Positions 1 through 64,000 of a stretch of DNA of 64,000 nt are shown in pieces. The notes below the pieces were generated by a model. The model saw nothing but the letters and a program-made list of their open reading frames with translations. It ran no database searches and was not told the origin of the DNA. The position numbers and the translations under genes were made by a program. Each line of letters starts with the position of its first letter. Positions within the stretch are counted from its first letter, which is position 1. Source of the stretch: an uncultured Candidatus Saccharibacteria bacterium. Its GTDB lineage: Bacteria > Patescibacteriota > Minisyncoccia > Phycocordibacterales > UBA9973. Location of the stretch: the NCBI GenBank assembly GCA_964527235.1, contig CAZGNC010000003.1, positions 47,809 to 111,808 of the forward strand, written 5' to 3'.

Positions 1-9
1 TATTTTCAA

Positions 10-1191
10 ATGTCTACCGAGGATACAACTAAATGCAGTGCATGCGGTACTGGATTCGTAAATCATAAAATCTTATACGTTTTAAGTATCCTGGAAGAAA
101 CCGTGGGAAGATACGGGGATGTCTTTTTCCGTTTCGTAGTTAAGAAAAACCCACAGAAACTAACCTCTGCAGTAGAGAAAATTATTTTCAATGTATTATC
201 TTGGATTAAAATTGTGCGTTTTAGTGATGATGTCGAGAAAGCCACAACCGGACGCTCTAAGTTAATATGGGAAGAAGCCCAAAGACGCAATATCCCTATG
301 CAACAGATAATACTCTGGGGGAAATACATCGAGTATTACCGCGCACGGATTAATGGCAAAATGCTTTACTTTCAAAGCTTGCCAATCCCCCTTCATCTGC
401 CCCAAGAAGGCTACAAATGGCTAGATGAAAAGAACGAACTCTTTAAAAGACTATCTTCAGACAACATCCCCGTTCCAAAAACAAAAAAGGTTTCAAGCTG
501 GAAAGAAGCCCTATGTGCATTCAAAGAAATGCAAAAACCTGTAATTATAAAACCCAACCTAGGATCCCGAGGCCGACACACCACCACCAACATAAACACC
601 GAGGAAGAATTAAAGAGTGCATTTGACTTAGTAAGAGTCATAGCTCGTTCATGTGTAGTGCAAGAGCATCTGAAAGGTAGCGTCTGTAGAGCCACCGTAA
701 TAAATAATGAATTAGTGGGTTTCTTTAAGGCTGATCCCCCACAAGTCACTGGCGACGGATTTAGCTCGATAGAAGAATTGGTGAAATCCAAAAACAGCAA
801 CCTCCCAGATCGCCTGTCGGAGATAGTTATAAACGAAGATGTATTAAGTTTCATAAAGAGACTAGGATATACCCCCGAAAGTATCCCAAAGAAAGATGAG
901 CTAGTAAATTTATCTGCAAAAACTGGCAGAATGTATGGTGGTGTCACTGAAGAAATGCTCTCTAGTGTTCATCCTAAAATGCATTCAATATTCGCCAAGG
1001 CTGGGTCTCTCGTGCAAGCTCCCGTAGTTGGATTTGATCTCATAATAGAAGACCCAACACAAGACCCAGAAAAGGTAAGGTGGGGAATCATCGAATGCAA
1101 TTCTTTGCCATTTATTGATCTACACTACTTTGCTCTCAAAGGTCCCCAGAACAATCTCGCTGTAAATATTTGGGATTTGTGGAATAAGTAA
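10..1191 (+). CDS. ATP-grasp domain protein (cyanophycin-synthetase N-terminal-like / RimK-type ligase)
   Basis: Motifs VIIKPNLGSRGRHTTTNI...EEELKSAFDL...VVQEHLKG...VGDGFSSIEEL follow the ATP-grasp pattern of CphA N-domain and Ddl/RimK; adjacent to mur genes. Confidence 0.55.
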   Translation: MSTEDTTKCSACGTGFVNHKILYVLSILEETVGRYGDVFFRFVVKKNPQKLTSAVEKIIFNVLSWIKIVRFSDDVEKATTGRSKLIWEEAQRRNIPMQQIILWGKYIEYYRARINGKMLYFQSLPIPLHLPQEGYKWLDEKNELFKRLSSDNIPVPKTKKVSSWKEALCAFKEMQKPVIIKPNLGSRGRHTTTNINTEEELKSAFDLVRVIARSCVVQEHLKGSVCRATVINNELVGFFKADPPQVTGDGFSSIEELVKSKNSNLPDRLSEIVINEDVLSFIKRLGYTPESIPKKDELVNLSAKTGRMYGGVTEEMLSSVHPKMHSIFAKAGSLVQAPVVGFDLIIEDPTQDPEKVRWGIIECNSLPFIDLHYFALKGPQNNLAVNIWDLWNK

Positions 1192-1193
1192 AC

Positions 1194-1225
1194 AAAAATC
1201 CCCGCCATGTGCGGGGATTTTTGTT
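1194..1225. terminator. bidirectional rho-independent terminator (ATCCCCGC-catgt-GCGGGGAT + T-run) between convergent genes
   Basis: Perfect 8-bp GC stem with 5-nt loop, A-run before and T-run after. Confidence 0.7.
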
Positions 1226-1232
1226 ATTGTTA

Positions 1233-1934
1233 TTAGCTAGCAGTTTCTTTATCTATGTTTTCACCAGGTAAAGCTATTGAATCTTCTCCAATAACGTTCA
1301 TGATTGAGATAACCTGTTCAGCGTATTTAGGTACAACTGAAGGAGGGTTATAAGCACGTAGTATCTGAATAGTTGTCTTATCATCATAGTGATAAGCAGT
1401 ATTAGGGTTGTTACCACCAAGGTTGCGAGCTACTGTTTCGATGGCCTTTTCGTTAGACTCGAAACCTATCTTACAAGAACCCCATCCGAAAGGATTGTTT
1501 TCAACTCTTTTACATTCGAACTTTCCTCCTGTAGATTCTCGGACAGCAATAGCTGCGATAAGTCTCCAATCAAGGCCGTTCTTCTCAGCTTCGACAACCA
1601 TCTTCATACCCATACCTTCAAGTGGCATAGAACGCTCCCTGAAATAAGTGTCTATGGCTTCAGCCTTCATCTTCAAGATTAGGGCTTGTGGGTCTACTTT
1701 TTCCTCCTCCTTACGAGAGAAGAATCCGTTAGAACCAACATTGAACTTCTGTGACAATACAAACTCAGAAGTCGACAAGATGCTTGCGCCTGTTTGAGGC
1801 ATTGTAGAAGCAGCACCTAGGGAACCTGACATACTTATAACCGGAAACAAGATAAACGCTTGAGCTATACGTATTAATTTATTGTTTTGCATAATTGGCG
1901 ATTGTGCTTCGCCGAACCAGTGAAAGTGATACAA
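1233..1934 (-). CDS. secreted peptidoglycan hydrolase-like protein (glucosaminidase-like motif)
   Basis: N-terminal hydrophobic segment; AIAVRESTGGK...NNPFGWG resembles the Glucosaminidase (ESGWG...NLFG) pattern. Confidence 0.35.
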   Translation of the reverse strand: MYHFHWFGEAQSPIMQNNKLIRIAQAFILFPVISMSGSLGAASTMPQTGASILSTSEFVLSQKFNVGSNGFFSRKEEEKVDPQALILKMKAEAIDTYFRERSMPLEGMGMKMVVEAEKNGLDWRLIAAIAVRESTGGKFECKRVENNPFGWGSCKIGFESNEKAIETVARNLGGNNPNTAYHYDDKTTIQILRAYNPPSVVPKYAEQVISIMNVIGEDSIALPGENIDKETAS

Positions 1935-2104
1935 ACCGACTTAAAATTAAAAAATCCTTATTTAATAAAGCTTACGCGATACTACTAAGGACTTACGTAT
2001 ATGATAGCATAAACCAACCCAAAAGTCAATAGTTAGACAATAAATTTGCCGTCTGTCAAATCAAAAAAACCTTGCAAAATAAGGCTTTTTTAGCTATATA
2101 CCCT

Positions 2105-2133
2105 TGACAATATAGGCTATAAATCAGTATAAT
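2105..2133 (+). promoter_or_regulatory. perfect consensus sigma70 promoter TTGACA-17-TATAAT firing antisense into murC 3' end
   Basis: TTGACA at 2105-2110, 17-nt spacer, TATAAT at 2128-2133. Confidence 0.4.
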
Positions 2134-2140
2134 TTAGGTG

Positions 2141-3436
2141 TTATTTCAAGCCGAACACTTTGTTGGTAATCTTGTATGCCTCCCCCGCCCCCATAGTGAC
2201 AAAAACATCCCCTTTACCTAGGTGAAGACTAGCGACAAACTGCTCTAAATCCTCGAAACTGGCAAAAGATTGGGAGTTTTGACTGTACTCCTGTACTTTT
2301 TCTGATAATTTTTCACTAGAAATACTTGGGTCCGGATCTTCCCTGGCAAAGTATATAGGTAAAAATAGTACCTGATCAGCATCGCTGAAGCTCTGACTAA
2401 ACTCATCGAAGAAGGCCCGAGTGCGACTGTATAGATGTGGTTGAAAGACCACGGTCAGCTTTTTGTCCCCCTTTGGGTAAATTCCCCTAAGAGCCCTGAG
2501 GCTCGCCCGGACTTCGGTCGGATGGTGAGCATAATCGTCGTAGATAATGAGCCCATTCGGGAGCTCGGCCCTCTTTTCAAGGCGTCTCCAAGTACCAGCG
2601 AACTCTGCCAGAGAATCCTGGGCGACTTTTTCATCTACACCAAGTACATCTGCCACCGCAAGTGCTACTGCAGCATCCATGCGGTTGTGCTCACCAGGAA
2701 CTTTGAGCTCTGGGACCTTTTGTAAAAAATTAGAATATTCAGTAATCTTGTATTCGCTTTGATCTAGGAATTTATTAAATGCGTCTTTGATATCATCTAG
2801 GTCTTTATAGCAGTCCAAGTGGTCGGCTTCGATGTTGGTAATAGCCCCGACAAACGGATGGAAGTTGAGCATGTGTCTGTTGTACTCGTCTGCTTCAACT
2901 ACAAGATATTCACTTTTACCTGCACGAAAATTACTACCGAATTTCTTCACAAACGACCCTACGATAACTGTCGGGTCAAGTCCTGCGTCCGCCAGAATTC
3001 CCGCGACCATAGCGGTCGTGGTAGTTTTACCATGAGTACCTGAAATCGCGATAACTTTGTATTCTTTCGCGACCTCACCAAGTGCTTCGAAGTAGCTAAG
3101 CACTGGTTTGCCAGTACGCCTCGCTTCTTCTAGAATCTCTGGCCCGCGATACAGCCACGCATCAGAATAGATATACAAATCTGCTTCGGGTAGAGAAGTA
3201 AACTTCTGCGAATGGTCGACGTTGCCAAGCAGGAGATCCTGAGCAGGAGTTTGCTTCTCTTTTAAAAAAACTTTGATTCCGGCACTTCTTAACAAATTTA
3301 CAGTGTCCCCCTCTTCATCATTTAACCCGAGAACTTCTACACCCCTACTCTGAAACATCTGAGCCAAAGCCGAAATACCGATACCACCTATACCTATACA
3401 GAACACTTTTTTAATTTTTGAAATTTCTAATTGCAT
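2141..3436 (-). CDS. murC: UDP-N-acetylmuramate--L-alanine ligase
   Basis: N-terminal FCIGIGGIGISALA Rossmann motif typical of MurC; P-loop GTHGKTTTTAM; Mur ligase C-terminal region. Confidence 0.9.
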   Translation of the reverse strand: MQLEISKIKKVFCIGIGGIGISALAQMFQSRGVEVLGLNDEEGDTVNLLRSAGIKVFLKEKQTPAQDLLLGNVDHSQKFTSLPEADLYIYSDAWLYRGPEILEEARRTGKPVLSYFEALGEVAKEYKVIAISGTHGKTTTTAMVAGILADAGLDPTVIVGSFVKKFGSNFRAGKSEYLVVEADEYNRHMLNFHPFVGAITNIEADHLDCYKDLDDIKDAFNKFLDQSEYKITEYSNFLQKVPELKVPGEHNRMDAAVALAVADVLGVDEKVAQDSLAEFAGTWRRLEKRAELPNGLIIYDDYAHHPTEVRASLRALRGIYPKGDKKLTVVFQPHLYSRTRAFFDEFSQSFSDADQVLFLPIYFAREDPDPSISSEKLSEKVQEYSQNSQSFASFEDLEQFVASLHLGKGDVFVTMGAGEAYKITNKVFGLK

Positions 3437-4741
3437 TTATTTCAGTTTTTTAACCAAATTCATAAACTTCTCTCCCCTGTCATATTCATTTTTAAACATA
3501 TTAAAAGATGCAAAGGCTGGGCTAAATAATATAATATCCCCTGCTTTGGCGAATTTGTACGCTCTTTTAACGGCTTCGGCTAAATCTTTAACTTTTTCTA
3601 AATCTGCTTTCACATTCACCTTATCACTTCCCGCCCCTGGAGTAAGATATATCCTCTTGGTCCTTTCTGGGAGAATCTTCAGTAATTGCTCCAATGGCAA
3701 CTTCTTGTCCATACCACCCATTATCAAAATAACTTTCTCAGAAAAAGAATTTAGCGCAGCGATTGTCGCATCCGGGGTAGTAGAATTTGTATCATTAAAT
3801 ATTCTCACGCCGTTAAACTTGCGCGCTAATTCTAGCCTACCAGGCATGGTTTTAAACCCTTCTACCGCTTTACGGACCTTATCTTCATCTATATTTAAAA
3901 GCTTGGCAACTTCGATCGCACAAGCAATATTCTCTAAGTTGTGAGCCCCCGGAACTTTGATTTTCCAGTCTACGGGAACTTTATCAGGATCAGCTACCAG
4001 AGTCTTCTGTGGACCCTTCGGAATTTTATCCGCAAGATTTTTGCCAACAACCAATGCATCTCCCTTCTTCTGAAATTTATACACATAAGACTTGTCTAAG
4101 AAATATTGATTCATATCTTCACGGTAGTAATTCATATGATCTGGCATGAAGTTAGTGAAAACTGCAATGTTGGGTGAGATCATCGCCTCGCCGAAACCCT
4201 GCAACTGCCAAGAAGATAATTCAAATACTGCAATGTCTCCTGGCTTTACTTTTTTAAGCAGTGGTAGAGCTGCTGTACCTAAAACATTTCCTCCTAAATA
4301 CACCCGCACACCTGCGCTCTTTAAGATTTTATAAATTAGCGCAGTAGTAGTGCTCTTTCCACGAGTGCCAGTAATACCGATAATTTTGACTTCAGGTGCT
4401 AACTTTGCAAAAAGCGATTCATCCATCTCAACTGGAATGCCTTGCTCGCGTGCATGCGCGATATAGGGAGAATCAAGCGCTACTCCCTGGCCCTTTAGTA
4501 TAAAATCTTTATCTTCAAAGTCTTCAAATCTATGTTCGCCTAAAACATAAGTAATATTATCCTCGTACTTAGCTAATTTCTTTACAGAGGGTAGAAGCTC
4601 TTTTCTAGTCTTAAGATCAGTGACTGTGATATGCGCACCGCATTCCGCCATAAAAGCAATATCACCCAAGCGCTTACCCAGAAGCCCGAGCCCTACGACA
4701 GTAACATGCTTATCTTTGAAATATTTCTTATAATCAACCAT
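3437..4741 (-). CDS. murD: UDP-N-acetylmuramoylalanine--D-glutamate ligase
   Basis: VTVVGLGLLGK N-terminal motif, GITGTRGKSTTTALI P-loop, Mur ligase architecture; abuts murC. Confidence 0.9.
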   Translation of the reverse strand: MVDYKKYFKDKHVTVVGLGLLGKRLGDIAFMAECGAHITVTDLKTRKELLPSVKKLAKYEDNITYVLGEHRFEDFEDKDFILKGQGVALDSPYIAHAREQGIPVEMDESLFAKLAPEVKIIGITGTRGKSTTTALIYKILKSAGVRVYLGGNVLGTAALPLLKKVKPGDIAVFELSSWQLQGFGEAMISPNIAVFTNFMPDHMNYYREDMNQYFLDKSYVYKFQKKGDALVVGKNLADKIPKGPQKTLVADPDKVPVDWKIKVPGAHNLENIACAIEVAKLLNIDEDKVRKAVEGFKTMPGRLELARKFNGVRIFNDTNSTTPDATIAALNSFSEKVILIMGGMDKKLPLEQLLKILPERTKRIYLTPGAGSDKVNVKADLEKVKDLAEAVKRAYKFAKAGDIILFSPAFASFNMFKNEYDRGEKFMNLVKKLK

Positions 4742-4763
4742 TAAAATATACTACCATAACAAA

Positions 4764-4792
4764 TTGACAAATGTGAGGGATAATAATATCCT
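4764..4792 (+). promoter_or_regulatory. sigma70-like promoter TTGACA-17-TATCCT upstream of GC-rich cassette 1
   Basis: TTGACA 4764-4769, TATCCT 4787-4792. Confidence 0.45.
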
Positions 4793-4839
4793 CTTCGTTA
4801 GATAGCAACTTGCGCTGAAACCCGAACCGGGAGGGGCAC

Positions 4840-5253
4840 ATGAAGATCACCATAGCGATAACCATCGTGTTGTCTGCCATCTTGGTAGCAATGCCCAACC
4901 CGTTTGGGTTAAGAGAAGTAAGAACGCCTGATCCACGTGAAGGACGAATCGTGAATCCTGATTCGTCGGGAGGATGGAGTGCGTACGCCAAGGGCCACGC
5001 CAAGACTCGATGCGGCGTGTACTTCTTCCGCGAGAAAGAGGGGCTGCGATTCGTATTCAGTCGCCCAGACTCGGTACGAAGAAGCAATGGTGCGAGAGAT
5101 ACTGAAAGACTCGCACTTGCAAAGAGCTTCACCGCTCAAGGAGCAGAAGAAGACACGCCTAGCGCAATCGAGCTAGGAGGATGGAAGTTCGAAATACGAA
5201 TACCAGAGGAGGACACGAAGAGTATGTCGTGTCTCAAGCAACCCCCGCCGTGA
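4840..5253 (+). CDS. GC-rich cassette 1: small protein (137 aa) with N-terminal signal/TM segment, unknown function
   Basis: SD GGGAGGGG 5 nt upstream of ATG. N-terminus MKITIAITIVLSAILVAMP is hydrophobic. GC about 55 percent versus about 37 percent flanks. Stop codon lies inside the first of two terminator hairpins. Could alternatively be a structured ncRNA. Confidence 0.4.
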   Translation: MKITIAITIVLSAILVAMPNPFGLREVRTPDPREGRIVNPDSSGGWSAYAKGHAKTRCGVYFFREKEGLRFVFSRPDSVRRSNGARDTERLALAKSFTAQGAEEDTPSAIELGGWKFEIRIPEEDTKSMSCLKQPPP

Positions 5254-5315
5254 ATATAGCCGGCGGGGGAAGATCGAAAGCAACACACCAAAAAATATTT
5301 GGTGTGCTTTTATTT
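5242..5315 (+). terminator. tandem hairpin terminators (CCCCCGCCG..CGGCGGGGG then CACACC..GGTGTG + T-run); second also serves murE on the minus strand
   Basis: 9-bp GC stem then 6-bp stem followed by CTTTTATTT. Confidence 0.6.
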
Positions 5316-6570
5316 AGAATAACTTCTGAAACTCTTCAACATCATTGAAGTGGTGTTTAACCCCCTTGATGTCTTGATAATCTTCGTGACCCTTGCCGGC
5401 ACACAGAATAATATCCCCTTTCTCTGCTAAACGCATGCTTTCTTCGATAGCTTCGCGTCTGTTAGGAATAGCCTTTATGTTCTCAGAAGAACCAGGCAGA
5501 AGATCGGACTGCATTTCCCATATTATTTTCTCGGGATCTTCGTTGCGTGGATTGTCAGATGTGAAAATAGCTATATCAGAAAGTGTAGCTCCAATACGGC
5601 CCATCTTCGAACGCTTGAGCGGGTCACGGTCTCCCCCGCAACCAAAAACCGAAATTAATTTCTTACCCTCAGGTTTGATTTCGCGCGCGACCATTAGCAC
5701 TTTCTCTAAAGCGTCTGGAGTATGGGCATAATCAACGATAACCAGGACGCCCTTGGGTGAAGTGAAGTGCTCAAATCTGCCACGAGGAGGCTCGATAGTT
5801 TCTAGTATTTTATTCACTTTTGCCATATCAAAACCAAGTAAATTGCTAACAGACCAGACAGTAAGCAGGTTGTAGGCATTGAACTTCCCCAGAAGCTTTG
5901 ACTTTATATTAGTCTTTTCAAATCGCAGTTCTAAACCTGAAAAATCAGCTTTTACTAACTCTCCTCTGAAAGAATTATACAAAGTCGCGGTGCCGTCAAC
6001 GTTCGAAAATTCATAAAGATATTTTCTGGCTTGAATGCCTTCTAACATTTTCTTCCCGTACTCATCATCAGCATTAGAAAGGGCGAAGGCGCTCTCAGGA
6101 AGCATCTGGAAGAACTTCTTCTTGGCTTCAAAATATTTCTCAAATGTCTGATGATAGTCTAAGTGATCATGAGTAAGGTTGGTGAAAATCCCCCCAGCAA
6201 ACTTTATTCCTGCAACTCTATTCTGATCTACAGCGTGAGAAGAGACTTCCATAAATACATATTCGCAACCTTTTTCTACCATTTCGTCTAGAAGTTTAGT
6301 TAAAGTCACCGAATCCGGTGTGGTGTGAGTCACACCCCTAACTTCCCCAGCTATTATATTTTCTACGGTCCCAATAAGCCCTGCTTTGTATCCCAAGGCA
6401 GTTGTGATTCGATACAGAAGTGTCGCGGTAGTGGTCTTACCATTCGTACCTGTAACACCAACAACTTTCAACTTTCTAGAAGGATTGCCGAAATAGTGCC
6501 TTGCCGAAAAAGACTTTACCCTCCACCAAATCTTCTTTAGATTTTTGATAATTGGTTTCATTTTATTCAC
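5314..6570 (-). CDS. murE: UDP-N-acetylmuramoyl-L-alanyl-D-glutamate--2,6-diaminopimelate (or L-Lys) ligase
   Basis: VVGVTGTNGKTTTA P-loop, MEVSSHA motif, DYAHTPDALEKVL and GDRD motifs. The listed start is GTG; an internal ATG at about 6561 is equally plausible. Confidence 0.85.
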   Translation of the reverse strand: MNKMKPIIKNLKKIWWRVKSFSARHYFGNPSRKLKVVGVTGTNGKTTTATLLYRITTALGYKAGLIGTVENIIAGEVRGVTHTTPDSVTLTKLLDEMVEKGCEYVFMEVSSHAVDQNRVAGIKFAGGIFTNLTHDHLDYHQTFEKYFEAKKKFFQMLPESAFALSNADDEYGKKMLEGIQARKYLYEFSNVDGTATLYNSFRGELVKADFSGLELRFEKTNIKSKLLGKFNAYNLLTVWSVSNLLGFDMAKVNKILETIEPPRGRFEHFTSPKGVLVIVDYAHTPDALEKVLMVAREIKPEGKKLISVFGCGGDRDPLKRSKMGRIGATLSDIAIFTSDNPRNEDPEKIIWEMQSDLLPGSSENIKAIPNRREAIEESMRLAEKGDIILCAGKGHEDYQDIKGVKHHFNDVEEFQKLF

Positions 6571-6781
6571 CTAAAAATTCAAAACGATGCATTTTCTTCC
6601 CCTCAAATTCTACTTCTTCTAGAAACATACCAATAGGTCTAACCCACATAGAGTAGTCATCGTAAAGCTTTCGATAAACTACTAAATCCTCACCAGTCTC
6701 AGAATGCTCTGCCACGCCCAACACTTGATACTCTTTACCCTTATAATGCCTATATCTACCAAGTTTTATATTGTTTCTCAT
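6563..6781 (-). CDS. DUF1653 family small protein
   Basis: YRHYKGKEYQVLGVAEHSETGEDLVVYRKLY...WVRPIGMFLE matches the DUF1653 signature. Confidence 0.7.
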   Translation of the reverse strand: MRNNIKLGRYRHYKGKEYQVLGVAEHSETGEDLVVYRKLYDDYSMWVRPIGMFLEEVEFEGKKMHRFEFLGE

Positions 6782-8013
6782 TTACTAATTCTAGCACTTT
6801 TGACCTTATATATGAAAACAAGGCCTGCGGAGAAAACGACTAGGGAACCAAATATAATAGGCACGAAAGATGCCGTTGCCGCAGCAATTACTCCAGCAAA
6901 TATTGGAGGGATGGCCTGGCCCAAAGAAGCCACCGACGAGCTGATACCCATGACTTCTCCGCGCATTTTGGGCTCAGTCTCCTTAGTCAGGAAAGATGAA
7001 AAATTTGCCATTTGCACACCATTCGGAATAGAAGCAAAAGGAACAATTATTAGTAAGTACCAGGCCTTACTTGGAAGTAAATACAGCAAAACCCCTAAAG
7101 CATTCAAAATATATGCAGGGCCTAGTATGTCGACTTCTTTATATTTCTTGGCAAGATACCTAACCACAACCACTTGCGTCACGATAATCCATACTCCGAT
7201 ATATGCAAAGAAATTCCCTATTTCTGCCGGAGAAAGACTGAATTTATTAGTTAGATACACGTTAAAGAATGAATAGAAGAAAGCACTCCCGGCATTAAAC
7301 AGGAAACCACACAAGAGAAGCATCCTTATTTCTTTTGGGAATTTCTGCGTACTGATTATATTTTTGACAGCACTAAGCATGTCCACCTTTCGCTCATGAT
7401 CTTTGTGTTCAATACTTTCTTTAAAGAAGAAATAAATCGAAAATGCATTAAACAAAGAAAAAAGTCCTGAAAATATAAATGGCGTAGATGCATTAAAGAA
7501 TGGCAAAACCGACGGAGTAGAAAGTACCCCTCCTAAAAATGGACCAACAATAAAACCCAAACCAAATGCTGCACCCATAGCGCCAAATGCTTTCGCTCTG
7601 TGCTCGTGATGTGCTGAGTCTGCGATAGCAGCTTGCGCCACTGAGATGTTCCCTCCCGTTACCCCATCAACCAATCTTGAGGCGAAGAGTAAGAAAATAT
7701 TCTTGGTAAGAATAGCGTAGGCAAAAATAAAATACGATATTGCAGTACCTAGTATAGAGATAAATAGTACTGGCTTGCGACCATATTTATCTGACATCGC
7801 TCCCAAGACAGGCGCCATGAAGAACACCGCAAAGGGATAAATCGCCATTAAAATACCAAGCAAAATCAAGCCTAAATCTACCTGGGAAGCCTGCAATAGG
7901 TAATATGGCGAATTCGGCTCACCTAGAAGTTGAGGAATAACTGGAATCAGAATACCCACTCCCAGCATGTCTAGAAAAATTGTCAGAAATAAAAACCACA
8001 GTTTTTTATTCAT
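6778..8013 (-). CDS. MFS transporter
   Basis: About 12 TM helices; MFS motif A-like GAMSDKYGRKPVL. Confidence 0.8.
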   Translation of the reverse strand: MNKKLWFLFLTIFLDMLGVGILIPVIPQLLGEPNSPYYLLQASQVDLGLILLGILMAIYPFAVFFMAPVLGAMSDKYGRKPVLFISILGTAISYFIFAYAILTKNIFLLFASRLVDGVTGGNISVAQAAIADSAHHEHRAKAFGAMGAAFGLGFIVGPFLGGVLSTPSVLPFFNASTPFIFSGLFSLFNAFSIYFFFKESIEHKDHERKVDMLSAVKNIISTQKFPKEIRMLLLCGFLFNAGSAFFYSFFNVYLTNKFSLSPAEIGNFFAYIGVWIIVTQVVVVRYLAKKYKEVDILGPAYILNALGVLLYLLPSKAWYLLIIVPFASIPNGVQMANFSSFLTKETEPKMRGEVMGISSSVASLGQAIPPIFAGVIAAATASFVPIIFGSLVVFSAGLVFIYKVKSARISK

Positions 8014-8032
8014 AGGCTATAAAGAACAAAAT

Positions 8033-10573
8033 TTAATTTATTAAAGACTTCCTGTGCTGTGGGGCGTTGATCATTCCGCATTTCTTCCATTTATAGACTT
8101 CCCCTGTTGCAGGATTTATAGCACCACATGGGCAAGGATCATTGCGACCGACTGTCTCACCAGAATGTGCTGGGGTATTAACTGTATTTTCGATATTTGA
8201 TGACTCACTTTGATTGGTAACTAGAGTTTGCTTGGGAAGGTTTGTGGCTTCTTGCGCCTGACTACGAGTAGCTTCTTCAACATTGAGTGTCTTGATAAGA
8301 GAGAAAACTTGGTCTTTAAAGGTTTCTTCCATCTCTTTGAACATAGCTAACCCATCTTTCTTGTATTCAACTATCGGCTCACGCTGACCATACGCACGAA
8401 GATTTACAGAACTACGCAAGTAATCCATAGCTTCTAGGTGTTCCATCCATAGATTGTCTGTAGTATACAGAGCGATTCTGCGTACTGTTTCTAAGAAAGC
8501 AGATTCACCTAATTTCTCCCTCTTTTCTTTGATTATTTGTTCTGCCCCCTCTACTCCCAGAGAAACTTTATCAAGAATTTCTTCGATACCTGCTTTATCA
8601 GCATGGAGCATTTTCTGACGACGTTCATATATAATCTTACGCTGATGATTCATCACATCGTCATACTCTAGAGTATGCTTACGTGCATCGAAATGAAATC
8701 CTTCGATCTTAGACTGTGCACCTTCGAGAGTTTTATTTACGAAACGATTCTCGATAGGCATATCTTCAGGAATACCAAATCTACCCATCATGCTCTTCAA
8801 CCTATCAGAGCCGAATACTCGCATAAGATCATCCTCGAGAGACACATAAAACTGAGTTTCTCCAGGGTCTCCCTGACGGCCTGCGCGACCGCGAAGCTGG
8901 TTGTCGATACGACGAGCTTCGTGTCTTTCAGTACCTATAACATATAGACCACCAGCATTTTTTACAAATTCATACTCTTCTTTAGTGTGAGGATTACCTC
9001 CGAGCTTTATGTCGATTCCGCGACCAGCCATGTTGGTAGCGATGGTTACTGCCCCACGCTTACCAGCTTGGGCAATAATCTCACCTTCCTTTTCATGATT
9101 TTTAGCGTTAAGTATTGTATGTTGCACTCCTTCTTGGCGCAGATATACCGAAAGAAGTTCATTCTTCTCAATAGAAATAGTACCCACAAGCACAGGCTGG
9201 CCTTTGAGGTTGAGCTCTTTTATCTTTTTAGCAATAGCCTGAAATTTACCCTTCTCAGTTTGAAAAATTAAATCTGAATGATCAATACGCACTACTGGAG
9301 TATTGGTTGGAACTACGATGACATCTAGACCATAAACTTTCAAAAATTCTTCTGCAGAAGTATCAGCAGTACCAGTCATACCAGAAAGCTTCTTGTAGAA
9401 TCTAAAGTAGTTCTGGAAGGTTATCGAACCCGAAGAACGAGTCTCTTTCTCGATTTTTACTCCTTCTTTCGCCTCTATAGCTTGATGTATACCCTCACTC
9501 CAGCGTCTTCCTGGTTGGAGACGTCCAGTAAAAGGATCAACGATGACGACTTCACCGTCTTTGACCACATAATCCTTATCACGCTCAAATATCGCCTGTG
9601 CTTTCACCGCAGTTTCTAAATGATGCACATATTTTATGCCTTTTTCTGTATATATATTATCTACACCCAACAATTGCTCAGCTTTACTGATACCGTCATC
9701 TGTAAGAGTAATAGCGCGAAGCTTCTCATCTACAGTATAGTCTGTATCTTTCTTTAATTGTTTAGCAATTTGGTAAAACCTAACATAAAAATCTTCAGAA
9801 TCTCCTGAAGCTGATGAAATAATCAGCGGAGTACGCGCCTCATCTATAAGAATAGAGTCGACTTCGTCCACAATAGCGTAATGGTGCTCTCGCTGAACCA
9901 GGCCTTCTGGCATCGTTGCCAAATTATCGCGTAGGTAATCAAAGCCAAATTCATGGTTCGTTCCATATGTAATATCTGCATGATATGCTTCTTTTCTTGT
10001 GCAAGGCTTCAGGAAATCATATATAACCTTGAATTCTCCGACTTCATCACGCTCTTTATCTTCCTCGACGTGTTTAGGATCATATAGATAAGAAACATTC
10101 TGAGAATTGATAACTCCAACCGAAAGCCCAAGAGAATTATAAATCTGCCCCATCAACACTGCACCCAGGCGCGCTAAATAATCATTGACTGTAATCAAAT
10201 GCGCACCTTTACCTGATATTGCATTGAGATAAAGAGGAAGAGTCGCAACTAAAGTCTTACCCTCTCCTGTTTTCATTTCGGCAATTTTACCTTTATGTAG
10301 TGCTAAACCTCCTATAAGTTGCACATCGTAGTGACGCTCACCTAGATTCCTCTTAGCTACCTCACGCACTACGGCAAAAGCCTCAGGCAAGATGTCGTCC
10401 AGACTCTCCCCCTTAGCCAATCTATCCTTAAATTCTTGGGTCTTTTTCGGGAAATCCTCGTCTTTTAGCTTAGAAATATCTGCCTCTAGGGCGTTTATTT
10501 TAGCAACGGTCTTTTTAGCCTCATTTACAAATGAAGTGCTTGTATCACCAAATATCTTACTAAAAATACTCAT
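8033..10573 (-). CDS. secA: preprotein translocase ATPase SecA
   Basis: Conserved DEAD-like motor motifs along 846 aa. C-terminal Cys-rich zinc-binding tail DPCPCG...KWKKCG. Confidence 0.95.
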   Translation of the reverse strand: MSIFSKIFGDTSTSFVNEAKKTVAKINALEADISKLKDEDFPKKTQEFKDRLAKGESLDDILPEAFAVVREVAKRNLGERHYDVQLIGGLALHKGKIAEMKTGEGKTLVATLPLYLNAISGKGAHLITVNDYLARLGAVLMGQIYNSLGLSVGVINSQNVSYLYDPKHVEEDKERDEVGEFKVIYDFLKPCTRKEAYHADITYGTNHEFGFDYLRDNLATMPEGLVQREHHYAIVDEVDSILIDEARTPLIISSASGDSEDFYVRFYQIAKQLKKDTDYTVDEKLRAITLTDDGISKAEQLLGVDNIYTEKGIKYVHHLETAVKAQAIFERDKDYVVKDGEVVIVDPFTGRLQPGRRWSEGIHQAIEAKEGVKIEKETRSSGSITFQNYFRFYKKLSGMTGTADTSAEEFLKVYGLDVIVVPTNTPVVRIDHSDLIFQTEKGKFQAIAKKIKELNLKGQPVLVGTISIEKNELLSVYLRQEGVQHTILNAKNHEKEGEIIAQAGKRGAVTIATNMAGRGIDIKLGGNPHTKEEYEFVKNAGGLYVIGTERHEARRIDNQLRGRAGRQGDPGETQFYVSLEDDLMRVFGSDRLKSMMGRFGIPEDMPIENRFVNKTLEGAQSKIEGFHFDARKHTLEYDDVMNHQRKIIYERRQKMLHADKAGIEEILDKVSLGVEGAEQIIKEKREKLGESAFLETVRRIALYTTDNLWMEHLEAMDYLRSSVNLRAYGQREPIVEYKKDGLAMFKEMEETFKDQVFSLIKTLNVEEATRSQAQEATNLPKQTLVTNQSESSNIENTVNTPAHSGETVGRNDPCPCGAINPATGEVYKWKKCGMINAPQHRKSLIN

Positions 10574-10610
10574 TAGAACATATTAGCATAAAATCGAATT
10601 TTCTCCGAAC

Positions 10611-10638
10611 ACAAAAAGAAAAACCCCCTTGCGGGGGC
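10611..10638 (-). terminator. rho-independent terminator (GGCCCCCGCAAGGGGG + T-run on minus strand) downstream of the micro-ORF and upstream of secA
   Basis: 5-bp G/C stem with TTGC loop followed by TTTTTCTTTTTGT on the minus strand. Confidence 0.6.
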
Positions 10639-10655
10639 CTTTCTGAAAGATAAGA

Positions 10656-10733
10656 CTAAGCTCGCTTCTTTTTTGAAGCCTTCTTTGTTGTCTTTTTCTT
10701 TGCTGCCTTCTTTGCTTTCTTTTTTGCTGCCAT
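10656..10733 (-). CDS. candidate 25-aa lysine-rich micro-protein (MAAKKKAKKAAKKKTTKKASKKKRA)
   Basis: ATG..TAG ORF below the 60-aa track cutoff, with its own downstream terminator. No SD, but no native gene here has one. Confidence 0.3.
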   Translation of the reverse strand: MAAKKKAKKAAKKKTTKKASKKKRA

Positions 10734-10768
10734 AATAGTTTTTAAGAACTTAATTTTTTAATTGTGAT

Positions 10769-10815
10769 TTGCAATAATCACGACCTTGAAAATATTTTTC
10801 AAAATAATTATTGCA
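10769..10815. promoter_or_regulatory. nested palindrome: TTGCAATAAT ... TTGAAAATATTTTTCAA ... ATTATTGCAA
   Basis: 10-bp outer inverted repeat enclosing a perfect 17-bp palindrome, in the AT-rich intergenic region between tRNA-Ala and the secA leader. Confidence 0.35.
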
Positions 10816-11095
10816 AGGAACAACTTAATTATCTCGCATATTAAAATTTATTACAATACTTTTTTCACAAAACTGTGGATAACTTTTTTATTTTCAAAAA
10901 TAAAAATATAAAATATTTTTTAAAAAAATTAATTATTTACTTAAAATAAAAAATTCTCGACCTTTCGATCAAGAATTCTTTATTATTATTTTCATTTGAG
11001 GCGAGTGATGGCGAAACTCCAACATATGTGCCTATGTGAGTGCGACCACTCGCCACAGATGAAAACAATATAACCATTATATCATACTATTCTCG

Positions 11096-11166
11096 TGGAC
11101 CCACGGGGAATCGGACCCCGGCCTCGTCCATGCCATGGACGCGTAATACCATTTTACTATGGGCCC
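11096..11166 (-). tRNA. tRNA-Ala (anticodon GGC)
   Basis: Manual fold: acceptor GGGCCCA/TGGGTCC with the G3:U70 alanine identity pair, U8 A9, D-loop with GG, anticodon loop AU-GGC-AU, discriminator A. No encoded CCA. The T-loop is an atypical UCCGAUU. Confidence 0.65.
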
Positions 11167-11192
11167 AGAATGAGATAAATCTATTATATAAG

Positions 11193-11552
11193 TTACAAAT
11201 TGGCAACAATAAAACCAATTAAAACAAACACGAAACCAATGAGTACGTTCCCCTCAGGAGCTGTTTTAAACACTACTTTTGCAATGATTATCTCGGCCAC
11301 AACTAAAGCCGTCCAGCTTGTAAGTGTTACCAACCAGATATTGTTATTAAAAACCTTTATCCCATATAGATAACCTCCTAATAATGCAAAAACTCCAACA
11401 ATAGATACCCATATATACCAATTGTTTAATTTAAATATTTGCAGGACGCTTGCCCCTGATGCACTAACTTTAGCACCGAACACCTGAGCAAGAATCATGA
11501 GAGACTCCCCTAGTGCAATCATTGATAGAGTTAATATTTTTTGCCAAAGCAT
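11193..11552 (-). CDS. small integral membrane protein (4 TM, SMR/EamA-half-like)
   Basis: 119 aa, four hydrophobic helices. Confidence 0.45.
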   Translation of the reverse strand: MLWQKILTLSMIALGESLMILAQVFGAKVSASGASVLQIFKLNNWYIWVSIVGVFALLGGYLYGIKVFNNNIWLVTLTSWTALVVAEIIIAKVVFKTAPEGNVLIGFVFVLIGFIVANL

Positions 11553-11567
11553 GTTGCTGGGTTAATC

Positions 11568-12458
11568 TTATATTCTCTCTAATATATGTTCTACCACATG
11601 ACTCATACGAGCACCGACGGATTCACAAGATTGATGAAAATGAGAGCCATTCTCTAAGTTAGGCAAGAAACTAACATCTGTAAGATATATACCGAATTTA
11701 GGATGCATCGTGAAATGCGTATTTAAATAAAACTTAGCATCTAAATGCCCAAATAAATCTTTAACTAAAGCATAAATCTTCTCTTTTTCGTGTCTAGCTA
11801 GACCAATAATCGGCATAATATATACATCCTCTCCCCGAAACCCAGCAATACTATGCACTTCAGTACTCTTACCTGGTACAAGTTCTTCTACTAGAACACT
11901 TCCCCCATAAGATGAGATATCATCAATAGCCCCAGCTAATTCGTTGAAAGTTTTCGCCACATATACGCCGACATTTGGATTCTCAGGGAAAGATCTAATA
12001 ATCCAAGGTGAACCGAACTTCTCGAAGGTTTCTTTCGCTTTCTTTATCGCATATCTCTCTCGCGGACCATCGAAGTCTTCTTGATATTGAGGGAAGATAA
12101 TATGTCGAGGTAAACTTACCCCCATCTTTTGCATGTGCTCTCGCAACATCTCTCTACTATTCACTAATAAACTAGAAAAGGGCGAGGAGTTAACATGCGG
12201 AATAGAAAAATTATGCAAAACTTGCGTAACTTCAGGTGGCAACGTGCTCCAAACCACATCTACCTTCTCAGCTAGATTTGGTAATGATATCGGCATTCCT
12301 CCCATATGCCACACACCCTCGCGATCTACAAATATATCAACGGGTTTATATTTATGAGAAAGTTGCTCTGATATGAGCGACAAAATATCACCACCTTTTT
12401 TCAAAGAAGATTCATAATGATTCCCTGTCCCGCCACGAAGCACACCGACTCGTTTCAT
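11568..12458 (-). CDS. ddl: D-alanine--D-alanine ligase-like ATP-grasp enzyme
   Basis: N-terminal VGVLRGGTGNHYESSLKKG resembles the Ddl N-domain; ATP-grasp region LVEELVPGKSTEVHSIAG. A TATAAT sits 9 nt upstream of the ATG, so possibly leaderless. Confidence 0.5.
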   Translation of the reverse strand: MKRVGVLRGGTGNHYESSLKKGGDILSLISEQLSHKYKPVDIFVDREGVWHMGGMPISLPNLAEKVDVVWSTLPPEVTQVLHNFSIPHVNSSPFSSLLVNSREMLREHMQKMGVSLPRHIIFPQYQEDFDGPRERYAIKKAKETFEKFGSPWIIRSFPENPNVGVYVAKTFNELAGAIDDISSYGGSVLVEELVPGKSTEVHSIAGFRGEDVYIMPIIGLARHEKEKIYALVKDLFGHLDAKFYLNTHFTMHPKFGIYLTDVSFLPNLENGSHFHQSCESVGARMSHVVEHILERI

Positions 12459-12473
12459 ATCTATAGATTATAA

Positions 12474-12498
12474 CAAAAAAAACCCCGCAAATGCGAGG
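12474..12498 (-). terminator. rho-independent terminator ending the 16S transcription unit (CCTCGCAtttGCGGGG + T8 on minus strand)
   Basis: Hairpin followed by eight T on the minus strand, between the 16S trailer and the ddl start. Confidence 0.6.
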
Positions 12499-12528
12499 TG
12501 TTTTTTGAAAGTCCGCTGTAAAAGCGGT

Positions 12529-12556
12529 TTGCTGTTCTATGTTTTGTTTCGTTCTA
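12529..12556 (-). repeat. 16S trailer half of pre-rRNA processing stem (pairs with leader at 14264-14291)
   Basis: TTGCTGTTCTATGTTTTGTTTCGTTCTA here is near-perfectly complementary to TAGAACGAAACAAAACACAAAACAGCAA at 14264-14291. Confidence 0.7.
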
Positions 12557-12685
12557 TTTTAACTCCAGACCTTTCTCTGGCGTCAGATTCTTTTTAGGAT
12601 ATGAAATCATTATCCATTGTGTCGTCAATTGAGCGACACAACACCGACTCACTAGACTACAATCTTCCGAAGAAGATCGTAGCGT

Positions 12686-14250
<1,565 letters not shown>

Positions 14251-14263
14251 ATTAAAAGTATTA

Positions 14264-14291
14264 GAACGAAACAAAACACAAAACAGCAATG
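14264..14291 (-). repeat. 16S leader half of pre-rRNA processing stem
   Basis: Complementary to 12529-12556; a typical RNase III processing helix bracketing 16S. Confidence 0.7.
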
Positions 14292-14525
14292 TATTTGTAT
14301 TTTTACTTTTAACCCTAGCTCTAAAAATTATTTAATCGAAACAAACTTGAGACTTGCGTCCCCGATTTTACTCGGGGGTTCTCAATCTTACCCCGCACTC
14401 AGATCTTTCAGTTTGAGGCGGGGCTTATTCAATTTTCAAGATACAGTGAAACAAAAACGCCATACCCAAACGGATAGACGTGCTAGGGAGAAGTATATAC
14501 GAAGCCGAATAGCAAGTCAAGCGCT

Positions 14526-14554
14526 AAAAATGCCCTATTTTATAGGGCATTTTT
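14526..14554. terminator. perfect palindromic bidirectional terminator AAAAATGCCCTAT-ttt-ATAGGGCATTTTT
   Basis: 13-bp perfect inverted repeat with flanking A/T runs; downstream of the SWIB gene and upstream of the 16S promoter region. Confidence 0.7.
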
Positions 14555-14657
14555 AGCTTTATTCTATTTATTTCTTTTTTGCTTTCTTAGGCTTTTTTAC
14601 GTCCTTGCGATAAGCGTTATTTCCTTTTCCCATAATTTATATGATTTTTGTTATTAA

Positions 14658-14915
14658 TTAGGAAAGATGCTTAGAGACAAGCTTGGTCATCTCGAACATA
14701 CTGACGGTAGCCTTACCACCGAAAACCTTCTTTAGGTTCTCATCAGCATTGATGTTACGCTTGTTCTTTTGATCTTGTAGACCATTCTTTTTAATGTAAA
14801 CCCACAAAGCCTTAACAACCTCTGATCGAGGCATAGGCCCCTTGCCTACTACTTCAGCAAGCTCAGCGCTTATATTCATAGGCTTCATAAATGCGGAAAC
14901 TTTTTTGTCTGCCAT
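14658..14915 (-). CDS. SWIB/MDM2 domain protein
   Basis: ISAELAEVVGKGPMPRSEVVKALWVYIKKNGLQD...LKKVFG matches the SWIB domain. Confidence 0.8.
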   Translation of the reverse strand: MADKKVSAFMKPMNISAELAEVVGKGPMPRSEVVKALWVYIKKNGLQDQKNKRNINADENLKKVFGGKATVSMFEMTKLVSKHLS

Positions 14916-14977
14916 ATTTTTCTTTTACTTAAATTATTAACTATTAATCTATCCCTGGTATTATACCATATACTTAA

Positions 14978-16468
14978 TTATTTCTCTAAGTCTAGTATCT
15001 CGTCAATGCGAATCTGTGAGACGAAGTCTGGAACGTGGGAGACCAATATCATCGCCCCTTCGTATTGGTCAAGTGCCTTGGCTATAATCGGCAAGTGACG
15101 AAAGTTGATGTGGTTCGTCGGCTCATCTAGTATAAGTAGTCCCGGGCGTTGCAATACTAGAGTCGCAAAAGCGACCAGCCCCTTCTGCCCTTCTGAAAGG
15201 TCACGAATCTTGGTGTGAATAATATCGCTTGTTATAAGAAAGTTAGCAGCCACACTTCGCATATACTCTTCATCTATTTTCCCGGTTACTTCTTTAAGGA
15301 CTTTCGTAAGAGCCGCATGCACAGACTCATCGAAGTTAAGCGTCGAGAAATCCTGCCTATAGTAGCCCACTCTGACACCTTCCATTATTTTCGCACCTTT
15401 TGCGTGCCCTTTAGCCAGAGATTCTAATAATGTGCTTTTACCGATACCGTTTGGGCCAGACAGAAGTAAATGCATCTTCTTCCTCAAGTTTATCTTTGCC
15501 TTTTTCGCCACGATCTTGTGGGAATGTGGATCCATGATATCAAGCGAGGTGATACTAACGATATCTCCTAGAAGTTCTGGTTGATTTGGAATAGTGAATT
15601 GCCTGATTGTTTTGTCTTCTTTACGCACGTCCACCATTTCTTCTTCGAGTTCTTCAGCTTTCTCGCGCATACGACGAGCAACCAGACGCAGGCGTCCACC
15701 TTTATAAGCGAATTCGTTGGCCTGATCTTTCTTAGCTTGAATTTCTTTAGCGAGTTGGGCGTTCTTCATGTTTTCTTTCTCCACTCGTGCAGAAATTTGT
15801 TCAACCACATTGAAATAGTTACCTACATACTGCTCCACATGAAGAGTATAGATATCTAGATAAAACACCGCTTCAGTGAAAGCATTTAAGAATTCCGCAT
15901 CGTGAGAAATAACCAAAACTGTTTTCTTGTAATTCACCAAGAACTCAGTTAGGTGTGAGATACCTGCTTTGTCTAAGTTATTAGTCGGCTCATCAAGTAG
16001 AAGAATATCTGGCTCTTGAATCAAAGCTGACGCGAGAAGTAGTCTTGCTTGCTGGCCTCCAGAGAAAGTACGAATAACTCTATCGTGAACTTTCTGGTGA
16101 CCTTTAAGATTCACAACTTCTAAAACATCATCTATCTTGGGGTCTATATCGTAAACTTTCTTTTCTGTGACATTCGCGAGAGCCTTCTCGAAAAATTCTC
16201 GCACAGTTAAATCTAAATCTTCTCTTGGAATAACTTGTCGAGAAAGCGCGATGGTTGTACGAGGAGAAATATGTATCTGACCATCCTCGGGCTCGCGCTC
16301 GCCGGTGATAAGCGAAAATATAGTACTTTTCCCTGCGCCGTTCTGTCCCATAAGTGTTGCTTTCATGCCACGACGCACCGAAAGATCCACTTCTTCTAAA
16401 ATTGGTTTGTTGTGCCCGTAGTTAAACGACACCTTATCAAATCTTATTATTGTTTCAGCTTGAGCCAT
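14978..16468 (-). CDS. ABC-F family ATPase (tandem ABC domains, no TMD)
   Basis: Two Walker A motifs (GQNGAGKST, GPNGIGKST) and two ABC signatures (SGGQQARL.., SEGQKG..). Confidence 0.8.
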   Translation of the reverse strand: MAQAETIIRFDKVSFNYGHNKPILEEVDLSVRRGMKATLMGQNGAGKSTIFSLITGEREPEDGQIHISPRTTIALSRQVIPREDLDLTVREFFEKALANVTEKKVYDIDPKIDDVLEVVNLKGHQKVHDRVIRTFSGGQQARLLLASALIQEPDILLLDEPTNNLDKAGISHLTEFLVNYKKTVLVISHDAEFLNAFTEAVFYLDIYTLHVEQYVGNYFNVVEQISARVEKENMKNAQLAKEIQAKKDQANEFAYKGGRLRLVARRMREKAEELEEEMVDVRKEDKTIRQFTIPNQPELLGDIVSITSLDIMDPHSHKIVAKKAKINLRKKMHLLLSGPNGIGKSTLLESLAKGHAKGAKIMEGVRVGYYRQDFSTLNFDESVHAALTKVLKEVTGKIDEEYMRSVAANFLITSDIIHTKIRDLSEGQKGLVAFATLVLQRPGLLILDEPTNHINFRHLPIIAKALDQYEGAMILVSHVPDFVSQIRIDEILDLEK

Positions 16469-16542
16469 ACAGAGTATTACTTTACATTACTTTTACCAAA
16501 ATAGAAAGAAAAAATATCATATTAATGCTATACTCGAATCCT

Positions 16543-17271
16543 ATGACCCAATCAGAGTCCGCAGACTACCCTATGCGCATAAACAAATATCTAGCTCTCA
16601 AAAAGCACTCAACCCGTCGTGGAGCCGACGAACTCATTAAAGATAAGAAGGTTTTTATCAATGGGCGCCTCGCTGTACTAGGAGACAAGGTCAATGAAAC
16701 CGATCAAGTCGACGTGCGTTTTAGAGGTAAGATGAAACCCTATAATTACGTCGCCTACAACAAGCCAAAAGGCGTAATAACCCACTCAGCAGAGGAAGGT
16801 GAAGAAGACATAAAGAGCGCGCTTTCGAAAGATAAGACAATGCAGGGACTGTTCCCTGTTGGGCGTCTGGATAAGGATTCTCATGGGCTTATCATTCTAA
16901 CTGATGATGGACGAATCACCGAGAGACTGCTCGGGCCAAAGTATTTTCACGAGAAAGAATATCTAGTGAAGACTAAGACACCACTACGTGCAAACTTCAA
17001 AGAAAAAATGGAAGCTGGTGTAAAGATAGAAAATGAGCAAACCACGAAATGCAAAGTGCGCATCATAAATGCAAGAACTTTTAAAGTTACCCTAACCGAG
17101 GGTAAGAAACACCAGATCAGACGAATGTGTGTAGCTCTCTTCACTGAAGTCGAGGATCTCAAAAGAATTCGTGTGATGAATATCGAACTCGGTAAATTAG
17201 CTTCCGGGGCGTTCAGAAAAATTGAAGGAGAAGAACTCAAGAAATTCCTAGAAGCATTAGAGCTGGCTTAG
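16543..17271 (+). CDS. rRNA pseudouridine synthase, RsuA/RluB family (S4 domain + catalytic domain)
   Basis: S4-like RINKYLALKKHSTRRGADELI; catalytic GRLDKDSHGLIILTDDG with the conserved Asp. ATG at 16543 chosen because the 16450 start overlaps the ABC-F gene. Confidence 0.75.
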   Translation: MTQSESADYPMRINKYLALKKHSTRRGADELIKDKKVFINGRLAVLGDKVNETDQVDVRFRGKMKPYNYVAYNKPKGVITHSAEEGEEDIKSALSKDKTMQGLFPVGRLDKDSHGLIILTDDGRITERLLGPKYFHEKEYLVKTKTPLRANFKEKMEAGVKIENEQTTKCKVRIINARTFKVTLTEGKKHQIRRMCVALFTEVEDLKRIRVMNIELGKLASGAFRKIEGEELKKFLEALELA

Positions 17272-17339
17272 TTTGTGCTCAACAACTATCCTGTTATAAT
17301 AATAAGATTATTAGGTTAGTATAAAATTAAATAAAGATA

Positions 17340-17780
17340 ATGAAAAAAATCATATTAGGTTTGTTTGCTTTTGCTTTACTCGTTGCACCTGTTGCCTTCG
17401 CAGAACGTGGCAGTGAAAGTGCTCGTGTAAAGACGACTAAAACAGTTAACACTACTTGTGTAGGTACAGCTGTAGGGGTAAGAGAAGATGCAGTCATGAC
17501 TGCATGGAGTAAGTTTGATGACGCAGTAACTGCTGTGCTTACAGCGCGAAAAACTGCATTAGTAAGTGCTTGGTCTTTGACTGACGCTACTGCTCGAAAA
17601 GCAGCTGTTAAAGCCGCATGGGCAACTGCAAAGAAAGATCGAAAAGCAGCAGCAAGTACATACAAGACAGAAAGAAAAGCAGCTTGGAGTGCTTTTAAGA
17701 CTGCAGTTAAGGCTTGCGGAGGTAGTGATGCAAGTGAGGCTGAAGACGAGAAGGATTCTGGCACTTCTGTAGACCTATAG
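17340..17780 (+). CDS. secreted Ala/Lys-rich protein, unknown function
   Basis: Signal peptide MKKIILGLFAFALLVAPVAFA; the antisense ORF 17327-17764 is a shadow; followed by a terminator. Confidence 0.5.
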   Translation: MKKIILGLFAFALLVAPVAFAERGSESARVKTTKTVNTTCVGTAVGVREDAVMTAWSKFDDAVTAVLTARKTALVSAWSLTDATARKAAVKAAWATAKKDRKAAASTYKTERKAAWSAFKTAVKACGGSDASEAEDEKDSGTSVDL

Positions 17781-17800
17781 AAAACAAAAGTCCTAAATTT

Positions 17801-17826
17801 AAAAACCCCGGTCTCCCGGGGTTTTT
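17801..17826. terminator. bidirectional terminator AAAAACCCCGG-tctc-CCGGGGTTTTT
   Basis: Perfect stem with flanking A5/T5. Confidence 0.7.
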
Positions 17827-17832
17827 AAATTT

Positions 17833-18108
17833 CTATTCTTCTGATTTACCTAGATCAGACATCTGTAGTGGGCTCACTACTTTAGGAGGATTCATGTCGA
17901 TGATCCCGAACTGACTTTCATAATTCTCGATTTGTTTATTCATCCAGACAGCGATACTTTTCATTTTTTGTGGAGTAGTTGCATAAGCATCTAAGTTGTT
18001 GCCTGAAGTTAGGGCGAAGCCAAAGAAGTCTTTACCGAAAGCACCTATAGCGCCATCGATAAATTTCTTCGGCAGTTGATTCATATTAACTTTCGTTGGA
18101 TCTATCAT
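17833..18108 (-). CDS. hypothetical protein
   Basis: ORF only; no recognisable motif. Confidence 0.3.
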   Translation of the reverse strand: MIDPTKVNMNQLPKKFIDGAIGAFGKDFFGFALTSGNNLDAYATTPQKMKSIAVWMNKQIENYESQFGIIDMNPPKVVSPLQMSDLGKSEE

Positions 18109-18109
18109 T

Positions 18110-18892
18110 TTATTTTATAGTTAGATTTTTAATTACGCCTTGTGCGTCTGTAGAGTAAGTATAGTTCCTCTTTTCTTGTACGTGGCCATCTTCATAGATA
18201 ACTACGCCAGAATTATCATTGGTGTTAATAGTCGCCGAAACATAGTACCATTGCCCTCCCAGCACCGGCTTGGTAGGAGAAAGTTTAGCCAAATTGTCTT
18301 TCAAGTATTCTTCGACGTTAGATCTCTCAGTAAAGTCCGAACAAGCAACATCGGTAAGATCTAATGTGTAATTTATTTTCGCACCCTTTTTGTAAACATA
18401 CACACCATCTCCTCTATCAACCATTTCTGCAAATCCAATACTAGCAGTGCCTTCACCGAAAATTATTTTCAACTCCTCCTGCACGCTCATGCCTTCTCCT
18501 TGTGAATACCACCAGAGGTTAGCAGTACGCGCCATCATTGTCTTATCAACAGGACCAACTGTACCCTTGATCTCGCCCACCTTACTGTCTTTTTCTGCTG
18601 GTAGGAAATTTAATTCTCCAGTGACCTTTTCCCCGTCGAGCAACATGCGCAATGTATAACGATCATAGAAACCAGTTTCATTTGGTGTGCTAAATTTAGC
18701 AAAGCAAAGCTCTATAGGCTTCGTAATGCCTTCTAGTTCACCTCCCTGCTCTCCTGGAACTTCTTCTGTGGGAACTGGGGTGGGAACATATTCTATGTTG
18801 GATTTCTTGCTTACTAACCAGAAAATTAGCCCGAAAAAGCAAATCAATATTAGTACATACTTTAGAGTTTTCATACCCCCATTATACCACAA
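18110..18892 (-). CDS. membrane-anchored hypothetical protein
   Basis: N-terminal TM LKYVLILICFFGLIFWLV; no recognisable domain. Confidence 0.35.
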   Translation of the reverse strand: MWYNGGMKTLKYVLILICFFGLIFWLVSKKSNIEYVPTPVPTEEVPGEQGGELEGITKPIELCFAKFSTPNETGFYDRYTLRMLLDGEKVTGELNFLPAEKDSKVGEIKGTVGPVDKTMMARTANLWWYSQGEGMSVQEELKIIFGEGTASIGFAEMVDRGDGVYVYKKGAKINYTLDLTDVACSDFTERSNVEEYLKDNLAKLSPTKPVLGGQWYYVSATINTNDNSGVVIYEDGHVQEKRNYTYSTDAQGVIKNLTIK

Positions 18893-18894
18893 AA

Positions 18895-21800
18895 CTACAC
18901 CACTAATTGCTTAGCTATGAATCCTCTCCTGGAGGTAAACTTACCCGTCGAAAGAATTTTTGTATAAGTACCATCAGGGTTTCTTCTTTCAACTACCATA
19001 TGGTATTCACCAGGTGGAACCAAACAACAATAACGCCCATACTGATCTGTCACGGTACGTCGTATTTCTAAATTAACATTTGAATGGAATAGGCGAACTA
19101 GTGCAAATGCCAAAGGAGCCCCATCTGCCTTAAATTTCACAACACCGTACTTACTTGTTTTTGCTACACTTCTAAGACCCAAGAGGGCAAATTGCAAAGC
19201 CATGATAGTAACATTAAGTGATGACGGATTAATATAGACGTTAGCTAAGGAAAATACTAAGCCTGCGTAGAACAAGAACCCAGTAATGTGAACCCAGAAA
19301 ATCTCATGCTTCGAGAAAAAATACATACCCTTTTTGGTAACTTTATAGTATTGATTCTGGTCGAAATTTTCTTGATCCATTGGTATATCCATACTAACGA
19401 ACGCTTTGTCTGGCGTAACGGTAAATGAATTCCCGAAATAAAGATTGTCATAAATAATATCTTTACCTGTTGGTGAAATTTTCTTAGAAGGAAATGAGAA
19501 ATTTTCTTTTCTAACTTCCAAAACATATTCTCCTGGAGGTGCCACAAACCCATACCTACCATCGATATCTGTAACTGTAGAAGCAATTTCTTTACCTGAT
19601 AAATCCTTCAAAACAACGAGCACAGGATCAAGCGGTTGCTTGGTTTCGCTATCATATACTGTGCCCCAATTTCTCCTTCTCTTTCTAGTGCCAAAAATAG
19701 AGATTGTATCAAGCCAAGATCTCTTGAAACTCAAAACTGAAAATAATGCTGGATATGTGAAGGTCTCCAAAGCCACCAAACCACCTGCTGTAGCCATACC
19801 TACCACAGGTACAATAATCATAACTTCTTCTCCAGCCTCCCGTGCAACATTTAAAACCAAGCCAGAGGCCTTTCTTAAGGCTTTAGCGCCTGTACTTAAC
19901 ACACTGCGTATACTTTCTTCTAGGGATACCTGTAGGGTGATGACTTCATCCTCAGGAGTAGTAAGTGGTACCACAGGATCTTCTACAACACTAGGTGAAT
20001 TTTCAGTAGAATCTTCAGGTGAAGTGGGCGGTGTATCGACTACAGGTGGAGTAGGTTTCTTGTCTTCTTTTTTGGATTTATTTTTATCTGGGTTAGTTAA
20101 TCGTGAATTTAAAGGAGCTGGAGAATCTACCGGCATTGATAATAATTCTGTAAGTGCCCTTAGTGTTCGAGTGCTCCTGCTTCCGCTAGAACCACCCCCA
20201 GAAGGAGCTGGTGTGTAGTAAATAACAACTGCTTTGTTGGCAGCTAGATTGGTGGCTGGTGTGAAATCTGACATAGCATTGCCATACTCATCGTTTATTG
20301 TTCCAGATATCGATAGAACTTCTAAGTCTGAAGAAATATCTCCAGTTTGTGCAGTATAGTTGCATGTACCAGTTGTAGAACTAGTTACAGTAAAAGTACA
20401 GGTCCTGTCAGTTGCCCCAGTTTCTAAAGTTACAGTTACAACCCCCACAGAAGTTACCGCTTCGGAAAAAGTAACATCAATGTCTATAACTTCGCCGACA
20501 GTATAAGATCCATCTGCCTTGTCTGAAGATACATTTGTTATTGTTGGCGCTGTTGTATCTATAACAAATGCGACAGCACCTCCATTCGCAGTGGAGTACG
20601 ATGATGTCGCTCCCGAGTTGTCTTCGGTGCGAACTCTCCAGTAGTACGAACCGCCACTTAAAGTCTGCCCAGCTGTTCCTGTTGAATAAGACCCAGACCC
20701 AGCTGCTTGACCAACAGTGAAAGAGAAAGCTCCTTGAGCTGCTAATGCAGATGTGTAATCCACCACCAAGCTACCGAAGTTAGAAGAATCATCTATTTCG
20801 ATTTTGTATTTTACGGTGTCAGATCCATCGCTATCACTCAAAGAGAAAGTAAGCGTAGGTGTGGTGTCACCTGTAGTAGAACCATCTACATAACCTGCCC
20901 CACCTAGAGACGAGGGCGCGTCAGGATTACTGTTGAATCCCCAACCAGTATTATTGCCACCATTAGTAATGTTAAGTCCAGACACAGGTATAGTGGTAAC
21001 ATTTATGTTGTTCGAGTCTGTGACACTAAGATATGATATTGTGCGAGTGCCCTGTGGATCTAGCTCCCATTGATTAGTAGGCGAATTAGATACTAGAGAA
21101 AGCAGAGAGCCACTTTGACCATTTAGAGTCATCGTGCCCGTGATGGTTTGCGTACCGTTGTTTGCAAAAGTTAGAGTGTCTGCAGAAGAAACCGATTTGG
21201 TTAAATTTCGAAAAGTTGTAGAGCCAAGTATCGACTGCGAAGTTCCGTCGAGAGTTACGGTGCCCGTGCGAGGAGTGAATGTCCCAGAGTTACTCCAGTT
21301 GCCTCCAACAGTCATGTTGTAAGGAGTTGCTGTGGCGTCTAGGGTGCCTGCAGTAATTGTTAAGTTACCATTGATATCAAGTGTAGCAGGCAGAGAAAAT
21401 GTGTCGGTAGCGCCGTCAGTACTATTTATAGTTAAGTGATGATACGCATAGTTTTTAAGAGTGTATGAATCTGCACCAGCGTCACCGTCACCTGTATAGA
21501 GAACAGTAGACCCAGAAGCGAGTGAAGGATAAGTCGCGTTAGCTGTGATGGTTTCATTGCCTCTTAATTTCAATGTTCCAGAAGCGCCGACTGTAAATAC
21601 CCCAGAAGATCCATTCACTGTCACACTGTTACCATTCAAATTTAAAGTTCCCTGTGTTAAAACTAAATCCTGATTCGCGGCATCTAGGGTAAAGGTAGAA
21701 AGAAGTTGCACTTCTCCACTCGACTTATTTATCGTCATGTCACCATTAAAGACTGTTGCGGATGCGGAAGAAAAAGTTTGCGTAGAAGCAGACCCGAGAA

Positions 21801-23328
21801 ATCTGATAGGTGCATTTAATGTACTTATTGTAGTAATAACAGCATTACCGTATAAATCTATCGTACCTGTTGAAGCAATTGAGGAAATAGTTGCATTAGC
21901 AGTAAATGTGCCATTAACCACGATAGTGTCCCCAGCAGCTATGGTAAGCGTACTTGCTGTCGCATCAAAAGTAAAGTTATAAAAATCTTCGCTAGTAACA
22001 ACGTCCAAGGTGCAATCAGAACTAATAGAAGTAGTACCAGTGCCTTCGTTAAAAGTACCACCAGATTTAGTAAAGTTTCCAGATACACTAAAGTTCCCAG
22101 TCGGTGCATTAAATGTTCCGTCAGTTAAAGTAAACTTCGATGCAGAAAGTGTCGACGTAGAAACATTCACAATCTGAGAAGCATTATTAATTCTTAGCTC
22201 GGGCATACGTCCACTCGTGTGACTTATGCTCTGTGTCGCAGCTTGATCGAACAACACAACAGCAGTTCCACCACTTCCGTTGGTCACGACGACATTTCCT
22301 CTTGGGTTAATAGTACCAGTACTAACAGACATACTAGTACCATTAAATGTTAGGGTGCCATTCACAACCAAAGTATCTCCACTGGCAACGATAACATTAC
22401 TTGCGTTTGCTTCGAAAGATAGATTATAGAAATCTTCACTAGTTACAACGTCAACTGTAGAGTCGGAAGTTATTGTAACTGTGCCTGTGCCCTCATTAAA
22501 TGTGCCTCCAGATTTAGTGAAATTTCCAGACACATTAAAAACTCCCGTCGGCGCGTTGAATGTTCCAGTGGTTAAAGTAAATTTCGAGGCAGAAAGAGTG
22601 GAAGTCGAAACGTTCACCACTTGCGAAGCGTTGTTGATTCGCAATTCGGGCATTCTTCCACCGGTGTGGCTGATACTCTGAGTCGCAGCCTGATCGAAGA
22701 GAACTATCGCAGTTCCACCACTTCCGTTGGTTACGACAACGTTTCCTTTAGGGTTAATGGTGCCTGTACTTACCGACATACTCGTACCATTAAACGTTAG
22801 AGTACCATTTGCTACTATCGTGTCCCCGCTAGCTACAGTTACGTTACTAGCAGAAGCCTCGAAAGATATGTTATAGAAATCCTCACTCGTCGCCACGTCG
22901 ATGGTGCCATCTGTATAGAATCTAAGAGTTCCAGTACCCTCAGTGAAAGTACCTCCTGATTTTGTAAAATTTCTAACTGATAAAGTATTAGAACCTTGAG
23001 CAAATGTCCCAGCTGCTTGAGTATATGCTGTAGTCACAGTAAGGCTTCTATCTTGTGTAATAGTACCTGTATAACCACTATTTATATTTAAGTTTGTAAC
23101 TGACCCAGCAAATCCAGCATCAATAGTTGCATCTTTGGTGCTAAGACCTTCGAATGTCGCGATATCAGAAGATGTTGGACATATGTCAGGCCCATCCCAG
23201 TTCGCACAAGTGCTCCAGTTGTTATCTCCACCGCCACCATCCCAAGTTCTTGTGGCAGCAAAGGCTTCTATAGAATAGAAAAGTTGAGTAAAAAATATTA
23301 GAGCTAAAATAAAGAGAAATTTCTTCAT
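18895..23328 (-). CDS. giant (1477 aa) secreted repetitive surface protein (beta-strand repeats, FN3-like region, two CarbopepD_reg-like domains, C-terminal TM)
   Basis: Signal peptide MKKFLFILALIFFTQLFYSIEAFA. TRTWDGGGGDNNWSTCANW N-terminal motif resembling the start of autotransporter-associated PATR-type repeats. Three roughly 135-aa tandem repeats. Gly/Ser linker. Two ...DGRYGF/YCC..PGEY carboxypeptidase-regulatory-like domains. Hydrophobic C-terminal segment. Confidence 0.7.
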   Translation of the reverse strand: MKKFLFILALIFFTQLFYSIEAFAATRTWDGGGGDNNWSTCANWDGPDICPTSSDIATFEGLSTKDATIDAGFAGSVTNLNINSGYTGTITQDRSLTVTTAYTQAAGTFAQGSNTLSVRNFTKSGGTFTEGTGTLRFYTDGTIDVATSEDFYNISFEASASNVTVASGDTIVANGTLTFNGTSMSVSTGTINPKGNVVVTNGSGGTAIVLFDQAATQSISHTGGRMPELRINNASQVVNVSTSTLSASKFTLTTGTFNAPTGVFNVSGNFTKSGGTFNEGTGTVTITSDSTVDVVTSEDFYNLSFEANASNVIVASGDTLVVNGTLTFNGTSMSVSTGTINPRGNVVVTNGSGGTAVVLFDQAATQSISHTSGRMPELRINNASQIVNVSTSTLSASKFTLTDGTFNAPTGNFSVSGNFTKSGGTFNEGTGTTSISSDCTLDVVTSEDFYNFTFDATASTLTIAAGDTIVVNGTFTANATISSIASTGTIDLYGNAVITTISTLNAPIRFLGSASTQTFSSASATVFNGDMTINKSSGEVQLLSTFTLDAANQDLVLTQGTLNLNGNSVTVNGSSGVFTVGASGTLKLRGNETITANATYPSLASGSTVLYTGDGDAGADSYTLKNYAYHHLTINSTDGATDTFSLPATLDINGNLTITAGTLDATATPYNMTVGGNWSNSGTFTPRTGTVTLDGTSQSILGSTTFRNLTKSVSSADTLTFANNGTQTITGTMTLNGQSGSLLSLVSNSPTNQWELDPQGTRTISYLSVTDSNNINVTTIPVSGLNITNGGNNTGWGFNSNPDAPSSLGGAGYVDGSTTGDTTPTLTFSLSDSDGSDTVKYKIEIDDSSNFGSLVVDYTSALAAQGAFSFTVGQAAGSGSYSTGTAGQTLSGGSYYWRVRTEDNSGATSSYSTANGGAVAFVIDTTAPTITNVSSDKADGSYTVGEVIDIDVTFSEAVTSVGVVTVTLETGATDRTCTFTVTSSTTGTCNYTAQTGDISSDLEVLSISGTINDEYGNAMSDFTPATNLAANKAVVIYYTPAPSGGGSSGSRSTRTLRALTELLSMPVDSPAPLNSRLTNPDKNKSKKEDKKPTPPVVDTPPTSPEDSTENSPSVVEDPVVPLTTPEDEVITLQVSLEESIRSVLSTGAKALRKASGLVLNVAREAGEEVMIIVPVVGMATAGGLVALETFTYPALFSVLSFKRSWLDTISIFGTRKRRRNWGTVYDSETKQPLDPVLVVLKDLSGKEIASTVTDIDGRYGFVAPPGEYVLEVRKENFSFPSKKISPTGKDIIYDNLYFGNSFTVTPDKAFVSMDIPMDQENFDQNQYYKVTKKGMYFFSKHEIFWVHITGFLFYAGLVFSLANVYINPSSLNVTIMALQFALLGLRSVAKTSKYGVVKFKADGAPLAFALVRLFHSNVNLEIRRTVTDQYGRYCCLVPPGEYHMVVERRNPDGTYTKILSTGKFTSRRGFIAKQLVV
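21850..23000. repeat. about 405-bp tandem repeat x ~2.8 (about 80-90 percent identity) inside the giant surface-protein gene
   Basis: Repeated blocks such as gcagttccaccacttccgttggt[c/t]acgac[g/a]ac[a/g]tttcct and ttatagaaatc[t/c]tcact[a/c]gt visible at about 22250, 22700 and 22900. Confidence 0.75.
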
Positions 23329-23446
23329 TAAGCTTTTTATTACCTTGTAAGGTCACTCCCGTCATGAGACCCACCGTATAATTTCATTATTATATTATAT
23401 AAAAATATAGACAGAAATCCAAAATTGCCACTAAGAAAGCACCCTC

Positions 23447-24409
23447 TTATTTCCAAGGGAATTCCCTACCGAAATGCCCCCAGGTGCAGGTGTCAGCGTA
23501 CTTAACTTCTTTGAGTTTGAGATATTCTCTGATACCTCGTGGGCTCAAGTCATAACCCACAATTTCCTCTTCGACGCCATCGACTACAACCACTGCCATG
23601 ACTGGTAGAGACTTACCTATAGCATAAGCAAGCTTCACAAATACTTCCCTCGGCTGTAGGCCTACGGACGAAGCCTTAGCTCCACGTGATTCTAAAATTT
23701 CAACCGCAATACGGCGCGCCATGTACGCACCAGAGCGATCTACCTTGGTATAATCTTTACCCGAGAAAGAGCCTCCGCCGATAGGCACCTCAGGCCCATA
23801 ATTATCTATCACGAGCTTCCTACCTGAGAGCCCGGTGTCCGCATCGAACCCTCCCTGGTTCCATTCTCCAGCAGGATTGATTAAATAATCTCTCGCAGGA
23901 ATTATGCTCTGCACGAGTTTGAGCAATTCTTCACTCTTTGTATTTTGGAAACTAGCAACAACGGTCGTGACTTCTCCATCCTCTACTGTGACCTGAGTCT
24001 TGCCGTCATACGGATACACTTCATAAATCTTCTGACATAAATTTCTCGCAAGCACATACTCGAGCGGTAGATGCTCTGGTGTCTCGCGCGTTGCATAGCC
24101 CTTCATAATGCCTTGATCCCCGGCACCACCTGCGTCTACACCTTTCGCAATCTCAGGACTCTGTAGAGCAATATTTGAAATAACTTTATACTCAGAACCA
24201 ACTATGTCTTTAACAATTTTTTCTATATCTATTTTTGCACTTGTTGTCACCTCACCGTTGATAGTAATCAAATTGTGCCCACCCATGACTTCTATCGCTA
24301 CTCGACTATCTACGTCTTGCGCGAGGTACGCATCCAAGATACTATCCGCGATAAAATCGCAGATTTTATCTGGATGCTTAGGGCTAACAAATTCTGCTGT
24401 CTTAATCAT
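23447..24409 (-). CDS. metK: S-adenosylmethionine synthetase (short form)
   Basis: HPDKICDFIADSILDA, GAGDQGIMKGYA and GGGSFSGKD motifs. Confidence 0.85.
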   Translation of the reverse strand: MIKTAEFVSPKHPDKICDFIADSILDAYLAQDVDSRVAIEVMGGHNLITINGEVTTSAKIDIEKIVKDIVGSEYKVISNIALQSPEIAKGVDAGGAGDQGIMKGYATRETPEHLPLEYVLARNLCQKIYEVYPYDGKTQVTVEDGEVTTVVASFQNTKSEELLKLVQSIIPARDYLINPAGEWNQGGFDADTGLSGRKLVIDNYGPEVPIGGGSFSGKDYTKVDRSGAYMARRIAVEILESRGAKASSVGLQPREVFVKLAYAIGKSLPVMAVVVVDGVEEEIVGYDLSPRGIREYLKLKEVKYADTCTWGHFGREFPWK

Positions 24410-24425
24410 AAATTAGAAATTTTAT

Positions 24426-24917
24426 TTACGCCTTCGGTGGCATATCTACTCCTGCCCAGAGATTACTAGTGCCGATAGATTCATTGCCGTTTGATTTAAT
24501 ATACAAGAAAAGTTGCATCTTGTAAGCCACAAGATTTTTAAGCACGCCGAGCAACTGCATCGCAAGTGGTGCGGTGCTTCCCCATATAGTAGACTCACGT
24601 GTCATATCTTCTTCTGCAAGTTCGCCAACTTTGTCTTTCAAGAAATCTGCCTGCTCATCCATCTTCGCTGAGAAATTTTCGAATGTTACTGTTTCTACAT
24701 TCTTTGCAAGTTCTATATATAAATTTTGATCTCCTGCGATGTATGCACTGACACTAGTGTGCACCACATGACCTAAGTATTGCATGAGCTCTAGAGTTGA
24801 ACGCTGTTTAGGTGTTGGGCGATATTCCAGCATACCTGGAGTTACTTTCTCTGCTAAGTGTTTGATAATATCTATCTCCTTGAGCGCACTCTTTATGTAT
24901 TGTTCTTTGGTAATCAT
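24426..24917 (-). CDS. hypothetical protein (DinB/YfiT-like four-helix bundle?)
   Basis: ORF only; weak resemblance to the DinB_2 family. Confidence 0.3.
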   Translation of the reverse strand: MITKEQYIKSALKEIDIIKHLAEKVTPGMLEYRPTPKQRSTLELMQYLGHVVHTSVSAYIAGDQNLYIELAKNVETVTFENFSAKMDEQADFLKDKVGELAEEDMTRESTIWGSTAPLAMQLLGVLKNLVAYKMQLFLYIKSNGNESIGTSNLWAGVDMPPKA

Positions 24918-25005
24918 AGAAATGATTATACTATGTATCTAACTAAAACAGAAAACCGCCCCAAAATGCAATATTGGACAGAAAACCATAACCCCTGACC
25001 CCCTA

Positions 25006-25033
25006 TTGACATTATTTGTGAATTGTGTAGAAT
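25006..25033 (+). promoter_or_regulatory. sigma70 promoter TTGACA-16-TAGAAT for cassette 2
   Basis: TTGACA 25006-25011, TAGAAT 25028-25033. Confidence 0.5.
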
Positions 25034-25106
25034 ACCAAAACTGCTCAAGGGGCCGGACGAGCGTCCGGAAGCCCGAAAGGCACAGCTCTTTCAGGAGGAT
25101 ACCAAC

Positions 25107-25304
25107 GTGAGCCAGCGCACCGAACCGCACAACCCGGCACAGGACCCGAACGTTTCCTCGCTTATCGCTCCGACCACTCCGACGACCTCCAGCGTGACCG
25201 GCGACAACTCGAGCGGCGACAACAACGGCGGCGGGCGCGACGACGCCGAGCGCGCGGCCGACCAGAGCGATCCGGCGACGAGCCCGGACAACGTCGGCGG
25301 CTGA
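25107..25304 (+). CDS. GC-rich cassette 2: 65-aa acidic low-complexity peptide ending VGG (GTG start)
   Basis: SD AGGAGG 25093-25098, 8 nt before GTG. 5' UTR hairpin CCGGACG/CGTCCGG. Product SQRTEPHNPAQDP...PTTPTTSSVTGDNSSGDNNGGG...PDNVGG. Confidence 0.35.
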   Translation: MSQRTEPHNPAQDPNVSSLIAPTTPTTSSVTGDNSSGDNNGGGRDDAERAADQSDPATSPDNVGG

Positions 25305-25360
25305 CCTCTCCCGAGGCGCCGAAGCAACATCGGGACGGAATACAACCCGTCCCACAAGAA

Positions 25361-25398
25361 GGGGCATCGCAAACATCGCGGTGCCCCTTTCCACGTTT
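25361..25398 (+). terminator. terminator GGGGCATCGC-aaacat-GCGGTGCCCC + TTTCCACGTTT (copy 1)
   Basis: 10-bp stem (one G.U) plus T-rich tail; nearly identical to the copy at 25699-25736. Confidence 0.7.
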
Positions 25399-25428
25399 AG
25401 ACCCAATCCTATTAACACAACTCTACCA

Positions 25429-25456
25429 TTGACATTCTGTCTTGGTAGTGTAGAAT
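25429..25456 (+). promoter_or_regulatory. sigma70 promoter TTGACA-16-TAGAAT for cassette 3
   Basis: TTGACA 25429-25434, TAGAAT 25451-25456; paralogous to the cassette-2 promoter. Confidence 0.5.
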
Positions 25457-25528
25457 ATACATTGAAAGTCCTGATTCCGACATCGATGATCGGAAGTCCG
25501 GGGCACCGTACAACCAAGGAGGCTCCTG

Positions 25529-25681
25529 ATGGCCTACATCCGCAGCACCGACCCAAGGCCCGTCGTTGATAAAGACGACAACAAGAAGGCCGGCCTCGGA
25601 GACAGAGACATCGTCACAGTCGACACCGCGCCAGCACACGACCCGGCAGCTAACGTCAACCTGGCGGCTGGCGGGTACTGA
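25529..25681 (+). CDS. GC-rich cassette 3: 50-aa acidic peptide MAYIRSTDPRPVVDKDDNKKAGLGDRDIVTVDTAPAHDPAANVNLAAGGY
   Basis: SD AAGGAGG 6 nt before ATG 25529; not in the ORF track (under 60 aa); diverged duplicate of cassette 2. Confidence 0.35.
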   Translation: MAYIRSTDPRPVVDKDDNKKAGLGDRDIVTVDTAPAHDPAANVNLAAGGY

Positions 25682-25698
25682 AGTTCGCATCCCACAGG

Positions 25699-25736
25699 GG
25701 GGCACCGCAACATCGCGGTGCCCCTTTCCACGTTTT
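25699..25736 (+). terminator. terminator GGGGCACCGC-aacatc-GCGGTGCCCC + TTTCCACGTTTT (copy 2)
   Basis: Perfect 10-bp stem with T tail. Confidence 0.75.
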
Positions 25737-25754
25737 ATACCAACTTTTTAAATT

Positions 25755-26267
25755 TTATTTTACGCAGGTCTCTGGAGTATATGTATACAGTGTAGGCTCA
25801 CCGACATAATCCGGCACGAGGATGTTCTCACCATTTATTTTCTTATCTTCTAGAACCCATCTTTTTTTAACTAAATTTTTATCTGCGAAAGTATAGACTT
25901 CTAACTCTTTACCTTGAGAGCCTTCGACTGTGTACGAGTAAGTGAGTTCCATTTCATTATCTATTGTATTACCAGAAAGTTTCCCCTCGAAGCCATTGCT
26001 CATATCCGGACCTACCTGAGTCCCCTTCTTAGTACCCGTAACTTGCGTACCATTGAAATCAAGCACCACGTGCTCCTCTGAGCTGTACGGTGCAACCTCT
26101 GTTGCTTGCTGTATGCGCACGAAACAATACTGCCCTGAGGTCGGGATACTAGAAGAAAGTTCTGGCACAACTTGCACCACTTCTGCTGATTTATTTTTAG
26201 TACTAAGATATACCACAGCCCCTACTCCTAGAACCAACACGATAAAAATTATTATTTTTGTTTTCAT
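25755..26267 (-). CDS. membrane-anchored or lipoprotein-like hypothetical protein
   Basis: N-terminal MKTKIIIFIVLVLGVGAVVYLS hydrophobic segment. Confidence 0.4.
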   Translation of the reverse strand: MKTKIIIFIVLVLGVGAVVYLSTKNKSAEVVQVVPELSSSIPTSGQYCFVRIQQATEVAPYSSEEHVVLDFNGTQVTGTKKGTQVGPDMSNGFEGKLSGNTIDNEMELTYSYTVEGSQGKELEVYTFADKNLVKKRWVLEDKKINGENILVPDYVGEPTLYTYTPETCVK

Positions 26268-26663
26268 TTATTTTTCAACTTTAAAAATATTTGGATAAGC
26301 TCCTAAGAATTTATCGAGTGCAGGAATGTCGCCAACAATACGCAAGACTTCAGCGAATATCGGCTGATCATCAACTAAAGTTGCATGCTTGAGGCCCGGA
26401 TTAAAATGTAAACGCAATACATCATACAGCGCGACGCGAATATCATTGCCTGATTTTAGTTCTATCCCAGCAATATTCATCATGCCTTGCGCTTGCCTTA
26501 AACTATATGGGTCTACTTTATCCAATCCTTGAGCTTTTGTCATTGCTTGTGTAAATTCATCCTCAGTTAGGACACCGCCGAGACTTTGATACTTTTCAAA
26601 GCCATTTTCTTCTATTTTGAGACTTGGTACTTGTTCTAAATGCATCAATACATTGTACTGCAA
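26268..26663 (-). CDS. hypothetical protein
   Basis: ORF only. Confidence 0.35.
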   Translation of the reverse strand: MQYNVLMHLEQVPSLKIEENGFEKYQSLGGVLTEDEFTQAMTKAQGLDKVDPYSLRQAQGMMNIAGIELKSGNDIRVALYDVLRLHFNPGLKHATLVDDQPIFAEVLRIVGDIPALDKFLGAYPNIFKVEK

Positions 26664-26692
26664 TATGGTAAGGATAGATAGGCAAAAGAAAA

Positions 26693-26732
26693 GCCCCGCC
26701 GAGAAAAGCGCGGGAGCTTTTCTCGGCGGGGC
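26693..26732. terminator. 17-bp perfect inverted repeat GCCCCGCCGAGAAAAGC-gcggga-GCTTTTCTCGGCGGGGC (bidirectional)
   Basis: A/T runs on both sides; terminates cassette 4 on the minus strand. Confidence 0.75.
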
Positions 26733-26750
26733 GATATCGCCCTACCATTG

Positions 26751-26885
26751 TTACTCATTGAAATCCTGATCCTCATCCTTGGGGAAAAGGATCATCTTCA
26801 TGGCAGCGGGGACACCCATCTTGTACCCCCACACCGCCAGAAATACAACACCAACAAGGACCAACACCCAAGAGAGCGTACTCAC
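26751..26885 (-). CDS. GC-rich cassette 4: 44-aa single-TM peptide with acidic tail (type I toxin-like) MSTLSWVLVLVGVVFLAVWGYKMGVPAAMKMILFPKDEDQDFNE
   Basis: GTG start 26885 with SD GGAGGTG (26891-26897) 5 nt upstream. Promoter TTGACT(26940-26945)-16-TAGAAA(26918-26923) on the minus strand. Terminator immediately downstream. Confidence 0.4.
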   Translation of the reverse strand: MSTLSWVLVLVGVVFLAVWGYKMGVPAAMKMILFPKDEDQDFNE

Positions 26886-26941
26886 GAGACCACCTCCAGT
26901 TGAGTGAGACTATAATATTTCTACTACAAAAAACACCAAAG

Positions 26942-27166
26942 TCAATCCTCAATGACTATGAGTTTCGATGGGCTATGATGCCCGTTCACTATGCGCACTT
27001 TATTTCTAGGAATTTCTAAACGCTCGGCGAGGATCTCGAGCACTCGAATATTTGCCATATTCCGCTCGGCTTCTTCTCGCACAGAAATTTCAAAGTGGTC
27101 ATCACTTTTCTGCAAGAAAATTTCTTTCTTCACCCCCGCGGTGACTTTGACGTGGATGTATCTCAC
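26942..27166 (-). CDS. DUF167 (YggU/UPF0235) family protein
   Basis: [74 protein letters not shown], a 74-aa ORF read as the YggU/DUF167 fold from this general pattern; no defining motif identified. Confidence 0.55.
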
Positions 27167-27651
27167 TTTAAGTAACTATCGAAATAAATAGCGTGGCAGG
27201 TGTATCCGCCAGGGTTTTTAACCAAGTAATCCTGATGATATTCTTCTGCGGGGTAAAAGGCTTTAAATGGCTCAAGCGTGGTAACGACAGGGTTATCCCA
27301 GCGCTGAGAGTCATTTACAATTTTTATAAATTCTTCGGCTTCTTTCTTCTCTTCGTCGTTACCGTAGAAAATAGCTGAACGATAAGAAGTCCCAACGTCG
27401 TTGCCTTGCTGGTTTAGGGTTGTCGGATTATGAATTTGAAAAAAGAAATCCAGCAACTTCTTGTAAGTTGTCTGCTCGGGGTCATACTCTATCTCTACCG
27501 CCTCGGCATGACCTGGATGATTTTCATATGTAGGATTGTCATTCTGCCCGCCAGTGTACCCCACTTGGGTCTTCACAACTCCAGGCTGTGAGCGTATCAG
27601 GTCCTGCAATCCCCAGAAGCACCCACCCGCAAAGTAAGCTTTCTTATGCAT
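27163..27651 (-). CDS. msrA: peptide methionine sulfoxide reductase A
   Basis: [11 protein letters not shown] active-site motif. Confidence 0.9.
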
Positions 27652-27705
27652 TGAATTATTATAACAAGGGTTCTAGATTAGTACCATTAGCAAGGACAGT
27701 CCTTG

Positions 27706-28620
27706 CTAGATAAGATCCGCAAACTTTATCGCTTTATTCTGACTCCAATCCATAATTTTGACATACCTTCCGTTATGTTTATTCGGTCTATTATATTTAC
27801 AACCTTCACACTCATATTTTTCAACAACTTCAGGTTTTTCTTCAAACAGTGTCGACAGGCCTTTGATGATTTTAGTTTCATGATGGCAACTCATAGGTAT
27901 AACATACTTTAAACCATCCATTTGGAAGATATTCCAGCTTATAATCTCTGCAAATTCTTGTTGTATCTTAAATGTTGGTATTCGCTTAAACTTAGCCTTG
28001 TAATAATCAATAAGTGTGTAAAGTAAATTCTCGCGCGCAAGCAACACGTTATCACCCTGCCATTCATATCCATAACTTGCCCTGAAAGATTCTTTTGCCC
28101 AAAAAATCCATTCTTTTTTAGAATTACAATACTTTGAAATGATACGTAATTTTTTATCCAAAAAACCAACACGATTGTTTAATTTAATTAATTTACCAGT
28201 ATGTGCCATCGGATTGTAACGACTGACAATAAAAGGTGCTTCTCCGCAAGTTATTTCTAATTTTAATTCACGTACATAATCTTGCCAATTATTTTTATTT
28301 GGCAACTTATCTATTGCTTTATTAATTTGATCAACAATTTTTATTGGTGTAAAAACTTCTGCCCTGTCTTTTGTACGATGACGTTGCTCTTCTAAACTTT
28401 TTGCAGCGCGTGGCTGAATAAGCAAATTATATTTGCTTGTGACTAATTTAGATGTAATATTTTTATCACACAAAAATTCTTTTCCAAACTTTTCATAAGA
28501 ATCTGTCGCCCAAATAATATTCTTTTTCGTCGTATGATCTAGAAGTAAGATACCAAGCAAATCACCATTTCGATGTAATGTATTTTCGAATATATCAATA
28601 TTTTTCCTCGAGGTATTCAT
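27706..28620 (-). CDS. defence-operon gene Z: protein with gamma-class MTase motif X/I-like N-terminus (AEVFTPIKIVDQI...LEITCGEAPF) and C-terminal Cys-rich zinc ribbon; no NPPY
   Basis: Start ATG lies 4 nt after the stop of gene Y (translational coupling). CHHETK...YECEGCKYNRP cysteine cluster. Confidence 0.45.
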   Translation of the reverse strand: MNTSRKNIDIFENTLHRNGDLLGILLLDHTTKKNIIWATDSYEKFGKEFLCDKNITSKLVTSKYNLLIQPRAAKSLEEQRHRTKDRAEVFTPIKIVDQINKAIDKLPNKNNWQDYVRELKLEITCGEAPFIVSRYNPMAHTGKLIKLNNRVGFLDKKLRIISKYCNSKKEWIFWAKESFRASYGYEWQGDNVLLARENLLYTLIDYYKAKFKRIPTFKIQQEFAEIISWNIFQMDGLKYVIPMSCHHETKIIKGLSTLFEEKPEVVEKYECEGCKYNRPNKHNGRYVKIMDWSQNKAIKFADLI

Positions 28621-28624
28621 GTTT

Positions 28625-31600
28625 TTATGACATTGCTTTTAGATGAGTCTCAATAAAGTCAATTTCTTTCTTATCTAGACCATACTTTTTATATAGCTGA
28701 TGATCAATTTCGGCAATTGATTTTGACCAATTGATGTCTGAGTTGTTTGTGAAATCTTGAATCGGAACGTTTCTCCACACCTTTCCTGGATTATGTTGTG
28801 TAACTTTTAGTGTTTGAAGTAAAGTTCTACAAAATTTTGTTTTTAAATAAGAAACGCAATTGACGGCTTCTGTTTTTTTTACAAAAGAACCGATTCCGAT
28901 ATAGCTTTGTGTATAACCTACTAATTTATCACCTATAAATGGTGTGGATAAAATTTCGCCAAATTTACCTGAACCACTTGATTTTGGTAGTATCACTTTA
29001 AAGTTATCGACATTGGTGTGAGCATCTAAATACTTCTTATTAATATACTTTGAGACTCTTTTATTATTGATCAAGCCAAAAATTTTTACATTATTAGCTT
29101 TGTCACTACTTTCAGTAAATACTTTTAGTTGTTCAAATATTGGTGTAGTTAAACGTTTTTCTTGACCTCCACTTCCTATTATTTTTTTATAATTTGGGTA
29201 ATCTGCATATAGGGCATCTAAATTAAACTTGCTTTGTGTATATATAATTAGCGATAGATCAGAAAACATTATGCCCTTTTTCACTTTGTTTAGAATTGAG
29301 TTTAATTCATGGTAACTTGTAAACGATCCTATCGGACCAATATCAGCATTTGCGTCACGATACGTTATCGCTACACCCCCTTTAATATCAGTATTTGGAA
29401 ATATAGTGGATGAATTTTGCTCATAATATATAACTGATACATGTATATCTGCGAGCATTTTCTCATTCCATTCCTTTGGGGTTTTACCTGCTTTAAACAG
29501 AAAACGAGCAGGATGAATCAATGCCACCTTATCTGCCAGTTTGTATGATTCATCAATAAACAGATGATAGATCGGATTATCACTCGTGTCTTTTGTTTGG
29601 ATTTGGTATGGTGGGTTTCCTACAACTGCTGTGAATTTCATATCTTTATCTCTTAAATTAAATTTTTCTAATAATTCTACTTTCAGGTTGTAATCTTTAT
29701 AATTTTCTTTCTGCTGCAGTTTCTGAATTAAATCTTCAATATAAACAATGTTAGTTTTTGCACCTTTATTATACCCAGCTAAAGTTCTTTGCGTAATACT
29801 TTGCGCCATTGGACTTTTACAAAGCACGTATATGTTATCTTTCAATAAATCACCCCATATCTTTTGAGATATTTTCTCTTCAGGCTTTTTAATCTTTATA
29901 AGCTGCCTTGAGTACACGTTGTAAGCGGCTAATAATGGATAAAGTCCGGATTTCGAGTTTATTTCCAGTATCTTTGTGTCGTCCTGCGACCAAACACTTG
30001 TGTCAGCATCGTGACTTTTCCATTCTGGTTTTCCTGTTTTATCTGTAACTCCACTACAAAAATCATGCCCTCCAAACGCTAGCGTTAAATGTTTATTTAC
30101 AACACTCCACGGGGTGAGCACCGTCTCTTTATCAGGATTTTTAAAAGTACTGAATATTTCAGCAATTGCTTGTACTCTTTCGGTTGGCAAAAGATCATCG
30201 CAATCAAAAGCTTTAGCGCGAATACTATGAGCAACTCCTTTGAAAACATCTTCATCATAATACTTAGTAAACTCTGTAAATTTATCTTTTGATAAACCAG
30301 TTGGCATGAATTCCTTCCAAGAATCTTCGTCAACAAGATCAATAAACCTTTGAAGTGTTATAATTTCTCGCACCGACACATCAGCGCCGTACACCAACAT
30401 AGGCATACGAATACTTACTGCACGCAATATATTAATAGCATTTTTCTTTTGTTCGAAAGCTTCTTTTTTCTTTTTTAAATTTTCTTTTTCCTCCTCTGAT
30501 AACTCTAAATTTTTCTTTTTCTTACGTTCAGCCTCCTCTGCTTTCTGTAACTGAAGATCATCCATTCCAAGTTCATTAATCTTAATCTCATTTATTTTTT
30601 CGCTTGATGATGTCCCGATGATAGATTTAAGTTCATTAAATTTAGACATCTCCATTTCATCAAGCTTTAATAATTCATCGTTGTATAGCTTAGGATCATC
30701 AAAGCCATTTCGACTTACACGTTCAATAATAGCTTTTTTGAGTTGACCCAACATTACCTCAACATCATATGGTTTCATTACTCCGCCCTTGGCGGCGAGA
30801 ATTGGACAGAAGTTTAAAAATTCTCTCATCGCATCTTTTTGCTCAGGTGAATTAATTTTTCCTGATTTATGATTAAGCTCTATTGCTTCAGCTACTAATT
30901 TCAAGGTGCGATCCGGTGCAAAATCAAACACATATCCTTGAGTTTTTAGTTTACCGTCTATTTTTGCAGGGGTTTGGCAACGAAATGCTGTCTGTAAATA
31001 AGTTGTTGCGGAACTAGTATCAGACATCATAAAAACTGCTGTCCATTCAGGAACAGATGCCCCAGTAGTCAAACGTTGACCTGTAAGCGTAATGGTATAT
31101 TCATGATTTTTAATTGCCTTAGTAACACGATCTTTGGCAATTTTATCCTCCTCATCGTCACGACTATCTCCAGAAATATTTACCACACCGAACCCGCTGG
31201 AGCCAAAAACTGAATGGTCTTTGAGCAACTTCTCCATCGCCTCGATAACCTTAACCCTATTAGGTAAAAGCCACAGAGAGTGTTTATTGTAATTACGATA
31301 TTCTTTTGTTGCGTAAGGGAATTTAGTCTGTAATTTTTCATCTACTAGTAAATCTAAGAATCTTTTGACCATTGGCTCGTGAACAAATTCAGCCGTATCT
31401 TTACCCTCATCGTCCTTACGCACACGAAAAAACTCATGAAACCTAAAAGCCCCATCAAGAGAGTCGTGAAAATTTTCACCCAGACTGCCGATATGGCTGG
31501 CAAATGTATCTACATCATATGTAAATATACTAAGGGACGGCAATTCCGCGTATGGGTTTGGTATTCCGGGGTTGCGCTCGTCCCAATTTAACTTTTCTTC

Positions 31601-32650
31601 CTGTTCCATTACATAATCCCAAGTGAAAATATCTTCTTCTTCGTGCTTATGTAGAATATTGAATGGGGTTCCAGAAAGTTGTAGTACAAAATTTGCTGGT
31701 ATTTTTAAAAAAGTAGCATCCCCAAGAGCACTTTGTGTTCCCTCGTGAGCCTCATCAACAATCAACATATCCCAAGCGGTATCAAAAACTTCATCGTTTT
31801 TATCAAAACCTCTCGCCTGAGACCCAGCTGACTTATCTTCTACTACTCGTTTCGACAGTCGTAGGTCTTGTAGTGAAGCAAAGTAAACAAAAGGTTTTTT
31901 ACCCTTACTCAGAGTATTAATGTGTTCTCCTATTGTTGTTGAAGAAAATTCATAATTTGCACCAGCTAGCACCTTATTGTAATCATCGTACCAATCACTA
32001 CTAACACTAGGACGGTGAGTCACAATCAGCACTTTCTTCATTTCATTTTCTTTGGCCACCTGCATCGCTGCAGATGTTTTACCGAAACGCATTTTTGCAT
32101 TCCAAAGAAAATGCTTACGTTTTTTCTTAATAGCCTGAGTTGTCTTTTTTATGGCCTCAAGCTGATTGGGGCGAAATTGAAATTCAGAAACTGCTGAGAC
32201 TGTTCTCTCCATATTAGATAATGCCACCCTGCCTTCTTTTACAGCTTGAATTGCCTTTTTTGCAATATCCAAACTAACTTCAAACCACTCAGAATGTGAA
32301 TTTTTAATATTTTCAGCCTTGCGTTTATAACCAGAACGCTTAAGTACTTCATGCACATCATGGTCAGAAAAATATTTGTTTTCGTTAGTAATGGCAATTT
32401 CCGCATGTTCAAGAATGTAAGGGATGTCTGCCGTTTTAGTTTGCTGTATTATGCGCTTGTGAGCTGCTAAATCGATTTCTTCTCGTGTTGAATTTAAGGA
32501 TACTGTAGTCGCACTACCAATTTTTAACCGGCCCTTATGTTGTTCTCCCGGAACAGAATAAATGTAAATTACACCATATGAGAAAGTTTCATTTATTTCG
32601 CTAGATTTGTAAGGGTTATTTTCTGCTTCCGGTTTTATAATCTTGTTCAT
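28625..32650 (-). CDS. defence-operon gene Y: T5orf172/MUG113 (GIY-YIG-like)-SF2 DEAH helicase-N6-adenine DNA methyltransferase fusion (Type ISP-like)
   Basis: N-terminal YGVIYIYSV...GRLKIGSATT...EWFEV (T5orf172-like). Walker A RFGKTSAAM and DEAH box LIVDEAHEG. Helicase C motifs. VVGNPPYQ (MTase motif IV) at about 29603-29626. ATG at 32650 chosen over 32740 to avoid overlap with gene X. Confidence 0.7.
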   Translation of the reverse strand: MNKIIKPEAENNPYKSSEINETFSYGVIYIYSVPGEQHKGRLKIGSATTVSLNSTREEIDLAAHKRIIQQTKTADIPYILEHAEIAITNENKYFSDHDVHEVLKRSGYKRKAENIKNSHSEWFEVSLDIAKKAIQAVKEGRVALSNMERTVSAVSEFQFRPNQLEAIKKTTQAIKKKRKHFLWNAKMRFGKTSAAMQVAKENEMKKVLIVTHRPSVSSDWYDDYNKVLAGANYEFSSTTIGEHINTLSKGKKPFVYFASLQDLRLSKRVVEDKSAGSQARGFDKNDEVFDTAWDMLIVDEAHEGTQSALGDATFLKIPANFVLQLSGTPFNILHKHEEEDIFTWDYVMEQEEKLNWDERNPGIPNPYAELPSLSIFTYDVDTFASHIGSLGENFHDSLDGAFRFHEFFRVRKDDEGKDTAEFVHEPMVKRFLDLLVDEKLQTKFPYATKEYRNYNKHSLWLLPNRVKVIEAMEKLLKDHSVFGSSGFGVVNISGDSRDDEEDKIAKDRVTKAIKNHEYTITLTGQRLTTGASVPEWTAVFMMSDTSSATTYLQTAFRCQTPAKIDGKLKTQGYVFDFAPDRTLKLVAEAIELNHKSGKINSPEQKDAMREFLNFCPILAAKGGVMKPYDVEVMLGQLKKAIIERVSRNGFDDPKLYNDELLKLDEMEMSKFNELKSIIGTSSSEKINEIKINELGMDDLQLQKAEEAERKKKKNLELSEEEKENLKKKKEAFEQKKNAINILRAVSIRMPMLVYGADVSVREIITLQRFIDLVDEDSWKEFMPTGLSKDKFTEFTKYYDEDVFKGVAHSIRAKAFDCDDLLPTERVQAIAEIFSTFKNPDKETVLTPWSVVNKHLTLAFGGHDFCSGVTDKTGKPEWKSHDADTSVWSQDDTKILEINSKSGLYPLLAAYNVYSRQLIKIKKPEEKISQKIWGDLLKDNIYVLCKSPMAQSITQRTLAGYNKGAKTNIVYIEDLIQKLQQKENYKDYNLKVELLEKFNLRDKDMKFTAVVGNPPYQIQTKDTSDNPIYHLFIDESYKLADKVALIHPARFLFKAGKTPKEWNEKMLADIHVSVIYYEQNSSTIFPNTDIKGGVAITYRDANADIGPIGSFTSYHELNSILNKVKKGIMFSDLSLIIYTQSKFNLDALYADYPNYKKIIGSGGQEKRLTTPIFEQLKVFTESSDKANNVKIFGLINNKRVSKYINKKYLDAHTNVDNFKVILPKSSGSGKFGEILSTPFIGDKLVGYTQSYIGIGSFVKKTEAVNCVSYLKTKFCRTLLQTLKVTQHNPGKVWRNVPIQDFTNNSDINWSKSIAEIDHQLYKKYGLDKKEIDFIETHLKAMS

Positions 32651-32654
32651 AAAA

Positions 32655-33629
32655 TTATTCTTTAAACTCTCTAAAATGCCTACCGAACACGTTTTGGAAA
32701 AGAATTGCCTTTTCGTATAGCCACATGAAATATTTTTCATTTTCCGAAGGATCAGATATGTTTGCTACTTTTTTCTCAATAACAATCCTAGAGGCTACTG
32801 GTGCATCGATACATTCAATTGTTTCACCAATCTCCTTTTCGATCTCTGTTTTTTTGTCACATAAAAATTTAAATAATTCCTTATCTCTATTTATATATAT
32901 TTCACAACCCAATATATTTTCACTAAAAAGAGCGCGGAGGGAGATATGCCCTGCAGAACTACCCATGCTTACATCATACCAATGCTGAGGCCTTGGCGTC
33001 CTCAGACGAATCTGAGTGTCAATTTTTTGAACAAAATCTCTGAATTTATTCCAAAATTCTAACTGTTGTAATTTAGTATCCGTAAGCGATCCACTTACAG
33101 CACTTGTCTTTACTGTCTTTGCCCATTCGTTTGGACTGACCATTATTTCAAATTTTGGAGCAGGGTTTGAGCCCTCTATCTGCCATAGTTCAAGTTTAAT
33201 TAAAAAGAAACCAATATTCTCATCGGTGTGATCATTTAACCAATCTATCGCTTTTTGGTGTTCGTCGCGCAAATCTCTAACAATCCAAATAATAATCTCT
33301 GCGTCGTAGCCAGAGGCATAAGTAATAATCTTGCCTAGATGGTCGTGATTTGCATCTTCTAACTGGTTTTCGATTATTATTTTTCTACCCGACATTTCCT
33401 CCTCAGCTAAAATATCGACGCTGAACTTACCAACACTTGCCTCAGTTTTAATTAATTTTATGTCGACACCTATTTCTTCACTCAAAATTTCCAAATTATC
33501 TTCTTGCGATAGCCATTTTGTAAAATCTGGTTCTAGCGACCATACATCTCTCGGGTCAACTTTTGTTATTCTTGATAGATCCTTTTTTGTGTACATTTTA
33601 TTTCTTCCAATCCTTAATTTGTAACCCAC
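32655..33629 (-). CDS. defence-operon gene X: PD-(D/E)xK-like N-terminal region + DUF4268-like C-terminal region
   Basis: VGKFSVDILAEEE...GRKIIIENQL resembles a D..(D/E)xK nuclease core. Stop is 4 nt before the start of Y. Confidence 0.4.
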   Translation of the reverse strand: MGYKLRIGRNKMYTKKDLSRITKVDPRDVWSLEPDFTKWLSQEDNLEILSEEIGVDIKLIKTEASVGKFSVDILAEEEMSGRKIIIENQLEDANHDHLGKIITYASGYDAEIIIWIVRDLRDEHQKAIDWLNDHTDENIGFFLIKLELWQIEGSNPAPKFEIMVSPNEWAKTVKTSAVSGSLTDTKLQQLEFWNKFRDFVQKIDTQIRLRTPRPQHWYDVSMGSSAGHISLRALFSENILGCEIYINRDKELFKFLCDKKTEIEKEIGETIECIDAPVASRIVIEKKVANISDPSENEKYFMWLYEKAILFQNVFGRHFREFKE

Positions 33630-33771
33630 CGCGGATCTTTTTAACGACCACTTTTTGTTTTTCCCTCCAACCGAGTTCTTTTAAAATTTCAACCGGAATA
33701 GAAACAGAATGACTAGTGCCATTTTTGGTAATTTTCCTTATATTCCTGTCGTTATAAGCTCTGTCGGCCAT
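33598..33771 (-). CDS. AbrB/MazE/SpoVT-type looped-hinge-helix DNA-binding protein (57 aa)
   Basis: SHSVSIPVEILKELGWREKQKVVVKK..GGLQIK. Start taken at the ATG at 33771; the longer 33846 reading runs through a poly-C tract and encodes low-complexity sequence. Confidence 0.55.
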   Translation of the reverse strand: MADRAYNDRNIRKITKNGTSHSVSIPVEILKELGWREKQKVVVKKIRGGLQIKDWKK

Positions 33772-33788
33772 ACGTATTCGTATACGTA
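33771..33788. promoter_or_regulatory. near-palindrome TACGTATTCGTATACGTA abutting the AbrB-like start codon (candidate operator)
   Basis: 18-nt inverted repeat. Confidence 0.35.
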
Positions 33789-33825
33789 TGATACCCCCAA
33801 TCCCACAATTTGTAAATTTTGAAAA

Positions 33826-33834
33826 ATCCCCCCC
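33826..33834. repeat. poly-C(9)/poly-G homopolymer tract in the promoter region of the AbrB-like gene / defence operon
   Basis: ccccccccc followed by aacccc. Confidence 0.8.
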
Positions 33835-33851
33835 CCAACCCCTCATAAAAC

Positions 33852-34208
33852 TTACTTCCCTGGCACAAATTTCATTGATATAGAATTCACGCAGTGGCGT
33901 ATATCCTTCTCAGTAAATCCTTCCCCGGTAAAAAGGTGCCCGAGGTGCCCGCCACAACGTGCGCAAGTTATCTCAGTCCGTACCCCATCAGCATCGAGAG
34001 TTTTCTTCACAGCCCCAGGCAACTCATCGTCGAAAGACGGCCAGCCACAATGCGACTCGAACTTACTCTTAGAATCATACAGCGGTGCGTCGCACTGCCT
34101 GCAGACATACACGCCAGTCGCTTTGTTGTTCACGTACTCACCCGTGAAAGGCGCTTCGGTGCCCTTGTCTATTATTACCCTACGCTCTTCTTCGGTTAGA
34201 TTATTCAC
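33852..34208 (-). CDS. msrB: peptide methionine sulfoxide reductase B
   Basis: CxxC...CGWPSF...[12 protein letters not shown] zinc and active-site motifs of SelR/MsrB. Confidence 0.9.
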
Positions 34209-34247
34209 ACATACATATTACCATGCTCTGCAATAAAAATATTAAAA

Positions 34248-34538
34248 GTGTATAATCGTATAATGACACAAGTTTTAGAATTGGTATTTTACCTACCGGG
34301 AATATTTTTCCTTATTTCAGGCGTACCACAGACGATAAAATTACTAAAGACCAAAAGTTCTGAAGATATCAGCATCTCTATGTATGTACTCACCTGTCTC
34401 GGCATAGCTATAGTGGTGGTAAATGCATACATGTCGAAAAACACGAGTATCCTCGTATCGAACTTGGCGAGCCTGGCAATAACCGCCACAAATACATTTC
34501 TCGTAATAAAATACCAAAAAGAAAAACCGCTCGACTAA
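34248..34538 (+). CDS. SemiSWEET / PQ-loop sugar transporter (3 TM)
   Basis: 96 aa, three helices, PQ motif GVPQTIKLLKTKSSEDIS. Confidence 0.7.
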   Translation: MYNRIMTQVLELVFYLPGIFFLISGVPQTIKLLKTKSSEDISISMYVLTCLGIAIVVVNAYMSKNTSILVSNLASLAITATNTFLVIKYQKEKPLD

Positions 34539-34560
34539 ATAAATAGTGAGCGGTTTTTCT
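34523..34560. terminator. bidirectional terminator AAAAACCGCTC...GAGCGGTTTTT
   Basis: 11-bp arms between convergent SemiSWEET and csp genes. Confidence 0.65.
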
Positions 34561-34587
34561 TTGTCTCTGAGTTCCCTCTTGCAAATA

Positions 34588-34788
34588 TTATGCGCGAGAT
34601 ACTTGAGTAGCAGCTGGACCTTTCTCAGTATCAACTACTGTGAAAGATACAGTGTCGCCAACTTTCAACTCGTCGAAAGTGACGTCAACTAATTCCTTTG
34701 AGTGAAAGAAAAGGTCCTTCGCCTCGCCTTCGCGAGAGATAAATCCAAATCCTTTATCAGTAAGAGTCTTGATTGTTCCTGTCATCAT
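34588..34788 (-). CDS. cold-shock protein (CspA family)
   Basis: GTIKTLTDKGFGFISREG...DLFFH RNP motifs. Confidence 0.9.
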   Translation of the reverse strand: MMTGTIKTLTDKGFGFISREGEAKDLFFHSKELVDVTFDELKVGDTVSFTVVDTEKGPAATQVSRA

Positions 34789-34908
34789 ATGATTGTTTTG
34801 ATTATTTTAATTTTTACTCGAAACCTCGACGTTTGTTCCTGTGCCCGTCTGCCCAATAGGCAGACTTTACACCAAGCTAGTATATCTTATAAAACAATAA
34901 ATAGCGAA

Positions 34909-35889
34909 TTATTTCAATACTTCACTATTGCAAATGCTACGCAACGCAGCTAGGTCTGAGCTGTTGGGAGTTGCGCCTAGGCCTACGTTTAATGCATACA
35001 TTATCGCCTTTGGGTCATCAAGGTGCGCTATGTTTAATGCATGTCCGAACTCATGCGCAAGCAATCGCACGAGCTTTGACCTACTACTGAACTCAAAAAC
35101 GTCTATTTCTCTTATTCTCCCATCACTACGATATACTCCTTCTTCGAAAGTCTCGCCACGCTCTACGCCTATAGTCTTGTTGTATTTCTCTACAGATAAA
35201 TTTAGATCAGCAGCCATTTTGTTTAATGGTTCTACTAGAGCATTCACTTCATTAGCTAGAGTATTTAATTCTTGTGCATCTTCTGATACAGAACTAGAGA
35301 GAGCTTCTAGGGCGAGTCGCTCTTTTTCTAATCTATTAAATTCATTCTGTGGAGCACCACCTTTATCGTTCCAATATTTTATTTCTGATTGCAACTTTGC
35401 CCATTTTTGATTTAGAGATAAAACCCTAGAGTCGTAGCTACTCTTCGCCTCGGTGTACCTTGCTTTCAAGGCCAAGAACTCTGCTTGTAGTCTGTCGTAC
35501 GAGGCTTTATCGTTTTTCACATCAGTATTTAAAGTCTTAAGCTTCTCCGTCACCTGCTGACGATAGTCATACTCGAGATTAACAGCTAAAACATCATAAT
35601 CATCATTATCTGGCGCGTAAGCAAAAAGATCAAGCCCCATAGGCTTCTCCCACACTGCTTCAGCTTCGGCGATAGCCTTCAAGAAATATTCCTTAGAAAT
35701 ACCGAACTCGGTGTTGAAATTCCCAATTTTATAAGGTATCGGCTCGGCACATGGTATGTCTTTGATAAATAGCCCGCTGATGTTGTTAAGTAACGGTAGT
35801 ATGTGCGGATTCTTTACAAAATATGCCTCATACCACACGGCTCCACCGATAAGTCCGAGCATTATGAGAATTTGTATAAATTGTTTCAA
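34909..35889 (-). CDS. membrane-anchored metzincin-type zinc metalloprotease with coiled-coil region
   Basis: HEFGHALNIAH zinc-binding motif; N-terminal TM; long helical or coiled-coil middle. Confidence 0.6.
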   Translation of the reverse strand: MKQFIQILIMLGLIGGAVWYEAYFVKNPHILPLLNNISGLFIKDIPCAEPIPYKIGNFNTEFGISKEYFLKAIAEAEAVWEKPMGLDLFAYAPDNDDYDVLAVNLEYDYRQQVTEKLKTLNTDVKNDKASYDRLQAEFLALKARYTEAKSSYDSRVLSLNQKWAKLQSEIKYWNDKGGAPQNEFNRLEKERLALEALSSSVSEDAQELNTLANEVNALVEPLNKMAADLNLSVEKYNKTIGVERGETFEEGVYRSDGRIREIDVFEFSSRSKLVRLLAHEFGHALNIAHLDDPKAIMYALNVGLGATPNSSDLAALRSICNSEVLK

Positions 35890-35902
35890 AGCAAAAAATA
35901 TT

Positions 35903-36670
35903 TTACTCTTGAATATTTTCTAGGTTTTCAATCGGATTAGACTTGGGATCTTTAATTAGTTTCAGAGAAAAATCTTTTTCCTCTGCTGAAACAGCAACAT
36001 CGAAATAAGCATACACTGAGGAATATGGTTCTATTGTACGATCAAACTTCCACTGCTTTAAAACTTTTTCTTTCCCTATTAGCTGTAGAAAACTAGGAGG
36101 CAATACTAAATCTTCTGAAGTATTATTTACAAATTCGATATTAACAACGATTTTCGCTTGATTCTCAGGCAAGCCACCATAACTATACCCACACGATTTA
36201 TTCTCGCAGAAAGGTAAAACTATACCATCATAAGATGACGAAGGGACATATCTACCAATACTCAATACAATAAAGTCATCATTAGACACAATTCCTTCTT
36301 CTATTACAATTAAATTTTCTGCATCTTTTTCATTAAATTCTAAACCATTAACTTCAGTTTCCCCTTTTTTAGCATAAGTTGGGACTAGATTAGCAATGAA
36401 TGGTCGATGGTCCTGATCAACAACACTTGCATCTTCGAATTGAAAGGTGTTTTTAACATTCAATACTTTCTTGGCACCTTCTGGTAAACTAGACTCAACT
36501 AAAATTTTCTTGCCAGCCTTGCTAAAAAAATAAAAATACAATCCTACGCTATTAACCAAAACAGAGAATATCAGAGCAACAACTAAGAACAACTGCCAAC
36601 CACTTTGGGTGTTATTATTCGCACTCACTTCTGTTGTGGTATTTGGTTTTTGTGGAATATTTTGTTCCAT
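35903..36670 (-). CDS. membrane-anchored hypothetical protein
   Basis: TM at residues about 25-48; no motif. Confidence 0.35.
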   Translation of the reverse strand: MEQNIPQKPNTTTEVSANNNTQSGWQLFLVVALIFSVLVNSVGLYFYFFSKAGKKILVESSLPEGAKKVLNVKNTFQFEDASVVDQDHRPFIANLVPTYAKKGETEVNGLEFNEKDAENLIVIEEGIVSNDDFIVLSIGRYVPSSSYDGIVLPFCENKSCGYSYGGLPENQAKIVVNIEFVNNTSEDLVLPPSFLQLIGKEKVLKQWKFDRTIEPYSSVYAYFDVAVSAEEKDFSLKLIKDPKSNPIENLENIQE

Positions 36671-36683
36671 ATATTTTATATAT

Positions 36684-37694
36684 TTATTTTTCGCTTATGG
36701 TGTATCTATCGAGCACAGCTTCGAACATTAAAGGTGCGATAATTGTCGCGTCAGACTCTATGACGAACATCGGAGTTTCTTTAGTAAGCTTGTCCCAAGT
36801 AATCTTCTCATTCGGAGTAGCTCCAGAGTATGAACCATATGAAGTAGTAGAGTCTGAAATCTGACAGAAATATCCCCAAGGCCTAACTTCTTTCTTGAGG
36901 TCATACTTTATCGAAGGCACTACACATATAGGGAAATCCCCAGAGATACCTCCACCGATCTGGAAGAATCCTAATCCTGGGCCATCTTTCGCTAATTCTG
37001 GATACCAATCATAAAGCGCGTTCATGTATTCAACTCCGCTTTTCATTATCGTGGCACTCACTTCACCAGACTTCACATACCCAGCAAAAATATTCCCCAA
37101 AGTTGAGTCCTCCCAGCCTGGCACCACTATCGGCAAGTTCGCCTTCGCAGCTTCGAGTAGCCAGCATGCATTAGGGTCGCCTTCGTATTTACCCTTGAGC
37201 TCATCTGAGAGAAGAATTTGATAGAAATATTCATGAGGGAAATATCTCTCACCTTTAGCTTCAGCTTCTTTCCAGCGTTTTAGTATTATAGGTTCAACTA
37301 CGCGAAATGCTTCTTCTTCAGGGATAGAAGTATCGGTAACACGGCGTTCGCCACGCTCGAGGATTTTCTCATCATCTTCTTTGGTGAAATATCGATAATC
37401 AGGATAGTCCTTGTAACTATCGTGAGCTACAAGTCTAAATACTGATTCTTCGAGGTTGGCACCTGTGCAAGAAATAATATGAATCTTCTTTTCCTTGATC
37501 ATCGGCGCGAGAGTCACTCCCATCTGAGCAGAAGACATGGCACCACCCATAGCGAGCAACATTTTGCCTCCGTCGTCTAAATGTTTCTTGAAAGCGATAG
37601 TCGCGTCTTTCATCTGGCGCGAATTGAAGTTATGAAATAATTTTTTAAACAAATCTAAAACAGTTATGTTGTTGGACATGAGTACATTATACAA
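36684..37694 (-). CDS. deoxyhypusine synthase-like protein
   Basis: DHS-family pattern ...HIISCTGANLEE...FQIGGGISGDFP... and length about 336 aa. Confidence 0.6.
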   Translation of the reverse strand: MYNVLMSNNITVLDLFKKLFHNFNSRQMKDATIAFKKHLDDGGKMLLAMGGAMSSAQMGVTLAPMIKEKKIHIISCTGANLEESVFRLVAHDSYKDYPDYRYFTKEDDEKILERGERRVTDTSIPEEEAFRVVEPIILKRWKEAEAKGERYFPHEYFYQILLSDELKGKYEGDPNACWLLEAAKANLPIVVPGWEDSTLGNIFAGYVKSGEVSATIMKSGVEYMNALYDWYPELAKDGPGLGFFQIGGGISGDFPICVVPSIKYDLKKEVRPWGYFCQISDSTTSYGSYSGATPNEKITWDKLTKETPMFVIESDATIIAPLMFEAVLDRYTISEK

Positions 37695-37717
37695 ATTTAT
37701 AGAGAAAAAGAAAAAGT

Positions 37718-37746
37718 TTGACGAAAGAGCGAAAATGTGCTATACT
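37718..37746 (+). promoter_or_regulatory. sigma70 promoter TTGACG-17-TATACT for cassette 6
   Basis: TTGACG 37718-37723, TATACT 37741-37746. Confidence 0.5.
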
Positions 37747-37763
37747 GTATGTAGTAGTGTCCA

Positions 37764-38084
37764 ATGGGCACCGTGTCCTTTGGAAACCCAACCCCGACCG
37801 GGCGGAGAATAATGCTTGTAAAGATTCGCTGGAACACAAAGGTGCTGAGACTGTGTCTCAAGCACGCCAAGATCACCCGTCACGAGAAAAATGTCATCGG
37901 AAAAGCGATGACTACGGGTGAAGGGCTGGTGAATGCATTACGCATACTGGCCCAAATCCTCGCCTTCGTGGCAATGTCCATGGAGGCAAAGGAGGAAGTA
38001 ACTCACGTTGTCGTCGAACGTCATCGTGAGGCATCTGGTGCCGACCTTATCGAAGAAGAGGTTGGCGTCGGAATCGCCGCCTAG
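37764..38084 (+). CDS. GC-rich cassette 6: 106-aa (or 90-aa from ATG 37812) small protein, unknown function
   Basis: GC-rich ORF immediately after the promoter; the alternative start at 37812 has GGCGGAG upstream; shares its terminator with cassette 7. Confidence 0.35.
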   Translation: MGTVSFGNPTPTGRRIMLVKIRWNTKVLRLCLKHAKITRHEKNVIGKAMTTGEGLVNALRILAQILAFVAMSMEAKEEVTHVVVERHREASGADLIEEEVGVGIAA

Positions 38085-38090
38085 CGGTCA

Positions 38091-38138
38091 TCGCCGCCGA
38101 GGAGCCGCCAACCGCGCTCTCCGGCGGCTCTTTCGTTC
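38091..38138 (+). terminator. terminator CGCCGCCGAGGAGCCGCCaACCGCGCTCtCCGGCGGCTC + TTT (copy 1)
   Basis: 8-bp GAGCCGCC/GGCGGCTC stem; duplicated at 38375-38420. Confidence 0.6.
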
Positions 38139-38158
38139 AATAACTTAGGTGAAAAACC

Positions 38159-38371
38159 ATGAAAGAAGAAGAACGGAAAGAGCTTGAAAAGGCACTGAGA
38201 GACATCAAGCATCTAGCAATCAGATGTACGACCGATGCCTCGGGACACCTCAAGCTCTCAGAAGGAGACAGGGCCTTGATGGCAAAATACGCAGAAGCGG
38301 TCATCCAGATATTGAGCACAGCGCTCGCGACCGCAAGAAGTTTCAGGAAGAAGAAGCGAAAGAAGAAGTAA
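38159..38371 (+). CDS. GC-rich cassette 7: 70-aa helical protein with poly-Lys/Arg tail (…FRKKKRKKK)
   Basis: SD AGGTGA 7 nt upstream of ATG; followed by the second terminator copy. Confidence 0.4.
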   Translation: MKEEERKELEKALRDIKHLAIRCTTDASGHLKLSEGDRALMAKYAEAVIQILSTALATARSFRKKKRKKK

Positions 38372-38374
38372 CAC

Positions 38375-38420
38375 GCCGCCGAGGAGCCGCCGACCGCGCT
38401 CCCGGCGGCTTTTCAGTTGT
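38375..38420 (+). terminator. terminator copy 2 (CGCCGCCGAGGAGCCGCCgACCGCGCTCCCGGCGGCT + TTT)
   Basis: Near-identical to 38091-38138. Confidence 0.6.
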
Positions 38421-38458
38421 GGGTTGCCTTAAAACCTTAAATATGCAATAATAGAGCA

Positions 38459-38701
38459 ATGAATTTAGTCATAGAAATTCTGCCTTATGTGCAGATTATT
38501 CTTTCAGTAGTATTAGTGCTCGCAATACTTCTCCAGCAAACAGGTGCCGGAGTAGGCGGAGCGTTGGGTGGTGGAGAGAGCGAATCATTCAGTCACACTC
38601 GACGTGGTTTTGAGAAATTTCTTTTTTATCTATCCATTGTGTGTGGAATTCTTTTTGCTTTATCTGCATTTCTATCTATAATATTAGGAGCGAGAAGCTA
38701 A
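38459..38701 (+). CDS. secG: preprotein translocase subunit SecG
   Basis: 80 aa, two TM helices flanking Gly-rich LLQQTGAGVGGALGGGESESFS. Confidence 0.8.
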   Translation: MNLVIEILPYVQIILSVVLVLAILLQQTGAGVGGALGGGESESFSHTRRGFEKFLFYLSIVCGILFALSAFLSIILGARS

Positions 38702-38758
38702 TCCCTGCGTCCAAGAGACGCCACCTTGTATTGATTTCGTATTGCATAAAATTTTTTT

Positions 38759-40519
38759 ATGGAAAATTTATTTAGTCCTAAGCGCAATTTTAAATTGCCA
38801 AACAAATCAGAGATAAGTTTGGTGTTTTCTTCGTTTTCTAAGAAAGAATGGATGTTTTTTATCCTACTTGTACTCATGCTATTCGGTAGTACGCTAGCTA
38901 TACTACAAAGTATAAATAAGAATTTCATGGTGAAGGTTCCAATGCGAGGTGGCGAACTGTCTGAAGGCATCATCGGCACTCCCCGCTTCGTGAACCCAGT
39001 ACTTGCATTCTCAGACCCAGACCGCGATTTGGTTTCACTTATCTACTCTGGATTAATGCGAAAAGACGCCTCAGGTGTCCTAGTTCCTGACCTTGCAGAA
39101 AACTACGAAGTCTCAGAAAATGGGCTGTCTTACACTTTCACCCTAAAAGAAAAAGCATTCTTCCATGATGACACCCCAGTCACAGCAGACGACATCGTAT
39201 TTACTATAACTAAAATCAAGGATCCGATAATCAAGAGTCCACGTAAAGGCAACTGGGACGGCGTCAGTGTCGCGAAAGTAGATGACCGCACAGTCGTCTT
39301 TAACCTTCAGCAACCATATACATCATTCCTAGAAAATGCGACCTTGGGAATCCTACCGGAGCACGTATGGGCAAACTCACCTATAGAACTAAATGACGCC
39401 AACATCAACGCCATAGGTTCGGGTCCTTATATGGTTAAAGATGTAAGCAAGCAATCTTCTGGTACTATAAATTTCTACGAGCTAGAAGCTTTCAAGAAAT
39501 TCAGTATCTCTAGGCCTTATATCAAAAAGATAATGGTAAGGTTCTACCAAAACGAAAGCGATCTAATTACTGCCTTAGAAGAAAATAAAGTGGATCAAGC
39601 AAGCTCTGTAACTCCAGCCAACGCCGAGACACTAAGAGAGAAAGGCTATCGCGTAGAATCCTCTACCCTACCTAGAATATTCGGGCTATTTTTCAATCAA
39701 AGTCAAAACCAAATTTTCATAGACAAGGCTGTAGTACGAGCGATAGACCAAGCCATTGATAAAGATCGCATAATCAGCGAAGTTCTGTTCGGTTATGGAG
39801 TAGCAATCGAAGACCCTATACCACCAAACATGATCGGTTATCAAAAACTTACAGAAGAAAGAAACACTAATCACGCAGAGATGGTAGAGAAAGTAAAAGC
39901 TGATTTGGCGAAAAGTGGATGGGCAATAGGTGAAAGTGGTTTCTTAGAGAAGACAGTTACCGAGAATAAGAAGAAAACCACGAAAGTTCTCGAATTCTCT
40001 ATCTCAACAGGCAACGCTCCAGAATTAGCGAAATCCGCAGCTCTTATACAAGAAGACCTAGCTAGTGTGGGAATGAAGGTAGAAGTTAAAACCTTCGATG
40101 TGGGAAATCTAAACCAATCTGTTATTCGCCCTAGAAAATACGACGCCTTGCTCTTCGGACAAATAATCAACAACGAATCAGATTTATTTGCTTTCTGGCA
40201 CTCTTCTCAGAGAAAAGACCCAGGCCTAAACGTCGCAATGTACACCAACGCAAAAGTAGACAAAATCCTTGAAGATTCATTTATCACCACAGACGCCAAC
40301 GAGAGAGTAAAGAAATACGCACAATTCGAAGATGAAATAAAGAAAGATATGCCTGCGGTATTCTTATATAGCCCGAACTTTATATATGTAGTATCAAAAG
40401 ACGTTCAAGGACTTTCAATCGATCACGTGGTCTCCCCTGCAGCTAGGTTTATAAATTCATACTTATGGTACATTGATACTGATAATGTATGGAAAGTATT
40501 CTCTAAGTATCAGTACTAA
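38759..40519 (+). CDS. ABC transporter substrate-binding protein, family 5 (peptide/nickel-type SBP), membrane-anchored
   Basis: Size, N-terminal TM anchor and overall SBP_bac_5-like pattern; no catalytic motifs. Confidence 0.55.
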   Translation: MENLFSPKRNFKLPNKSEISLVFSSFSKKEWMFFILLVLMLFGSTLAILQSINKNFMVKVPMRGGELSEGIIGTPRFVNPVLAFSDPDRDLVSLIYSGLMRKDASGVLVPDLAENYEVSENGLSYTFTLKEKAFFHDDTPVTADDIVFTITKIKDPIIKSPRKGNWDGVSVAKVDDRTVVFNLQQPYTSFLENATLGILPEHVWANSPIELNDANINAIGSGPYMVKDVSKQSSGTINFYELEAFKKFSISRPYIKKIMVRFYQNESDLITALEENKVDQASSVTPANAETLREKGYRVESSTLPRIFGLFFNQSQNQIFIDKAVVRAIDQAIDKDRIISEVLFGYGVAIEDPIPPNMIGYQKLTEERNTNHAEMVEKVKADLAKSGWAIGESGFLEKTVTENKKKTTKVLEFSISTGNAPELAKSAALIQEDLASVGMKVEVKTFDVGNLNQSVIRPRKYDALLFGQIINNESDLFAFWHSSQRKDPGLNVAMYTNAKVDKILEDSFITTDANERVKKYAQFEDEIKKDMPAVFLYSPNFIYVVSKDVQGLSIDHVVSPAARFINSYLWYIDTDNVWKVFSKYQY

Positions 40520-40587
40520 AGATCTCATTAGAAAAATTATAAAATTTATTAATACCCGCCTGTCGGGACAAACAAGAAAAAACAAAA

Positions 40588-42570
40588 ATGATTAAAAAGA
40601 ACAGACTGTCTTTCAGCTCAGTAAGTGTCGAGGATAAAAAGCCCGCTCGCAGTACCACGCATGGTCATCATGGCGGAGATACTCGAGGCCATTCACATGG
40701 GCACCACAATACACCTCACGCCCCACACACTGCAGGTGGACACAAATCCCCTGAGAAAAGACGCCCAGTAAAAAATTCTACCTATCAGTATTCTAAGAAA
40801 AACTTCGGCCGAGGCGGAGCTGGTGGACGCCCTTACCCTAATAAAGGCCAGTACAACATGTCTGGTGACGGCAAGATACCCCCACCAGAGCCAGGAGTAA
40901 TCCGAATAATTCCCCTAGGAGGAGTAGAGGAAATCGGCAAGAACATGACTGCAATCGAAATCGATGACGATATCGTAGTCATCGACGCAGGTATGCACTT
41001 CTCTACCGAAGAAACTCCGGGTGTAGACTACGTGATCCCGAACACGACTTATCTAGAAGAAAGAAAAGAAAAAATTCGCGCTCTCATAATCACTCACGGT
41101 CACCTAGATCATATCGGTGGTGTGCCTTTAGTGCTTTCTCGTATCGGCAACCCTCCGGTATATTCAAGAAATCTTACTGCCCTACTCATGAGAAAAAGAG
41201 CGGCAGAATTCCCTCAGCTACCAGCAATGAAAGAAAACATCGTCGAGAAAGACGAAGTCATAACTTGCGGGAAAATAAGAATTCGATTCTGGGGAGTAAC
41301 TCATACTATCCCTGACTCTATGGGAGTAATTATAGAAACCAAGCATGGATGGATCGTTAACCCTGGTGACTACAAGCTCGACCAAGTCGACGGCGTTGTT
41401 TCAGATCGTGAAGAAGAAGAATATAAAATTTTCGACAAAGCCAAGACTCTGCTATTAATGACAGACTCTACCAACATCGAGAACGAAGGCTTTGCGCTTC
41501 CAGAAATAAAAGTACACCAAGGATTAGAGAACCTAATCAGGAAAAACAGTGGCAGACTCATCATCGCTGCTTTCGCATCACACATAAGTCGCTTGGTGAA
41601 AGTTATTCAAATAGCAGAAATGCTCGGTAAGAAAGTCGCACTCAATGGACGTTCGATGAAAACCAACATGGATGTGGTGTTCGAGGCTGGATTATTTAGC
41701 CCAAAGAAAGGCACAATCATACCTATGGAAGAAGTAGACAGCTACCCTCCAAACAAAGTCATAATACTTACAACTGGCGGACAAGGTGAAGAATTCTCAG
41801 GACTTAACCGCGCAGCGAATAAAACTGACAAAAAATTCTCGATCAAAAAAGGAGACACTGTTATTCTCTCTGCTTCTATCGTCCCAGGCAACGAACGCCA
41901 AGTTCAGAAAATGAAAGACGGCCTATCACGACAAGGCGTGAAGATAATAAGTTACCGCACCCCAGGTGAAGACTTCGTGCATGCGACTGGTCACGGCAAC
42001 AAAGAAGACATCAAATGGCTTCACAGAAAAGTAAAATCTAAATTCTTTATCCCAATACACGGTCATCATTACCACCTAGAACTTCACAAAGAACTTGCTC
42101 TCGAGCTCGGAATGCCAGAATCAAACGTAGTCGTACCAGACAATGGTTCTATCATAGAAATATCTCCCGATGGAGAAAAAATATCTGTTCGTAAGGAGAA
42201 AGCTCCAAGTGGAGCGATGATGGTTGATGGAGTATCTGTTGGAGACACTCAAGACGTAGTCATACGCGACCGTATGATGCTAGCGCAAGACGGAATGTTC
42301 GTGATACTTGCTATCGTCGACCAGAAAACTGGTAAATTGAAGAAATCCCCAGACCTTATATCTCGCGGATTCGTATACCTCAAAGAAAACCAGGAGCTTC
42401 TACGCCAAGTAAGAATCCTAATTAAGAAAAGCGTAGAAGACGCTACTGCCAAGATGAACCCTATTGATTTCGATTACATAAAAAATGATTTAGGCGAAAC
42501 TGTATCAAAGTACCTTTACCAAAAAACAGCTAAAAGACCTCTCGTAATACCTGTAGTACTCAGCGTATAA
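40588..42570 (+). CDS. rnj: ribonuclease J with N-terminal His/Gly-rich low-complexity extension
   Basis: Metallo-beta-lactamase motif ITHGHLDHIGG, beta-CASP region, RNase J C-terminal domain. First about 100 aa are HGHHGGDTRGHSHGHHNTPHAPHTAGGH-rich. Confidence 0.85.
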   Translation: MIKKNRLSFSSVSVEDKKPARSTTHGHHGGDTRGHSHGHHNTPHAPHTAGGHKSPEKRRPVKNSTYQYSKKNFGRGGAGGRPYPNKGQYNMSGDGKIPPPEPGVIRIIPLGGVEEIGKNMTAIEIDDDIVVIDAGMHFSTEETPGVDYVIPNTTYLEERKEKIRALIITHGHLDHIGGVPLVLSRIGNPPVYSRNLTALLMRKRAAEFPQLPAMKENIVEKDEVITCGKIRIRFWGVTHTIPDSMGVIIETKHGWIVNPGDYKLDQVDGVVSDREEEEYKIFDKAKTLLLMTDSTNIENEGFALPEIKVHQGLENLIRKNSGRLIIAAFASHISRLVKVIQIAEMLGKKVALNGRSMKTNMDVVFEAGLFSPKKGTIIPMEEVDSYPPNKVIILTTGGQGEEFSGLNRAANKTDKKFSIKKGDTVILSASIVPGNERQVQKMKDGLSRQGVKIISYRTPGEDFVHATGHGNKEDIKWLHRKVKSKFFIPIHGHHYHLELHKELALELGMPESNVVVPDNGSIIEISPDGEKISVRKEKAPSGAMMVDGVSVGDTQDVVIRDRMMLAQDGMFVILAIVDQKTGKLKKSPDLISRGFVYLKENQELLRQVRILIKKSVEDATAKMNPIDFDYIKNDLGETVSKYLYQKTAKRPLVIPVVLSV

Positions 42571-42571
42571 A

Positions 42572-43723
42572 ATGATTGCTCATAATCGCAAAATCATCTA
42601 CATAGCAGGGTTCCTCTTCTCCATACCGATGGCCCTGACGTCTTACATAAACTCAAGCTTCTTAGAAAATTACATAAATGCGTACAATGTTAGTATCACT
42701 TACATTGTGTCTTCGGTGTTGTCGATTCTGCTTATGCTCAAGATGCCAGACTTGCTGACCAAAATTGGCAATCGCCTCACCACCCTCGTATTCGGTGTCT
42801 TAACTTTACTATCCTACCTAGGACTTGCCTTCAGTAGCAATCCTGCGGTCATAGTTGGAGCTTTCATATTGTATTTCGTCTCAACCAACTTTATCCTGGC
42901 TTCACTTGATATATTTATCGAAGATTTCTCACCCAAAAGAAACATCGGCAGTGCCCGTGGCATGTATCTCATGATCATAAACTCAGCTTGGGTAATCTCA
43001 CAAATAATCTCAGGATCAATTATAGCCAAAAGCTCATTTAAGGGTATTTATTTATTCTCGGCAGGATTTATTTTCTTATTCTCTGTAATTTTTGTCTTGT
43101 TTTTGAAAAATTTCAAAGACCCAAAGTACAAGAAGGTCCCAGTTATCAAAACTGCGCGAGTTTTCATCAACAACAAAAACATCTCAAGGATTTATTTATT
43201 GAATTTTATTCTTAGATTCTTTTTTGCCTGGATGATAATATACACACCTATCTATCTAGTTAACTACATGAATTTCGGCTGGGCAGAAATAGGGGGAATG
43301 TTCAGTATAATGCTTTTACCTTTTGTATTTTTAGGTTTTCCTTTAGGGAAATTGTCAGACAAGATAGGCGAGAAGAAAATACTCACAATAGGTTTTCTAG
43401 TAAGTGCTTTTTCTGTAGCCCTGATTCCATTCTTTGTTCTGCCGAATTTCTGGCTTTGGGCTGGAATATTATTCACGACACGTGTAGGTGCTGCGACCAT
43501 CGAGGTAATGAGCGAAACATATTTCTTTAAATCAGTGAGCGAAGAAGACGATGACGAGATCAGTTTCTTCCGCAACACCATGCCACTGTCATTCATAATC
43601 GCTCCACTAGTGGCGATACCTGTGCTTTATTTCGTGCCATCTTTTAAATATATTTTCTTTGTACTTAGTGCAGTTTTATTCTTCGGCGTATTTGTATCAC
43701 TGAGACTTAAGGACGTGAGATAA
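42572..43723 (+). CDS. MFS-like transporter
   Basis: 383 aa, 10-12 TM helices. Confidence 0.6.
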   Translation: MIAHNRKIIYIAGFLFSIPMALTSYINSSFLENYINAYNVSITYIVSSVLSILLMLKMPDLLTKIGNRLTTLVFGVLTLLSYLGLAFSSNPAVIVGAFILYFVSTNFILASLDIFIEDFSPKRNIGSARGMYLMIINSAWVISQIISGSIIAKSSFKGIYLFSAGFIFLFSVIFVLFLKNFKDPKYKKVPVIKTARVFINNKNISRIYLLNFILRFFFAWMIIYTPIYLVNYMNFGWAEIGGMFSIMLLPFVFLGFPLGKLSDKIGEKKILTIGFLVSAFSVALIPFFVLPNFWLWAGILFTTRVGAATIEVMSETYFFKSVSEEDDDEISFFRNTMPLSFIIAPLVAIPVLYFVPSFKYIFFVLSAVLFFGVFVSLRLKDVR

Positions 43724-43725
43724 AC

Positions 43726-45024
43726 CTACTTAGCCGGTTCAAGCACAACAGATACTGTCTTCTCTTCTCCGCGGTGTAATATTTTCAACTTCACCAAATC
43801 CCCTACATTTTTATTTCGAATCTCTAGTGCCAGACTAGTATCCTCATCTAACTTCACCCCATCTATCTCTAGAATAATATCATTCTCGACAATTCCCGCC
43901 TTATCAGCTGGGGAACCTGGGATCACAGCTAGCTCATTTTTATTTTCACCTGCTTTAACTATCACACCATAATCTACCGACAAATCATTCTTCTCTTTCA
44001 TTTCTGCATTGATTGCAACATAGCGCACACCCAAATAAGGACGAATTATCTTACCAGTAGTTTTCACTGATTCAATAGCTCCCTTTACGCTATTTATAGG
44101 CAAGGCAAAACCAATGCTTTGTGAACCTTGTGCGACAGCAACATTGACACCAACTACCCTACCAGATAAATCCAACAGTGGACCACCAGAGTTCCCAGGA
44201 TTAATTGCCGCATCGGTCTGTATCACATGATCCAGAAGTTCAGTCTTTCCAGAAGAATCACCAGCAGTGATAGAACGAGACAACCCCGATACTACCCCTA
44301 CAGAAACTGTATTACGAAATTCAGCTAAAGCATTACCTATCGCAATAACACTCTGCCCAACCTCGAGCGAGTCAGAATTGCCCAAAGAAAGAAATGGGAA
44401 ATCAGAACCATCTATTTTAATCAGAGCAATATCGAGTACTGGGTCGAGAGCTATAACTTTCGCCTGATGTTTCTTGCCATCATTTGTGAAAACGGTATAT
44501 TCAACGTCTTTTTGATCAACAACATGTTTATTAGTGACAATCAGCCCATCTTTAGAAACAAAGAATCCTGACCCTCCTCCTATCTCCTTTTTTTCTGTGC
44601 CATTCTGACGATACTGCGGGAAATTAAACAAGAACCCTGGGAACATATCACCGAACGGACTATCATTGTTCGGATTTACGTAAGTTTCATATTTAGGTAC
44701 TTCTTTAGATATAACAATAGACACAACAGCTGGATTGGTCTTCTTCACCGCACCTACTACAAAAGATTCCTGAGAAAACACAGCCTGCTTATCTAGAAAT
44801 TTCTCTCCAGTGCCACTAGTTTCATTCTTAAGAGAGATGTCTTGAATGTTCTGTAAATATTCGGTAGCAAAATATTCGAACAAGTTCGCTCTAAAATACC
44901 ACGCGAATGCTCCTAACAATACGAGCAATGATAAAAAAGAAAGGAAACTTATAAAAAATATACGTGCGAATTCGCCACGATGAAATATCTTACTAAATAA
45001 TTCTTTAATATTTATCTTTTCCAT
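43726..45024 (-). CDS. HtrA/DegP family serine protease (trypsin domain + PDZ), membrane-anchored
   Basis: GNSGGPLLDLSGRVVGVN catalytic-Ser motif; His/Asp upstream; C-terminal PDZ. Confidence 0.85.
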   Translation of the reverse strand: MEKINIKELFSKIFHRGEFARIFFISFLSFLSLLVLLGAFAWYFRANLFEYFATEYLQNIQDISLKNETSGTGEKFLDKQAVFSQESFVVGAVKKTNPAVVSIVISKEVPKYETYVNPNNDSPFGDMFPGFLFNFPQYRQNGTEKKEIGGGSGFFVSKDGLIVTNKHVVDQKDVEYTVFTNDGKKHQAKVIALDPVLDIALIKIDGSDFPFLSLGNSDSLEVGQSVIAIGNALAEFRNTVSVGVVSGLSRSITAGDSSGKTELLDHVIQTDAAINPGNSGGPLLDLSGRVVGVNVAVAQGSQSIGFALPINSVKGAIESVKTTGKIIRPYLGVRYVAINAEMKEKNDLSVDYGVIVKAGENKNELAVIPGSPADKAGIVENDIILEIDGVKLDEDTSLALEIRNKNVGDLVKLKILHRGEEKTVSVVLEPAK

Positions 45025-45061
45025 ATTGGTTAAAATTAAATATTACCGATAATATTATTTA

Positions 45062-45502
45062 TTATATTTTTCTTTTTCCTCTTAGCAAGCTGTTTTTATA
45101 TATCTTATGCTTGAAGGGTTTTAAGCGAACAATTTTCACGTTTAAACCCTTATTTTTCAAGTCTTTTTTAAGATTCTCGACATAATGCGTCTGGTCATAT
45201 CCCAAGGCGATTATGTCTGGACGTTCTTTCAAGATATGAGGAATGTGATCTCGCACCCCAGAGAGCACTACTTTATCTACTAATTCACAGTTTTTAAGCA
45301 ATGCCATCCTCGCCTTTTCGTTTAGGTGAGGTATATGATGCTTAATCTTAAAAACATTTTTATCTCGGGCAATCGAAACAATCAAAAAAGCTTGGTCTCG
45401 AGCAAGCTCTCTTGCTTGTCTAAAGAAATCCAAATGCCCCGGATGCAATCCATCGAAAGTCCCAAAAAGCATAACTTTTTTTATGTTGTTTGTCTTTGCC
45501 AT
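45062..45502 (-). CDS. cytidylyltransferase-like nucleotidyltransferase (RibL/FAD-synthetase or TagD-like)
   Basis: LFGTFDGLHPGHLDFF (H/T)xGH motif. Confidence 0.6.
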   Translation of the reverse strand: MAKTNNIKKVMLFGTFDGLHPGHLDFFRQARELARDQAFLIVSIARDKNVFKIKHHIPHLNEKARMALLKNCELVDKVVLSGVRDHIPHILKERPDIIALGYDQTHYVENLKKDLKNKGLNVKIVRLKPFKHKIYKNSLLRGKRKI

Positions 45503-45505
45503 AAA

Positions 45506-46117
45506 TTACTTTTTATACTCTACTATCTTCCCTGCTTCTATTTCTATAGCGTCTGCCTTTCGTAAATTTTTAAATTTTTCATCTCTGGCGATATCGTAAT
45601 GCTTAACCCTATCGAGCTCTTCATCTATGCCCCAGAGATTCTCATATGAAGTCGGCCAGTCGTGTTCGAAAGTAGTTAGATTCAAAGGCTTAGAATATTT
45701 GCGCAAGGTCTTCTTGCCATTATCTAAGAAGTATTCATGAAAATACGACATCACAAGCTCGCGTAGATCTTTATAGACTGGCTCACGATAACGCAGTACC
45801 GCGTGATTGGTTTTAGACAATGCACCCCAAAGACCATCAACTTTAAAAGGTGCTATAACATGATCGAAGTCACCCTTGGTCGCCTCGAGGTGTAGCACCA
45901 ATGGCTCAAATCCATGCAGAGATAAAATATACGCCCCCAAGATAGCTCCTTCTATACAATGCGCGCTACCAGTACGTAACACCTGCATGGGGGATTTCAG
46001 TGTTGGTCGGCCGTCTTCTTCAAAGTTAAAATTCAAACTATTCAGAAAGTCCTGCACTTTGGCTGGAGTGTTCAGCTTGTTCATCAAAGATATTTCTTTT
46101 TTTGTAAATTCAAGCAT
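45506..46117 (-). CDS. hypothetical protein (transglutaminase/cysteine-protease-like Cys-His-Asp?)
   Basis: GSAHCIEGAILGAYIL ... HLE ... FDHV; weak. Confidence 0.3.
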   Translation of the reverse strand: MLEFTKKEISLMNKLNTPAKVQDFLNSLNFNFEEDGRPTLKSPMQVLRTGSAHCIEGAILGAYILSLHGFEPLVLHLEATKGDFDHVIAPFKVDGLWGALSKTNHAVLRYREPVYKDLRELVMSYFHEYFLDNGKKTLRKYSKPLNLTTFEHDWPTSYENLWGIDEELDRVKHYDIARDEKFKNLRKADAIEIEAGKIVEYKK

Positions 46118-46122
46118 AAATT

Positions 46123-47673
46123 CTATTCGAATTCTGTGGTCGCTGGAGGTTTAGGTGTGAAATCGAAAAACACTCTAACCACCTTAGGATGCCGTGCGAG
46201 TGTGCTTATTATTTCTTCGCACACTTCTTGAGGTAGATAAAATCCTTTAACTGTCATAAAGTCAGTAGTTTCTACTGTGCGCACTACCATAGAATAACCA
46301 TACACTCTACCATCGCCTTTGACCCCTACGGTCTTAGTGCCTAAAAGTGCGACTATTGTCTGCGAAATCTTTTCATATAAATTATGTTTCTTTAATATCT
46401 CCATAACAGCATCATCGGCTTCTCGTACGATTTCTAACAACTCTGCTGTCACTGGTACGCCCAACACCCGCAAATAAAGCCCAGGGCCCGGGAAAGGCTG
46501 ACGTTTCGATACAAGTTCGTCTAGGCCAAATTCATGTGCAAAACCTCGAACCTCAAATTTAAAATAATCAGCCAGAGGAGTAATTTCCTTAAACCCTAAA
46601 TCAAGGTCAACATTATGATGAGTTTTTATCAAAGCGCTCTTGCCGAGACTCCCCGACTCTATCAAGTCAGTAGCGAGCGTGCCCTGAATCATGTGAGTCG
46701 CCCCGTAAGACTTGGCTACATCTTTAAAGACTTCTCCGTAGACTTCTCGAAATCTGGCGCGCTTCTCCTCAGCATCTACGGTGGTGCCGATACTCTGGAT
46801 AAATTTATCTTTGTACTTGCTGATAACCTCTAGATTTATCTTTGCTTTCTTGGCGATAGCCTGCACCTTCTCTACTTCGCCCTTACGCATGCCACCAGTA
46901 TCAATAAAAAATGCTTTGAGTCTTTCACCTAGAGCTGGGGTAAGTATTGCCGCGAGCGCGGTAGAGTCCACCCCACCAGAAACTCCGATAATAGCCACTC
47001 CATCACCTAAAACATTTTTAGCATTCTCTTGAATTTCTTTTATAGCATCCTTGGTGAAATAATCTTTTTCACATCCACAAATAGTACTGACAAAATTATT
47101 TAAAATAATATTTTCATCCCTAGTTTCCTCCACCTCAGGGTGAAATTGCACTGCATACAGCTTGCGCTCACTAGATTCTATTGCTTCGATCACACTACCT
47201 TCTTTTGAAGTTGCAGTAACGACAAACCCTGCTGGAGGCTTCTTAACTGAATCCCCGTGAGAAGACCAAGCGTCTATCTTGTCTTTCAGCCCTAGAAAAA
47301 GCTCACTAGATTGATCTTGCGCAAAATTAACTTCTACTGGACCGTATGATTTACCAGAGAGTTCTTTGTGCACTGTATCTTTTTCATGCACATACGCCAT
47401 CCACTGCATGCCATAACAAATGCCGAAAATAGGCACGTTTAGGTTTAAAATTTCTTTATTTATTTCTGGCGCATCTGCATCATACACACTAGAGCTACCT
47501 CCAGAGAGAATTATACCCTTAGGTGTATATTCAGTAATTGCAGACATCAACTCGGCTGGTGGAACAATAGTCGAATGAAAACCCAAATACCGCAAACTTC
47601 GTCTGATAATTTGCGTGTATTGAGAGCCTAGATCAACTATTAGTATTTGTGCTCTCGGCTTTGCTTCTGACAT
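46123..47673 (-). CDS. guaA: GMP synthase (glutamine-hydrolysing)
   Basis: N-terminal class-I GATase (Cys in GICYGMQ, HPE), PP-loop GVSGGVDS, C-terminal dimerisation domain. Confidence 0.9.
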   Translation of the reverse strand: MSEAKPRAQILIVDLGSQYTQIIRRSLRYLGFHSTIVPPAELMSAITEYTPKGIILSGGSSSVYDADAPEINKEILNLNVPIFGICYGMQWMAYVHEKDTVHKELSGKSYGPVEVNFAQDQSSELFLGLKDKIDAWSSHGDSVKKPPAGFVVTATSKEGSVIEAIESSERKLYAVQFHPEVEETRDENIILNNFVSTICGCEKDYFTKDAIKEIQENAKNVLGDGVAIIGVSGGVDSTALAAILTPALGERLKAFFIDTGGMRKGEVEKVQAIAKKAKINLEVISKYKDKFIQSIGTTVDAEEKRARFREVYGEVFKDVAKSYGATHMIQGTLATDLIESGSLGKSALIKTHHNVDLDLGFKEITPLADYFKFEVRGFAHEFGLDELVSKRQPFPGPGLYLRVLGVPVTAELLEIVREADDAVMEILKKHNLYEKISQTIVALLGTKTVGVKGDGRVYGYSMVVRTVETTDFMTVKGFYLPQEVCEEIISTLARHPKVVRVFFDFTPKPPATTEFE

Positions 47674-47676
47674 AAT

Positions 47677-47886
47677 TTATATGCCTAAATCATTAAGTGT
47701 GCTGTTATAACTACTGAGGAAAGATGGTATAACAAAAATCAAACCTATCAAGGGCAGCACCACAGCTATCACTGTAACCCATATAATCGTTAGGAAATAT
47801 TTTCGAGTTTTCTCTACTGATTTGTATATTGCATCGAGCTTGGCATCTTGCTCGGCTAACTTTTGTTGTAATTCTGCATCTATCAT
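47677..47886 (-). CDS. small membrane protein
   Basis: 69 aa, one TM. Confidence 0.35.
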   Translation of the reverse strand: MIDAELQQKLAEQDAKLDAIYKSVEKTRKYFLTIIWVTVIAVVLPLIGLIFVIPSFLSSYNSTLNDLGI

Positions 47887-47887
47887 T

Positions 47888-48436
47888 TTAGTCTTCTTTG
47901 TTATAGAAATGCGCTACAAGAGCAACAGTAATAAGCCCAACAAACATAGTTAGTGCAAGCATTGGCAATGATATATAACCACCGAATTCATGCACTAGTT
48001 GCTGGTAACATGAAACTCCTGACGCATCACAAGGTTTGTTTGACATATCTCCCCCAAAGTAATACACAAAGTTCTGATACACCGAAACCAGGAATCCAGC
48101 AGAAAGTATTGGCAAAACATACTTAACTATCTTTCTATCTTTCACCCAAATAGCCGTACCGAAAATAAATACTAGAGGGAAAGAAAATACTCTCTGATAC
48201 CAACACAAATAACAAGGTACAAAGCCAACTATCTCTGAATAAACTAACGAGAAAAGAGATGACGTTAGAGTAATAATAAAACCAAGATTAAGATAATGCT
48301 TGTCGATGAAAGCCAAGTAGGCATTTTTCTTTGGACCGATGAAGAGCAAGAATAGTGCAATAACTGAAAGCACTTGCAAAATAATCGCCCCACTTCCTAG
48401 TAAAACGTTGAGATAATGTACTGTAGTTGGTGTCAT
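47888..48436 (-). CDS. dsbB: disulfide bond formation protein B (BdbC-like)
   Basis: Four TM helices; PCYLCWYQR and CxxC-like Cys pairs. Confidence 0.7.
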   Translation of the reverse strand: MTPTTVHYLNVLLGSGAIILQVLSVIALFLLFIGPKKNAYLAFIDKHYLNLGFIITLTSSLFSLVYSEIVGFVPCYLCWYQRVFSFPLVFIFGTAIWVKDRKIVKYVLPILSAGFLVSVYQNFVYYFGGDMSNKPCDASGVSCYQQLVHEFGGYISLPMLALTMFVGLITVALVAHFYNKED

Positions 48437-48440
48437 AGAT

Positions 48441-48833
48441 TTATTCTGGCAATGTACAACCAGTTTTAGTTGCTAATTCTGCTAACTCAATTTCCCCAGT
48501 TGCACGTGTGCCATCTGGGAATTCCCAAGTTGGGTAACTAGATACACCTTTAGTAGTACATTCAGGTAGCTGAGACTTACCATCAAGAGTAGAACACTCT
48601 ACGTAAGGTAGAAGCTTCGCTGAAGATCCGAACATTTTCTTTTGGGCTTGGCAGTGAGGACACCAGAAAGCTCCATAAAACACTGCGCCCTTGTCTTTGA
48701 GACATTGAGCCAAAACATCATACTTACCAGGAGTAGAGGTCCTGCCTTCGTTAGCCCGCAATACCACCATCCCTACGACACCCAAAATCAGAATACCTAT
48801 GACACTAATGAAAATCTTTACATTATTATCCAT
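48441..48833 (-). CDS. membrane-anchored thioredoxin-fold thiol-disulfide oxidoreductase
   Basis: FWCPHCQ active site; adjacent to dsbB. Confidence 0.7.
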   Translation of the reverse strand: MDNNVKIFISVIGILILGVVGMVVLRANEGRTSTPGKYDVLAQCLKDKGAVFYGAFWCPHCQAQKKMFGSSAKLLPYVECSTLDGKSQLPECTTKGVSSYPTWEFPDGTRATGEIELAELATKTGCTLPE

Positions 48834-48914
48834 AATTTAAGAATTAATTTGATAAAAACCACCCCCGCTTATAACCTCAAAGCGGGACTTATAAACCCAG
48901 TATATCACAAGATT

Positions 48915-49286
48915 CTAGAAAATCCTTGGTAGAAAAATGATGGCTCCAATGACAACGGCTACTATGGTGGAGATCAGAACAGCAGCAGCAGCCACGTCCT
49001 TGGTATCACGTGCATAAGGGTGAAATTCAGGTGAAGTTAAGTCTATGTCTATCTCTATCGCGGTATTCAGAGTTTCAGTGATAATGACCAAACCAATAGC
49101 GAAAACCAACAACACCCATTCAATACTAGTGATACGAAGGATGACACCTAGATAGATAGCTAGTAGACCAAAGAATATATGCCCCCACATATTGTGAGTA
49201 GTCTTAAGCAGAACGCCCAAACCTCGCCAAGCATGCGTTGCGCTTTTTATCCTAGCTATAATTGAAAATCTCTTGTCGTCTTTCAA
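48915..49286 (-). CDS. dgkA: diacylglycerol / undecaprenol kinase (DgkA family)
   Basis: Three TM helices; ETLNTAIE motif. Confidence 0.75.
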   Translation of the reverse strand: MKDDKRFSIIARIKSATHAWRGLGVLLKTTHNMWGHIFFGLLAIYLGVILRITSIEWVLLVFAIGLVIITETLNTAIEIDIDLTSPEFHPYARDTKDVAAAAVLISTIVAVVIGAIIFLPRIF

Positions 49287-49295
49287 GGCAGTATT

Positions 49296-49766
49296 CTATT
49301 CAACAACTAAAGTACCCTTCATTCCCATAGCTCGGTGAGAACCGACTGAGCAGTAGTATTCGAAGCTTCCAACTTTATCTGCTGTAAATTCTAATACTTC
49401 TGTGGTTGGTGCATTTGTCTGCTTGGTTGCTACTCCGTATTCATCTATAACCCAATCATGAAAACCTTGAGTGTTATTGAAAGTAATTTTAACCTTATCT
49501 CCTTTTTTAACTTTTATTGAAGATGGATTGAAAGCATAGTTAGAACCTGAAACAGTAAATTCTTTCACCTCTTGTGTTGAGCTTGTTTCGGCAGTGGTTT
49601 TAAGAGATACATTAGCATCAACTAAACCAACATCATCATTAGGCTCTAATTCTAGACTCTTAGTATCTACTACTGGGGCTTCAACTTTCTCTTCACCTTG
49701 CATAAAAAACCAACCACCCGCCACAAGTAAAACCAAAACTATTACAAATATAAGTAGATTTTTCAT
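49296..49766 (-). CDS. cupredoxin (blue copper) domain protein, membrane-anchored
   Basis: H...C..H..M ligand pattern (FEYYCSVGSHRAMGM). Confidence 0.65.
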   Translation of the reverse strand: MKNLLIFVIVLVLLVAGGWFFMQGEEKVEAPVVDTKSLELEPNDDVGLVDANVSLKTTAETSSTQEVKEFTVSGSNYAFNPSSIKVKKGDKVKITFNNTQGFHDWVIDEYGVATKQTNAPTTEVLEFTADKVGSFEYYCSVGSHRAMGMKGTLVVE

Positions 49767-49834
49767 ATGATTTATCTTAAAAATTTAACCTAATAAACAC
49801 TGTAGAAATTATACCACAACACAGCACAAACAAC

Positions 49835-51052
49835 CTATTGGTACTGTATATAGCTCGGCTGGGGTCTGAGCTTGAGAAGCTCCTCTGGAGTCATCATAGG
49901 TATACTAGGGTTAACTGTTTTAGTACCAGGACCCCATAGATCATTCTTATAGAACAATTTGAAACCTGTAAATTGCACTGGCTCTTTGTACACGAACTGC
50001 TGATATGTATTCTTCTTCTTAGCGGCTCCTCCCCAACCATCCATATGCATAACTATCTGCACTTCAGGAAGTGGCTTTATCAGCTCTGAATTAGTGAGCA
50101 TCTTTTGGGTATAGCGATGAACTACGAGAATCTTCGGTGTTAAATTATTTTCTTTAACAATTTTCGCCAAGTATTCTGCCGCGAAGTTCACGTCTGATGC
50201 ATCATAAGTACCGACAACTTTCCCAGGACGAATACCAGTCTTCATTGAAAATTCTGGGTCCATACCAAAATGCACGTTTGGTAATTTTAAATATTTCTCA
50301 AGTAGTGGTAGCTCAGCTTGAATAGTAGAGAAGCCCACCTGCACATCTAAAAAGACAAGTGCATTATGCCTCTCGGCCATCGCGATAACTTTATTTATTT
50401 CACTCTCAGGCATGCGTGCACGATACTTGCCGTCAGCACCAGCGCTTCCCTGCGCCACTACTGCTATGTAGTGTAATGCCGGTATCGCAGGAGTCTTAGG
50501 GTCTGCGGTGTTCCATTTCAGAACTTCAGCATCAAGCCTTCGCAACATTTCGTCTTCTTCATACTCTCCAAGAACACCCATTTTCTTAGAGTATAAATTC
50601 CCGTAGTAAGCAATAATTCTATTGAAGGGCAGAAGCGCTCCAGCATTGGGATAGACTTGTTTTACTGGCCAGAGGTTAGGTGGTAGGGGCTTAGGCTCTA
50701 CAGTCACTGTGGTTTCTACTCCTGTCTGCGGGTCTTTAACTACCTTTGTTACTGGTGGTGGCGGAGGTGGATTGTTTGCCATCTCGAGCATTTTCTTGTC
50801 ATAAGCAACTTTATCTAGCGGAGGAATAGTTTTCTTCTCAGGCTCTATTATTTTCTTCACTACTTCCTTACCCTGCTCGTAGGTAACCTTGCCAATCCCG
50901 AACATACTAGTGAAAAAGAAAAAGAATACGAAAAAAATAAAAAACCAAAAATGCGGAGTTCTGATAACCTGTTTAAATTCTTGGTGTATATGTTTAGGCA
51001 TTTTATGATTTTGCTTCTGGATAAGTATAGAGATAAAACCCTCGAAGCGCAA
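49835..51052 (-). CDS. membrane-anchored hypothetical protein (possible TIM-barrel glycosidase-like domain)
   Basis: N-terminal TM, Pro-rich linker; weak resemblance only. Confidence 0.3.
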   Translation of the reverse strand: MRFEGFISILIQKQNHKMPKHIHQEFKQVIRTPHFWFFIFFVFFFFFTSMFGIGKVTYEQGKEVVKKIIEPEKKTIPPLDKVAYDKKMLEMANNPPPPPPVTKVVKDPQTGVETTVTVEPKPLPPNLWPVKQVYPNAGALLPFNRIIAYYGNLYSKKMGVLGEYEEDEMLRRLDAEVLKWNTADPKTPAIPALHYIAVVAQGSAGADGKYRARMPESEINKVIAMAERHNALVFLDVQVGFSTIQAELPLLEKYLKLPNVHFGMDPEFSMKTGIRPGKVVGTYDASDVNFAAEYLAKIVKENNLTPKILVVHRYTQKMLTNSELIKPLPEVQIVMHMDGWGGAAKKKNTYQQFVYKEPVQFTGFKLFYKNDLWGPGTKTVNPSIPMMTPEELLKLRPQPSYIQYQ

Positions 51053-51077
51053 TCAAGATCTTCGGGTAAAAAAATAT

Positions 51078-52406
51078 TTACATTTTTAGCACCTCGCTTG
51101 CTGAGATACCTTTAGGATAAATGACTAAATCATCTTTATGCTTTTCGAAATAATTCTGCACCACATCTAGAATTCGCCAAGTCTCTATCACCTCCTCACT
51201 TGAAGTAAATAAATTGTGATCCCCTCTAATAGCGTTGAAAAGCACCTGCTCATACGCCTCAGGTAAATTCTCATAATATTCTTTAAAGTGGAAATGCAGT
51301 TTATGCTTGCTGACTTGGTGCTCGAGCCCAGGCTTCTTCGCCCACATGCTGAACTCTATCCCGGCATCAGGCTGGATACGAAGAAGTAGTTCGTTGGATT
51401 CGTTTTCTTGGTCTTTTTTATAACAAATCCTGATAGCAGTAAGTCGCTCGTCGAGAGCCTTACCTGTAGAGAGCGTTATCGGCACACCCACCCATCTCGG
51501 GTCACTAGAAGAAACTTTCAAAGAAATAAAAGTCTCTACCATGCTTCTCGGATTATCGACTTCTTCTCGGTAGCCTTCGTACTGCCCACGAGTGATGCAT
51601 TCTTTATTATTTAAATCACAAACTATCTGCATCTGACTCAATGCTCGAGCGCGAAGCTTGGGTACTTCATTTAAGTCCTCTGTGAGCTCCATCAGCGTCA
51701 GCGCTGCGAGCTGAAGCAGGTGGCTCTGCACCACGTCACGCAGAGCTCCTGTCTGCTCATAGAAATTCCCCCGACCTTCGACGCCGACTTTCTCGCTTGC
51801 GATGATTTCGATGCTTTCGATAAAATCTTTATTCCAAGTTTTCTTGAACAATGAATTACCAGCACGAAACACTATGATGTTCTGCGCTATCTCTTTAGCC
51901 ATGTAGTGATCTACTCGATACACCTGATCTCCCGAAAAGTACTGGTCTACATGTCTTGCGAGATCTACCGCACTTCCTAGATTCGTACCGAATGGTTTCT
52001 CGAGGAGAAGCTTGGTGTTGGGCACTTTCGATAGGTTTGATTTCCCGAGGAATCCTACTATTGATTTCGCCACCAAGGGTGGAGTAGAAAGATAGAACAC
52101 TCTATCTCCCGGTGCACCAAACTTGCCTTCTAACTCCTCTAGATACTTGCCGAGCTTTTCATATGCTTGGGAATCTTCTACGTCCATCGAATAGAGATGC
52201 ATCTTTTCTGTTAGATATTTCTTGTTGTTAGTTTTGCCGAGCAAGCTATCAATCTCAATGCCAGACTGACGAGTGATGCCAACTATTTCGAAATGCTCTG
52301 GCAACATGCCGGCCTGTGCTATCTCACCTATCGCAGGCAAAAGATAGCGCTTGCTTAGGTCGCCTGAGACTCCGAAGATTATAAGTATTGCTGGTTGTGT
52401 GTTCAT
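51078..52406 (-). CDS. zwf: glucose-6-phosphate 1-dehydrogenase
   Basis: IFGVSGDLSKRYLLPAI NADP-binding motif; DHYMAKE active-site motif. Confidence 0.9.
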   Translation of the reverse strand: MNTQPAILIIFGVSGDLSKRYLLPAIGEIAQAGMLPEHFEIVGITRQSGIEIDSLLGKTNNKKYLTEKMHLYSMDVEDSQAYEKLGKYLEELEGKFGAPGDRVFYLSTPPLVAKSIVGFLGKSNLSKVPNTKLLLEKPFGTNLGSAVDLARHVDQYFSGDQVYRVDHYMAKEIAQNIIVFRAGNSLFKKTWNKDFIESIEIIASEKVGVEGRGNFYEQTGALRDVVQSHLLQLAALTLMELTEDLNEVPKLRARALSQMQIVCDLNNKECITRGQYEGYREEVDNPRSMVETFISLKVSSSDPRWVGVPITLSTGKALDERLTAIRICYKKDQENESNELLLRIQPDAGIEFSMWAKKPGLEHQVSKHKLHFHFKEYYENLPEAYEQVLFNAIRGDHNLFTSSEEVIETWRILDVVQNYFEKHKDDLVIYPKGISASEVLKM

Positions 52407-52410
52407 GAAA

Positions 52411-53313
52411 TTATTTATTTATTTTATGTCCGCCAAATGCGTTACGCATCGCTGCAAGAAGCTTGGTCGCGAAATTCGTTTTACCTTTTTGTGATTCTAT
52501 ACGCACATCAAATGCCGACTGCATGGCTGGAGTTTCTATATTGAACTCTTTCGCAACTTCGAGCGCCCAGCGAGCCTCGCCCGACTCTGCGACGAAACCA
52601 TCGATACCTTCGAGTTCGGGATTGTCTTTCAATGCATCGCGAGTAAGCTCGTTGAGCCAAGAAGTCACCACGCTGTGATGTTGCCAGACATCGCCGGCTT
52701 TGTATAAATCTATATTCTTGTATGGACCTTCTTTGAGAAGTCTGTAACCTTCAGCCAGAGACTCCATCATGCCGTACTCGATGGCATTGTGTGTCATCTT
52801 TACGAAGTGGCCTGCGCCACTCTCCCCAAAGTGATGATATGCGCCTTCTGGGAGAGACAATGTTTGGAAAACTTTTTCTACTTTTTGGAAAGACGCTTGG
52901 TCCCCGCCTATCATCATCGCGAAACCATTCTGATATCCCCAGACACCGCCACTAGTACCGACGTCTAGATAATTCACTCCTTTAGCTTTTGCCTTTTTCT
53001 CTCGCTCTTGGGTCAAACGAAAATCAGAATTACCACCATCAATTATGATACCGCCTGGTGGCACCAAGCCAAGCCAGAGATCAAGCTCTGTATCCATACT
53101 CTCAGCAGGTAGCATGAGCCATAGAACAACGGGGTCGCCGTTGAATGCAGATATTACTTCTTCTTTAGTATAAGCGCCTTGTGCACCTAAAGCCGTAACC
53201 GCATCTGTCGTTTCTTTCGTGCGACTATGCGCGATAACTTCAAAGCCCCCTTCTTGAAGCTTCTGTGCTATCTGCTTGCCCATCTTACCTAACCCTACAA
53301 CTGCTATTTTCAT
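52411..53313 (-). CDS. gnd: 6-phosphogluconate dehydrogenase (decarboxylating), short YqeC/GntZ-like form
   Basis: MKIAVVGLGKMGKQIAQ Rossmann; 6PGDH C-terminal pattern. Confidence 0.8.
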   Translation of the reverse strand: MKIAVVGLGKMGKQIAQKLQEGGFEVIAHSRTKETTDAVTALGAQGAYTKEEVISAFNGDPVVLWLMLPAESMDTELDLWLGLVPPGGIIIDGGNSDFRLTQEREKKAKAKGVNYLDVGTSGGVWGYQNGFAMMIGGDQASFQKVEKVFQTLSLPEGAYHHFGESGAGHFVKMTHNAIEYGMMESLAEGYRLLKEGPYKNIDLYKAGDVWQHHSVVTSWLNELTRDALKDNPELEGIDGFVAESGEARWALEVAKEFNIETPAMQSAFDVRIESQKGKTNFATKLLAAMRNAFGGHKINK

Positions 53314-53315
53314 AA

Positions 53316-53978
53316 TTATTTATTGTGATCACTAAAAATTGTTAATACTGGGACCTTCTTCAACACTTGCGCGGGCTGTATGCTGATGCTCTCTTCATTT
53401 TGCAAGCTCTCTATCACAGGCCACTTATCTTCACCAAATGCGAACACAACTGCTTCATCTAACTTCTCTATAGCTTTCGGCGTCATGGTGATGCGTTCGA
53501 ACTTCTCGCTCTTGTAGTAACACGCGTAGTCAGTAGAATCTACCGCAATACTTCCCGGCAATATCCCCGCAGTATGACCATCAGTACCAACACCGAACAA
53601 CCCTAGCTTGTAAGAATCTTTCGCAAACTCTGTCTCAAGTATAGTATTAAATTTTTGCACTGTCATTGCCTCATTCTCACCGGCGAGCACGGGAACAAGA
53701 TTGGCCCCAGGAAGCGAAAAATCTTTCCCTACAAGCTGTTGCCAGTTTGAATCTGAGTGCCCAAATTCACCGTACCTTTCGTCAGTTAGGGTGACTGTTA
53801 AATTTTCTAGATCTTTCCCTTGTAGAAGCTCGGCTACTCGCACCCCAACTAAAATCGAAGAACCTCCAGCTAGGAAAAGAAGTACAGGCTTACCAGCACT
53901 CAGATTGCTAGTTATAGAATGAGCAACGAATGTCGCCGTGTCTTCAATGCTCGAGCCAGTACGTATATCTAAATTCAT
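53316..53978 (-). CDS. pgl: 6-phosphogluconolactonase
   Basis: NagB/Pgl fold; FLAGGSS motif; clustered with zwf and gnd. Confidence 0.75.
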   Translation of the reverse strand: MNLDIRTGSSIEDTATFVAHSITSNLSAGKPVLLFLAGGSSILVGVRVAELLQGKDLENLTVTLTDERYGEFGHSDSNWQQLVGKDFSLPGANLVPVLAGENEAMTVQKFNTILETEFAKDSYKLGLFGVGTDGHTAGILPGSIAVDSTDYACYYKSEKFERITMTPKAIEKLDEAVVFAFGEDKWPVIESLQNEESISIQPAQVLKKVPVLTIFSDHNK

Positions 53979-54018
53979 AAAGGAATTCTAACACGGAAAG
54001 TGTTTTTAAATATTGATA

Positions 54019-54046
54019 TTGAAATTTTAGAGAAAATATGTATAAT
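54019..54046 (+). promoter_or_regulatory. sigma70 promoter TTGAAA-16-TATAAT for cassette 8
   Basis: TTGAAA 54019-54024, TATAAT 54041-54046. Confidence 0.5.
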
Positions 54047-54092
54047 AATAATTAGCCACAGTTCCCCAACCCGCACATCGGAGGACGCGTTC

Positions 54093-54362
54093 ATGAAGGT
54101 CGCATTCCAAACAAACCGCGGAGTCAAGGCTGGAGATAGAGTCCAGGTCATTGACGCAGGAAAAGTCGTTGATACTGGAAGAGTCCTCGGTGTCGACCAA
54201 GCAAAACTCAGACTACAGAGCGACACAGGATCGACAACCGAGTTCGGCTGGTTCCAAACCCTCGGCAAGTGGAAGATGTTATTCGAGGACGAGGAGAAGG
54301 GTCAGTGGTTCGACCCCGATGCTTTCAACTACGACATCGTGCCTGAAACCACGGCCGTCTGA
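54093..54362 (+). CDS. GC-rich cassette 8: 89-aa small protein MKVAFQTNRGVKAGDRVQVIDAGKVVDTGRVLGVD...
   Basis: SD GGAGGA 8 nt upstream of ATG 54093; terminator 54384-54430. Confidence 0.45.
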   Translation: MKVAFQTNRGVKAGDRVQVIDAGKVVDTGRVLGVDQAKLRLQSDTGSTTEFGWFQTLGKWKMLFEDEEKGQWFDPDAFNYDIVPETTAV

Positions 54363-54383
54363 TCAAGACGTCGCATCGCCCCA

Positions 54384-54430
54384 GAGCCCCCGCCGGCACC
54401 AGCCAGCGGGGGCTCGAATTCTTTTATTTC
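54384..54430 (+). terminator. terminator GAGCCCCCGC...GCGGGGGCTC + T-run
   Basis: 10-bp GC stem followed by gaattcttttatttc. Confidence 0.7.
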
Positions 54431-54849
54431 AAATTTTTATTATATCTTTCGATACAATCATTCAGCATACCCAACTGCTCTTCACTCAGATCTCCTGTCG
54501 CGTGAGCTTCTACTATTTTATGAATAGTTAAATCTCTGTTGAAACTAACATCTAATTTAAATCCCTGCCCCGCTTGAACCAAAGAATCTGGGACATCACC
54601 AATATTACCCCATCCTATAATTTTCCCCGTGCTATCCATATAGCCCTTGGCTGTAGCACAAATATAAATACCTCCTGATTCGGTTTGGGCATGACCGGCA
54701 TTCCCGCCCATGGATTCTTTCAACAACAACTCTTGCATCTCCCCAGCCATCATTTGTAAATTATGAGCAACCAGAGCATCCTTGTTCCCTCTTTCTAAAC
54801 TTCTTGATCCTTCATGCATATGATCATTATAGCAAGAAATCAGAATCAT
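54424..54849 (-). CDS. hypothetical protein
   Basis: 141-aa ORF with native (low-GC) composition, lying between cassettes 8 and 5. Confidence 0.35.
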   Translation of the reverse strand: MILISCYNDHMHEGSRSLERGNKDALVAHNLQMMAGEMQELLLKESMGGNAGHAQTESGGIYICATAKGYMDSTGKIIGWGNIGDVPDSLVQAGQGFKLDVSFNRDLTIHKIVEAHATGDLSEEQLGMLNDCIERYNKNLK

Positions 54850-54905
54850 TTACTTAGCTATACAAAAGTGGTAATTTTATAAACGAACCCGTTCCCGGAG
54901 GAGTT

Positions 54906-55058
54906 ATGGCTGCGAAGAAGAAGACCGTGCCTTACTGGCGCCGTCTGCAACTGAGGCGTCAGGCGGAATTGACCAGAAAGAAGGCCAAGGCCAAGCCGAA
55001 GAAACGTAAACCACAGCGCCGACTCGTCGCCGTGATCTACGTGTACGAGTACCGCTGA
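54906..55058 (+). CDS. GC-rich cassette 5: 50-aa highly basic peptide MAAKKKTVPYWRRLQLRRQAELTRKKAKAKPKKRKPQRRLVAVIYVYEYR
   Basis: SD GGAGG 5 nt before ATG; terminator at 55083-55119; not in the ORF track (under 60 aa). Confidence 0.4.
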   Translation: MAAKKKTVPYWRRLQLRRQAELTRKKAKAKPKKRKPQRRLVAVIYVYEYR

Positions 55059-55082
55059 ACACCGCGGTATTCGATGAGGGAA

Positions 55083-55119
55083 GAGGGGGCGCTCCGCGTC
55101 CCCTCTCTTTGTTTGATTT
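55083..55119 (+). terminator. terminator GAGGGGG-cgctccgcgt-CCCCTC + CTTTGTTTGATTT
   Basis: GC hairpin plus T-rich tail. Confidence 0.6.
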
Positions 55120-55243
55120 AAAGAGAAATTTGTATTATTGTAATGAGACCATGGTTAACTAGTCTAATGGTGGGAATGAAAATTAATCTGCTTTAATTTT
55201 CATCCGGTTCTGTAAGAAATTGCTGTTATTTTGTAAGCAAAGC

Positions 55244-55314
55244 TGGGAGATCGTCTAATGGTAGGACATATCCCTCTGGAGGATATTATCTTGGTTCGAG
55301 TCCAAGTCTCCCAG
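55244..55314 (+). tRNA. tRNA-Gln (anticodon CUG)
   Basis: Manual fold: acceptor UGGGAGA/UCUCCCA with the U1:A72 typical of bacterial tRNA-Gln, U8, D-stem GUCU/GGAC, anticodon stem UAUCC/GGAUA with loop CU-CUG-GA, T-arm CUUGG-UUCGAGU-CCAAG, discriminator G. Confidence 0.75.
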
Positions 55315-55353
55315 CTTTGGCTATAAAATTAGCAATAGGAGAAGGAATCTGGA

Positions 55354-55376
55354 GGATGAACTCCAAGTCTCCCAGC
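55354..55376 (+). repeat. direct repeat of the tRNA-Gln 3' end (TCCAAGTCTCCCAGC) 40 nt downstream of the tRNA
   Basis: 15-nt exact match to 55300-55314, preceded by similar gagga context; att-like remnant. Confidence 0.6.
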
Positions 55377-55414
55377 AGTTTAGTAAAGTATTGAAGGACC
55401 TAGAGAGGTTATAT

Positions 55415-57232
55415 ATGAAATTTAAATCATTCAAAATTAAAAATTATAAATCAATAGTTGATACTGGAGAAGTTATTCTTTCAGGTCACGACAACATTAC
55501 TGTTTTTGCCGGCCAAAATGAATCCGGGAAAAGCTCTGTTTTAGAAGCTTTGAATTCATTTGAAACTGGTAAATTTGATGCAGATTCGAAGCCTTTTACT
55601 ACCAAAGGCACACTTGTTCAAAGTGTGAGTTGCACATTTGAAGTTGATGATAATAAATTATTACTTGAGCAACTGACTCAAGGAATGAGAGACGAGTATG
55701 AGCCTGAGATTGGTGAAGACGATCCTATCTTTGATGATAAAAAGATAAAAAATATAAAAGAGTTTACTCTAACTCGCACATATCCAAACTCCACGGGCAA
55801 ATCTCAACTCGATATAACGCCTGATGTTTTTGAAATTGTTAAGGCAGCTATTCTCGATCGAGAAGTTGAAGAAGAGGCAACAAGAGAAGACGGAACCATT
55901 GAAAAAAAGATTGCCAAAGAAAAGATTATAGATATTGGTGATGATAATTCCAACATGGCGTCTATTTTTTGGAATAATGTTGCCCCAAAGATAATACTTT
56001 TTAATGATTTTTGTGACTTGCTTCCTGATAGGATAACTCTTGCTGATCTTAAAGCAAAAAAGACTGATGTAAAAGGATATCAAGCAGTGAAGAATCTCGA
56101 AAAAATACTCAAACTTAATTTTGTTGATCTTTATGAAAAAGATGACCTAGAACGTGAGGCAATAAGAGATGAACATAATAATACGTTCTCAGTAGATTTC
56201 CAGCAAGCATGGGGACAAAAAATTCACAACGATAATAAAATCGAGGTTAAATATGATTTTGAAAAGAGAGATACCGATGATACCTCTTATGTTAACTTTT
56301 ATACCGAAACTAAAGATCGCCAGAAACTAAAACCTCATCAGAGAAGTAAGGGTTTAATCTGGTTTCTTTCATTTTGGATAGAGTTAAATGCTCAAAATTC
56401 AAGTGACCAACAGCTTGTTCTTTTAGCAGATGAACCCGGATTGTATTTACATGTAAAGGCACAAGCAGACATTCTAAAACTCTTTAAGAAATTGTCCGGA
56501 GAGGGGCATCAAATCTTATATACAACACATTCTCCTAATCTCATTGAGTCAGAAAAACTTAATCGAATTAAACTTGTACTTAATGACCCTAAGGAAGGAA
56601 CAATTCTTGAATCAGTTACAACTTCAAAAATTGATTCTCAGAATAAACAAGACGCTCTTCAACCGGTTGCAAATGCGATTGGATTTTCGATTAGCGATTT
56701 TGCTCTCTCAAGTCCTAAAAATGTAATACTTGAGGGCGTATCTGATTATTTTTACTACCTAGGAATGAGAAAAATACTTGGAAGAAAAGAAGGTTATTCC
56801 TTCGTTCCTGGTATTGGAGTAAGGAAGCAAAATACCCTTGTTTCGTTCTGTGTTGGATATGGGATCGACTGGGTAGCTGTATTTGATGATGATTCGACAA
56901 GAGGACAGGATTCTCAAAAAACCTTCACTGATATAAAGGAAAATTTATTTAATGGTGATGATGTTACGGCCAAACTAAAAATGTATACAACGACGGGTAT
57001 CTCAAGTGTTGAGAATATGTTTACTGTTAATGACATGAAATTAGTTGACGATAAGCTTGCAGTAAAAGCGGATTCCGCAAAATCAGTTGGCGATAAACGA
57101 AAAGTTGTATTCGCTAAATCTTTCTATGAAAAAGTTGAGGGCAACCAAATTACTAAGAAGAAATTAGATGCGGCGACCGTGGCTAATTTTAATAAAGTAT
57201 TTGACTGGATTGAAACAAGTTTAAATTTATAA
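55415..57232 (+). CDS. OLD-family ATP-dependent endonuclease (N-terminal ABC/AAA_15-like ATPase + C-terminal Toprim), stand-alone
   Basis: N-terminal FKSFKIKNYKSI, Walker A GQNESGKSS, Walker B LLADEPGLYLH, Toprim VILEGVSDYFYY...GIDWVAVFDDD. Start could be 55391 or 55415. Confidence 0.75.
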   Translation: MKFKSFKIKNYKSIVDTGEVILSGHDNITVFAGQNESGKSSVLEALNSFETGKFDADSKPFTTKGTLVQSVSCTFEVDDNKLLLEQLTQGMRDEYEPEIGEDDPIFDDKKIKNIKEFTLTRTYPNSTGKSQLDITPDVFEIVKAAILDREVEEEATREDGTIEKKIAKEKIIDIGDDNSNMASIFWNNVAPKIILFNDFCDLLPDRITLADLKAKKTDVKGYQAVKNLEKILKLNFVDLYEKDDLEREAIRDEHNNTFSVDFQQAWGQKIHNDNKIEVKYDFEKRDTDDTSYVNFYTETKDRQKLKPHQRSKGLIWFLSFWIELNAQNSSDQQLVLLADEPGLYLHVKAQADILKLFKKLSGEGHQILYTTHSPNLIESEKLNRIKLVLNDPKEGTILESVTTSKIDSQNKQDALQPVANAIGFSISDFALSSPKNVILEGVSDYFYYLGMRKILGRKEGYSFVPGIGVRKQNTLVSFCVGYGIDWVAVFDDDSTRGQDSQKTFTDIKENLFNGDDVTAKLKMYTTTGISSVENMFTVNDMKLVDDKLAVKADSAKSVGDKRKVVFAKSFYEKVEGNQITKKKLDAATVANFNKVFDWIETSLNL

Positions 57233-57419
57233 TTAATTTTCAGATAGAGACTACTTTTTCTTCTATATATCCTTCCTTGCAATTGATATCTCTTGCTCTA
57301 GTACATCCATAAACAAATATATTTGTACGGATCCATCTTTAAGATTTTTATATTTTTCTTCGGCCGTGACTCCTGATCCCCCTTTTCACCTCCCCAAACT
57401 ATTATGATACTATTAAACC

Positions 57420-57896
57420 ATGACCCACAAAAATACAATTTGTCTCTGGTTTGATAAGGACGCCGAAAGTGCAGCGAACTTTTATGCTGCGACTTTTCCT
57501 GATAGTAAAGTAAATAATGTTTTTCGTGCACCTAGTGATTTCCCAGGTGGCAAGAAGGGCGATGCGCTCACGGTATTATTCACAGTCTGTGGTATTCCCT
57601 GCATGGGGCTTAACGGTGGGCCTACATTTAAGCAAAGTGAAGCATTTTCTTTTCAGATAGAAACAGAAGACCAAGAAGAAACAGACCGCTACTGGAACGC
57701 AATAGTTGGCAACGGTGGCCAAGAAAGCGAGTGTGGCTGGTGCAAGGACAAGTGGGGCCTCTCATGGCAGATCACTCCTCGTGCACTAACTGAGGCCCTA
57801 GCCGCTGGCGGAGAAGAATCTAAGCGCGCATTTGACGCAATGATGACGATGAAGAAGATAGACGTCGCTGCTATAGAAGCCGCCCGCCGAGGATAA
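57420..57896 (+). CDS. PhnB-like / VOC-superfamily protein (COG2764-type)
   Basis: ICLWFDKDAESAANFYAATFPDS N-terminal signature; GC-elevated. Confidence 0.6.
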   Translation: MTHKNTICLWFDKDAESAANFYAATFPDSKVNNVFRAPSDFPGGKKGDALTVLFTVCGIPCMGLNGGPTFKQSEAFSFQIETEDQEETDRYWNAIVGNGGQESECGWCKDKWGLSWQITPRALTEALAAGGEESKRAFDAMMTMKKIDVAAIEAARRG

Positions 57897-57912
57897 TTTG
57901 TAATACTTTTCG

Positions 57913-57941
57913 TTGACATTTCGTGTAAAAAATGTTATTAA
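57913..57941 (+). promoter_or_regulatory. sigma70 promoter TTGACA-17-TATTAA for cassette 9
   Basis: TTGACA 57913-57918, TATTAA 57936-57941. Confidence 0.45.
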
Positions 57942-57975
57942 AATAAACAGAATCTAACCCTTGCCGGAGGTTCCC

Positions 57976-58548
57976 GTGCGTGACTCTTTAGCAGTACTCG
58001 CAGGTGTCCTCGGAGTTATGGGGTTCGTTGTTTACATAGCGTCTATGTTTCGGCGCGTGAACCCCACTCGCCCATCGAGGTCGAGCTGGACAACCTGGGC
58101 CATCTTGAACTTAGAGATCCTGGCGGGTATGCTCAAGTCAGGAACAGCGACTTTACAGATGGCAGGAATAACTCTAGGGTCTCTGTTCGCTGCGGTATTT
58201 TCTTTGCTCTACGGCAAGAAATCCGCATGGAGCCCTCTTGAGAAATTCGTCATGCTAGGCTGCGTCCTGGGGCTGTGCTTCATGATTTACAACCCGACAT
58301 GGGGCATCGCCGTTAGTGTACTCGTCGGTCCAGTCTGCGGTTGTGTGCCAGGGCTTGTAGAGGCCTGGAAAAATCCGAACAAGGAGAACAAGCTCTCTTG
58401 GGCAACTTGGGCAACATCATCGCTAATCAGCGTGATACTGTTGCCCAGTTGGAGCATCGAGAATGCAGCACAACCGGTCAGCTTCTTGGCTAACCAAGTG
58501 GCAATGCTGGTCGTGATATTTACCAGCCCGCACCGGAGACAGCAGTAA
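57976..58548 (+). CDS. GC-rich cassette 9: about 190-aa polytopic membrane protein, unknown function
   Basis: GTG start with SD GGAGG (57966-57970) 5 nt upstream. Five or six hydrophobic helices. Followed by a strong terminator. Confidence 0.5.
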   Translation: MRDSLAVLAGVLGVMGFVVYIASMFRRVNPTRPSRSSWTTWAILNLEILAGMLKSGTATLQMAGITLGSLFAAVFSLLYGKKSAWSPLEKFVMLGCVLGLCFMIYNPTWGIAVSVLVGPVCGCVPGLVEAWKNPNKENKLSWATWATSSLISVILLPSWSIENAAQPVSFLANQVAMLVVIFTSPHRRQQ

Positions 58549-58570
58549 CCACATAGCCTGACAAACCACA

Positions 58571-58625
58571 TCGCCTGACAAAAGGGATCGCCAGATGCCT
58601 ACTTGTGTCAGGCGATTTCTTTTTG
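58571..58625 (+). terminator. terminator ATCGCCTGACA...TGTCAGGCGAT + TTCTTTTTG
   Basis: 11-bp stem, T-run. Confidence 0.65.
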
Positions 58626-58702
58626 ACTTCTTTATAATCCAAGCTTTATGCTACTTTTTCTAAAAGTGATATTATTACAAATAAGTAAAAGATGATATTT
58701 AA

Positions 58703-59062
58703 ATGAAATCCTACGAGAACATAAATGAATACATGAAGGATGTGCCGAAAGATTTCCTTCCCAAGCTAAAGGAAATCCGATCTTTAGCAAACAAGCTCAT
58801 ACCTAGGGGCGTAGAGTCTATAAAATACGGCATGCCGACGGTAGAGCTCAACGGTAAGAATTTTATTCACTATGCTTCGATGAAGGGGCACCTGGGTTTC
58901 TACCCAGCACCCTCGGGAGTGAAGGCATATGAGAGTGAGCTACAAAAGAAAGAAATAAGTTTCTCGAAAGGTTGCATCAGGTTCCCATATGACAAACCTC
59001 TGCCTATCCCTCTAATTACAAAAATAATAAAATTCAGACTCAAAGAAGAGTCTGGGAAATAG
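58703..59062 (+). CDS. DUF1801 (YdhG-like) domain protein
   Basis: 119-aa ORF read as the YdhG/DUF1801 family from overall pattern; ...IKYGMPT... is the only conserved-looking stretch picked out. Confidence 0.5.
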   Translation: MKSYENINEYMKDVPKDFLPKLKEIRSLANKLIPRGVESIKYGMPTVELNGKNFIHYASMKGHLGFYPAPSGVKAYESELQKKEISFSKGCIRFPYDKPLPIPLITKIIKFRLKEESGK

Positions 59063-59132
59063 AATAATTATATGGGAAAAATGAGAGAATTAAAAATACC
59101 TCTATAATCAATTATTCTGTTATAATTACCCT

Positions 59133-59522
59133 ATGAACAAAGTCACACATTTTGAATTCCCTTGGGACGACAAAGAGCGAGCGAAAGCTTTTTACCAAAA
59201 CGTTTTTGATTGGAAGCCTTTCGAATGGGAGCAGTTTGGCTATACTAGCTGGCAGACTGGTCCAGTAAATGAAAAGATGCAACCAACTGAGCCAGGTTTC
59301 ATAAATGGTGGCTCTAGTAAGCGCGACCCAAGCATGCCACATCCGATGTTCTATATAGATGTCGATGATATTGATTTAGCGTTAAGTAAAATCAAAGAAA
59401 GCGGTGGCGCAGTTGTAAAAGACAAAACTCCATTGGGAGAAAACGGCTCAATGGGTTTCTTGGCTTGGTTCAAAGATTCTGAGGGTAACATTCTTGGACT
59501 TTCTCAGTATAAAAAATCTTAG
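59133..59522 (+). CDS. glyoxalase/bleomycin-resistance (VOC) family protein
   Basis: 129-aa ORF MNKVTHFEFPWDDKERAKAFYQNVFDWKP... read as a VOC/glyoxalase fold (two beta-alpha-beta-beta-beta modules); no defining motif identified. Confidence 0.55.
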   Translation: MNKVTHFEFPWDDKERAKAFYQNVFDWKPFEWEQFGYTSWQTGPVNEKMQPTEPGFINGGSSKRDPSMPHPMFYIDVDDIDLALSKIKESGGAVVKDKTPLGENGSMGFLAWFKDSEGNILGLSQYKKS

Positions 59523-59538
59523 TAATTAAATTAATCCT

Positions 59539-59835
59539 ATGAAAAAACCATTCTTACATGCACTAGGCGCAGTTTTATACATAGTGGTAATAGTATTCTT
59601 TATCCACACGGCTACGACCAACCTAAGCGACAAGCCAGACACGATATTTGCCCCGATGGCTATGCTTAGTCTGTTCGTGTTATCCGCAGCAGTTATGGGG
59701 TTCCTGTTCCTATCCCAGCCACTCCAGCTCCTCGTCGCTAACCAGAAGAAAGAAGCCCTCACCTTCTTTGGGCAGACTGTAGGGTTCTTCGCAGGCTTTG
59801 TATTACTTTTTGTAATTTTACTCTTCTTATATTAA
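59539..59835 (+). CDS. small membrane protein (3 TM)
   Basis: Three hydrophobic helices in a 98-aa ORF. Confidence 0.4.
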   Translation: MKKPFLHALGAVLYIVVIVFFIHTATTNLSDKPDTIFAPMAMLSLFVLSAAVMGFLFLSQPLQLLVANQKKEALTFFGQTVGFFAGFVLLFVILLFLY

Positions 59836-59847
59836 AATACTGAATAT

Positions 59848-60609
59848 ATGAAAAACAATATAATAATAATTTTAGCGTTGCTTGTTTTATTAGGTGGTTT
59901 TCTTTATTTTACTAAAAACCAAAAAGAGCCTGCTAGTACCACAGCAGTATATTCGAGCCAAGAACTAGGCTTTGAGTTCACTCACAACACAGGACCTAAC
60001 GGCTACGTAGTCTCAGATGCTACCCCTGCCAACAAAGAGGGAGATCTATTGAGTACAGTTGTCCTAATGCAAACAAAAGACAAAGAAAATCTAGACAAGA
60101 ACGGCGCTCCAGTCGGCGGTGAAGGACCTGCGACAATCGCAGTAAATGTTTTCAAAAATACCAAGAACCGACAGCCTAGCGTCTGGGCTATGGAGAATCC
60201 TACTCTTAGTAACTACAACCTCAAACTCACTGAACCCGCAGAAACAGTAGTAGGTGGTGCTAACGCCGTAAGCTACAAGGCAGACGGTCTGTATGCTTCG
60301 AACAACGTCGTGGTAGCACACGGAGGCTACATATACGTCTTTACAGGCATGTACCTAGATGAGAATTCTAATCTCAGCCGAGACTTCCTACCGCTTATAA
60401 ATTCAGTGAAATTTATCCCGACATCATCAGGCGCAGTAAGTGGGAAAATAAATATCGATGAAGTTTGCCAGAACGCTCTAATATATATGTCATTCCCTGA
60501 CAGTAAAGCTGCAGATAAATTCGTCCAGGATTGTAAAGATGGCAAACACCCAGAAGTAATCGAGAAATTCAAAAAAGATATGGGTCTCGGAGATGGCGCA
60601 GCTATCTAA
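59848..60609 (+). CDS. secreted hypothetical protein
   Basis: Signal/TM anchor IIIILALLVLLGGFLYF. Confidence 0.4.
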   Translation: MKNNIIIILALLVLLGGFLYFTKNQKEPASTTAVYSSQELGFEFTHNTGPNGYVVSDATPANKEGDLLSTVVLMQTKDKENLDKNGAPVGGEGPATIAVNVFKNTKNRQPSVWAMENPTLSNYNLKLTEPAETVVGGANAVSYKADGLYASNNVVVAHGGYIYVFTGMYLDENSNLSRDFLPLINSVKFIPTSSGAVSGKINIDEVCQNALIYMSFPDSKAADKFVQDCKDGKHPEVIEKFKKDMGLGDGAAI

Positions 60610-60617
60610 CTGCATCA

Positions 60618-61052
60618 ATGCAAAAAGAAACACACATCAAATGCCGAGGCGTGATAACCCATGAAGGGAAATTGTTGTTGGTTAAGCATCCTCAAGATAC
60701 CAGCTTCGCCACCCTCCCTGGTGGGCATTTAGAGTGGGGTGAAGATTTACGAACTTGTCTAGAAAGAGAATTAGTAGAAGAGCTCGGCATAAAACCCCAG
60801 ATAGGCAGACTGCTGTACATACACAGCTTTGTAGATAAAACTGGCACCAATCATTTCCTAGAATTTTTCTTTGAAGTATTAAACGGCGAAGAATATGCGA
60901 ACTCTAACAATGCCCAAACTTCACATGCACACGAACTCGCAGAAAAGCTCTGGGTGTCGCCCGAAGATGACATCCGAATACTACCAGGAAAATTTGCAAA
61001 CGATTTCAAAGAAGGTGTAATGATTGCAGATACGGTTAGATACATTAGCTAG
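60618..61052 (+). CDS. NUDIX hydrolase
   Basis: Nudix box GGHLEWGEDLRTCLERELVEELGI. Confidence 0.85.
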   Translation: MQKETHIKCRGVITHEGKLLLVKHPQDTSFATLPGGHLEWGEDLRTCLERELVEELGIKPQIGRLLYIHSFVDKTGTNHFLEFFFEVLNGEEYANSNNAQTSHAHELAEKLWVSPEDDIRILPGKFANDFKEGVMIADTVRYIS

Positions 61053-61080
61053 AAAAAATAAATCTAGTATAATAATTTAT

Positions 61081-61818
61081 ATGCGAAAATTTTTAATTCC
61101 GTTTTTTGTTGTTGTATTCATCATTCTTTCTGCCACATTTTGGCTCAATCAAAAAGACCCCACCCCGAAAGTCACCGACCCATCAGCAGTAGCCTGTACT
61201 GAAGAGGCCCTGATGTGCCCTGACGGCTCGTACGTGGCCAGAGAGGGGCTAGACTGCTCTTTCAGAATGTGCCTAGGCGCAGGGCCATTTACAGGCAAGC
61301 TAATTCAGCAAGGCAATGGCTTCTTCCTGGTTATCGGCGCACCAGAAGACACAACCGAAGAAGTCAGCTATTCCCTACCCCTAACTATCAAAGTCTCAAA
61401 CCCTCTAGGTACTCTCGTAGGCAAATATGTATCAGTGCAAGGTAGCTTCATCTCAGGCAACACTTTCGAAGTCACTTCACTAGAAGAAATTCTTGGTAGC
61501 GACAACGGCGGTGAAATTGTAAAAATAAAAATGGGAGAATCTGGTTTCGCTAACGGCGTACGCATCACACTCCGCAAGGTAGATTCAGATAGTAGGTGTC
61601 CTAAAGATGTGAAATGCATAACTGCAGGGCTCGCATCTTTCGAAGTGGTACTCAAGAGCGACACCGATCAAGAAACAGTCACTCTCGCAAGCGACAAACC
61701 CGAGCACCCATTTGATGCATTCAAGGTCTCTATAGTAGACGTCACACCCGCACCCGTATCTACAAAAAAAATCCTCGAGTCTGAATACGAGGTAACTTTC
61801 AAAGTAGAGAATCTCTAA
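61081..61818 (+). CDS. membrane-anchored hypothetical protein
   Basis: Start MRKFLIPFFVVVFIILSATFWL is a TM anchor; the 61024 start overlaps the Nudix gene. Confidence 0.4.
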   Translation: MRKFLIPFFVVVFIILSATFWLNQKDPTPKVTDPSAVACTEEALMCPDGSYVAREGLDCSFRMCLGAGPFTGKLIQQGNGFFLVIGAPEDTTEEVSYSLPLTIKVSNPLGTLVGKYVSVQGSFISGNTFEVTSLEEILGSDNGGEIVKIKMGESGFANGVRITLRKVDSDSRCPKDVKCITAGLASFEVVLKSDTDQETVTLASDKPEHPFDAFKVSIVDVTPAPVSTKKILESEYEVTFKVENL

Positions 61819-61857
61819 AAGTTTCATAAAATATAAAATAGTTATACTATATATAGT

Positions 61858-62976
61858 ATGCGTAAATTCAGTAGAATTCTGTATATTCATGTTATAAAAC
61901 CCATACTTTTTTTATTCCCTGCCGATGATGTGCATGAGATGTTCCTGCGTTTTGGCGGCAAACTGGGTAAACACAAATGGGTCAGAAAATCCCTCCGGAC
62001 TATTTGGAGCTACGAAGATAAAATCCTAGAACAAAATATCCTGGGTATGAATTTCAAAAATCCCATAGGCCTCTCTGCCGGCTTTGACTACAATGCCGAC
62101 TTACCAGAAATACTGCCAAGCATAGGCTTCGGATTCCACACCATCGGCACACTCACCCATGATGCATACGGAGGCAACACTCCACCGATGCTCGCCAGAC
62201 TACCGAAATCAAATTCACTTCTAGTTAACAAAGGTTTCAAGAATAAAGGAGCCGAAGAAGTCCTCTCTCACCTAAAACCGCATACCCATGAGGCAGTCCG
62301 CGGGGTCAGCATCGGCGCTACCAATAAACCCTACCCAGACTTTCATGCCATGATTGCGAACCTAGTAGAGGGCTTTCGCGATGCAGAAAAATTTCACAAC
62401 TTTGATTTCTATGAGCTCAATATCAGTTGCCCCAATTTACAGAACCTACAAAACCTCAAAGAACAGATAGCTTCACCCACAGGACTAAGACAAGCTTTAG
62501 TGCTACTTGCGAAGCTCAATCTAGAACGACCTGTATTTATGAAAATGCCTCTAGAGAGAACTACGGACGAGATGAAAGAATTAATAGAAGTTGCAAGCGA
62601 CTTCCCTTTTATTAAAGGATTGATTTTCTCGAACTTAGCAAAAGATCGCAACAACCCGTCTTTCGACAAAGAAGAAGTGGCTAAAGCTGGCAAGGGTAAC
62701 TTCAGTGGTAAACCCGTAGAAGAAAAATCAAATGAGATTCTGCATTATGCATATCAAAAATACAAAAACAGATTTGTCTTGGTTGGAGTCGGTGGAGTGT
62801 TCACCGCAGAAGACGCTTATAAGAAAATCCAACTCGGCGCATCGTTGATCCAGTTAATAACTGGAATGGTATTCAACGGTCCTTCTCAAATCGGCATCAT
62901 CAACAAAGAATTAGCCGAGCTCCTACGCAAAGATAAATTTACAAACATACAAGACGCAGTAGGTTCGAAGGCTTAA
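61858..62976 (+). CDS. pyrD: dihydroorotate dehydrogenase (quinone), class 2
   Basis: NPIGLSAGFDYNAD, NISCPN and GVGGV motifs; N-terminal membrane-association segment. Confidence 0.8.
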   Translation: MRKFSRILYIHVIKPILFLFPADDVHEMFLRFGGKLGKHKWVRKSLRTIWSYEDKILEQNILGMNFKNPIGLSAGFDYNADLPEILPSIGFGFHTIGTLTHDAYGGNTPPMLARLPKSNSLLVNKGFKNKGAEEVLSHLKPHTHEAVRGVSIGATNKPYPDFHAMIANLVEGFRDAEKFHNFDFYELNISCPNLQNLQNLKEQIASPTGLRQALVLLAKLNLERPVFMKMPLERTTDEMKELIEVASDFPFIKGLIFSNLAKDRNNPSFDKEEVAKAGKGNFSGKPVEEKSNEILHYAYQKYKNRFVLVGVGGVFTAEDAYKKIQLGASLIQLITGMVFNGPSQIGIINKELAELLRKDKFTNIQDAVGSKA

Positions 62977-63009
62977 GCTTTACCAAACATCTGGTATAAT
63001 ACAAACACT

Positions 63010-63564
63010 ATGACAAAAATAATATCTTGGTTAGCTATCGCTGGATTAGTAGTAGTTGGAGGATATTTAGTAATGGAACCTAAGGCAACTGAAGAAAAAA
63101 CTCAAAACGAGTTGCAAGAAGTAGTGGTAGAAGACACCACAAAAGAAGAAGCGCCAACTACCGGTAAGAAAATGGCTTTCTCTCAATTTATCAAACAAGG
63201 TGGCGCATATAAATGCACCGTGAACCAAACCCTAAGTGGCATAGATACCACTGGAGTAACTTATATCAACGACTCTATGATTCGCGGAGAATTCAATACT
63301 AGAATCCAGAATATGAATATTGACTCAACTTTCATCGTGCGCGATGGATACACTTATAGCTGGAGTTCAGTCATGCCTACAGCAGGATTCAAAGTTAAGA
63401 TGACAGGCACAGCCACAACACCTGACACAACCACAGGCACAACTGGTTCTTATAGCTGGAATGCAGAACAAATCGGCGACTATGATTGCCAACCTTGGAC
63501 AGTTGACCAAGCTAAATTCACAGTACCTACTACTGTAACGTTCAAAGAAGTAAGTTCTAACTAA
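63010..63564 (+). CDS. secreted hypothetical protein
   Basis: Signal anchor ISWLAIAGLVVVGGYLV; Thr-rich. Confidence 0.4.
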   Translation: MTKIISWLAIAGLVVVGGYLVMEPKATEEKTQNELQEVVVEDTTKEEAPTTGKKMAFSQFIKQGGAYKCTVNQTLSGIDTTGVTYINDSMIRGEFNTRIQNMNIDSTFIVRDGYTYSWSSVMPTAGFKVKMTGTATTPDTTTGTTGSYSWNAEQIGDYDCQPWTVDQAKFTVPTTVTFKEVSSN

Positions 63565-63999
63565 CTATTTCTTTCTATTTTCTACCGCAGCTTTAATAAA
63601 AGCAGAGAAAAGCGGATGAGGAGAAAGTGGGTGTGCTAAAAATTCAGGATGAAACTGAGTACCCAGGAAAAACGGGTGCTCGCTCTTTGGTAGTTCAGCA
63701 ATCTCCATCAAAACATCGTCAGGAGACCTGCCAGAGAATACTAGCCCAGCATCTTCTAATTGTTTTATGTAATCAGGGTTAACTTCGTATCGATGTCGGT
63801 GACGCTCTAGGATTTCTTTGGCTCCGTAAGCTTCACTGGCGATACTTCCCTTCATAAGCACTGCGATGTACTCACCTAATCGCATACTACCTCCATAATC
63901 TTTATTCTTTATCTTGTCTACCTGGTCTGCCATTGTAATAATTACAGGATATTTAGAATCTGGATTTATTTCTTTTGTATTTGCTTCTTTAAGTCCCAA
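63565..63999 (-). CDS. pyrG: CTP synthase, C-terminal glutamine amidotransferase fragment (gene continues past the window end)
   Basis: GTQFHPEF and C-terminal tail typical of PyrG; the ORF runs to the window edge. Confidence 0.7.
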   Translation of the reverse strand: MGLKEANTKEINPDSKYPVIITMADQVDKIKNKDYGGSMRLGEYIAVLMKGSIASEAYGAKEILERHRHRYEVNPDYIKQLEDAGLVFSGRSPDDVLMEIAELPKSEHPFFLGTQFHPEFLAHPLSPHPLFSAFIKAAVENRKK

Positions 64000-64000
64000 C

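Follow-up and report, generated by a model that had tools for sequence, protein, structure and literature searches.

Nine small ORFs, which occupy seven intergenic gaps in a 64,000-nucleotide stretch of a Nomurabacteria/Paceibacterota (CPR) genome with a GC content of 41% (the window), form a class of genes apart from their neighbours. They share an architecture and an atypical composition, the longer ORFs are coding, the sites are insertion-polymorphic among relatives, one ORF has been swapped within its surroundings, and the 16S gene in the window lacks the anti-Shine-Dalgarno (anti-SD) sequence. We propose, with moderate confidence, that the nine loci are accessory, moron-like chromosomal cassettes from a lineage-restricted pool, whose ORFs are exchanged inside conserved promoter-leader-terminator scaffolds. 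An earlier note, made from the sequence alone, had singled out these loci, and all nine were checked and are present where it placed them, with the start of c5 moved (Table 1).

Table 1. Positions in the window of the nine cassettes, their parts and the 16S rRNA gene.
Unit	Feature	Position	Strand	Description
c1	cassette	4764..5306	+	promoter, SD, ORF, two hairpins
c1	promoter	4764-4792	+	TTGACA-17-TATCCT
c1	leader	AACCC at 4819; GGGAGG 4829-4834	+	
c1	ORF	4840-5253	+	137 aa, N-terminal membrane/signal helix
c1	hairpin	5242-5269	+	stop codon within loop
c1	second hairpin	5284-5306	+	A/T-flanked
c2	cassette	25006..25400	+	
c2	promoter	25006-25033	+	TTGACA-16-TAGAAT
c2	leader	stem-loop near 25053-25068; AGGAGG 25093-25098	+	5' stem-loop
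c2	ORF (GTG)	25107-25304	+	65 aa, acidic, low complexity, GC 0.71, GC3 0.88
c2	terminator hairpin	near 25358-25390	+	
c3	cassette	25429..25740	+	tandem with c2
c3	promoter	25429-25456	+	TTGACA-16-TAGAAT, as c2
c3	SD	25516-25522	+	AAGGAGG
c3	ORF	25529-25681	+	50 aa, acidic
c3	terminator	near 25696-25727	+	near-identical to c2 terminator
c4	cassette	26693..26950	-	
c4	-35-like box	near 26945	-	TTGACT
c4	SD	7 nt 5' of GTG 26885	-	GGAGGTG
c4	ORF	26885-26751	-	44 aa, single hydrophobic helix
c4	hairpin	26732-26693	-	17-bp, with T-run
c5	cassette	37718..38140	+	
c5	promoter	37718-37746	+	TTGACG-17-TATACT with TG
c5	leader	hairpin 37757-37785; AACCC at 37785; GGCGGAG 37801-37807	+	
c5	ORF (ATG)	37812-38084	+	90 aa
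c5	terminator	38093-38128	+	
c6	cassette	38141..38420	+	75 nt after c5 stop; no own promoter; weak AGGTGA
c6	ORF	38159-38371	+	70 aa, helical, poly-Lys tail
c6	terminator	38375-38410	+	copy of c5 terminator
c7	cassette	54019..54425	+	
c7	promoter	54019-54046	+	TTGAAA-16-TATAAT
c7	leader	AACCC at 54068; GGAGG 54080-54084	+	
c7	ORF	54093-54362	+	89 aa, predicted small beta-barrel
c7	hairpin	54384-54415	+	followed by T-run
c8	cassette	54851..55115	+	5' of tRNA-Gln
c8	promoter		+	weak, TTACTT ... TGGTAATTT
c8	leader	AACCC at 54886; GGAGGAG 54897-54903	+	
c8	ORF	54906-55058	+	50 aa, very basic
c8	hairpin	55082-55106	+	followed by T-run
c9	cassette	57913..58625	+	
c9	promoter	57913-57941	+	TTGACA-17-TATTAA
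c9	leader	AACCC at 57956; GGAGG 57966-57970	+	
c9	ORF (GTG)	57976-58548	+	190 aa, multi-pass membrane protein with internal repeat
c9	hairpin	near 58570-58615	+	followed by T-run
	16S rRNA gene	12692..14256	-	Rfam; 3' tail GGAUUAAUUCAAUUU, without CCUCC

The cassette ORFs have a GC content of 0.48-0.71, compared with a mean of 0.41 in 55 long native ORFs, and the seven cassette-bearing gaps one of 0.46-0.56, compared with 0.21-0.38 in all other gaps. Third-position GC (GC3) runs from the 0.88 of c2 down to 0.54 in c1, the native value being 0.38 +/- 0.07 (in the same 55 ORFs of the initial native list), and third-position T lies at 0.07-0.19 in the cassettes, with the exception of c4, versus 0.34 in native genes. 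Codon-usage and SD statistics refer to a native subset of 43 genes with ATG or GTG starts; measured against native usage, the cassette CAI gives z = -3.2 to -8.0, and every cassette falls below the lowest of the 43 genes. GC and codon usage, which the earlier note had proposed to measure, are non-uniform, and the flanking genes that it put at 35-38% GC are at about 41%. The excess in GC3 is tied to SD motifs lineage-wide: among 1072 ORFs at 58 related loci, an SD-like motif accompanies 71% of high-GC3 ORFs (GC3 at least 0.20 above genome GC), against a background of 9-10%.

GC-rich tracts of this kind could also be structured non-coding RNA genes, whose ORFs would be by-products of T-poor sequence. 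The cassettes match the 16S gene in GC (about 0.5), the tract spans the transcription unit beyond the ORF, and the ORF RNAs of c5, c1, c9 and c4 are more stably folded than shuffles (z = -7.0, -3.2, -3.1 and -2.6, respectively; -6.0 for the whole c5 transcript). For the four shortest ORFs (c2, c3, c4 and c8), an open frame is not by itself significant, T being so scarce, and they are regarded as coding on the grounds of codon-position GC periodicity, which is clear in the cassette ORFs, and of the SD-start geometry found in eight of the nine. The ORF RNAs of c2 and c7, however, are no more structured than shuffles, and c1, c6 and c9 are conserved as protein, with synonymous change saturated; judged by their protein-level homologues in close relatives, these three are coding. 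At the gathering thresholds, Rfam 15 recognizes only the 16S and two tRNAs in the window, and even at E <= 5 it assigns no cassette to the known RNA families that the earlier note had considered, the sole match being a chance one to the c4 terminator hairpin. We therefore regard RNA genes as extremely improbable.

The 16S tail GGAUUAAUUCAAUUU also occurs in five relatives; that the window has no anti-SD is read from this single gene, possible further rrs copies lying outside the window. Native starts are A/T-rich or leaderless. According to the passages of Tsurumaki et al. (2022, RNA 28:1041; PMC9297842) drawn on here, the anti-SD has been lost in a subgroup comprising about half of Parcubacteria; the window resembles these in that its 16S lacks CCUCC and its native genes lack SDs, whereas the same passages are silent on an SD-led, GC-rich minority gene class such as that found here. 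Because the window's 16S is devoid of CCUCC, the SDs of the cassettes are anomalous. GGAG or GAGG lies at most 17 nt from the start in eight of nine cassettes and in no case (0 of 43) upstream of a native gene (Fisher p = 1.2e-8). In these eight the spacing is 4-8 nt, and duplexes with a canonical anti-SD average -9.2 kcal/mol for cassettes versus -0.4 kcal/mol for native genes. Of the two properties of a canonical SD-led gene, a motif 4-9 nt 5' of the start is thus present in 8/9, and a complementary CCUCC in the 16S is lacking. Over the two strands of the window, GGAGG combined with a start and an ORF of at least 30 aa occurs at 16 sites, seven of which are cassette starts.

Some generalizations of the earlier note hold for part of the set. 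The strong SD ascribed to every cassette is borne out by GGAG(G) in eight of them, but c5 has GGAG only and c6 a weak AGGTGA. The near-consensus sigma-70 promoter ascribed to all is found in c1, c2, c3, c5 and c7 (at least 10/12 matches in the scan) and does not extend to the other four, the boxes being weaker or oddly spaced in c4, c8 and c9, and c6 having no promoter of its own. Hairpins cap all nine cassettes (-20.6 to -37.3 kcal/mol), and the tandem pairs do reuse their terminators, which are near-identical in c2/c3 and share a 28-nt arm at 96% identity in c5/c6. Common to c2 and c3 are the promoter and terminator only; leader and ORF differ.

A leader motif absent from the earlier note, AACCC-N(2-14)-GGAG, occurs 10 times compared with 3.3 expected, a count that no shuffle reaches. 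The leaders of c1, c5, c7, c8 and c9 account for six of these ten, two of which overlap in c5. The exact searched form was not found in loci beyond the window; looser variants are present in the related loci L003 and L085.

Compared with shuffles, start regions are as open (z about 0 in c1) or more open (+0.9 to +1.1 in c7-c9), which fits the expectation for working initiation sites. GGAGG could be imagined as a working ribosome-recruitment signal that is independent of an anti-SD, acting via a protein or another rRNA/RNA partner and serving stable GC-rich mRNAs of rapidly diversifying small proteins; we consider this distinctly unlikely. In a more radical variant, a sigma-70 promoter, canonical SD and intrinsic terminator would make the cassettes readable universally, and they may be intended for a host bacterium's ribosomes.

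The insertion of cassettes between adjacent genes was tested for c5/c6 and in part for c2/c3. Synteny of the DS-SecG neighbourhood, which holds c5 and c6 in the window, extends over about 50 genomes. The gap is empty in at least 16 of them (62-77 bp, with only two divergent promoters), and between these two promoters lies the insertion point of GC-rich inserts of 590-1700 bp in the window, L003, L009, L013, L019, L021, L026, L036, L048 and L054. About ten filled gaps carry different SD-led genes in different relatives. The p163-p170 interval likewise holds c2/c3 in the window; its occupants in L055 are three different genes, also GC-rich and SD-led. With the DS-SecG gap empty or otherwise filled in relatives, the loci are accessory and insertion-polymorphic, as supposed earlier, and not core genes. 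No recombinase, repeat or target duplication was found at the insertions.

Exchange of the ORF itself is seen at c5. Its region is ~90% identical to that of L003, the nearest relative, throughout the promoter and the leader up to GGCGGAGA, the ORF is unalignable, and the alignment resumes from the terminator; at the c5 position, L003 carries an unrelated 96-aa ORF within conserved promoter, leader (to the SD) and terminator. The c5 SD is part of the vertically conserved scaffold, outside the swapped ORF. We place the c5 start at 37812 instead of the 37764 proposed earlier, because the upstream ATG sits in the leader hairpin and L003 does not conserve it. Conservation or duplication thus affects promoter, leader and terminator, whereas the enclosed ORFs differ, in keeping with the suggestion of small-protein expression modules. 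In relatives, units of this type also hold genes for REC and LuxR-type regulators.

Orthologs of three cassette genes indicate their rate of change. At the same site in L085, adjoining Mur ligase and SecA genes, the c1 ortholog is 53% identical in amino acids globally (46% in the local BLASTP alignment) versus 80-90% for flanking proteins, with conserved motifs, dN of 0.46, saturated dS and a GC of 0.53 in both genomes. Between c6 and its L003 ortholog, amino acid identity is 44% (dN 0.45, dS 1.58, dN/dS about 0.3), compared with dN 0.012 and dS 0.62 in the adjoining DS gene, and the ends that enclose the c6 ORF, terminator segment included, are 97% identical. The c9 homologues P0010 and P0011 are 55-61% identical over the full length of c9; the GC of the c9 homologue is about 0.50 versus 0.34-0.42 in its flanks; in L083 the layout of c9 recurs next to tRNA-Gln, with a TTGACA promoter, AAGGAGA and a GCCGCCGAG-type hairpin. 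These comparisons speak for coding sequence under purifying selection in c1, c6 and c9. Cassette genes change far faster than the genes around them. The SD is strongly retained in three of six ortholog pairs (c1/L085, c9/L083 and L009/L048) and weak or decayed in c6/L003, L030/L048 and L036/L054, a mixed retention that fits a relic signal too.

Such relics would be expected if the cassettes were recent imports from unrelated GC-rich, SD-using bacteria, phages or plasmids, now ameliorating, with GGAGG and GC inherited from donors and ages that differ. SD decay in half of the pairs, the presence/absence polymorphism of hot spots and the spread of GC3, with the weakest SDs (c5, c6) among the lower-GC3 units, speak for this, and c2 looks like DNA of a high-GC donor. 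HGT and genomic islands are, moreover, documented in Patescibacteria (PMC12455944). Donor-side relatives, however, do not appear: among 5.8 billion clusters and 1.84 billion representatives, c1, c7 and c9 have no homologues beyond a few close Nomurabacteria contigs, c7 being an orphan among the 5.8 billion clusters; no cassette relatives were found in viral (including IMG/VR), phage and plasmid collections; and the REC gene in the L054 DS-SecG hot spot has best matches of only 33-38% identity. The host-derived or foreign origin suggested earlier is thus not supported, and neither is recent acquisition, since c1 and c9 are syntenic and still GC-rich in relatives past synonymous saturation. Furthermore, the c5 SD sits in the conserved scaffold rather than in the swapped ORF, the promoters are A/T-rich, host-style and duplicated along with terminators, and start regions match or exceed shuffled controls in openness. 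Overall, we consider import rather unlikely.

Fast evolution and strain-variable content would also suit toxin, addiction or bacteriocin-like selfish modules, such as type I toxins or small killer/immunity peptides, to which the earlier note had likewise pointed. Type I toxins are hydrophobic peptides of fewer than 60 aa, with translation blocked by mRNA structure and an overlapping antisense RNA; of the nine, only c4 resembles them in its peptide (44 aa) and in an SD predicted to be sequestered in a hairpin (z = -2.1). In the c5 mRNA, a predicted 5'-3' long-range pairing covers the SD. The c8-c9 island also contains an OLD-family defence ATPase, which can be counted on this side. Searches of Pfam, PHROG (E < 0.01), PADLOC and NCBIfam nevertheless gave no family match for the cassette ORFs, be it toxin, antitoxin or defence, and no paired partner gene stood out. 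The products are heterogeneous, from the 190-aa multi-pass protein of c9 and the predicted barrel of c7 to disordered acidic peptides, and the units of relatives include the REC and LuxR-type regulators. Selfish modules are, on balance, highly unlikely. The AF2 model of the c7 barrel (pLDDT 68) is SH3/KOW-like and gave no significant match in a PDB comparison.

Under the preferred reading of exchangeable cassettes, a sigma-70-type promoter in A/T-rich DNA would drive transcription of each unit into a GC-rich leader, which in some carries a 5' stem-loop and in five AACCC-N-GGAG. GGAG(G), 4-8 nt 5' of the start, lies in a stretch that prediction shows as open in c7-c9; in c1 its structure does not exceed that of shuffles. 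Next would come a short ORF, then the long GC hairpin that closes the unit, and the GC-rich, U-poor body and hairpins would stabilise the mRNA. At intergenic hot spots between housekeeping genes, cassettes would be gained, lost and duplicated, their genes coming from a pool restricted to the lineage. After uptake of DNA, homologous recombination between cassettes with similar ends probably replaced the ORFs, since identity breaks sharply at leader and terminator. The products are predicted to be small proteins (membrane, secreted, basic or disordered and acidic) that may act at the cell envelope or in host/phage interactions.

Two sharply different kinds of genes coexist in one anti-SD-less genome: a core with leaderless or A/U-rich starts and an SD-led minority that is GC-rich and individually promoted and terminated. 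This minority is accessory, evolves fast and undergoes exchange at hot spots whose location is fixed. CPR/Patescibacteria genomes contain many unannotated small genes, and the cassettes offer a simple sequence signature to find the flexible small-protein repertoire of uncultured symbionts, a likely place for host-interaction or conflict factors. They also provide a natural test case of whether an SD can function without an rRNA partner, and an example of ORF exchange in a conserved expression scaffold without a recognisable recombinase. If GGAGG does recruit ribosomes, this would be a second, anti-SD-independent route to read an SD-like element in anti-SD-less Parcubacteria.

Among known systems, phage morons, a term reportedly introduced by Hendrix and colleagues for extra genes in lambdoid prophages, are single genes with their own sigma-70 promoter and intrinsic terminator, often encoding a small membrane or surface product. 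The cassettes are alike in having their own promoter (except c6) and terminator (9/9), a composition different from their neighbours, an insertion between genes adjacent in related genomes, and products that are often small membrane or surface proteins. They differ in lying outside prophages, flanked by genes for MurD-type ligases, MsrA, a deoxyhypusine-synthase-like protein, SecG and 6-phosphogluconolactonase, with no PHROG or viral-contig relatives, in exchanging the ORF within a conserved scaffold, and in a host 16S without an anti-SD to match their SD. Minimal mobile elements of Neisseria are islets at intergenic hot spots that are exchanged by transformation and flank homology; variable content between conserved flanks, empty sites and the lack of mobility genes are shared with the cassettes, which, however, are much smaller, each with its own expression signals, and have their crossovers within the cassette, at leader/SD and terminator, not in flanking housekeeping genes. 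Integron cassettes, finally, which are promoterless ORFs with an attC site, arrayed beside an integrase, attI and Pc, also consist of a compact ORF followed by an imperfect inverted repeat, with swappable content and tandem units with similar 3' hairpins. No integrase was found among the flanking proteins scanned, and in contrast to integrons the units described here are dispersed over seven sites in 54 kb rather than arrayed at intI/attI, possess a promoter per unit or pair, and end in hairpins with T-runs that are terminator-like.

In the seven intergenic gaps that hold the nine small cassettes (c1-c9), GC content is 0.46-0.56, as against 0.21-0.38 in all other gaps of the window. The cassette ORFs themselves have a GC content of 0.48-0.71, with GC3 exceeding GC2 in most, and third-position T at 0.07-0.19 (c4 is the exception) compared with 0.34 in native genes. 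Their adaptation to native codon usage lies 3.2-8.0 standard deviations under the native mean, beneath the lowest native gene, and the uniform GC and codon usage that the earlier note had named as grounds for abandoning its reading was not found. The GC contrast it described is real, although the flanking genes have about 41% GC, not its figure of 35-38%. A GGAG(G) motif stands 4-8 nt from the start in eight of the nine cassettes (versus native genes, Fisher p = 1.2e-8), c6 having AGGTGA only, so that the proposed strong Shine-Dalgarno (SD) sequence at every locus holds for all but one. The mean duplex energy with the canonical anti-SD is -9.2 kcal/mol for cassettes and -0.4 kcal/mol for native genes, and cassette starts make up 7 of the window's 16 sites combining GGAGG, a start and an ORF. 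Long terminal hairpins, also claimed for each locus, occur in 9/9 (-20.6 to -37.3 kcal/mol), while near-consensus promoters are confined to c1, c2, c3, c5 and c7, which are among the few sites with at least 10/12 matches; those of c4, c8 and c9 are weaker and c6 has none. The nine distinct small-gene loci are borne out. Overlooked previously was a shared leader motif, AACCC-N(2-14)-GGAG, with 10 occurrences where 3.3 would be expected; the leaders of c1, c5, c7, c8 and c9 account for six of these, c5 contributing two that overlap. Exact-pattern searches of the loci fetched from related genomes revealed no wide family of leader or terminator motifs.

The only 12/12 consensus promoter (TTGACA-18-TATAAT) in the window parts scanned (40001-44000 excluded) faces the 3' end of a minus-strand gene in antisense orientation, and inside this gene lies a GC-rich stretch (0.53-0.55). 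A loose GC-island scan and an all-against-all BLAST of GC-rich ORFs were dropped as too noisy, and the detector was misled in two related loci (L061/L068), where an apparent GC-rich, SD-led ORF is the Gly/Phe region of DnaJ.

The cassettes are genes, not known RNAs: no Rfam family matches them at the gathering threshold or at E <= 5, which disposes of the known non-coding RNAs raised earlier as a counter-explanation. At the same site in a related locus (L085), adjoining Mur ligases and SecA, c1 has an ortholog that conserves the motifs PNPF, DPREG, NPDSS-GW, RCG-YFF and LRFVFSR at 53% identity (dN 0.46, dS saturated), compared with 80-90% for the flanking proteins; among 1.84 billion representatives, one relative of c1 was found. 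In c1 the 5' arm of the terminator stem codes for the conserved C-terminal residues KQPPP, and the loop contains the stop codon; it may therefore be the hairpin, not the protein, that accounts for this conservation. A distant-homology search for c9 returned only two relatives, aligned over the full length at 55-61% identity, and c7 has no homologue in 5.8 billion clusters. In DNA so poor in T, the four shortest ORFs could well be open by chance; for these, a coding role is suggested by SD-start geometry and by the periodicity of GC across codon positions. Compared with shuffles, ORF RNA folds strongly in c5 (z = -7.0) and to a lesser degree in c1, c9 and c4 (about -3); c2 and c7 fold no better.

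No credible protein-family match for any product, and no link to toxins or defence, was found in Pfam, PHROGs, PADLOC or NCBIfam, and the toxin/addiction-like nature once suggested is not supported. The protein c7 is predicted to form a small, generic SH3/KOW-like barrel (pLDDT 68) without a significant PDB match, and the c1 model (pLDDT 42) was unusable. The c9 product, a multi-pass membrane protein, contains an internal repeat; its profile matched nothing in the PDB and gave no link to the SemiSWEET (MtN3_slv) gene neighbouring its homologue in L083. That SemiSWEET gene is likewise GC-rich (GC3 0.67), with an SD (CGGAGGTGG) and a TTGACA promoter, and a 213-aa ORF nearby is paralogous to c9, at 25% identity. 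The cassette products diverge fast and comprise membrane, signal-anchored, basic and acidic-disordered proteins, a combination that would fit envelope or interaction factors.

Coordinates of the features discussed
Feature	Sequence	Position	Strand	Remark
12/12 consensus promoter	window	2104-2133	+	
Gene entered antisense by this promoter	window	2141-3436	-	
GC-rich stretch inside that gene	window	2391-2715		
c1 terminator hairpin (KQPPP codons in 5' arm)	window	5242-5269		
Corresponding hairpin of c1 ortholog	L085	1113-1140		
AT-rich intergenic region	window	10574-11094		521 bp
Its lowest-GC part	window	10801-11000		
16S region without 23S	window	11095-14256		
ORFs downstream of 16S	window	11568-12458, 11193-11552	-	
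16S 3' tail	window	12692-12710	-	
16S rRNA gene	window	12692-14256	-	
Native starts considered for -10-like box	window	12458, 24917, 27651, 38459, 63010		examples, by eye
Very large ORF	window	18895-23328		1477 aa
Very large ORF	window	28625-32740		1371 aa
Low-GC block	window	27.7-33.6 kb		
Deoxyhypusine-synthase-like gene (DS)	window	36684-37694	-	
c5 start	window	37812		corrected from 37764 of the earlier note
OLD/AriA/GajA-like ATPase	window	55391-57232		613 aa
SemiSWEET gene	L083	1658-1936	-	
Paralogue of c9	L083	2262-2903	+	213 aa
DS-SecG gap with miniature unit	L022	7708-7870		

The window (GC 0.41) contains, according to Rfam, one bacterial 16S rRNA gene and two tRNAs. Identical contigs occur in the Logan runs SRR14271365 and SRR14271372 of the source samples. 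Its DS protein has relatives of 82-99% identity in about 55 MAGs, mostly labelled Candidatus Nomurabacteria, Paceibacterota or Patescibacteria, with 'uncultured Candidatus Saccharibacteria' on some records. The 16S 3' tail reads ...GUGGAUUAAUUCAAUUU; since this stands where E. coli has GGAUCACCUCCUUA, CCUCC is absent. The tail GGA(A/U)UAAUUCAAUUUGAAAA is common to six genomes (window, L014, L016, L042, L052 and L053) and is thus conserved without CCUCC. According to Tsurumaki et al. (2022; PMC9297842), about half of Parcubacteria have lost the anti-SD motif. No 23S gene follows the 16S gene; two ORFs on the same strand and then tRNA-Ala(GGC) lie downstream, and the rRNA genes therefore appear unlinked. 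Elsewhere, an intergenic region without an ORF has a GC content of 0.29 overall and 0.17 in its lowest part, and the shorter of two very large ORFs (GC 0.35) lies within a low-GC block that may be another accessory region, of opposite compositional sign.

The sole 16S gene visible in the window cannot pair with the cassette SD, which leaves this canonical SD with no visible partner. SD-start spacing is canonical; relative to shuffles, the regions around the starts of c7, c8 and c9 show less structure (z about +1) and that of c1 shows no excess of it (z about 0), and c4 alone is predicted to sequester its SD. Comparison of the window with the related locus L003 places the c5 SD in a vertically inherited scaffold, and between c9 and its L083 homologue the SD is the sole leader element retained. 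From sequence, these features suggest that the SD matters in this organism. In all 43 native genes, the 17 nt that precede the start lack both GGAG and GAGG. The DNA upstream of these genes is rich in A/T (ATAAA, AATAA), and in about a quarter of them a TAnnnT -10-like box, identified by eye, ends 6-10 nt before the ATG, which suggests that leaderless mRNAs are widespread among native genes. The A/U-rich 16S tail was considered as an alternative SD partner, but native upstream regions pair with it no better than shuffles, so that it seems not to have taken the place of the anti-SD.

The cassettes are accessory and located in hot spots. About 50 related genomes have DS next to SecG. The gap is empty (62-77 bp, two divergent promoters only) in at least 16 relatives, whereas in the window and in L003, L009, L013, L019, L021, L026, L036, L048 and L054 it holds 590-1700 bp of GC-rich DNA, inserted between the DS and SecG promoters. 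The SD-led genes differ among these inserts and include membrane proteins, a receiver domain, LuxR-type HTH proteins and unknowns. The L022 gap carries a miniature unit (TTGACT-17-TATAAT, AGGTGGAGG and an 11-codon ORF, MRRKRAIKALL), a possible remnant or micro-peptide unit. The p163-p170 interval holds c2/c3 in the window and three other GC-rich SD-led genes in L055; for the flank of c7 (6PGL), a metagenome scan gave only distant loci, without cassettes. A tRNA-Gln lies upstream of both c9 and its L083 homologue. In the window it is directly followed by an OLD-like AAA ATPase (PADLOC Old, E = 2e-27; GC 0.34), a 3-dmu-9_3-mt family gene and c9; L083 lacks the two intervening genes, which makes this a small tRNA-linked defence islet of the window. 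In a set of 1072 ORFs from 58 related loci, 71% of the 21 ORFs whose GC3 is at least genome GC + 0.20 are preceded by an SD-like motif, compared with 9-10% of ordinary ORFs.

Within such sites, ORFs are exchanged inside conserved scaffolds. In L003, whose flanking DNA is about 85-90% identical to the window, the c5 unit retains the promoter, leader hairpin, AACCC and GGCGGAGA; similarity breaks off a few bases at most from the start codon and returns at the terminator, and the enclosed 96-aa ORF is unrelated to that of c5. The c6 ORF is 44% identical to its L003 ortholog (dN 0.45; dS 1.58, 2.5-fold the value of the neighbouring DS gene), while the ends are 97% identical. In agreement with the terminator reuse noted earlier for tandem loci, c2/c3 share promoter and terminator but neither leader nor ORF, and c5/c6 share the terminator. 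Crossovers would take place at the similar cassette ends; the insertion sites are marked by neither a recombinase nor a repeat.

As to origin, the sequences do not support the simple recent import from sampled GC-rich bacteria to which the idea of horizontally acquired genes would lead, with c7 an orphan and c1 and c9 having relatives only in similar CPR contexts. The best matches of the receiver-domain gene in the L054 hot spot reach only 33-38% identity. Nothing pointed to a phage or plasmid source either: five IMG/VR scans and a phage tblastn search gave no match, and neither did c2 when compared by blastn with phages and plasmids. Alternatively, SD and high GC could be left over from a donor. 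The high-GC, donor-like look of c2 (GC3 0.88) and the weak or eroded SD motifs in half of the six ortholog pairs keep this explanation alive, but c1 and c9 are still GC-rich in relatives despite saturated synonymous change, which argues against passive amelioration, and we consider it rather improbable. The retained GC of c1 and c9 argues instead for maintenance by RNA-level selection, by biased gene conversion at recombining loci, or by ongoing exchange with a GC-rich pool.

We found no description in the literature of SD-led, GC-rich cassettes in anti-SD-less CPR. The cassettes are a real, statistically solid class that resembles morons, the extra genes of phages with their own promoter and terminator, but is chromosomal and resides in an anti-SD-less CPR lineage.

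Follow-up and report, generated by a model that had tools for sequence, protein, structure and literature searches.

A GC-rich island between murD and murE in a Patescibacteria contig probably carries a clade-restricted gene for a small exported protein

After analyzing the sequence and comparative data, we consider it probable that the GC-rich island between murD and murE is a self-contained antisense unit, that is, a real and ordinary small protein gene with its own promoter and terminator, native to and restricted to one clade, the product of which would be exported. The window, by which we mean the whole 64,000-nt stretch of DNA analyzed here, had been read before from its letters only, and that sequence-only reading had proposed for the island a small secreted-protein gene or a structured RNA, and had regarded the unit as a possible cassette. 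The comparison favors the secreted-protein gene: the frame, length and position of the open reading frame (ORF) are conserved in two further lineages, the substitutions are those of a coding sequence, and an N-terminal hydrophobic segment is present in all three proteins. The structured RNA, for which tmRNA, RNase P RNA and SRP RNA had been considered, did not hold, with no Rfam match at E<=1 and a folding that is not common to the homologues. The cassette survived only in part: the unit is absent from 67 related genomes, but it occupies the same junction in the three closest lineages and has no repeats, second copy or mobility gene.

Results

A plus-strand unit at the murE-murD junction

The gap between murE and murD in the window is 572 nt long and GC-richer than its surroundings. 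In 200-nt windows, the GC content at 4800-5100 is 0.535-0.555, compared with a mean of 0.411 (sd 0.06) for the whole window, and the GC-rich plus-strand island that had been described between murD and murE was therefore confirmed; merged, it spans 4789-5292 at a GC content of 0.532. The island is real, though not extreme, because it exceeds the mean by about 2 sd and approximately 10 other stretches of the 64 kb also reach a GC content of 0.50-0.57. The sequence-only reading had listed a TTGACA-17-TATCCT promoter, a Shine-Dalgarno site, a 137-aa ORF, a stop codon inside a first hairpin and a second hairpin, and all of them were recovered exactly where they had been placed. ORFs are also open on both strands, as that reading had remarked (137 aa on the plus strand, and 132 aa at 4734-5132 on the minus strand). 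The features of the junction are as follows.

2141-3436, minus strand: murC, a Mur ligase gene by Pfam; the order of the row is murE-murD-murC
3437-4741, minus strand: murD, a 434-aa ORF with the Pfam domains MurD-like_N, Mur_ligase_M and Mur_ligase_C, the downstream member of the interrupted row
4742-4763, minus strand: block upstream of murD, TGG-TAGTAT-ATTTTA-ATG, with TAGTAT running from 4753 to 4748
4764-4792, plus strand: putative small-gene promoter, TTGACA (4764-4769), 17 nt and TATCCT (4787-4792), matching 10 of 12 consensus positions in a consensus scan
4829-4836, plus strand: Shine-Dalgarno site GGGAGGGG, 3 nt before the ATG at 4840
4840-5253, plus strand: coding sequence of the 137-aa orphan protein, starting MKITIAITIVLSAILVA, with the homologues P0002 and P0005
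4840-4893, plus strand: predicted N-terminal signal or anchor segment, residues 1-18, from hydropathy
5242-5250 and 5261-5269, plus strand: hairpin 1, CCCCCGCCG / CGGCGGGGG, a perfect 9-bp inverted repeat
5284-5292 and 5298-5306, plus strand: hairpin 2, CACACCAAA / TTTGGTGTG followed by CTTTTATTT, the element reaching 5315; terminator-like by scan (inverted repeat I8)
5314-6570, minus strand: murE, a 418-aa ORF with the Pfam domains Mur_ligase_M and Mur_ligase_C, convergent with the small gene

Some observations concern the surrounding genes. Only the middle and C-terminal Mur ligase domains were matched by Pfam in the 418-aa murE product; the N-terminal Mur_ligase domain (PF01225) had no match there and is present in murC of related contigs. 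Elsewhere in the window, a 16S rRNA gene (12692-14256, minus strand), tRNA-Ala (11095-11166) and secA (8033-10573) follow one another in this order, with secA directly after the tRNA. A 23S rRNA gene was not found anywhere in the 64 kb, and the rRNA genes appear to be unlinked.

Homologues and coding character of the small ORF

The exact 137-aa protein also occurs on L001 and L002, which are contigs of the same organism. A homology search, proposed as a check in the sequence-only reading, returned two homologues of 129 and 136 aa, namely P0002 on contig L070 (129 aa, E 1.6e-23) and P0005 on contig L071 (136 aa, E 2.3e-05 in the profile search and 4e-09 by BLASTP against the window protein). 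In an exhaustive profile search of 1.84 billion representative proteins, P0005 was the sole further true relative, and two scans of JGI metagenomes and one of IMG/VR yielded no further relatives. P0003 and P0004 (E 5e-14 and 4e-06) were rejected as giant repeat proteins, the BLASTP match of which is a 14-residue NPDxSGxW motif repeated 9 times, so that their scores are inflated by repeats. The family has three members only, which gives tests of selection and structure low power.

The frame is kept in all three lineages (ORFs of 137, 129 and 136 aa), and the substitutions are biased toward third codon positions and synonymous sites, as is characteristic of a protein-coding gene. Between the window and L070, the differences at codon positions 1, 2 and 3 number 48, 42 and 78, and pN is 0.34 compared with a saturated pS of 0.77. 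With the closest homologue, 67 of 127 amino acids are identical in frame, compared with 34 of 119 and 33 of 119 in the shifted frames, and different codons are used at 37 of the 67 identical residues. The GC excess of the coding sequence has two sources, amino acid composition and a raised GC3. In the protein, R, P, A and G are abundant whereas K and N are scarce, and GC2 is 0.45-0.51 compared with 0.33-0.375 in the neighboring genes; GC3 is 0.54 in the window (neighbors, 0.37-0.44), 0.50 in L070 (0.40-0.43) and 0.65 in L071 (0.47-0.55), and is thus still raised in all three lineages despite the saturation of synonymous sites.

Distribution and rate of evolution

The genes of P0002 and P0005 both lie, on metagenomic contigs, antisense between murE and murD. 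When MurD was searched against 185,579 GTDB species representatives, 67 loci were retrieved, and the best MurD matches, none above 70% identity, came from Patescibacteria that carry the labels Nomurabacteria or Paceibacteria. The small gene was absent from all 67 of these murD loci (blastn, tblastn and a three-sequence HMM on six-frame ORFs), in most of which murE and murD abut or overlap. In the comparison of murE-murD synteny that had been suggested earlier, the slot is kept in the three carriers and the gene is missing from the 67 GTDB loci. Among the carriers, MurD is 79-90% identical, and they are closer to each other than to their GTDB relatives.

Given this mutual closeness of the carriers, the gene would, most simply, have been gained once in their common ancestor and then inherited at the murE-murD site. 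Judged from these comparisons, the gene is vertically inherited and belongs natively to one narrow group of Nomurabacteria/Paceibacteria-like Patescibacteria; by the measure that the sequence-only reading itself had set for telling a native gene from a cassette, the unit behaves as a native gene restricted to one clade. In local alignments with its two homologues, the small protein shows 57% and 25% identity, and in the same comparisons the values are 90 and 79% for MurD, 80 and 71% for MurE and 85 and 81% for SecA. The small protein thus evolves several-fold faster than its neighbors, while remaining under purifying selection.

Promoters and hairpins

The signals around the ORF are shared among the lineages. 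The -35 box AATTGACAAA is invariant in the window, L070 and L071, and the 17-nt spacer is identical in length; the -10 box varies as TATCCT, TATTCT or TATCGT, following the pattern TAT(C/T)(C/G)T. An equivalent Shine-Dalgarno site lies in the same place in L070 (GGGAGAGA) and L071 (GGAGG). In the three lineages, no part of the island is better conserved than the 22-nt block that separates the -35 box from the murD start codon. At the equivalent spot, relatives with a murE-murD gap carry TGTGnTAATAT-N6-ATG before murD, and TGnTA(A/G)TAT was seen exactly 6 nt before the murD ATG in the window, at 4739-4756 of the minus strand, and in eight related loci (L003, L005, L013, L015, L023, L029, L030 and L048). 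We infer that this block is probably the own extended -10 promoter of murD, with a transcript starting at or near the ATG; the pattern suggests an own murD promoter and a leaderless mRNA in the window and in those relatives. The putative promoters of the small gene and of murD would then stand back to back.

At the other end, hairpin 1 occurs once in the window (0 expected). The ORFs of the window and L070 extend across its 5′ arm, from which they gain a C-terminal Pro-Pro-Pro (...KQPPP), and in the window the TGA stop codon (5251-5253) forms the first three bases of the hairpin loop. The stem CCCCGCCG/CGGCGGGG is common to all three copies and invariant in L070 and L071. The unit is closed by the hairpin CCCCGCCG-loop-CCGGCGGGG in all three lineages, the stem sequence being almost perfectly conserved across them, more strongly than the coding sequence. 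In L070 and L071, this hairpin is the sole structure between the convergent stop codons and is followed by a T-run, TTTGTATTTT and GCTGTTTTTTT, respectively; the window copy has no T-run after it. The L071 ORF stops just before the stem, and those of the window and L070 stop inside the loop. Hairpin 2, which is absent from L070 and L071, is an addition in the window copy and has the form of an intrinsic terminator, a GC-rich stem-loop followed by a T-run. It is likely to be the working terminator in the window genome; its tail extends into the murE stop codon (5314-5316), so that it is probably used by the two convergent genes alike.

The predicted protein

The N-termini of the three proteins read MK-ITIAITIVLSAILVA (window), MDRH-IGWAALAILLLVAI (L070) and MRR-LFQVLVCFLACTL (L071). 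Each has a hydrophobic stretch of 15-17 residues preceded by one to two basic residues. The Kyte-Doolittle 15-residue maxima of 2.78, 2.48 and 1.87 fall within residues 3-19, after K, R or RR, the window maximum of 2.78 being at residues 3-17, and no second hydrophobic segment was found by Kyte-Doolittle in the three proteins. All three thus combine the basic n-region and hydrophobic h-region of a Sec signal peptide or N-terminal anchor. A putative signal-peptidase I cleavage region, L-V-A\|M-P in the window and L-V-A\|I-P in L070, has the small residue Ala at -1 but Leu, instead of a small residue, at -3; L071 differs. No lipobox of the form L-[AS]-[GA]-C was found, the window and L070 proteins having no Cys before residue 58 or 59; F-L-A-C occurs in the L071 protein only and is atypical as a lipobox.

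Cys58 and Cys131 are invariant in the three proteins, and these two invariant cysteines suggest a disulfide between them in an extracytoplasmic domain. The conserved motifs are W..Y...H...RCG.YF, (L/I)RFV(F/W)...D..R(R/K) and P(S/T)(A/V)(I/V)..G...(F/Y).I.(I/V). The 137-aa protein matched no family of Pfam-A, NCBIfam, PHROGs or PADLOC at E<=1, and a profile search of the PDB gave only noise (E 0.14). AlphaFold2 gave no usable model (pLDDT 41.7 and 38.4 with alignments of two and three sequences), and a Foldseek search of the PDB with the better of these two low-confidence models returned nothing at E<=0.001, with TM-scores of 0.26 or less. The order of predicted secondary structure and the mur context had prompted the idea of a SPOR-like (beta-alpha-beta-beta-alpha-beta) peptidoglycan-binding fold, which is no more than a lead, as Pfam gave no support at E<=1 and the model was unreliable. 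A literature search on small exported proteins of Patescibacteria gave nothing specific.

Alternative readings of the island

The folding of the window copy would recommend a structured noncoding RNA gene, a novel or divergent tmRNA, RNase P RNA or SRP RNA of which the ORFs are by-products of GC content. The minimum free energy of 4795-5315 has z scores of -6.36 (plus strand) and -6.33 (minus strand), and the z score of the coding sequence alone is -3.5. Coding does not explain this unusually good folding of the window copy. The island also combines open frames on both strands with a GC content above the genome mean. Inverted repeats also lie inside the coding region (4943-4967, 5044-5057/5193-5206 and 5022-5031/5143-5152). 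However, the homologous regions fold no better than shuffles in L070 (z -0.96) and only slightly better in L071 (z -2.25), and in RNAalifold, with three sequences and hence low power, covariation contributes only -0.86 kcal/mol, many pairs are broken and the terminator stem alone is kept. The Rfam/Infernal scan that had been proposed earlier matched no RNA family to the island: in 4000-6000 there was no relevant match at E<=1 (the only hit, snoR30, reaches 19.6 bits where the gathering score is 60, and is noise), and over the whole window only the 16S rRNA and two tRNAs reached the gathering score. ARAGORN found no tmRNA in the window, where RNase P RNA and SRP RNA were likewise not found, and the substitutions show codon periodicity. 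From these comparisons, a structured-RNA reading of the island is not supported, and we rate it as very improbable. The same periodicity bears on the converse assignment, in which the real gene would be the 132-aa ORF on the minus strand, co-directional with the mur genes. This ORF exists, and its codon-aligned frame is long in the three lineages (131, 153 and 111 stop-free codons). However, where TTA, CTA and TCA codons are avoided in a GC-rich coding sequence, a long frame on the opposite strand is to be expected. Moreover, codon position 1 of the antisense frame would vary most (78 differences compared with 42 and 48), the opposite of what coding produces, and the ORF has no Pfam match, overlaps the murD start with its own start, and possesses neither a Shine-Dalgarno site nor a promoter of its own. 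We therefore give this assignment hardly any credence.

A different question is whether the island belongs where it stands. A recently and horizontally acquired mobile cassette that landed by chance between murE and murD would account for the GC content (0.53 compared with 0.41 in the window; GC3 0.54 compared with 0.37-0.44 in neighboring genes), for the antisense orientation relative to the operon and for the lack of the unit in the 67 related genomes, most of which have murE and murD abutting or overlapping. It sits poorly with the same junction being occupied in three lineages that differ by 10-21% in MurD and are saturated at synonymous sites, so that any acquisition would be ancient and single. 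Additionally, flanking direct or inverted repeats amount to short, chance-level matches, there is no second copy in the window and no adjoining integrase or transposase, and viral contigs and phage families hold no relative. The unit thus shows none of the repeats, duplication, copies or recombinase of a mobile element, and its neighbors are mur ligases only; we judge such an origin improbable. At the other extreme, the stretch might have no product and act as a regulatory spacer at the operon break, consisting of a murE terminator and a murD promoter, with a fortuitous ORF. Relatives with a gap do have noncoding elements there and the conserved -10-like box before murD, and the hairpins could terminate murE transcription. 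Nevertheless, a frame of 129-137 codons, a Shine-Dalgarno site, a consensus promoter facing outward and a synonymous bias, all kept in three lineages, are not what a spacer would show, and the gaps of the relatives, at 42-353 nt (1377 nt in L010), are not GC-rich. This makes a spacer without a product quite improbable. An extended version of the gene reading is also conceivable, in which a clade-specific module was born or captured at the murE\|murD break and both encodes a fast-evolving surface protein and insulates murE from murD by convergent transcription and the unusually conserved, partly translated GC hairpin. We hold this to be unlikely; if it were true, the RNA would be under selection in addition to the protein, and the window-specific mRNA folding and the persistent GC3 would be signs of it. 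The shift of the stop codon, from before the stem in L071 to inside the loop in the window and L070, would fit such a module, as it suggests an extension of the coding region into the terminator.

Other elements in the related loci and in the window

Many of the Nomurabacteria/Paceibacteria relatives carry a conserved structured element of approximately 75-115 nt, in either orientation, within the gap that separates murE from murD or immediately downstream of murC. An AT-rich outer stem encloses the series AAAGCAAUCUAUCU-[hairpin]-AGCGAACUGCUCG-[variable hairpin]-CCUGCGCAAGGCUUU, and compensatory changes affect 13 of 26 predicted pairs. On the plus strand, it was located in L005 (3823-3982), L013 (3866-3984), L029 (3867-3989), L048 (3867-3986), L023 (3716-3837), L007 (7544-7663) and L022 (1-108), and on the minus strand in L015 (3823-3980), L023 (3823-3981), L030 (3805-3924) and L003 (6380-6498). 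It matched no Rfam family, whether the gathering score or E<=10 was applied, and could be a small RNA not yet described, a MITE-like element, or else an elaborate bidirectional terminator or insulator. A covariance model of it (R1) gave 14 matches in related loci and none in the window. The idea that the island is a diverged copy of this element was dropped, since R1 had no match in 4700-5400 and its best score in the window was E 0.27.

In L010 (2624-4000), the murE-murD gap of 1377 nt is AT-rich (GC 0.30) and holds two unrelated ORFs of 199 aa (plus strand) and 234 aa (minus strand), a further sign that this junction tolerates insertions. The GC content of the window is highest (up to 0.68) at 24990-25740 on the plus strand, a stretch that comprises two tandem units with near-consensus TTGACA-N16-TAGAAT promoters at 25006 and 25429. 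Their ORFs, from a GTG near 25107 to 25304 and from an ATG at 25530 to about 25682, are short, GC-rich and of low-complexity or disordered appearance, and their terminators, GGGGCA(T/C)CGCAA(A)CATCGCGGTGCCCCTTTCC, at about 25361 and 25699, are almost identical. These units are of the same style as the murE-murD island and of unrelated sequence, and no Rfam match was obtained in 24990-25740 except a weak ftsZ-DE on the terminator.

Discussion

We propose that the island forms a self-contained plus-strand transcription unit, antisense at the murE/murD break, in which a sigma-70-type promoter and a Shine-Dalgarno site would drive a 137-codon gene that ends in two hairpins shared with the convergent murE end. 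The product would be a small protein in which positive charges at the N-terminus precede a hydrophobic segment of 15-17 residues, and which the Sec pathway most likely inserts into, or passes through, the membrane. A domain of approximately 115 residues would be left outside the cytoplasm, probably braced by a disulfide between Cys58 and Cys131. The coding and export parts of this proposal are well supported by the sequence comparison; the disulfide and the site of action are what the cysteines and the export signal would imply. For the product, a role at the cell envelope or cell surface seems the most likely one, a tentative assignment, and the protein could be a wall accessory or host-contact protein of an episymbiont. 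A step in peptidoglycan precursor synthesis is unlikely.

The unit adds a small, previously unclassified family of predicted exported proteins, with three members and a fixed slot next to murD, and fast-evolving exported proteins are candidates for envelope or host-contact roles in episymbiotic bacteria. Strong folding, a GC island and ORFs on two strands can together mimic an RNA gene, which calls for caution when AT-rich Patescibacteria genomes are scanned.

The likeness to RNA genes is considerable, as those of RNase P RNA, tmRNA and SRP RNA also show a GC excess of approximately 0.5 kb, a promoter and a terminator, and the window copy folds strongly. In contrast to them, the island has no covariance-model match, its fold is not conserved, and it displays codon periodicity. 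Its 3′ end resembles convergent or bidirectional intrinsic terminators, with GC hairpins within the 60 nt between convergent stop codons, a T-run of hairpin 2 that overlaps the murE stop codon and an A-rich run before the hairpin; it differs from them in that hairpin 1 is partly translated (the Pro-Pro-Pro arm, with the stop codon in the loop).

Among proteins, FtsL and FtsB, the bitopic proteins of the dcw cluster, are similar in size, have one N-terminal hydrophobic helix and adjoin mur genes. However, the window gene, which has a promoter and a terminator of its own, lies on the opposite strand, and its product has no Pfam or NCBIfam match, which would include FtsL and FtsB. Low-confidence models of the product give a mixed alpha/beta domain without a long coiled coil, and its absence from most relatives argues against a core division protein. 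The libraries searched (Pfam, NCBIfam, PHROGs, PADLOC and PDB) hold no named or described member of the family, and the closest likeness in kind is to the orphan small Sec-exported proteins of reduced-genome bacteria. Like these, the predicted protein is short, with a basic and then hydrophobic N-terminus and a conserved cysteine pair, evolves fast, has a narrow range and stands outside the database families. Unlike them, the window gene keeps a fixed antisense slot in the row of mur ligase genes, with its putative promoter back to back with that of murD.

Follow-up and report, generated by a model that had tools for sequence, protein, structure and literature searches.

Tandem GC-Rich Units on a Housekeeping Chromosome

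Positions 25005-25736 (+ strand) of the window, the 64,000-nt stretch of DNA analyzed herein, carry two tandem units, A and B, in a chromosome of the Patescibacteria (CPR), bacteria with tiny genomes that are thought to be symbionts and in which the function of many genes is not known. On balance, we read the pair as two paralogous, independently transcribed protein-coding mini-genes, with predicted transcription and translation, that belong to a lineage-specific family in Paceibacteria. Our best guess is that the family specifies highly expressed, acidic and disordered peptides, and that its cassettes turn over by recombination at their conserved flanks. In each unit, a TTGACA-16-TAGAAT promoter is followed by a leader of ~66 nt with a two-tier stem-loop, a Shine-Dalgarno (SD) sequence, a short ORF and a 3' hairpin. 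All the elements of the tandem pair described in the initial annotation, namely promoter, 5' UTR, SD, short ORF and 3' hairpin, could be located on the + strand, while the unit length given there as about 400 bp each was corrected to ~394 nt for A and ~308 nt for B, with a promoter-to-promoter distance of 423 nt.

The pair lies in a housekeeping stretch of the chromosome, where its neighbors code for MetK, a DinB-like protein, MsrA and a DUF167 protein, and both units run opposite to all the neighboring genes. The GC content of the unit A/B region is 63-71% in a chromosome of 41%, and the GC peak of the window (75% vs 41%) falls on this very spot. A Pfam scan of 46 ORFs in the window returned housekeeping families, its restriction-modification (R-M) genes were identified via PADLOC and the Logan gene annotations, and a gene for RNase J is also present. 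An Rfam scan of the whole window detected 16S rRNA and two tRNAs, and nothing else. As a separate observation, two unrelated ORFs at 37812-38371 are each followed by a near-identical terminator.

Two repeats are common to the units, an exact one of 27 nt and one of 30 nt in the promoters that is 77% identical. For the 16-mer of the hairpin 3' arm, two occurrences were counted, as compared with 0.16 expected by chance, and a degenerate hairpin pattern occurs twice vs 0.01 expected. That the pair might be an assembly artefact, a concern raised in the initial annotation, was ruled out, since contigs from three sequencing runs (SRR14271365, SRR14271372 and SRR14271373) matched the window at 100% identity throughout the region, and one of these contigs (L091) covered 24189-25825, and with it both units, in a single unbroken piece.

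Promoters and 5' Leaders

The promoter of unit A (25003-25035, + strand) begins with ctATTGACATT, includes a -35 element at 25006-25011 and, after a 16-nt spacer, GTGTAGAATA with the -10 element TAGAAT at 25028-25033. That of unit B (25426-25458, + strand) begins with ccATTGACATT, has its -35 element at 25429-25434 and, again after a 16-nt spacer, GTGTAGAATA with the -10 element at 25451-25456. In the promoter scan, both matched the sigma-70 consensus at 11/12 positions. The promoter was initially described as shared between the units, and this was found to hold for ATTGACATT and GTGTAGAATA, to which the identity is limited, but not for the spacer, where the similarity did not rise above chance. 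The stretch CTATTGACATTAT of the unit A promoter was identical at 13/13 nt to the promoter of a related cassette on contig L106 (see below). When the promoter pattern was searched in IMG/VR, eight matches were returned, all of them common phage promoters of high strength, in several cases followed by an apparent tRNA-like sequence; promoter likeness alone is therefore consensus-driven and non-diagnostic.

The 5' leader of unit A, counted from a putative start site, spans ~67 nt (25040-25106, + strand) with the SD AGGAGG at 25093-25098, and that of unit B spans ~66 nt (25463-25528, + strand) with the SD AAGGAGG at 25516-25522. Both are predicted to fold into two-tier stem-loops, at 25049-25074 in A (GGG.CCGGAC-GAGC-GUCCGG-AAG-CCC, with the leader motif CGGAAGCC) and at 25468-25504 in B (leader motif CGGAAGTCC). 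The leaders differ in length by at most 1 nt and are 53% identical, no more. In the consensus leader stem-loop of the four cassettes of the family, 93% of the cells were paired vs 18-64% in slid controls, with two compensatory pairs, although, with only four cassettes from three genomes available, such statistics on covariation and motifs have little strength and are in part post hoc. The leader-hairpin pattern gave six matches in IMG/VR, four of which were chance matches in GC-rich coding DNA. The other two represented the same phage intergenic hairpin beside a 413-aa putative integrase ORF and were judged unrelated, since they had no GC-rich ORF downstream.

ORFs and Predicted Peptides

ORF A (25107-25304, + strand) extends from GTG to TGA and encodes 65 aa, MSQRTEPHNPAQDPNV...SDPATSPDNVGG, ending in NVGG, with a net charge of -7 and 9% hydrophobic residues. 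ORF B (25529-25681, + strand) extends from ATG to TGA and encodes 50 aa, MAYIRSTDPRPV...AHDPAANVNLAAGGY, ending in AAGGY, with a net charge of -2 and 24% hydrophobic residues. The distance from SD to start codon is 8 nt in ORF A and 6 nt in ORF B, and stays within 6-8 nt across A, B, L106 ORF1 and the ORF of the cassette on a second related contig, L108. As GC-rich DNA leaves all frames open, ORF length alone is not evidence of coding. The GC contents at codon positions 1/2/3 were 0.65/0.60/0.89 in ORF A (Fisher p = 4e-5) and 0.66/0.46/0.76 in ORF B. The third-position values (GC3) of 0.89, 0.76, 0.83 and 0.89 in A, B, L106 ORF1 and L108, respectively, compare with 0.38 +/- 0.06 (maximum 0.55) in host genes. 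In four of the five ORFs of the family, a GC3 of 0.76-0.89 stood against 0.41-0.70 at positions 1 and 2 (pooled Fisher p = 5e-13). GC1 exceeded GC2 in the + frame only, and GC3 was equal in the antisense frame with the same third codon positions. The Asp-Pro dipeptide was observed eight times vs 3.8 expected (p = 0.02), and DPx0-2[NQ], a motif chosen post hoc, five times vs 0.9 expected (p = 0.0014). Judging from the codon periodicity, the SD spacing and the enriched Asp-Pro motif, the ORFs look translated. One gene caller preferred an antisense ORF of 192 aa. The antisense ORF of 205 aa at 24939-25556, likewise the choice of a gene caller, was rejected as Arg/Val/Gly-rich noise with a GC1 of 0.89, and also because both promoters and hairpin A fall inside it.

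The single-sequence AF2 model of the ORF A peptide had no regular structure (pLDDT 56), and that of ORF B had one 6-residue helix only (pLDDT 61). These models suggest that the peptides are probably disordered, although a low pLDDT counts for little as a sign of disorder when AF2 is run on single sequences. The two ORFs could be aligned neither as protein nor as DNA, and their nucleotide similarity did not go beyond that of codon-shuffled controls, in good agreement with the strong divergence noted initially.

Conserved 3' Hairpins

A variable first hairpin is predicted in the 3' UTR of unit A at 25332-25353 (+ strand; GGGACGG-AAUACAAC-CCGUCCC), and its slot is occupied by a different hairpin in L106 and in L108 and by none in unit B. 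The conserved 3' module of unit A (25350-25398, + strand) consists of TCCCACA, a 13-bp stem, the loop AAACAUC and the tail UUUCCACGUUU, with a fold z-score of -5.5. Its GC-rich core at 25361-25387 reads GGGGCATCGC-AAACAT-CGCGGTGCCCC and is followed by the tail TTTCCACGTTT up to 25398. The corresponding module of unit B (25690-25736, + strand) consists of TCCCACA, a 13-bp stem, the loop AACAUC and the tail UUUCCACGUUUU (fold z-score -5.1), with the core at 25699-25724 and the tail ending at 25736. The hairpins of A and B are identical at 37/38 positions. The two modules share the 27-nt exact repeat and were matched by the nhmmer 3' profile with E-values of 2e-9 and 6e-11, respectively. By inspection, both stems are perfect without bulged bases, apart from one G-U pair in A.

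While this near-identity of the two 3' elements agreed with the initial annotation, the name of terminator that they had been given there is to be taken as an assumption. Neither hairpin has a free U tract, the UUU being paired with upstream GAA/AGG and followed by CCACGUUU, and neither was called in a terminator scan that required at least five T in 8 nt. On L106, the homologous hairpin is internal, with a second ORF downstream and then a canonical terminator. A 21-mer of the element was absent from IMG/VR and gave six chance matches in the JGI metagenomes (one coding gene of an unrelated organism with 59-65% GC).

Related Cassettes in Other Genomes

On L106 and L108, two contigs of related Paceibacteria, the same set of promoter, leader and 3' hairpin was found to enclose other acidic ORFs that cannot be aligned. 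Their cassettes share the promoter ctATTGACATT, the leader stem-loop AAGGRGCCGG...CCGGAMGYCC and a GGGG.../...CCCC hairpin with a CA(A/G)CAU loop. This loop is conserved, the CACGUUU tail is found in three of the four cassettes, and the (T)TCACGTTT tail is present in L108 and absent from L106. In ~1 Mb of related loci, the nhmmer profiles matched the four cassettes only; the 5' module gave E-values of 1e-19 to 1e-22 and the 3' module 1e-7 to 1e-11. The ORFs range from 46 to 94 codons, are unalignable in every pair among A, B, L106 and L108, and end differently (NVGG in A, GGY in B, DDDVK in L106 ORF1 and DPAN in L108). The contrast that the initial annotation had drawn between conserved regulatory and 3' parts and divergent ORFs holds not only between A and B but also across two further genomes. 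Because the non-coding parts are conserved over this range while the ORFs vary, the constraint on DNA- or RNA-level elements is genuine. Taken together, the cassettes form a genuine gene family, specific to the lineage, in which the non-coding shell is conserved and the coding core hypervariable.

On both L106 and L108, the cassette is located just upstream of LemA; in some relatives, the DinB-like gene and LemA are adjacent and the cassette is absent, and no cassette was found in 80 MetK-anchored loci of relatives. In the window, units A and B occupy the slot upstream of the DinB-like gene, a site whose content varies among relatives: it holds an R-M system in L004, a Fic gene in L103 and a DUF397 gene (GC3 0.68) in L107. 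The neighboring DinB-like proteins of the three cassette-bearing Paceibacteria are 72-85% identical. On L108, a gene for an ATP-grasp MvdD-type enzyme lies ~2 kb from the cassette, with its own candidate precursor adjacent.

Database Searches

No match to the peptides was obtained in Pfam, PHROGs, PADLOC, NCBIfam or PDB, and all the peptides of the family are singletons among 15 billion proteins. Word-indexed searches of 5.8 billion protein clusters gave no match for ORF A and the self-match only for ORF B. The sole apparent match in a full HMMER search of ORF B against 1.84 billion representatives (P0129, E = 1.7e-10) was an artefact, because a 24-bit match of 23 residues had been summed over ~14 tandem repeats of a 4960-aa protein. 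The phmmer search of the peptides against all PDB chains returned noise only (E = 8.1 and 0.031, unrelated enzymes). No match to the 756-nt region was found by blastn in the phage and plasmid collections. The Rfam search that had been suggested initially came out negative: in searches against Rfam 15 at E <= 10, the locus had no match at or near the gathering score, the best being the sub-threshold ftsZ-DE (21.7 bits vs a threshold of 72.2, E = 0.14), which fell on hairpin B only, and the L106 and L108 cassettes gave nothing.

Discussion

The initial annotation had proposed that selection acts on the RNA rather than on the peptides. Its first half is supported by the constraint on the non-coding parts, whereas the exclusion of the peptides is not supported in view of the period-3 composition (p = 5e-13), which is strong, lies exactly in the SD-led frame and was seen in four of the five ORFs, of the enriched Asp-Pro motifs, and of the SD and start codon, which A, B, L106 ORF1 and L108 all retain at a spacing of 6-8 nt. 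We therefore regard it as distinctly unlikely that the functional product is an RNA (an sRNA, a dual-function RNA or a type I toxin-antitoxin (TA)-like RNA), with an active leader and 3' hairpin and an incidental or regulatory ORF, even though the conservation between units and genomes is confined to the non-coding modules, the CA(A/G)CAU loop and the CACGUUU tail are conserved beyond the needs of a generic terminator, and a GC-rich island in an AT-rich genome often turns out to be a structured RNA. The variable bodies of the transcripts have no conserved sequence and no conserved or unusually stable structure, and the whole-transcript fold z-scores of only -1.8, which come mostly from the hairpins, argue against a large structured RNA. 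With no Rfam match and no such body structure, the sRNA suggestion found no support. A short ORF, a structured 5' leader, a strong 3' hairpin and a tandem duplication are all features of type I TA systems; the peptides, however, are acidic and poor in hydrophobic residues, with no predicted transmembrane helix, and AF2 models and composition of ORFs A and B gave no long helix or hydrophobic toxin-like peptide. Nor did any Rfam family of antitoxins or toxin mRNAs match, and the search for an antisense promoter yielded only a 9/12 match on the - strand (25038-25011), inside the unit A promoter, and none opposite the ORFs or leaders. Even further from the data, and extremely improbable in our estimation, is a role of the peptides as precursors or tags, either Gly-Gly modifiers of the Pup or ubiquitin type or RiPP precursors, processed by an enzyme encoded elsewhere. 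Such a role had been hinted at for ORF A, which is ~65 aa long, acidic, probably disordered and terminated by Gly-Gly, and which also showed a weak sub-threshold match to the ScmA precursor family (E = 0.084); the ATP-grasp enzyme near the L108 cassette points the same way. The Gly-Gly end is, however, restricted to ORF A within a family whose C-termini are not conserved, no GGQ/GGE end occurs, the ATP-grasp gene has a candidate precursor of its own, and the peptides resemble neither Pup nor any other PDB chain, with no beta-grasp fold in the low-confidence single-sequence AF2 models. As the initial annotation had itself stated, no ligase partner is nearby: PafA/Dop, E1-like (ThiF) and RiPP enzymes were all absent from the window ORFs scanned. 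Proteasomes are not known in Patescibacteria.

The units could also be recently acquired foreign DNA, that is, moron-like cargo from a high-GC donor or mobile element that has no adapted role in the host and brought its flanks along, and this we consider unlikely. A GC content of 63-71% and a GC3 of 0.76-0.89 in a 41% GC chromosome, an orientation against all the neighboring genes, and a slot that is filled differently in relatives would fit such an origin, as would the definition of a moron, an autonomous promoter-gene-terminator unit of a phage or prophage with a GC content unlike that of its neighbors (Cumby et al., 2012, PMC3594210). No donor, however, was recognized in phages, plasmids, IMG/VR, JGI metagenomes (apart from chance coding matches) or 5.8 billion protein clusters, and the window ORFs scanned included no phage, integrase or transposase genes. 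Furthermore, the same shell occurs in three Paceibacteria with DinB-like proteins 72-85% identical, at the same site upstream of LemA in two of them, which argues for persistence inside the lineage without a drift of GC toward the host. The moron is nevertheless the nearest concept for units A and B, which resemble autonomous transcription units of this type, here on a housekeeping chromosome. They share with morons an own sigma-70 promoter and 3' hairpin around one small gene, a GC content far from that of the neighbors, and presence or absence between relatives, and differ in that they lie outside a prophage, among neighbors without PHROG hits, in that neither the phage collection nor IMG/VR returned a DNA match, and in that the conserved, family-defining part is the non-coding shell around a hypervariable cargo.

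Other known systems were less similar. Like integron cassettes or CALIN, the locus presents tandem small orphan ORFs, mutually unrelated and deviant in composition, with a near-identical imperfect palindrome after each, and a second such pair is located at 37.8-38.4 kb. Unlike attC sites, the 13-bp stems are perfect without extrahelical bases, and the modules at 25350-25398 and 25690-25736 contain no RYYYAAC / GTTRRRY core sites on inspection, their tails being GTTTAGA and GTTTTAT. Each unit has its own promoter, unlike integron cassettes, and the scanned ORFs of the window included neither IntI nor any other recombinase, with no Phage_integrase-family hit among them. Hypervariable precursor-peptide families with conserved flanks, such as prochlorosin ProcA, likewise comprise several short genes that are conserved in one part and hypervariable in the rest. 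In units A and B, by contrast, the conserved part is non-coding rather than a leader peptide, and no modifying enzyme is nearby. A diversity-generating retroelement was rejected, as the ORF bodies have no nucleotide similarity beyond codon-shuffled controls and no reverse transcriptase was present among the window ORFs scanned.

Under the preferred reading as protein-coding mini-genes, the leader and the 3' stem-loops would play a post-transcriptional part, in mRNA stability or in termination, and the main constraint on the peptides would concern composition and short motifs, so that their sequences could drift or be replaced fast. The tandem pair may have arisen through the addition of a second member of the family, with the conserved 3' (or 5') module as the site of recombination; alternatively, an old duplication may have had its 3' modules homogenized later by gene conversion. 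Either course would leave hairpins that are identical at 37/38 positions beside leaders of just 53% identity. The presence of the same hairpin after each of the unrelated ORFs suggests a recombination route for gene addition without a dedicated recombinase. A bolder proposal, which we hold to be quite improbable, is that the promoter-leader and 3'-hairpin modules serve as a portable expression shell and, at the same time, as homology arms, with which Paceibacteria capture, swap and stack short inserts of extreme GC3 at the hairpin. It would explain why near-identical hairpins stand beside unrelated ORFs twice in the window, why cassettes appear sporadically in variable slots, and why an extreme GC3 persists in AT-rich genomes. 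If true, it would represent an integrase-free, cassette-like diversification of acidic disordered peptides, for example for interaction with hosts or phages.

Even if the units turned out to be inert foreign cargo instead, they would serve as markers of the slots that vary in these genomes. As a family, they are defined by a non-coding shell rather than by a protein, with near-consensus promoters and an extreme, persistent GC3 in a 41% GC genome. Their coding cores cannot be aligned even between neighboring copies, and they offer a tractable case of very fast turnover of small proteins. If expressed, the peptides are likely to be abundant, acidic and disordered, and would be candidates for roles in host interaction, molecular mimicry or stress protection.

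Organization of units A and B

Units A and B, the two tandem GC-rich mini-genes at 25005-25736 (+ strand), are two autonomous promoter-leader-SD-ORF-hairpin units belonging to a family in which the non-coding shell (a 5' module of promoter and stem-loop leader, and a 3' module of hairpin and tail) is conserved, while the coding cores are acidic, extreme in GC3 and hypervariable. In unit A, the promoter (-35 TTGACA from 25006, -10 TAGAAT to 25033) is followed by the SD AGGAGG (25093-25098), ORF A (GTG 25107 to TGA 25304, 65 aa), an extra hairpin (25332-25353), the 3' hairpin core (25361-25387) and a tail ending at 25398. Unit B comprises a promoter (-35 TTGACA from 25429, -10 TAGAAT to 25456), the SD AAGGAGG (25516-25522), ORF B (ATG 25529 to TGA 25681, 50 aa), the 3' hairpin core (25699-25724) and a tail ending at 25736, with no extra hairpin. 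The promoters, SDs, ORFs and 3' hairpins listed in the initial annotation were all found in place, although the units measured about 394 and about 308 nt rather than about 400 bp each.

In the promoter scan, both promoters matched the sigma-70 consensus at 11/12 positions and had a spacer of 16 nt. The proposal of a shared promoter held for ATTGACATT and GTGTAGAATA, to which the similarity was confined; since the composite pattern also occurs in unrelated phage promoters, this likeness is consensus-driven. Between the units, the repeat finder returned an exact repeat of 27 nt and, in the promoters, one of 30 nt at 77% identity. The sequences proposed as a common terminator are near-identical hairpins (37/38), of which the 3' arm occurred twice against 0.16 expected and the degenerate pattern twice against 0.01 expected. 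A free U tract is missing from these hairpins, and the terminator scan picked up neither. The units form the GC maximum of the whole window (75% peak in 150 nt), exceeding the rRNA. An assembly chimera was excluded, since contigs from three independent sequencing runs matched the window at 100% identity in this region, one of them covering both units.

Genomic setting

The window is a chromosome segment (GC 41%) of a Patescibacteria (CPR) bacterium of the Paceibacteria/'Nomurabacteria' type. Against GTDB representative genomes, its MetK (23447-24409, - strand) showed a best identity of 87%, and nearly all matches were labelled Nomurabacteria, Paceibacterota or uncultured Saccharibacteria. One 16S rRNA, two tRNAs and genes for Mur ligases, SecA, RNase J, GuaA, G6PD and an Eco57I-like restriction-modification (R-M) pair are present. 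A scan of 46 window ORFs revealed neither integrase, transposase nor reverse transcriptase, and neither a Pup ligase nor a peptide-modifying enzyme. The + strand units lie among genes almost all on the - strand, flanked by a DinB-like gene (24426-24917) and a 170-aa gene (25755-26267). The R-M pair (27706-32740, - strand) is located 2 kb away from the cassettes; one gene product (304 aa) matched PADLOC MTase_II (E = 1.5e-95), and the other is a 1371-aa Eco57I-type enzyme according to the Pfam annotation of the identical Logan contig. A 1477-aa surface-type protein (18895-23328, - strand) contains internal 447-nt tandem repeats of 76% identity (22000-22746).

Coding potential and peptides

As GC-rich DNA leaves all frames open, ORF length is weak evidence of coding. 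The composition was strongly periodic precisely in the SD-led frames, with GC at codon positions 1/2/3 of 0.65/0.60/0.89 in ORF A and 0.66/0.46/0.76 in ORF B, whereas the host GC3 was 0.38 +/- 0.06 with a maximum of 0.55 (n = 34 ORFs of at least 200 aa). The antisense frame with common position 3 has GC2 >= GC1, a pattern not known from real genes. The strong SDs lie 8 nt (ORF A) and 6 nt (ORF B) from the start codons. Judged from these features, the ORFs look like coding sequences translated now or until very recently. Of the original suggestion, the conservation of the non-coding elements was confirmed, but selection on the RNA rather than the peptide does not agree with the SD-led periodicity of the ORFs. 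On the identical Logan contig, an automatic gene caller placed a 192-aa antisense ORF over unit A (24939-25556, - strand) and omitted ORF A, which is consequently absent from protein databases; the antisense ORF is likely an annotation error in public records.

Both peptides are acidic and hydrophobic-poor, with net charges of -7 (A) and -2 (B), and single-sequence AlphaFold2 models gave low-confidence coil (pLDDT 56 and 61). The strong divergence noted initially was confirmed: the peptides showed no similarity past composition (local alignment z = 0.5, 2000 shuffles), and the nucleotide alignment of the ORFs did not exceed codon-shuffled controls, so that the proposed dN/dS comparison was impossible. 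A word-indexed search of 5.8 billion clusters detected no homologues of either peptide, and the sole full-HMMER match among 1.84 billion representatives was rejected as a repeat-summing artefact. DNA searches for the units in phages, plasmids, IMG/VR and JGI metagenomes yielded nothing or chance matches, and the suggested Rfam search gave no family match.

Related cassettes

The DinB-like neighbour belongs to a conserved 163-aa Paceibacteria family, and the contigs encoding its closest relatives were fetched. The same shell was found in two of them, L106 and L108 (DinB-like identity 85% and 73%). The L106 cassette (- strand) has the promoter ctATTGACATTAT, which agrees with that of unit A at 13/13 positions, a leader AAGGAGCCGG...CCGGACGTCC with SD AGGAGA, and a first acidic ORF of 94 aa (GC3 0.83), followed by a variable hairpin, the hairpin GGGGCGCTCGAC-AACAT-GTCGAGCGCCCC with tail ATTTGCAC, and further downstream a second acidic ORF (58 aa) and a canonical terminator. 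The L108 cassette has the same promoter and leader and carries a 46-aa acidic ORF (GC3 0.89), a variable hairpin, and GAGGGTCCCCGAC-AGCAT-GTCGGGGACCCTC with tail ATTCACGTTTATA.

When about 1 Mb of related loci was searched with nhmmer profiles of the 5' modules and of the 3' modules, four sequences each, the only matches were these four cassettes. The leader stem-loop was present in all four, with 93% of cells paired versus 18-64% in slid controls and two compensatory pairs. The 3' stems differ in sequence between cassettes with perfect complementarity; the loop CA(A/G)CAU is conserved in 4/4 and the tail CACGUUU in 3/4. All peptide pairs across the cassettes were unalignable, and every family peptide is a singleton. 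The only recurrent protein feature was Asp-Pro (8 DP dipeptides versus 3.8 expected, p = 0.02), with DPx0-2[N/Q], a motif picked post hoc, at 5 versus 0.9 expected (p = 0.0014).

In the viral contig L110 (9406-9433; same sequence in L113), AAGGGGCCGGATTGTCCCCCGGAAGTCCCGAAA has the two-tier hairpin shape and flanking bases of the unit A leader (AAGGGGCCGGACGAGCGTCCGGAAGCCCGAAA), beside a 413-aa ORF that we take to be an integrase. As no GC-rich ORF follows it, this likeness is probably coincidence.

Evolutionary pattern and variable slots

Identity of the 5' modules is 53% for A against B, 57-58% for A against those of the other genomes, and 73% for L106 against L108. With 5' modules so divergent and 3' hairpins near-identical, A and B would appear to be either paralogues of old standing or separate acquisitions, with 3' modules that underwent recent copying or homogenisation. 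The cassettes of L106 and L108 lie directly upstream of LemA in divergent orientation; five other relatives lack the cassette, their DinB-like and LemA genes lying side by side. The window cassettes occupy a slot upstream of the DinB-like gene. Near this gene or between its neighbours, relatives carry an R-M system, a Fic gene, DUF5670 or a GC-rich DUF397 gene. The last, upstream of the DinB-like gene in L107 (7522-8923), has a GC3 of 0.68 in a contig of 41% GC; DUF397 is typical of actinobacteria. This suggests that the variable slots collect genes of high-GC donors.

Other small-gene units

A second tandem pair (37720-38420) combines unrelated ORFs with the same hairpin logic: 37812-38084 (90 aa, own promoter TTGACG...TATACT) and 38159-38371 (70 aa, no obvious promoter) showed no similarity, and their terminators (38092-38137 and 38374-38418) are near-identical (27/28 and 14/17). 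Four stand-alone units, 4760-5310 (137 aa), 54010-54430 (89 aa), 57914-58560 (190 aa) and 26690-26960 (44 aa, - strand), each have an SD, a GC-rich hairpin and, judged by eye, an apparent sigma-70-like promoter, with GC3 of 0.54-0.64 against 0.38 for the host; they have no Pfam family and no A/B leader or 3' module. In the GC-rich island 54877-55126, ORF 54906-55058 (+, 50 aa, GC3 0.76) is extremely basic (38% Lys+Arg) and sits just upstream of tRNA-Gln (55244-55315). In L108 (7813-8934), an ATP-grasp MvdD-type gene is directly followed by an uncalled GC-rich 36-aa ORF (MKYPQTFAALVAVKAREPVVLGATWTTPRDNDADDR), which may form a graspetide-type RiPP pair with it. Another uncalled GC-rich mini-gene there (3160-3460, - strand), with a basic 47-aa ORF, hairpin GGGGCGCGGACC-ATTC-CGGTCCGCGCCCC and canonical terminator, is of a different family from A/B.

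Comparison with known systems and proposed mechanism

At least one defining feature tested was missing for each of the type I TA, Pup/Ubl, DGR and RiPP readings. The earlier TA-like and Pup- or ubiquitin-like ideas, the latter also lacking a Pup ligase among the 46 scanned ORFs, are unsupported. Integron cassettes share the array logic of A/B, in which, however, attC core sites and extrahelical bases are absent and no integrase was found among the scanned ORFs. The nearest concept is the phage 'moron' (PMC3594210), a unit of deviant GC with a promoter and terminator of its own; A/B likewise have their own promoter, 3' hairpin and deviant GC, but do not lie inside a prophage.

Units A and B are a real feature, correctly described by the initial annotation and half rightly interpreted. 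The near-consensus promoters would drive strong constitutive transcription, and the leader and 3' stem-loops may act on termination or on the stability of the mRNA; the window encodes RNase J (40588-42570), and 5' stem-loops are known to protect mRNAs in organisms with this enzyme. The peptides may act via composition and short DP motifs. A and B represent a family of mini-genes that is orphan, lineage-specific and unusual in its properties. Its conserved modules would provide homology for recombination, adding or swapping cassettes, and a cassette-exchange system built on these modules is a possibility of low probability.
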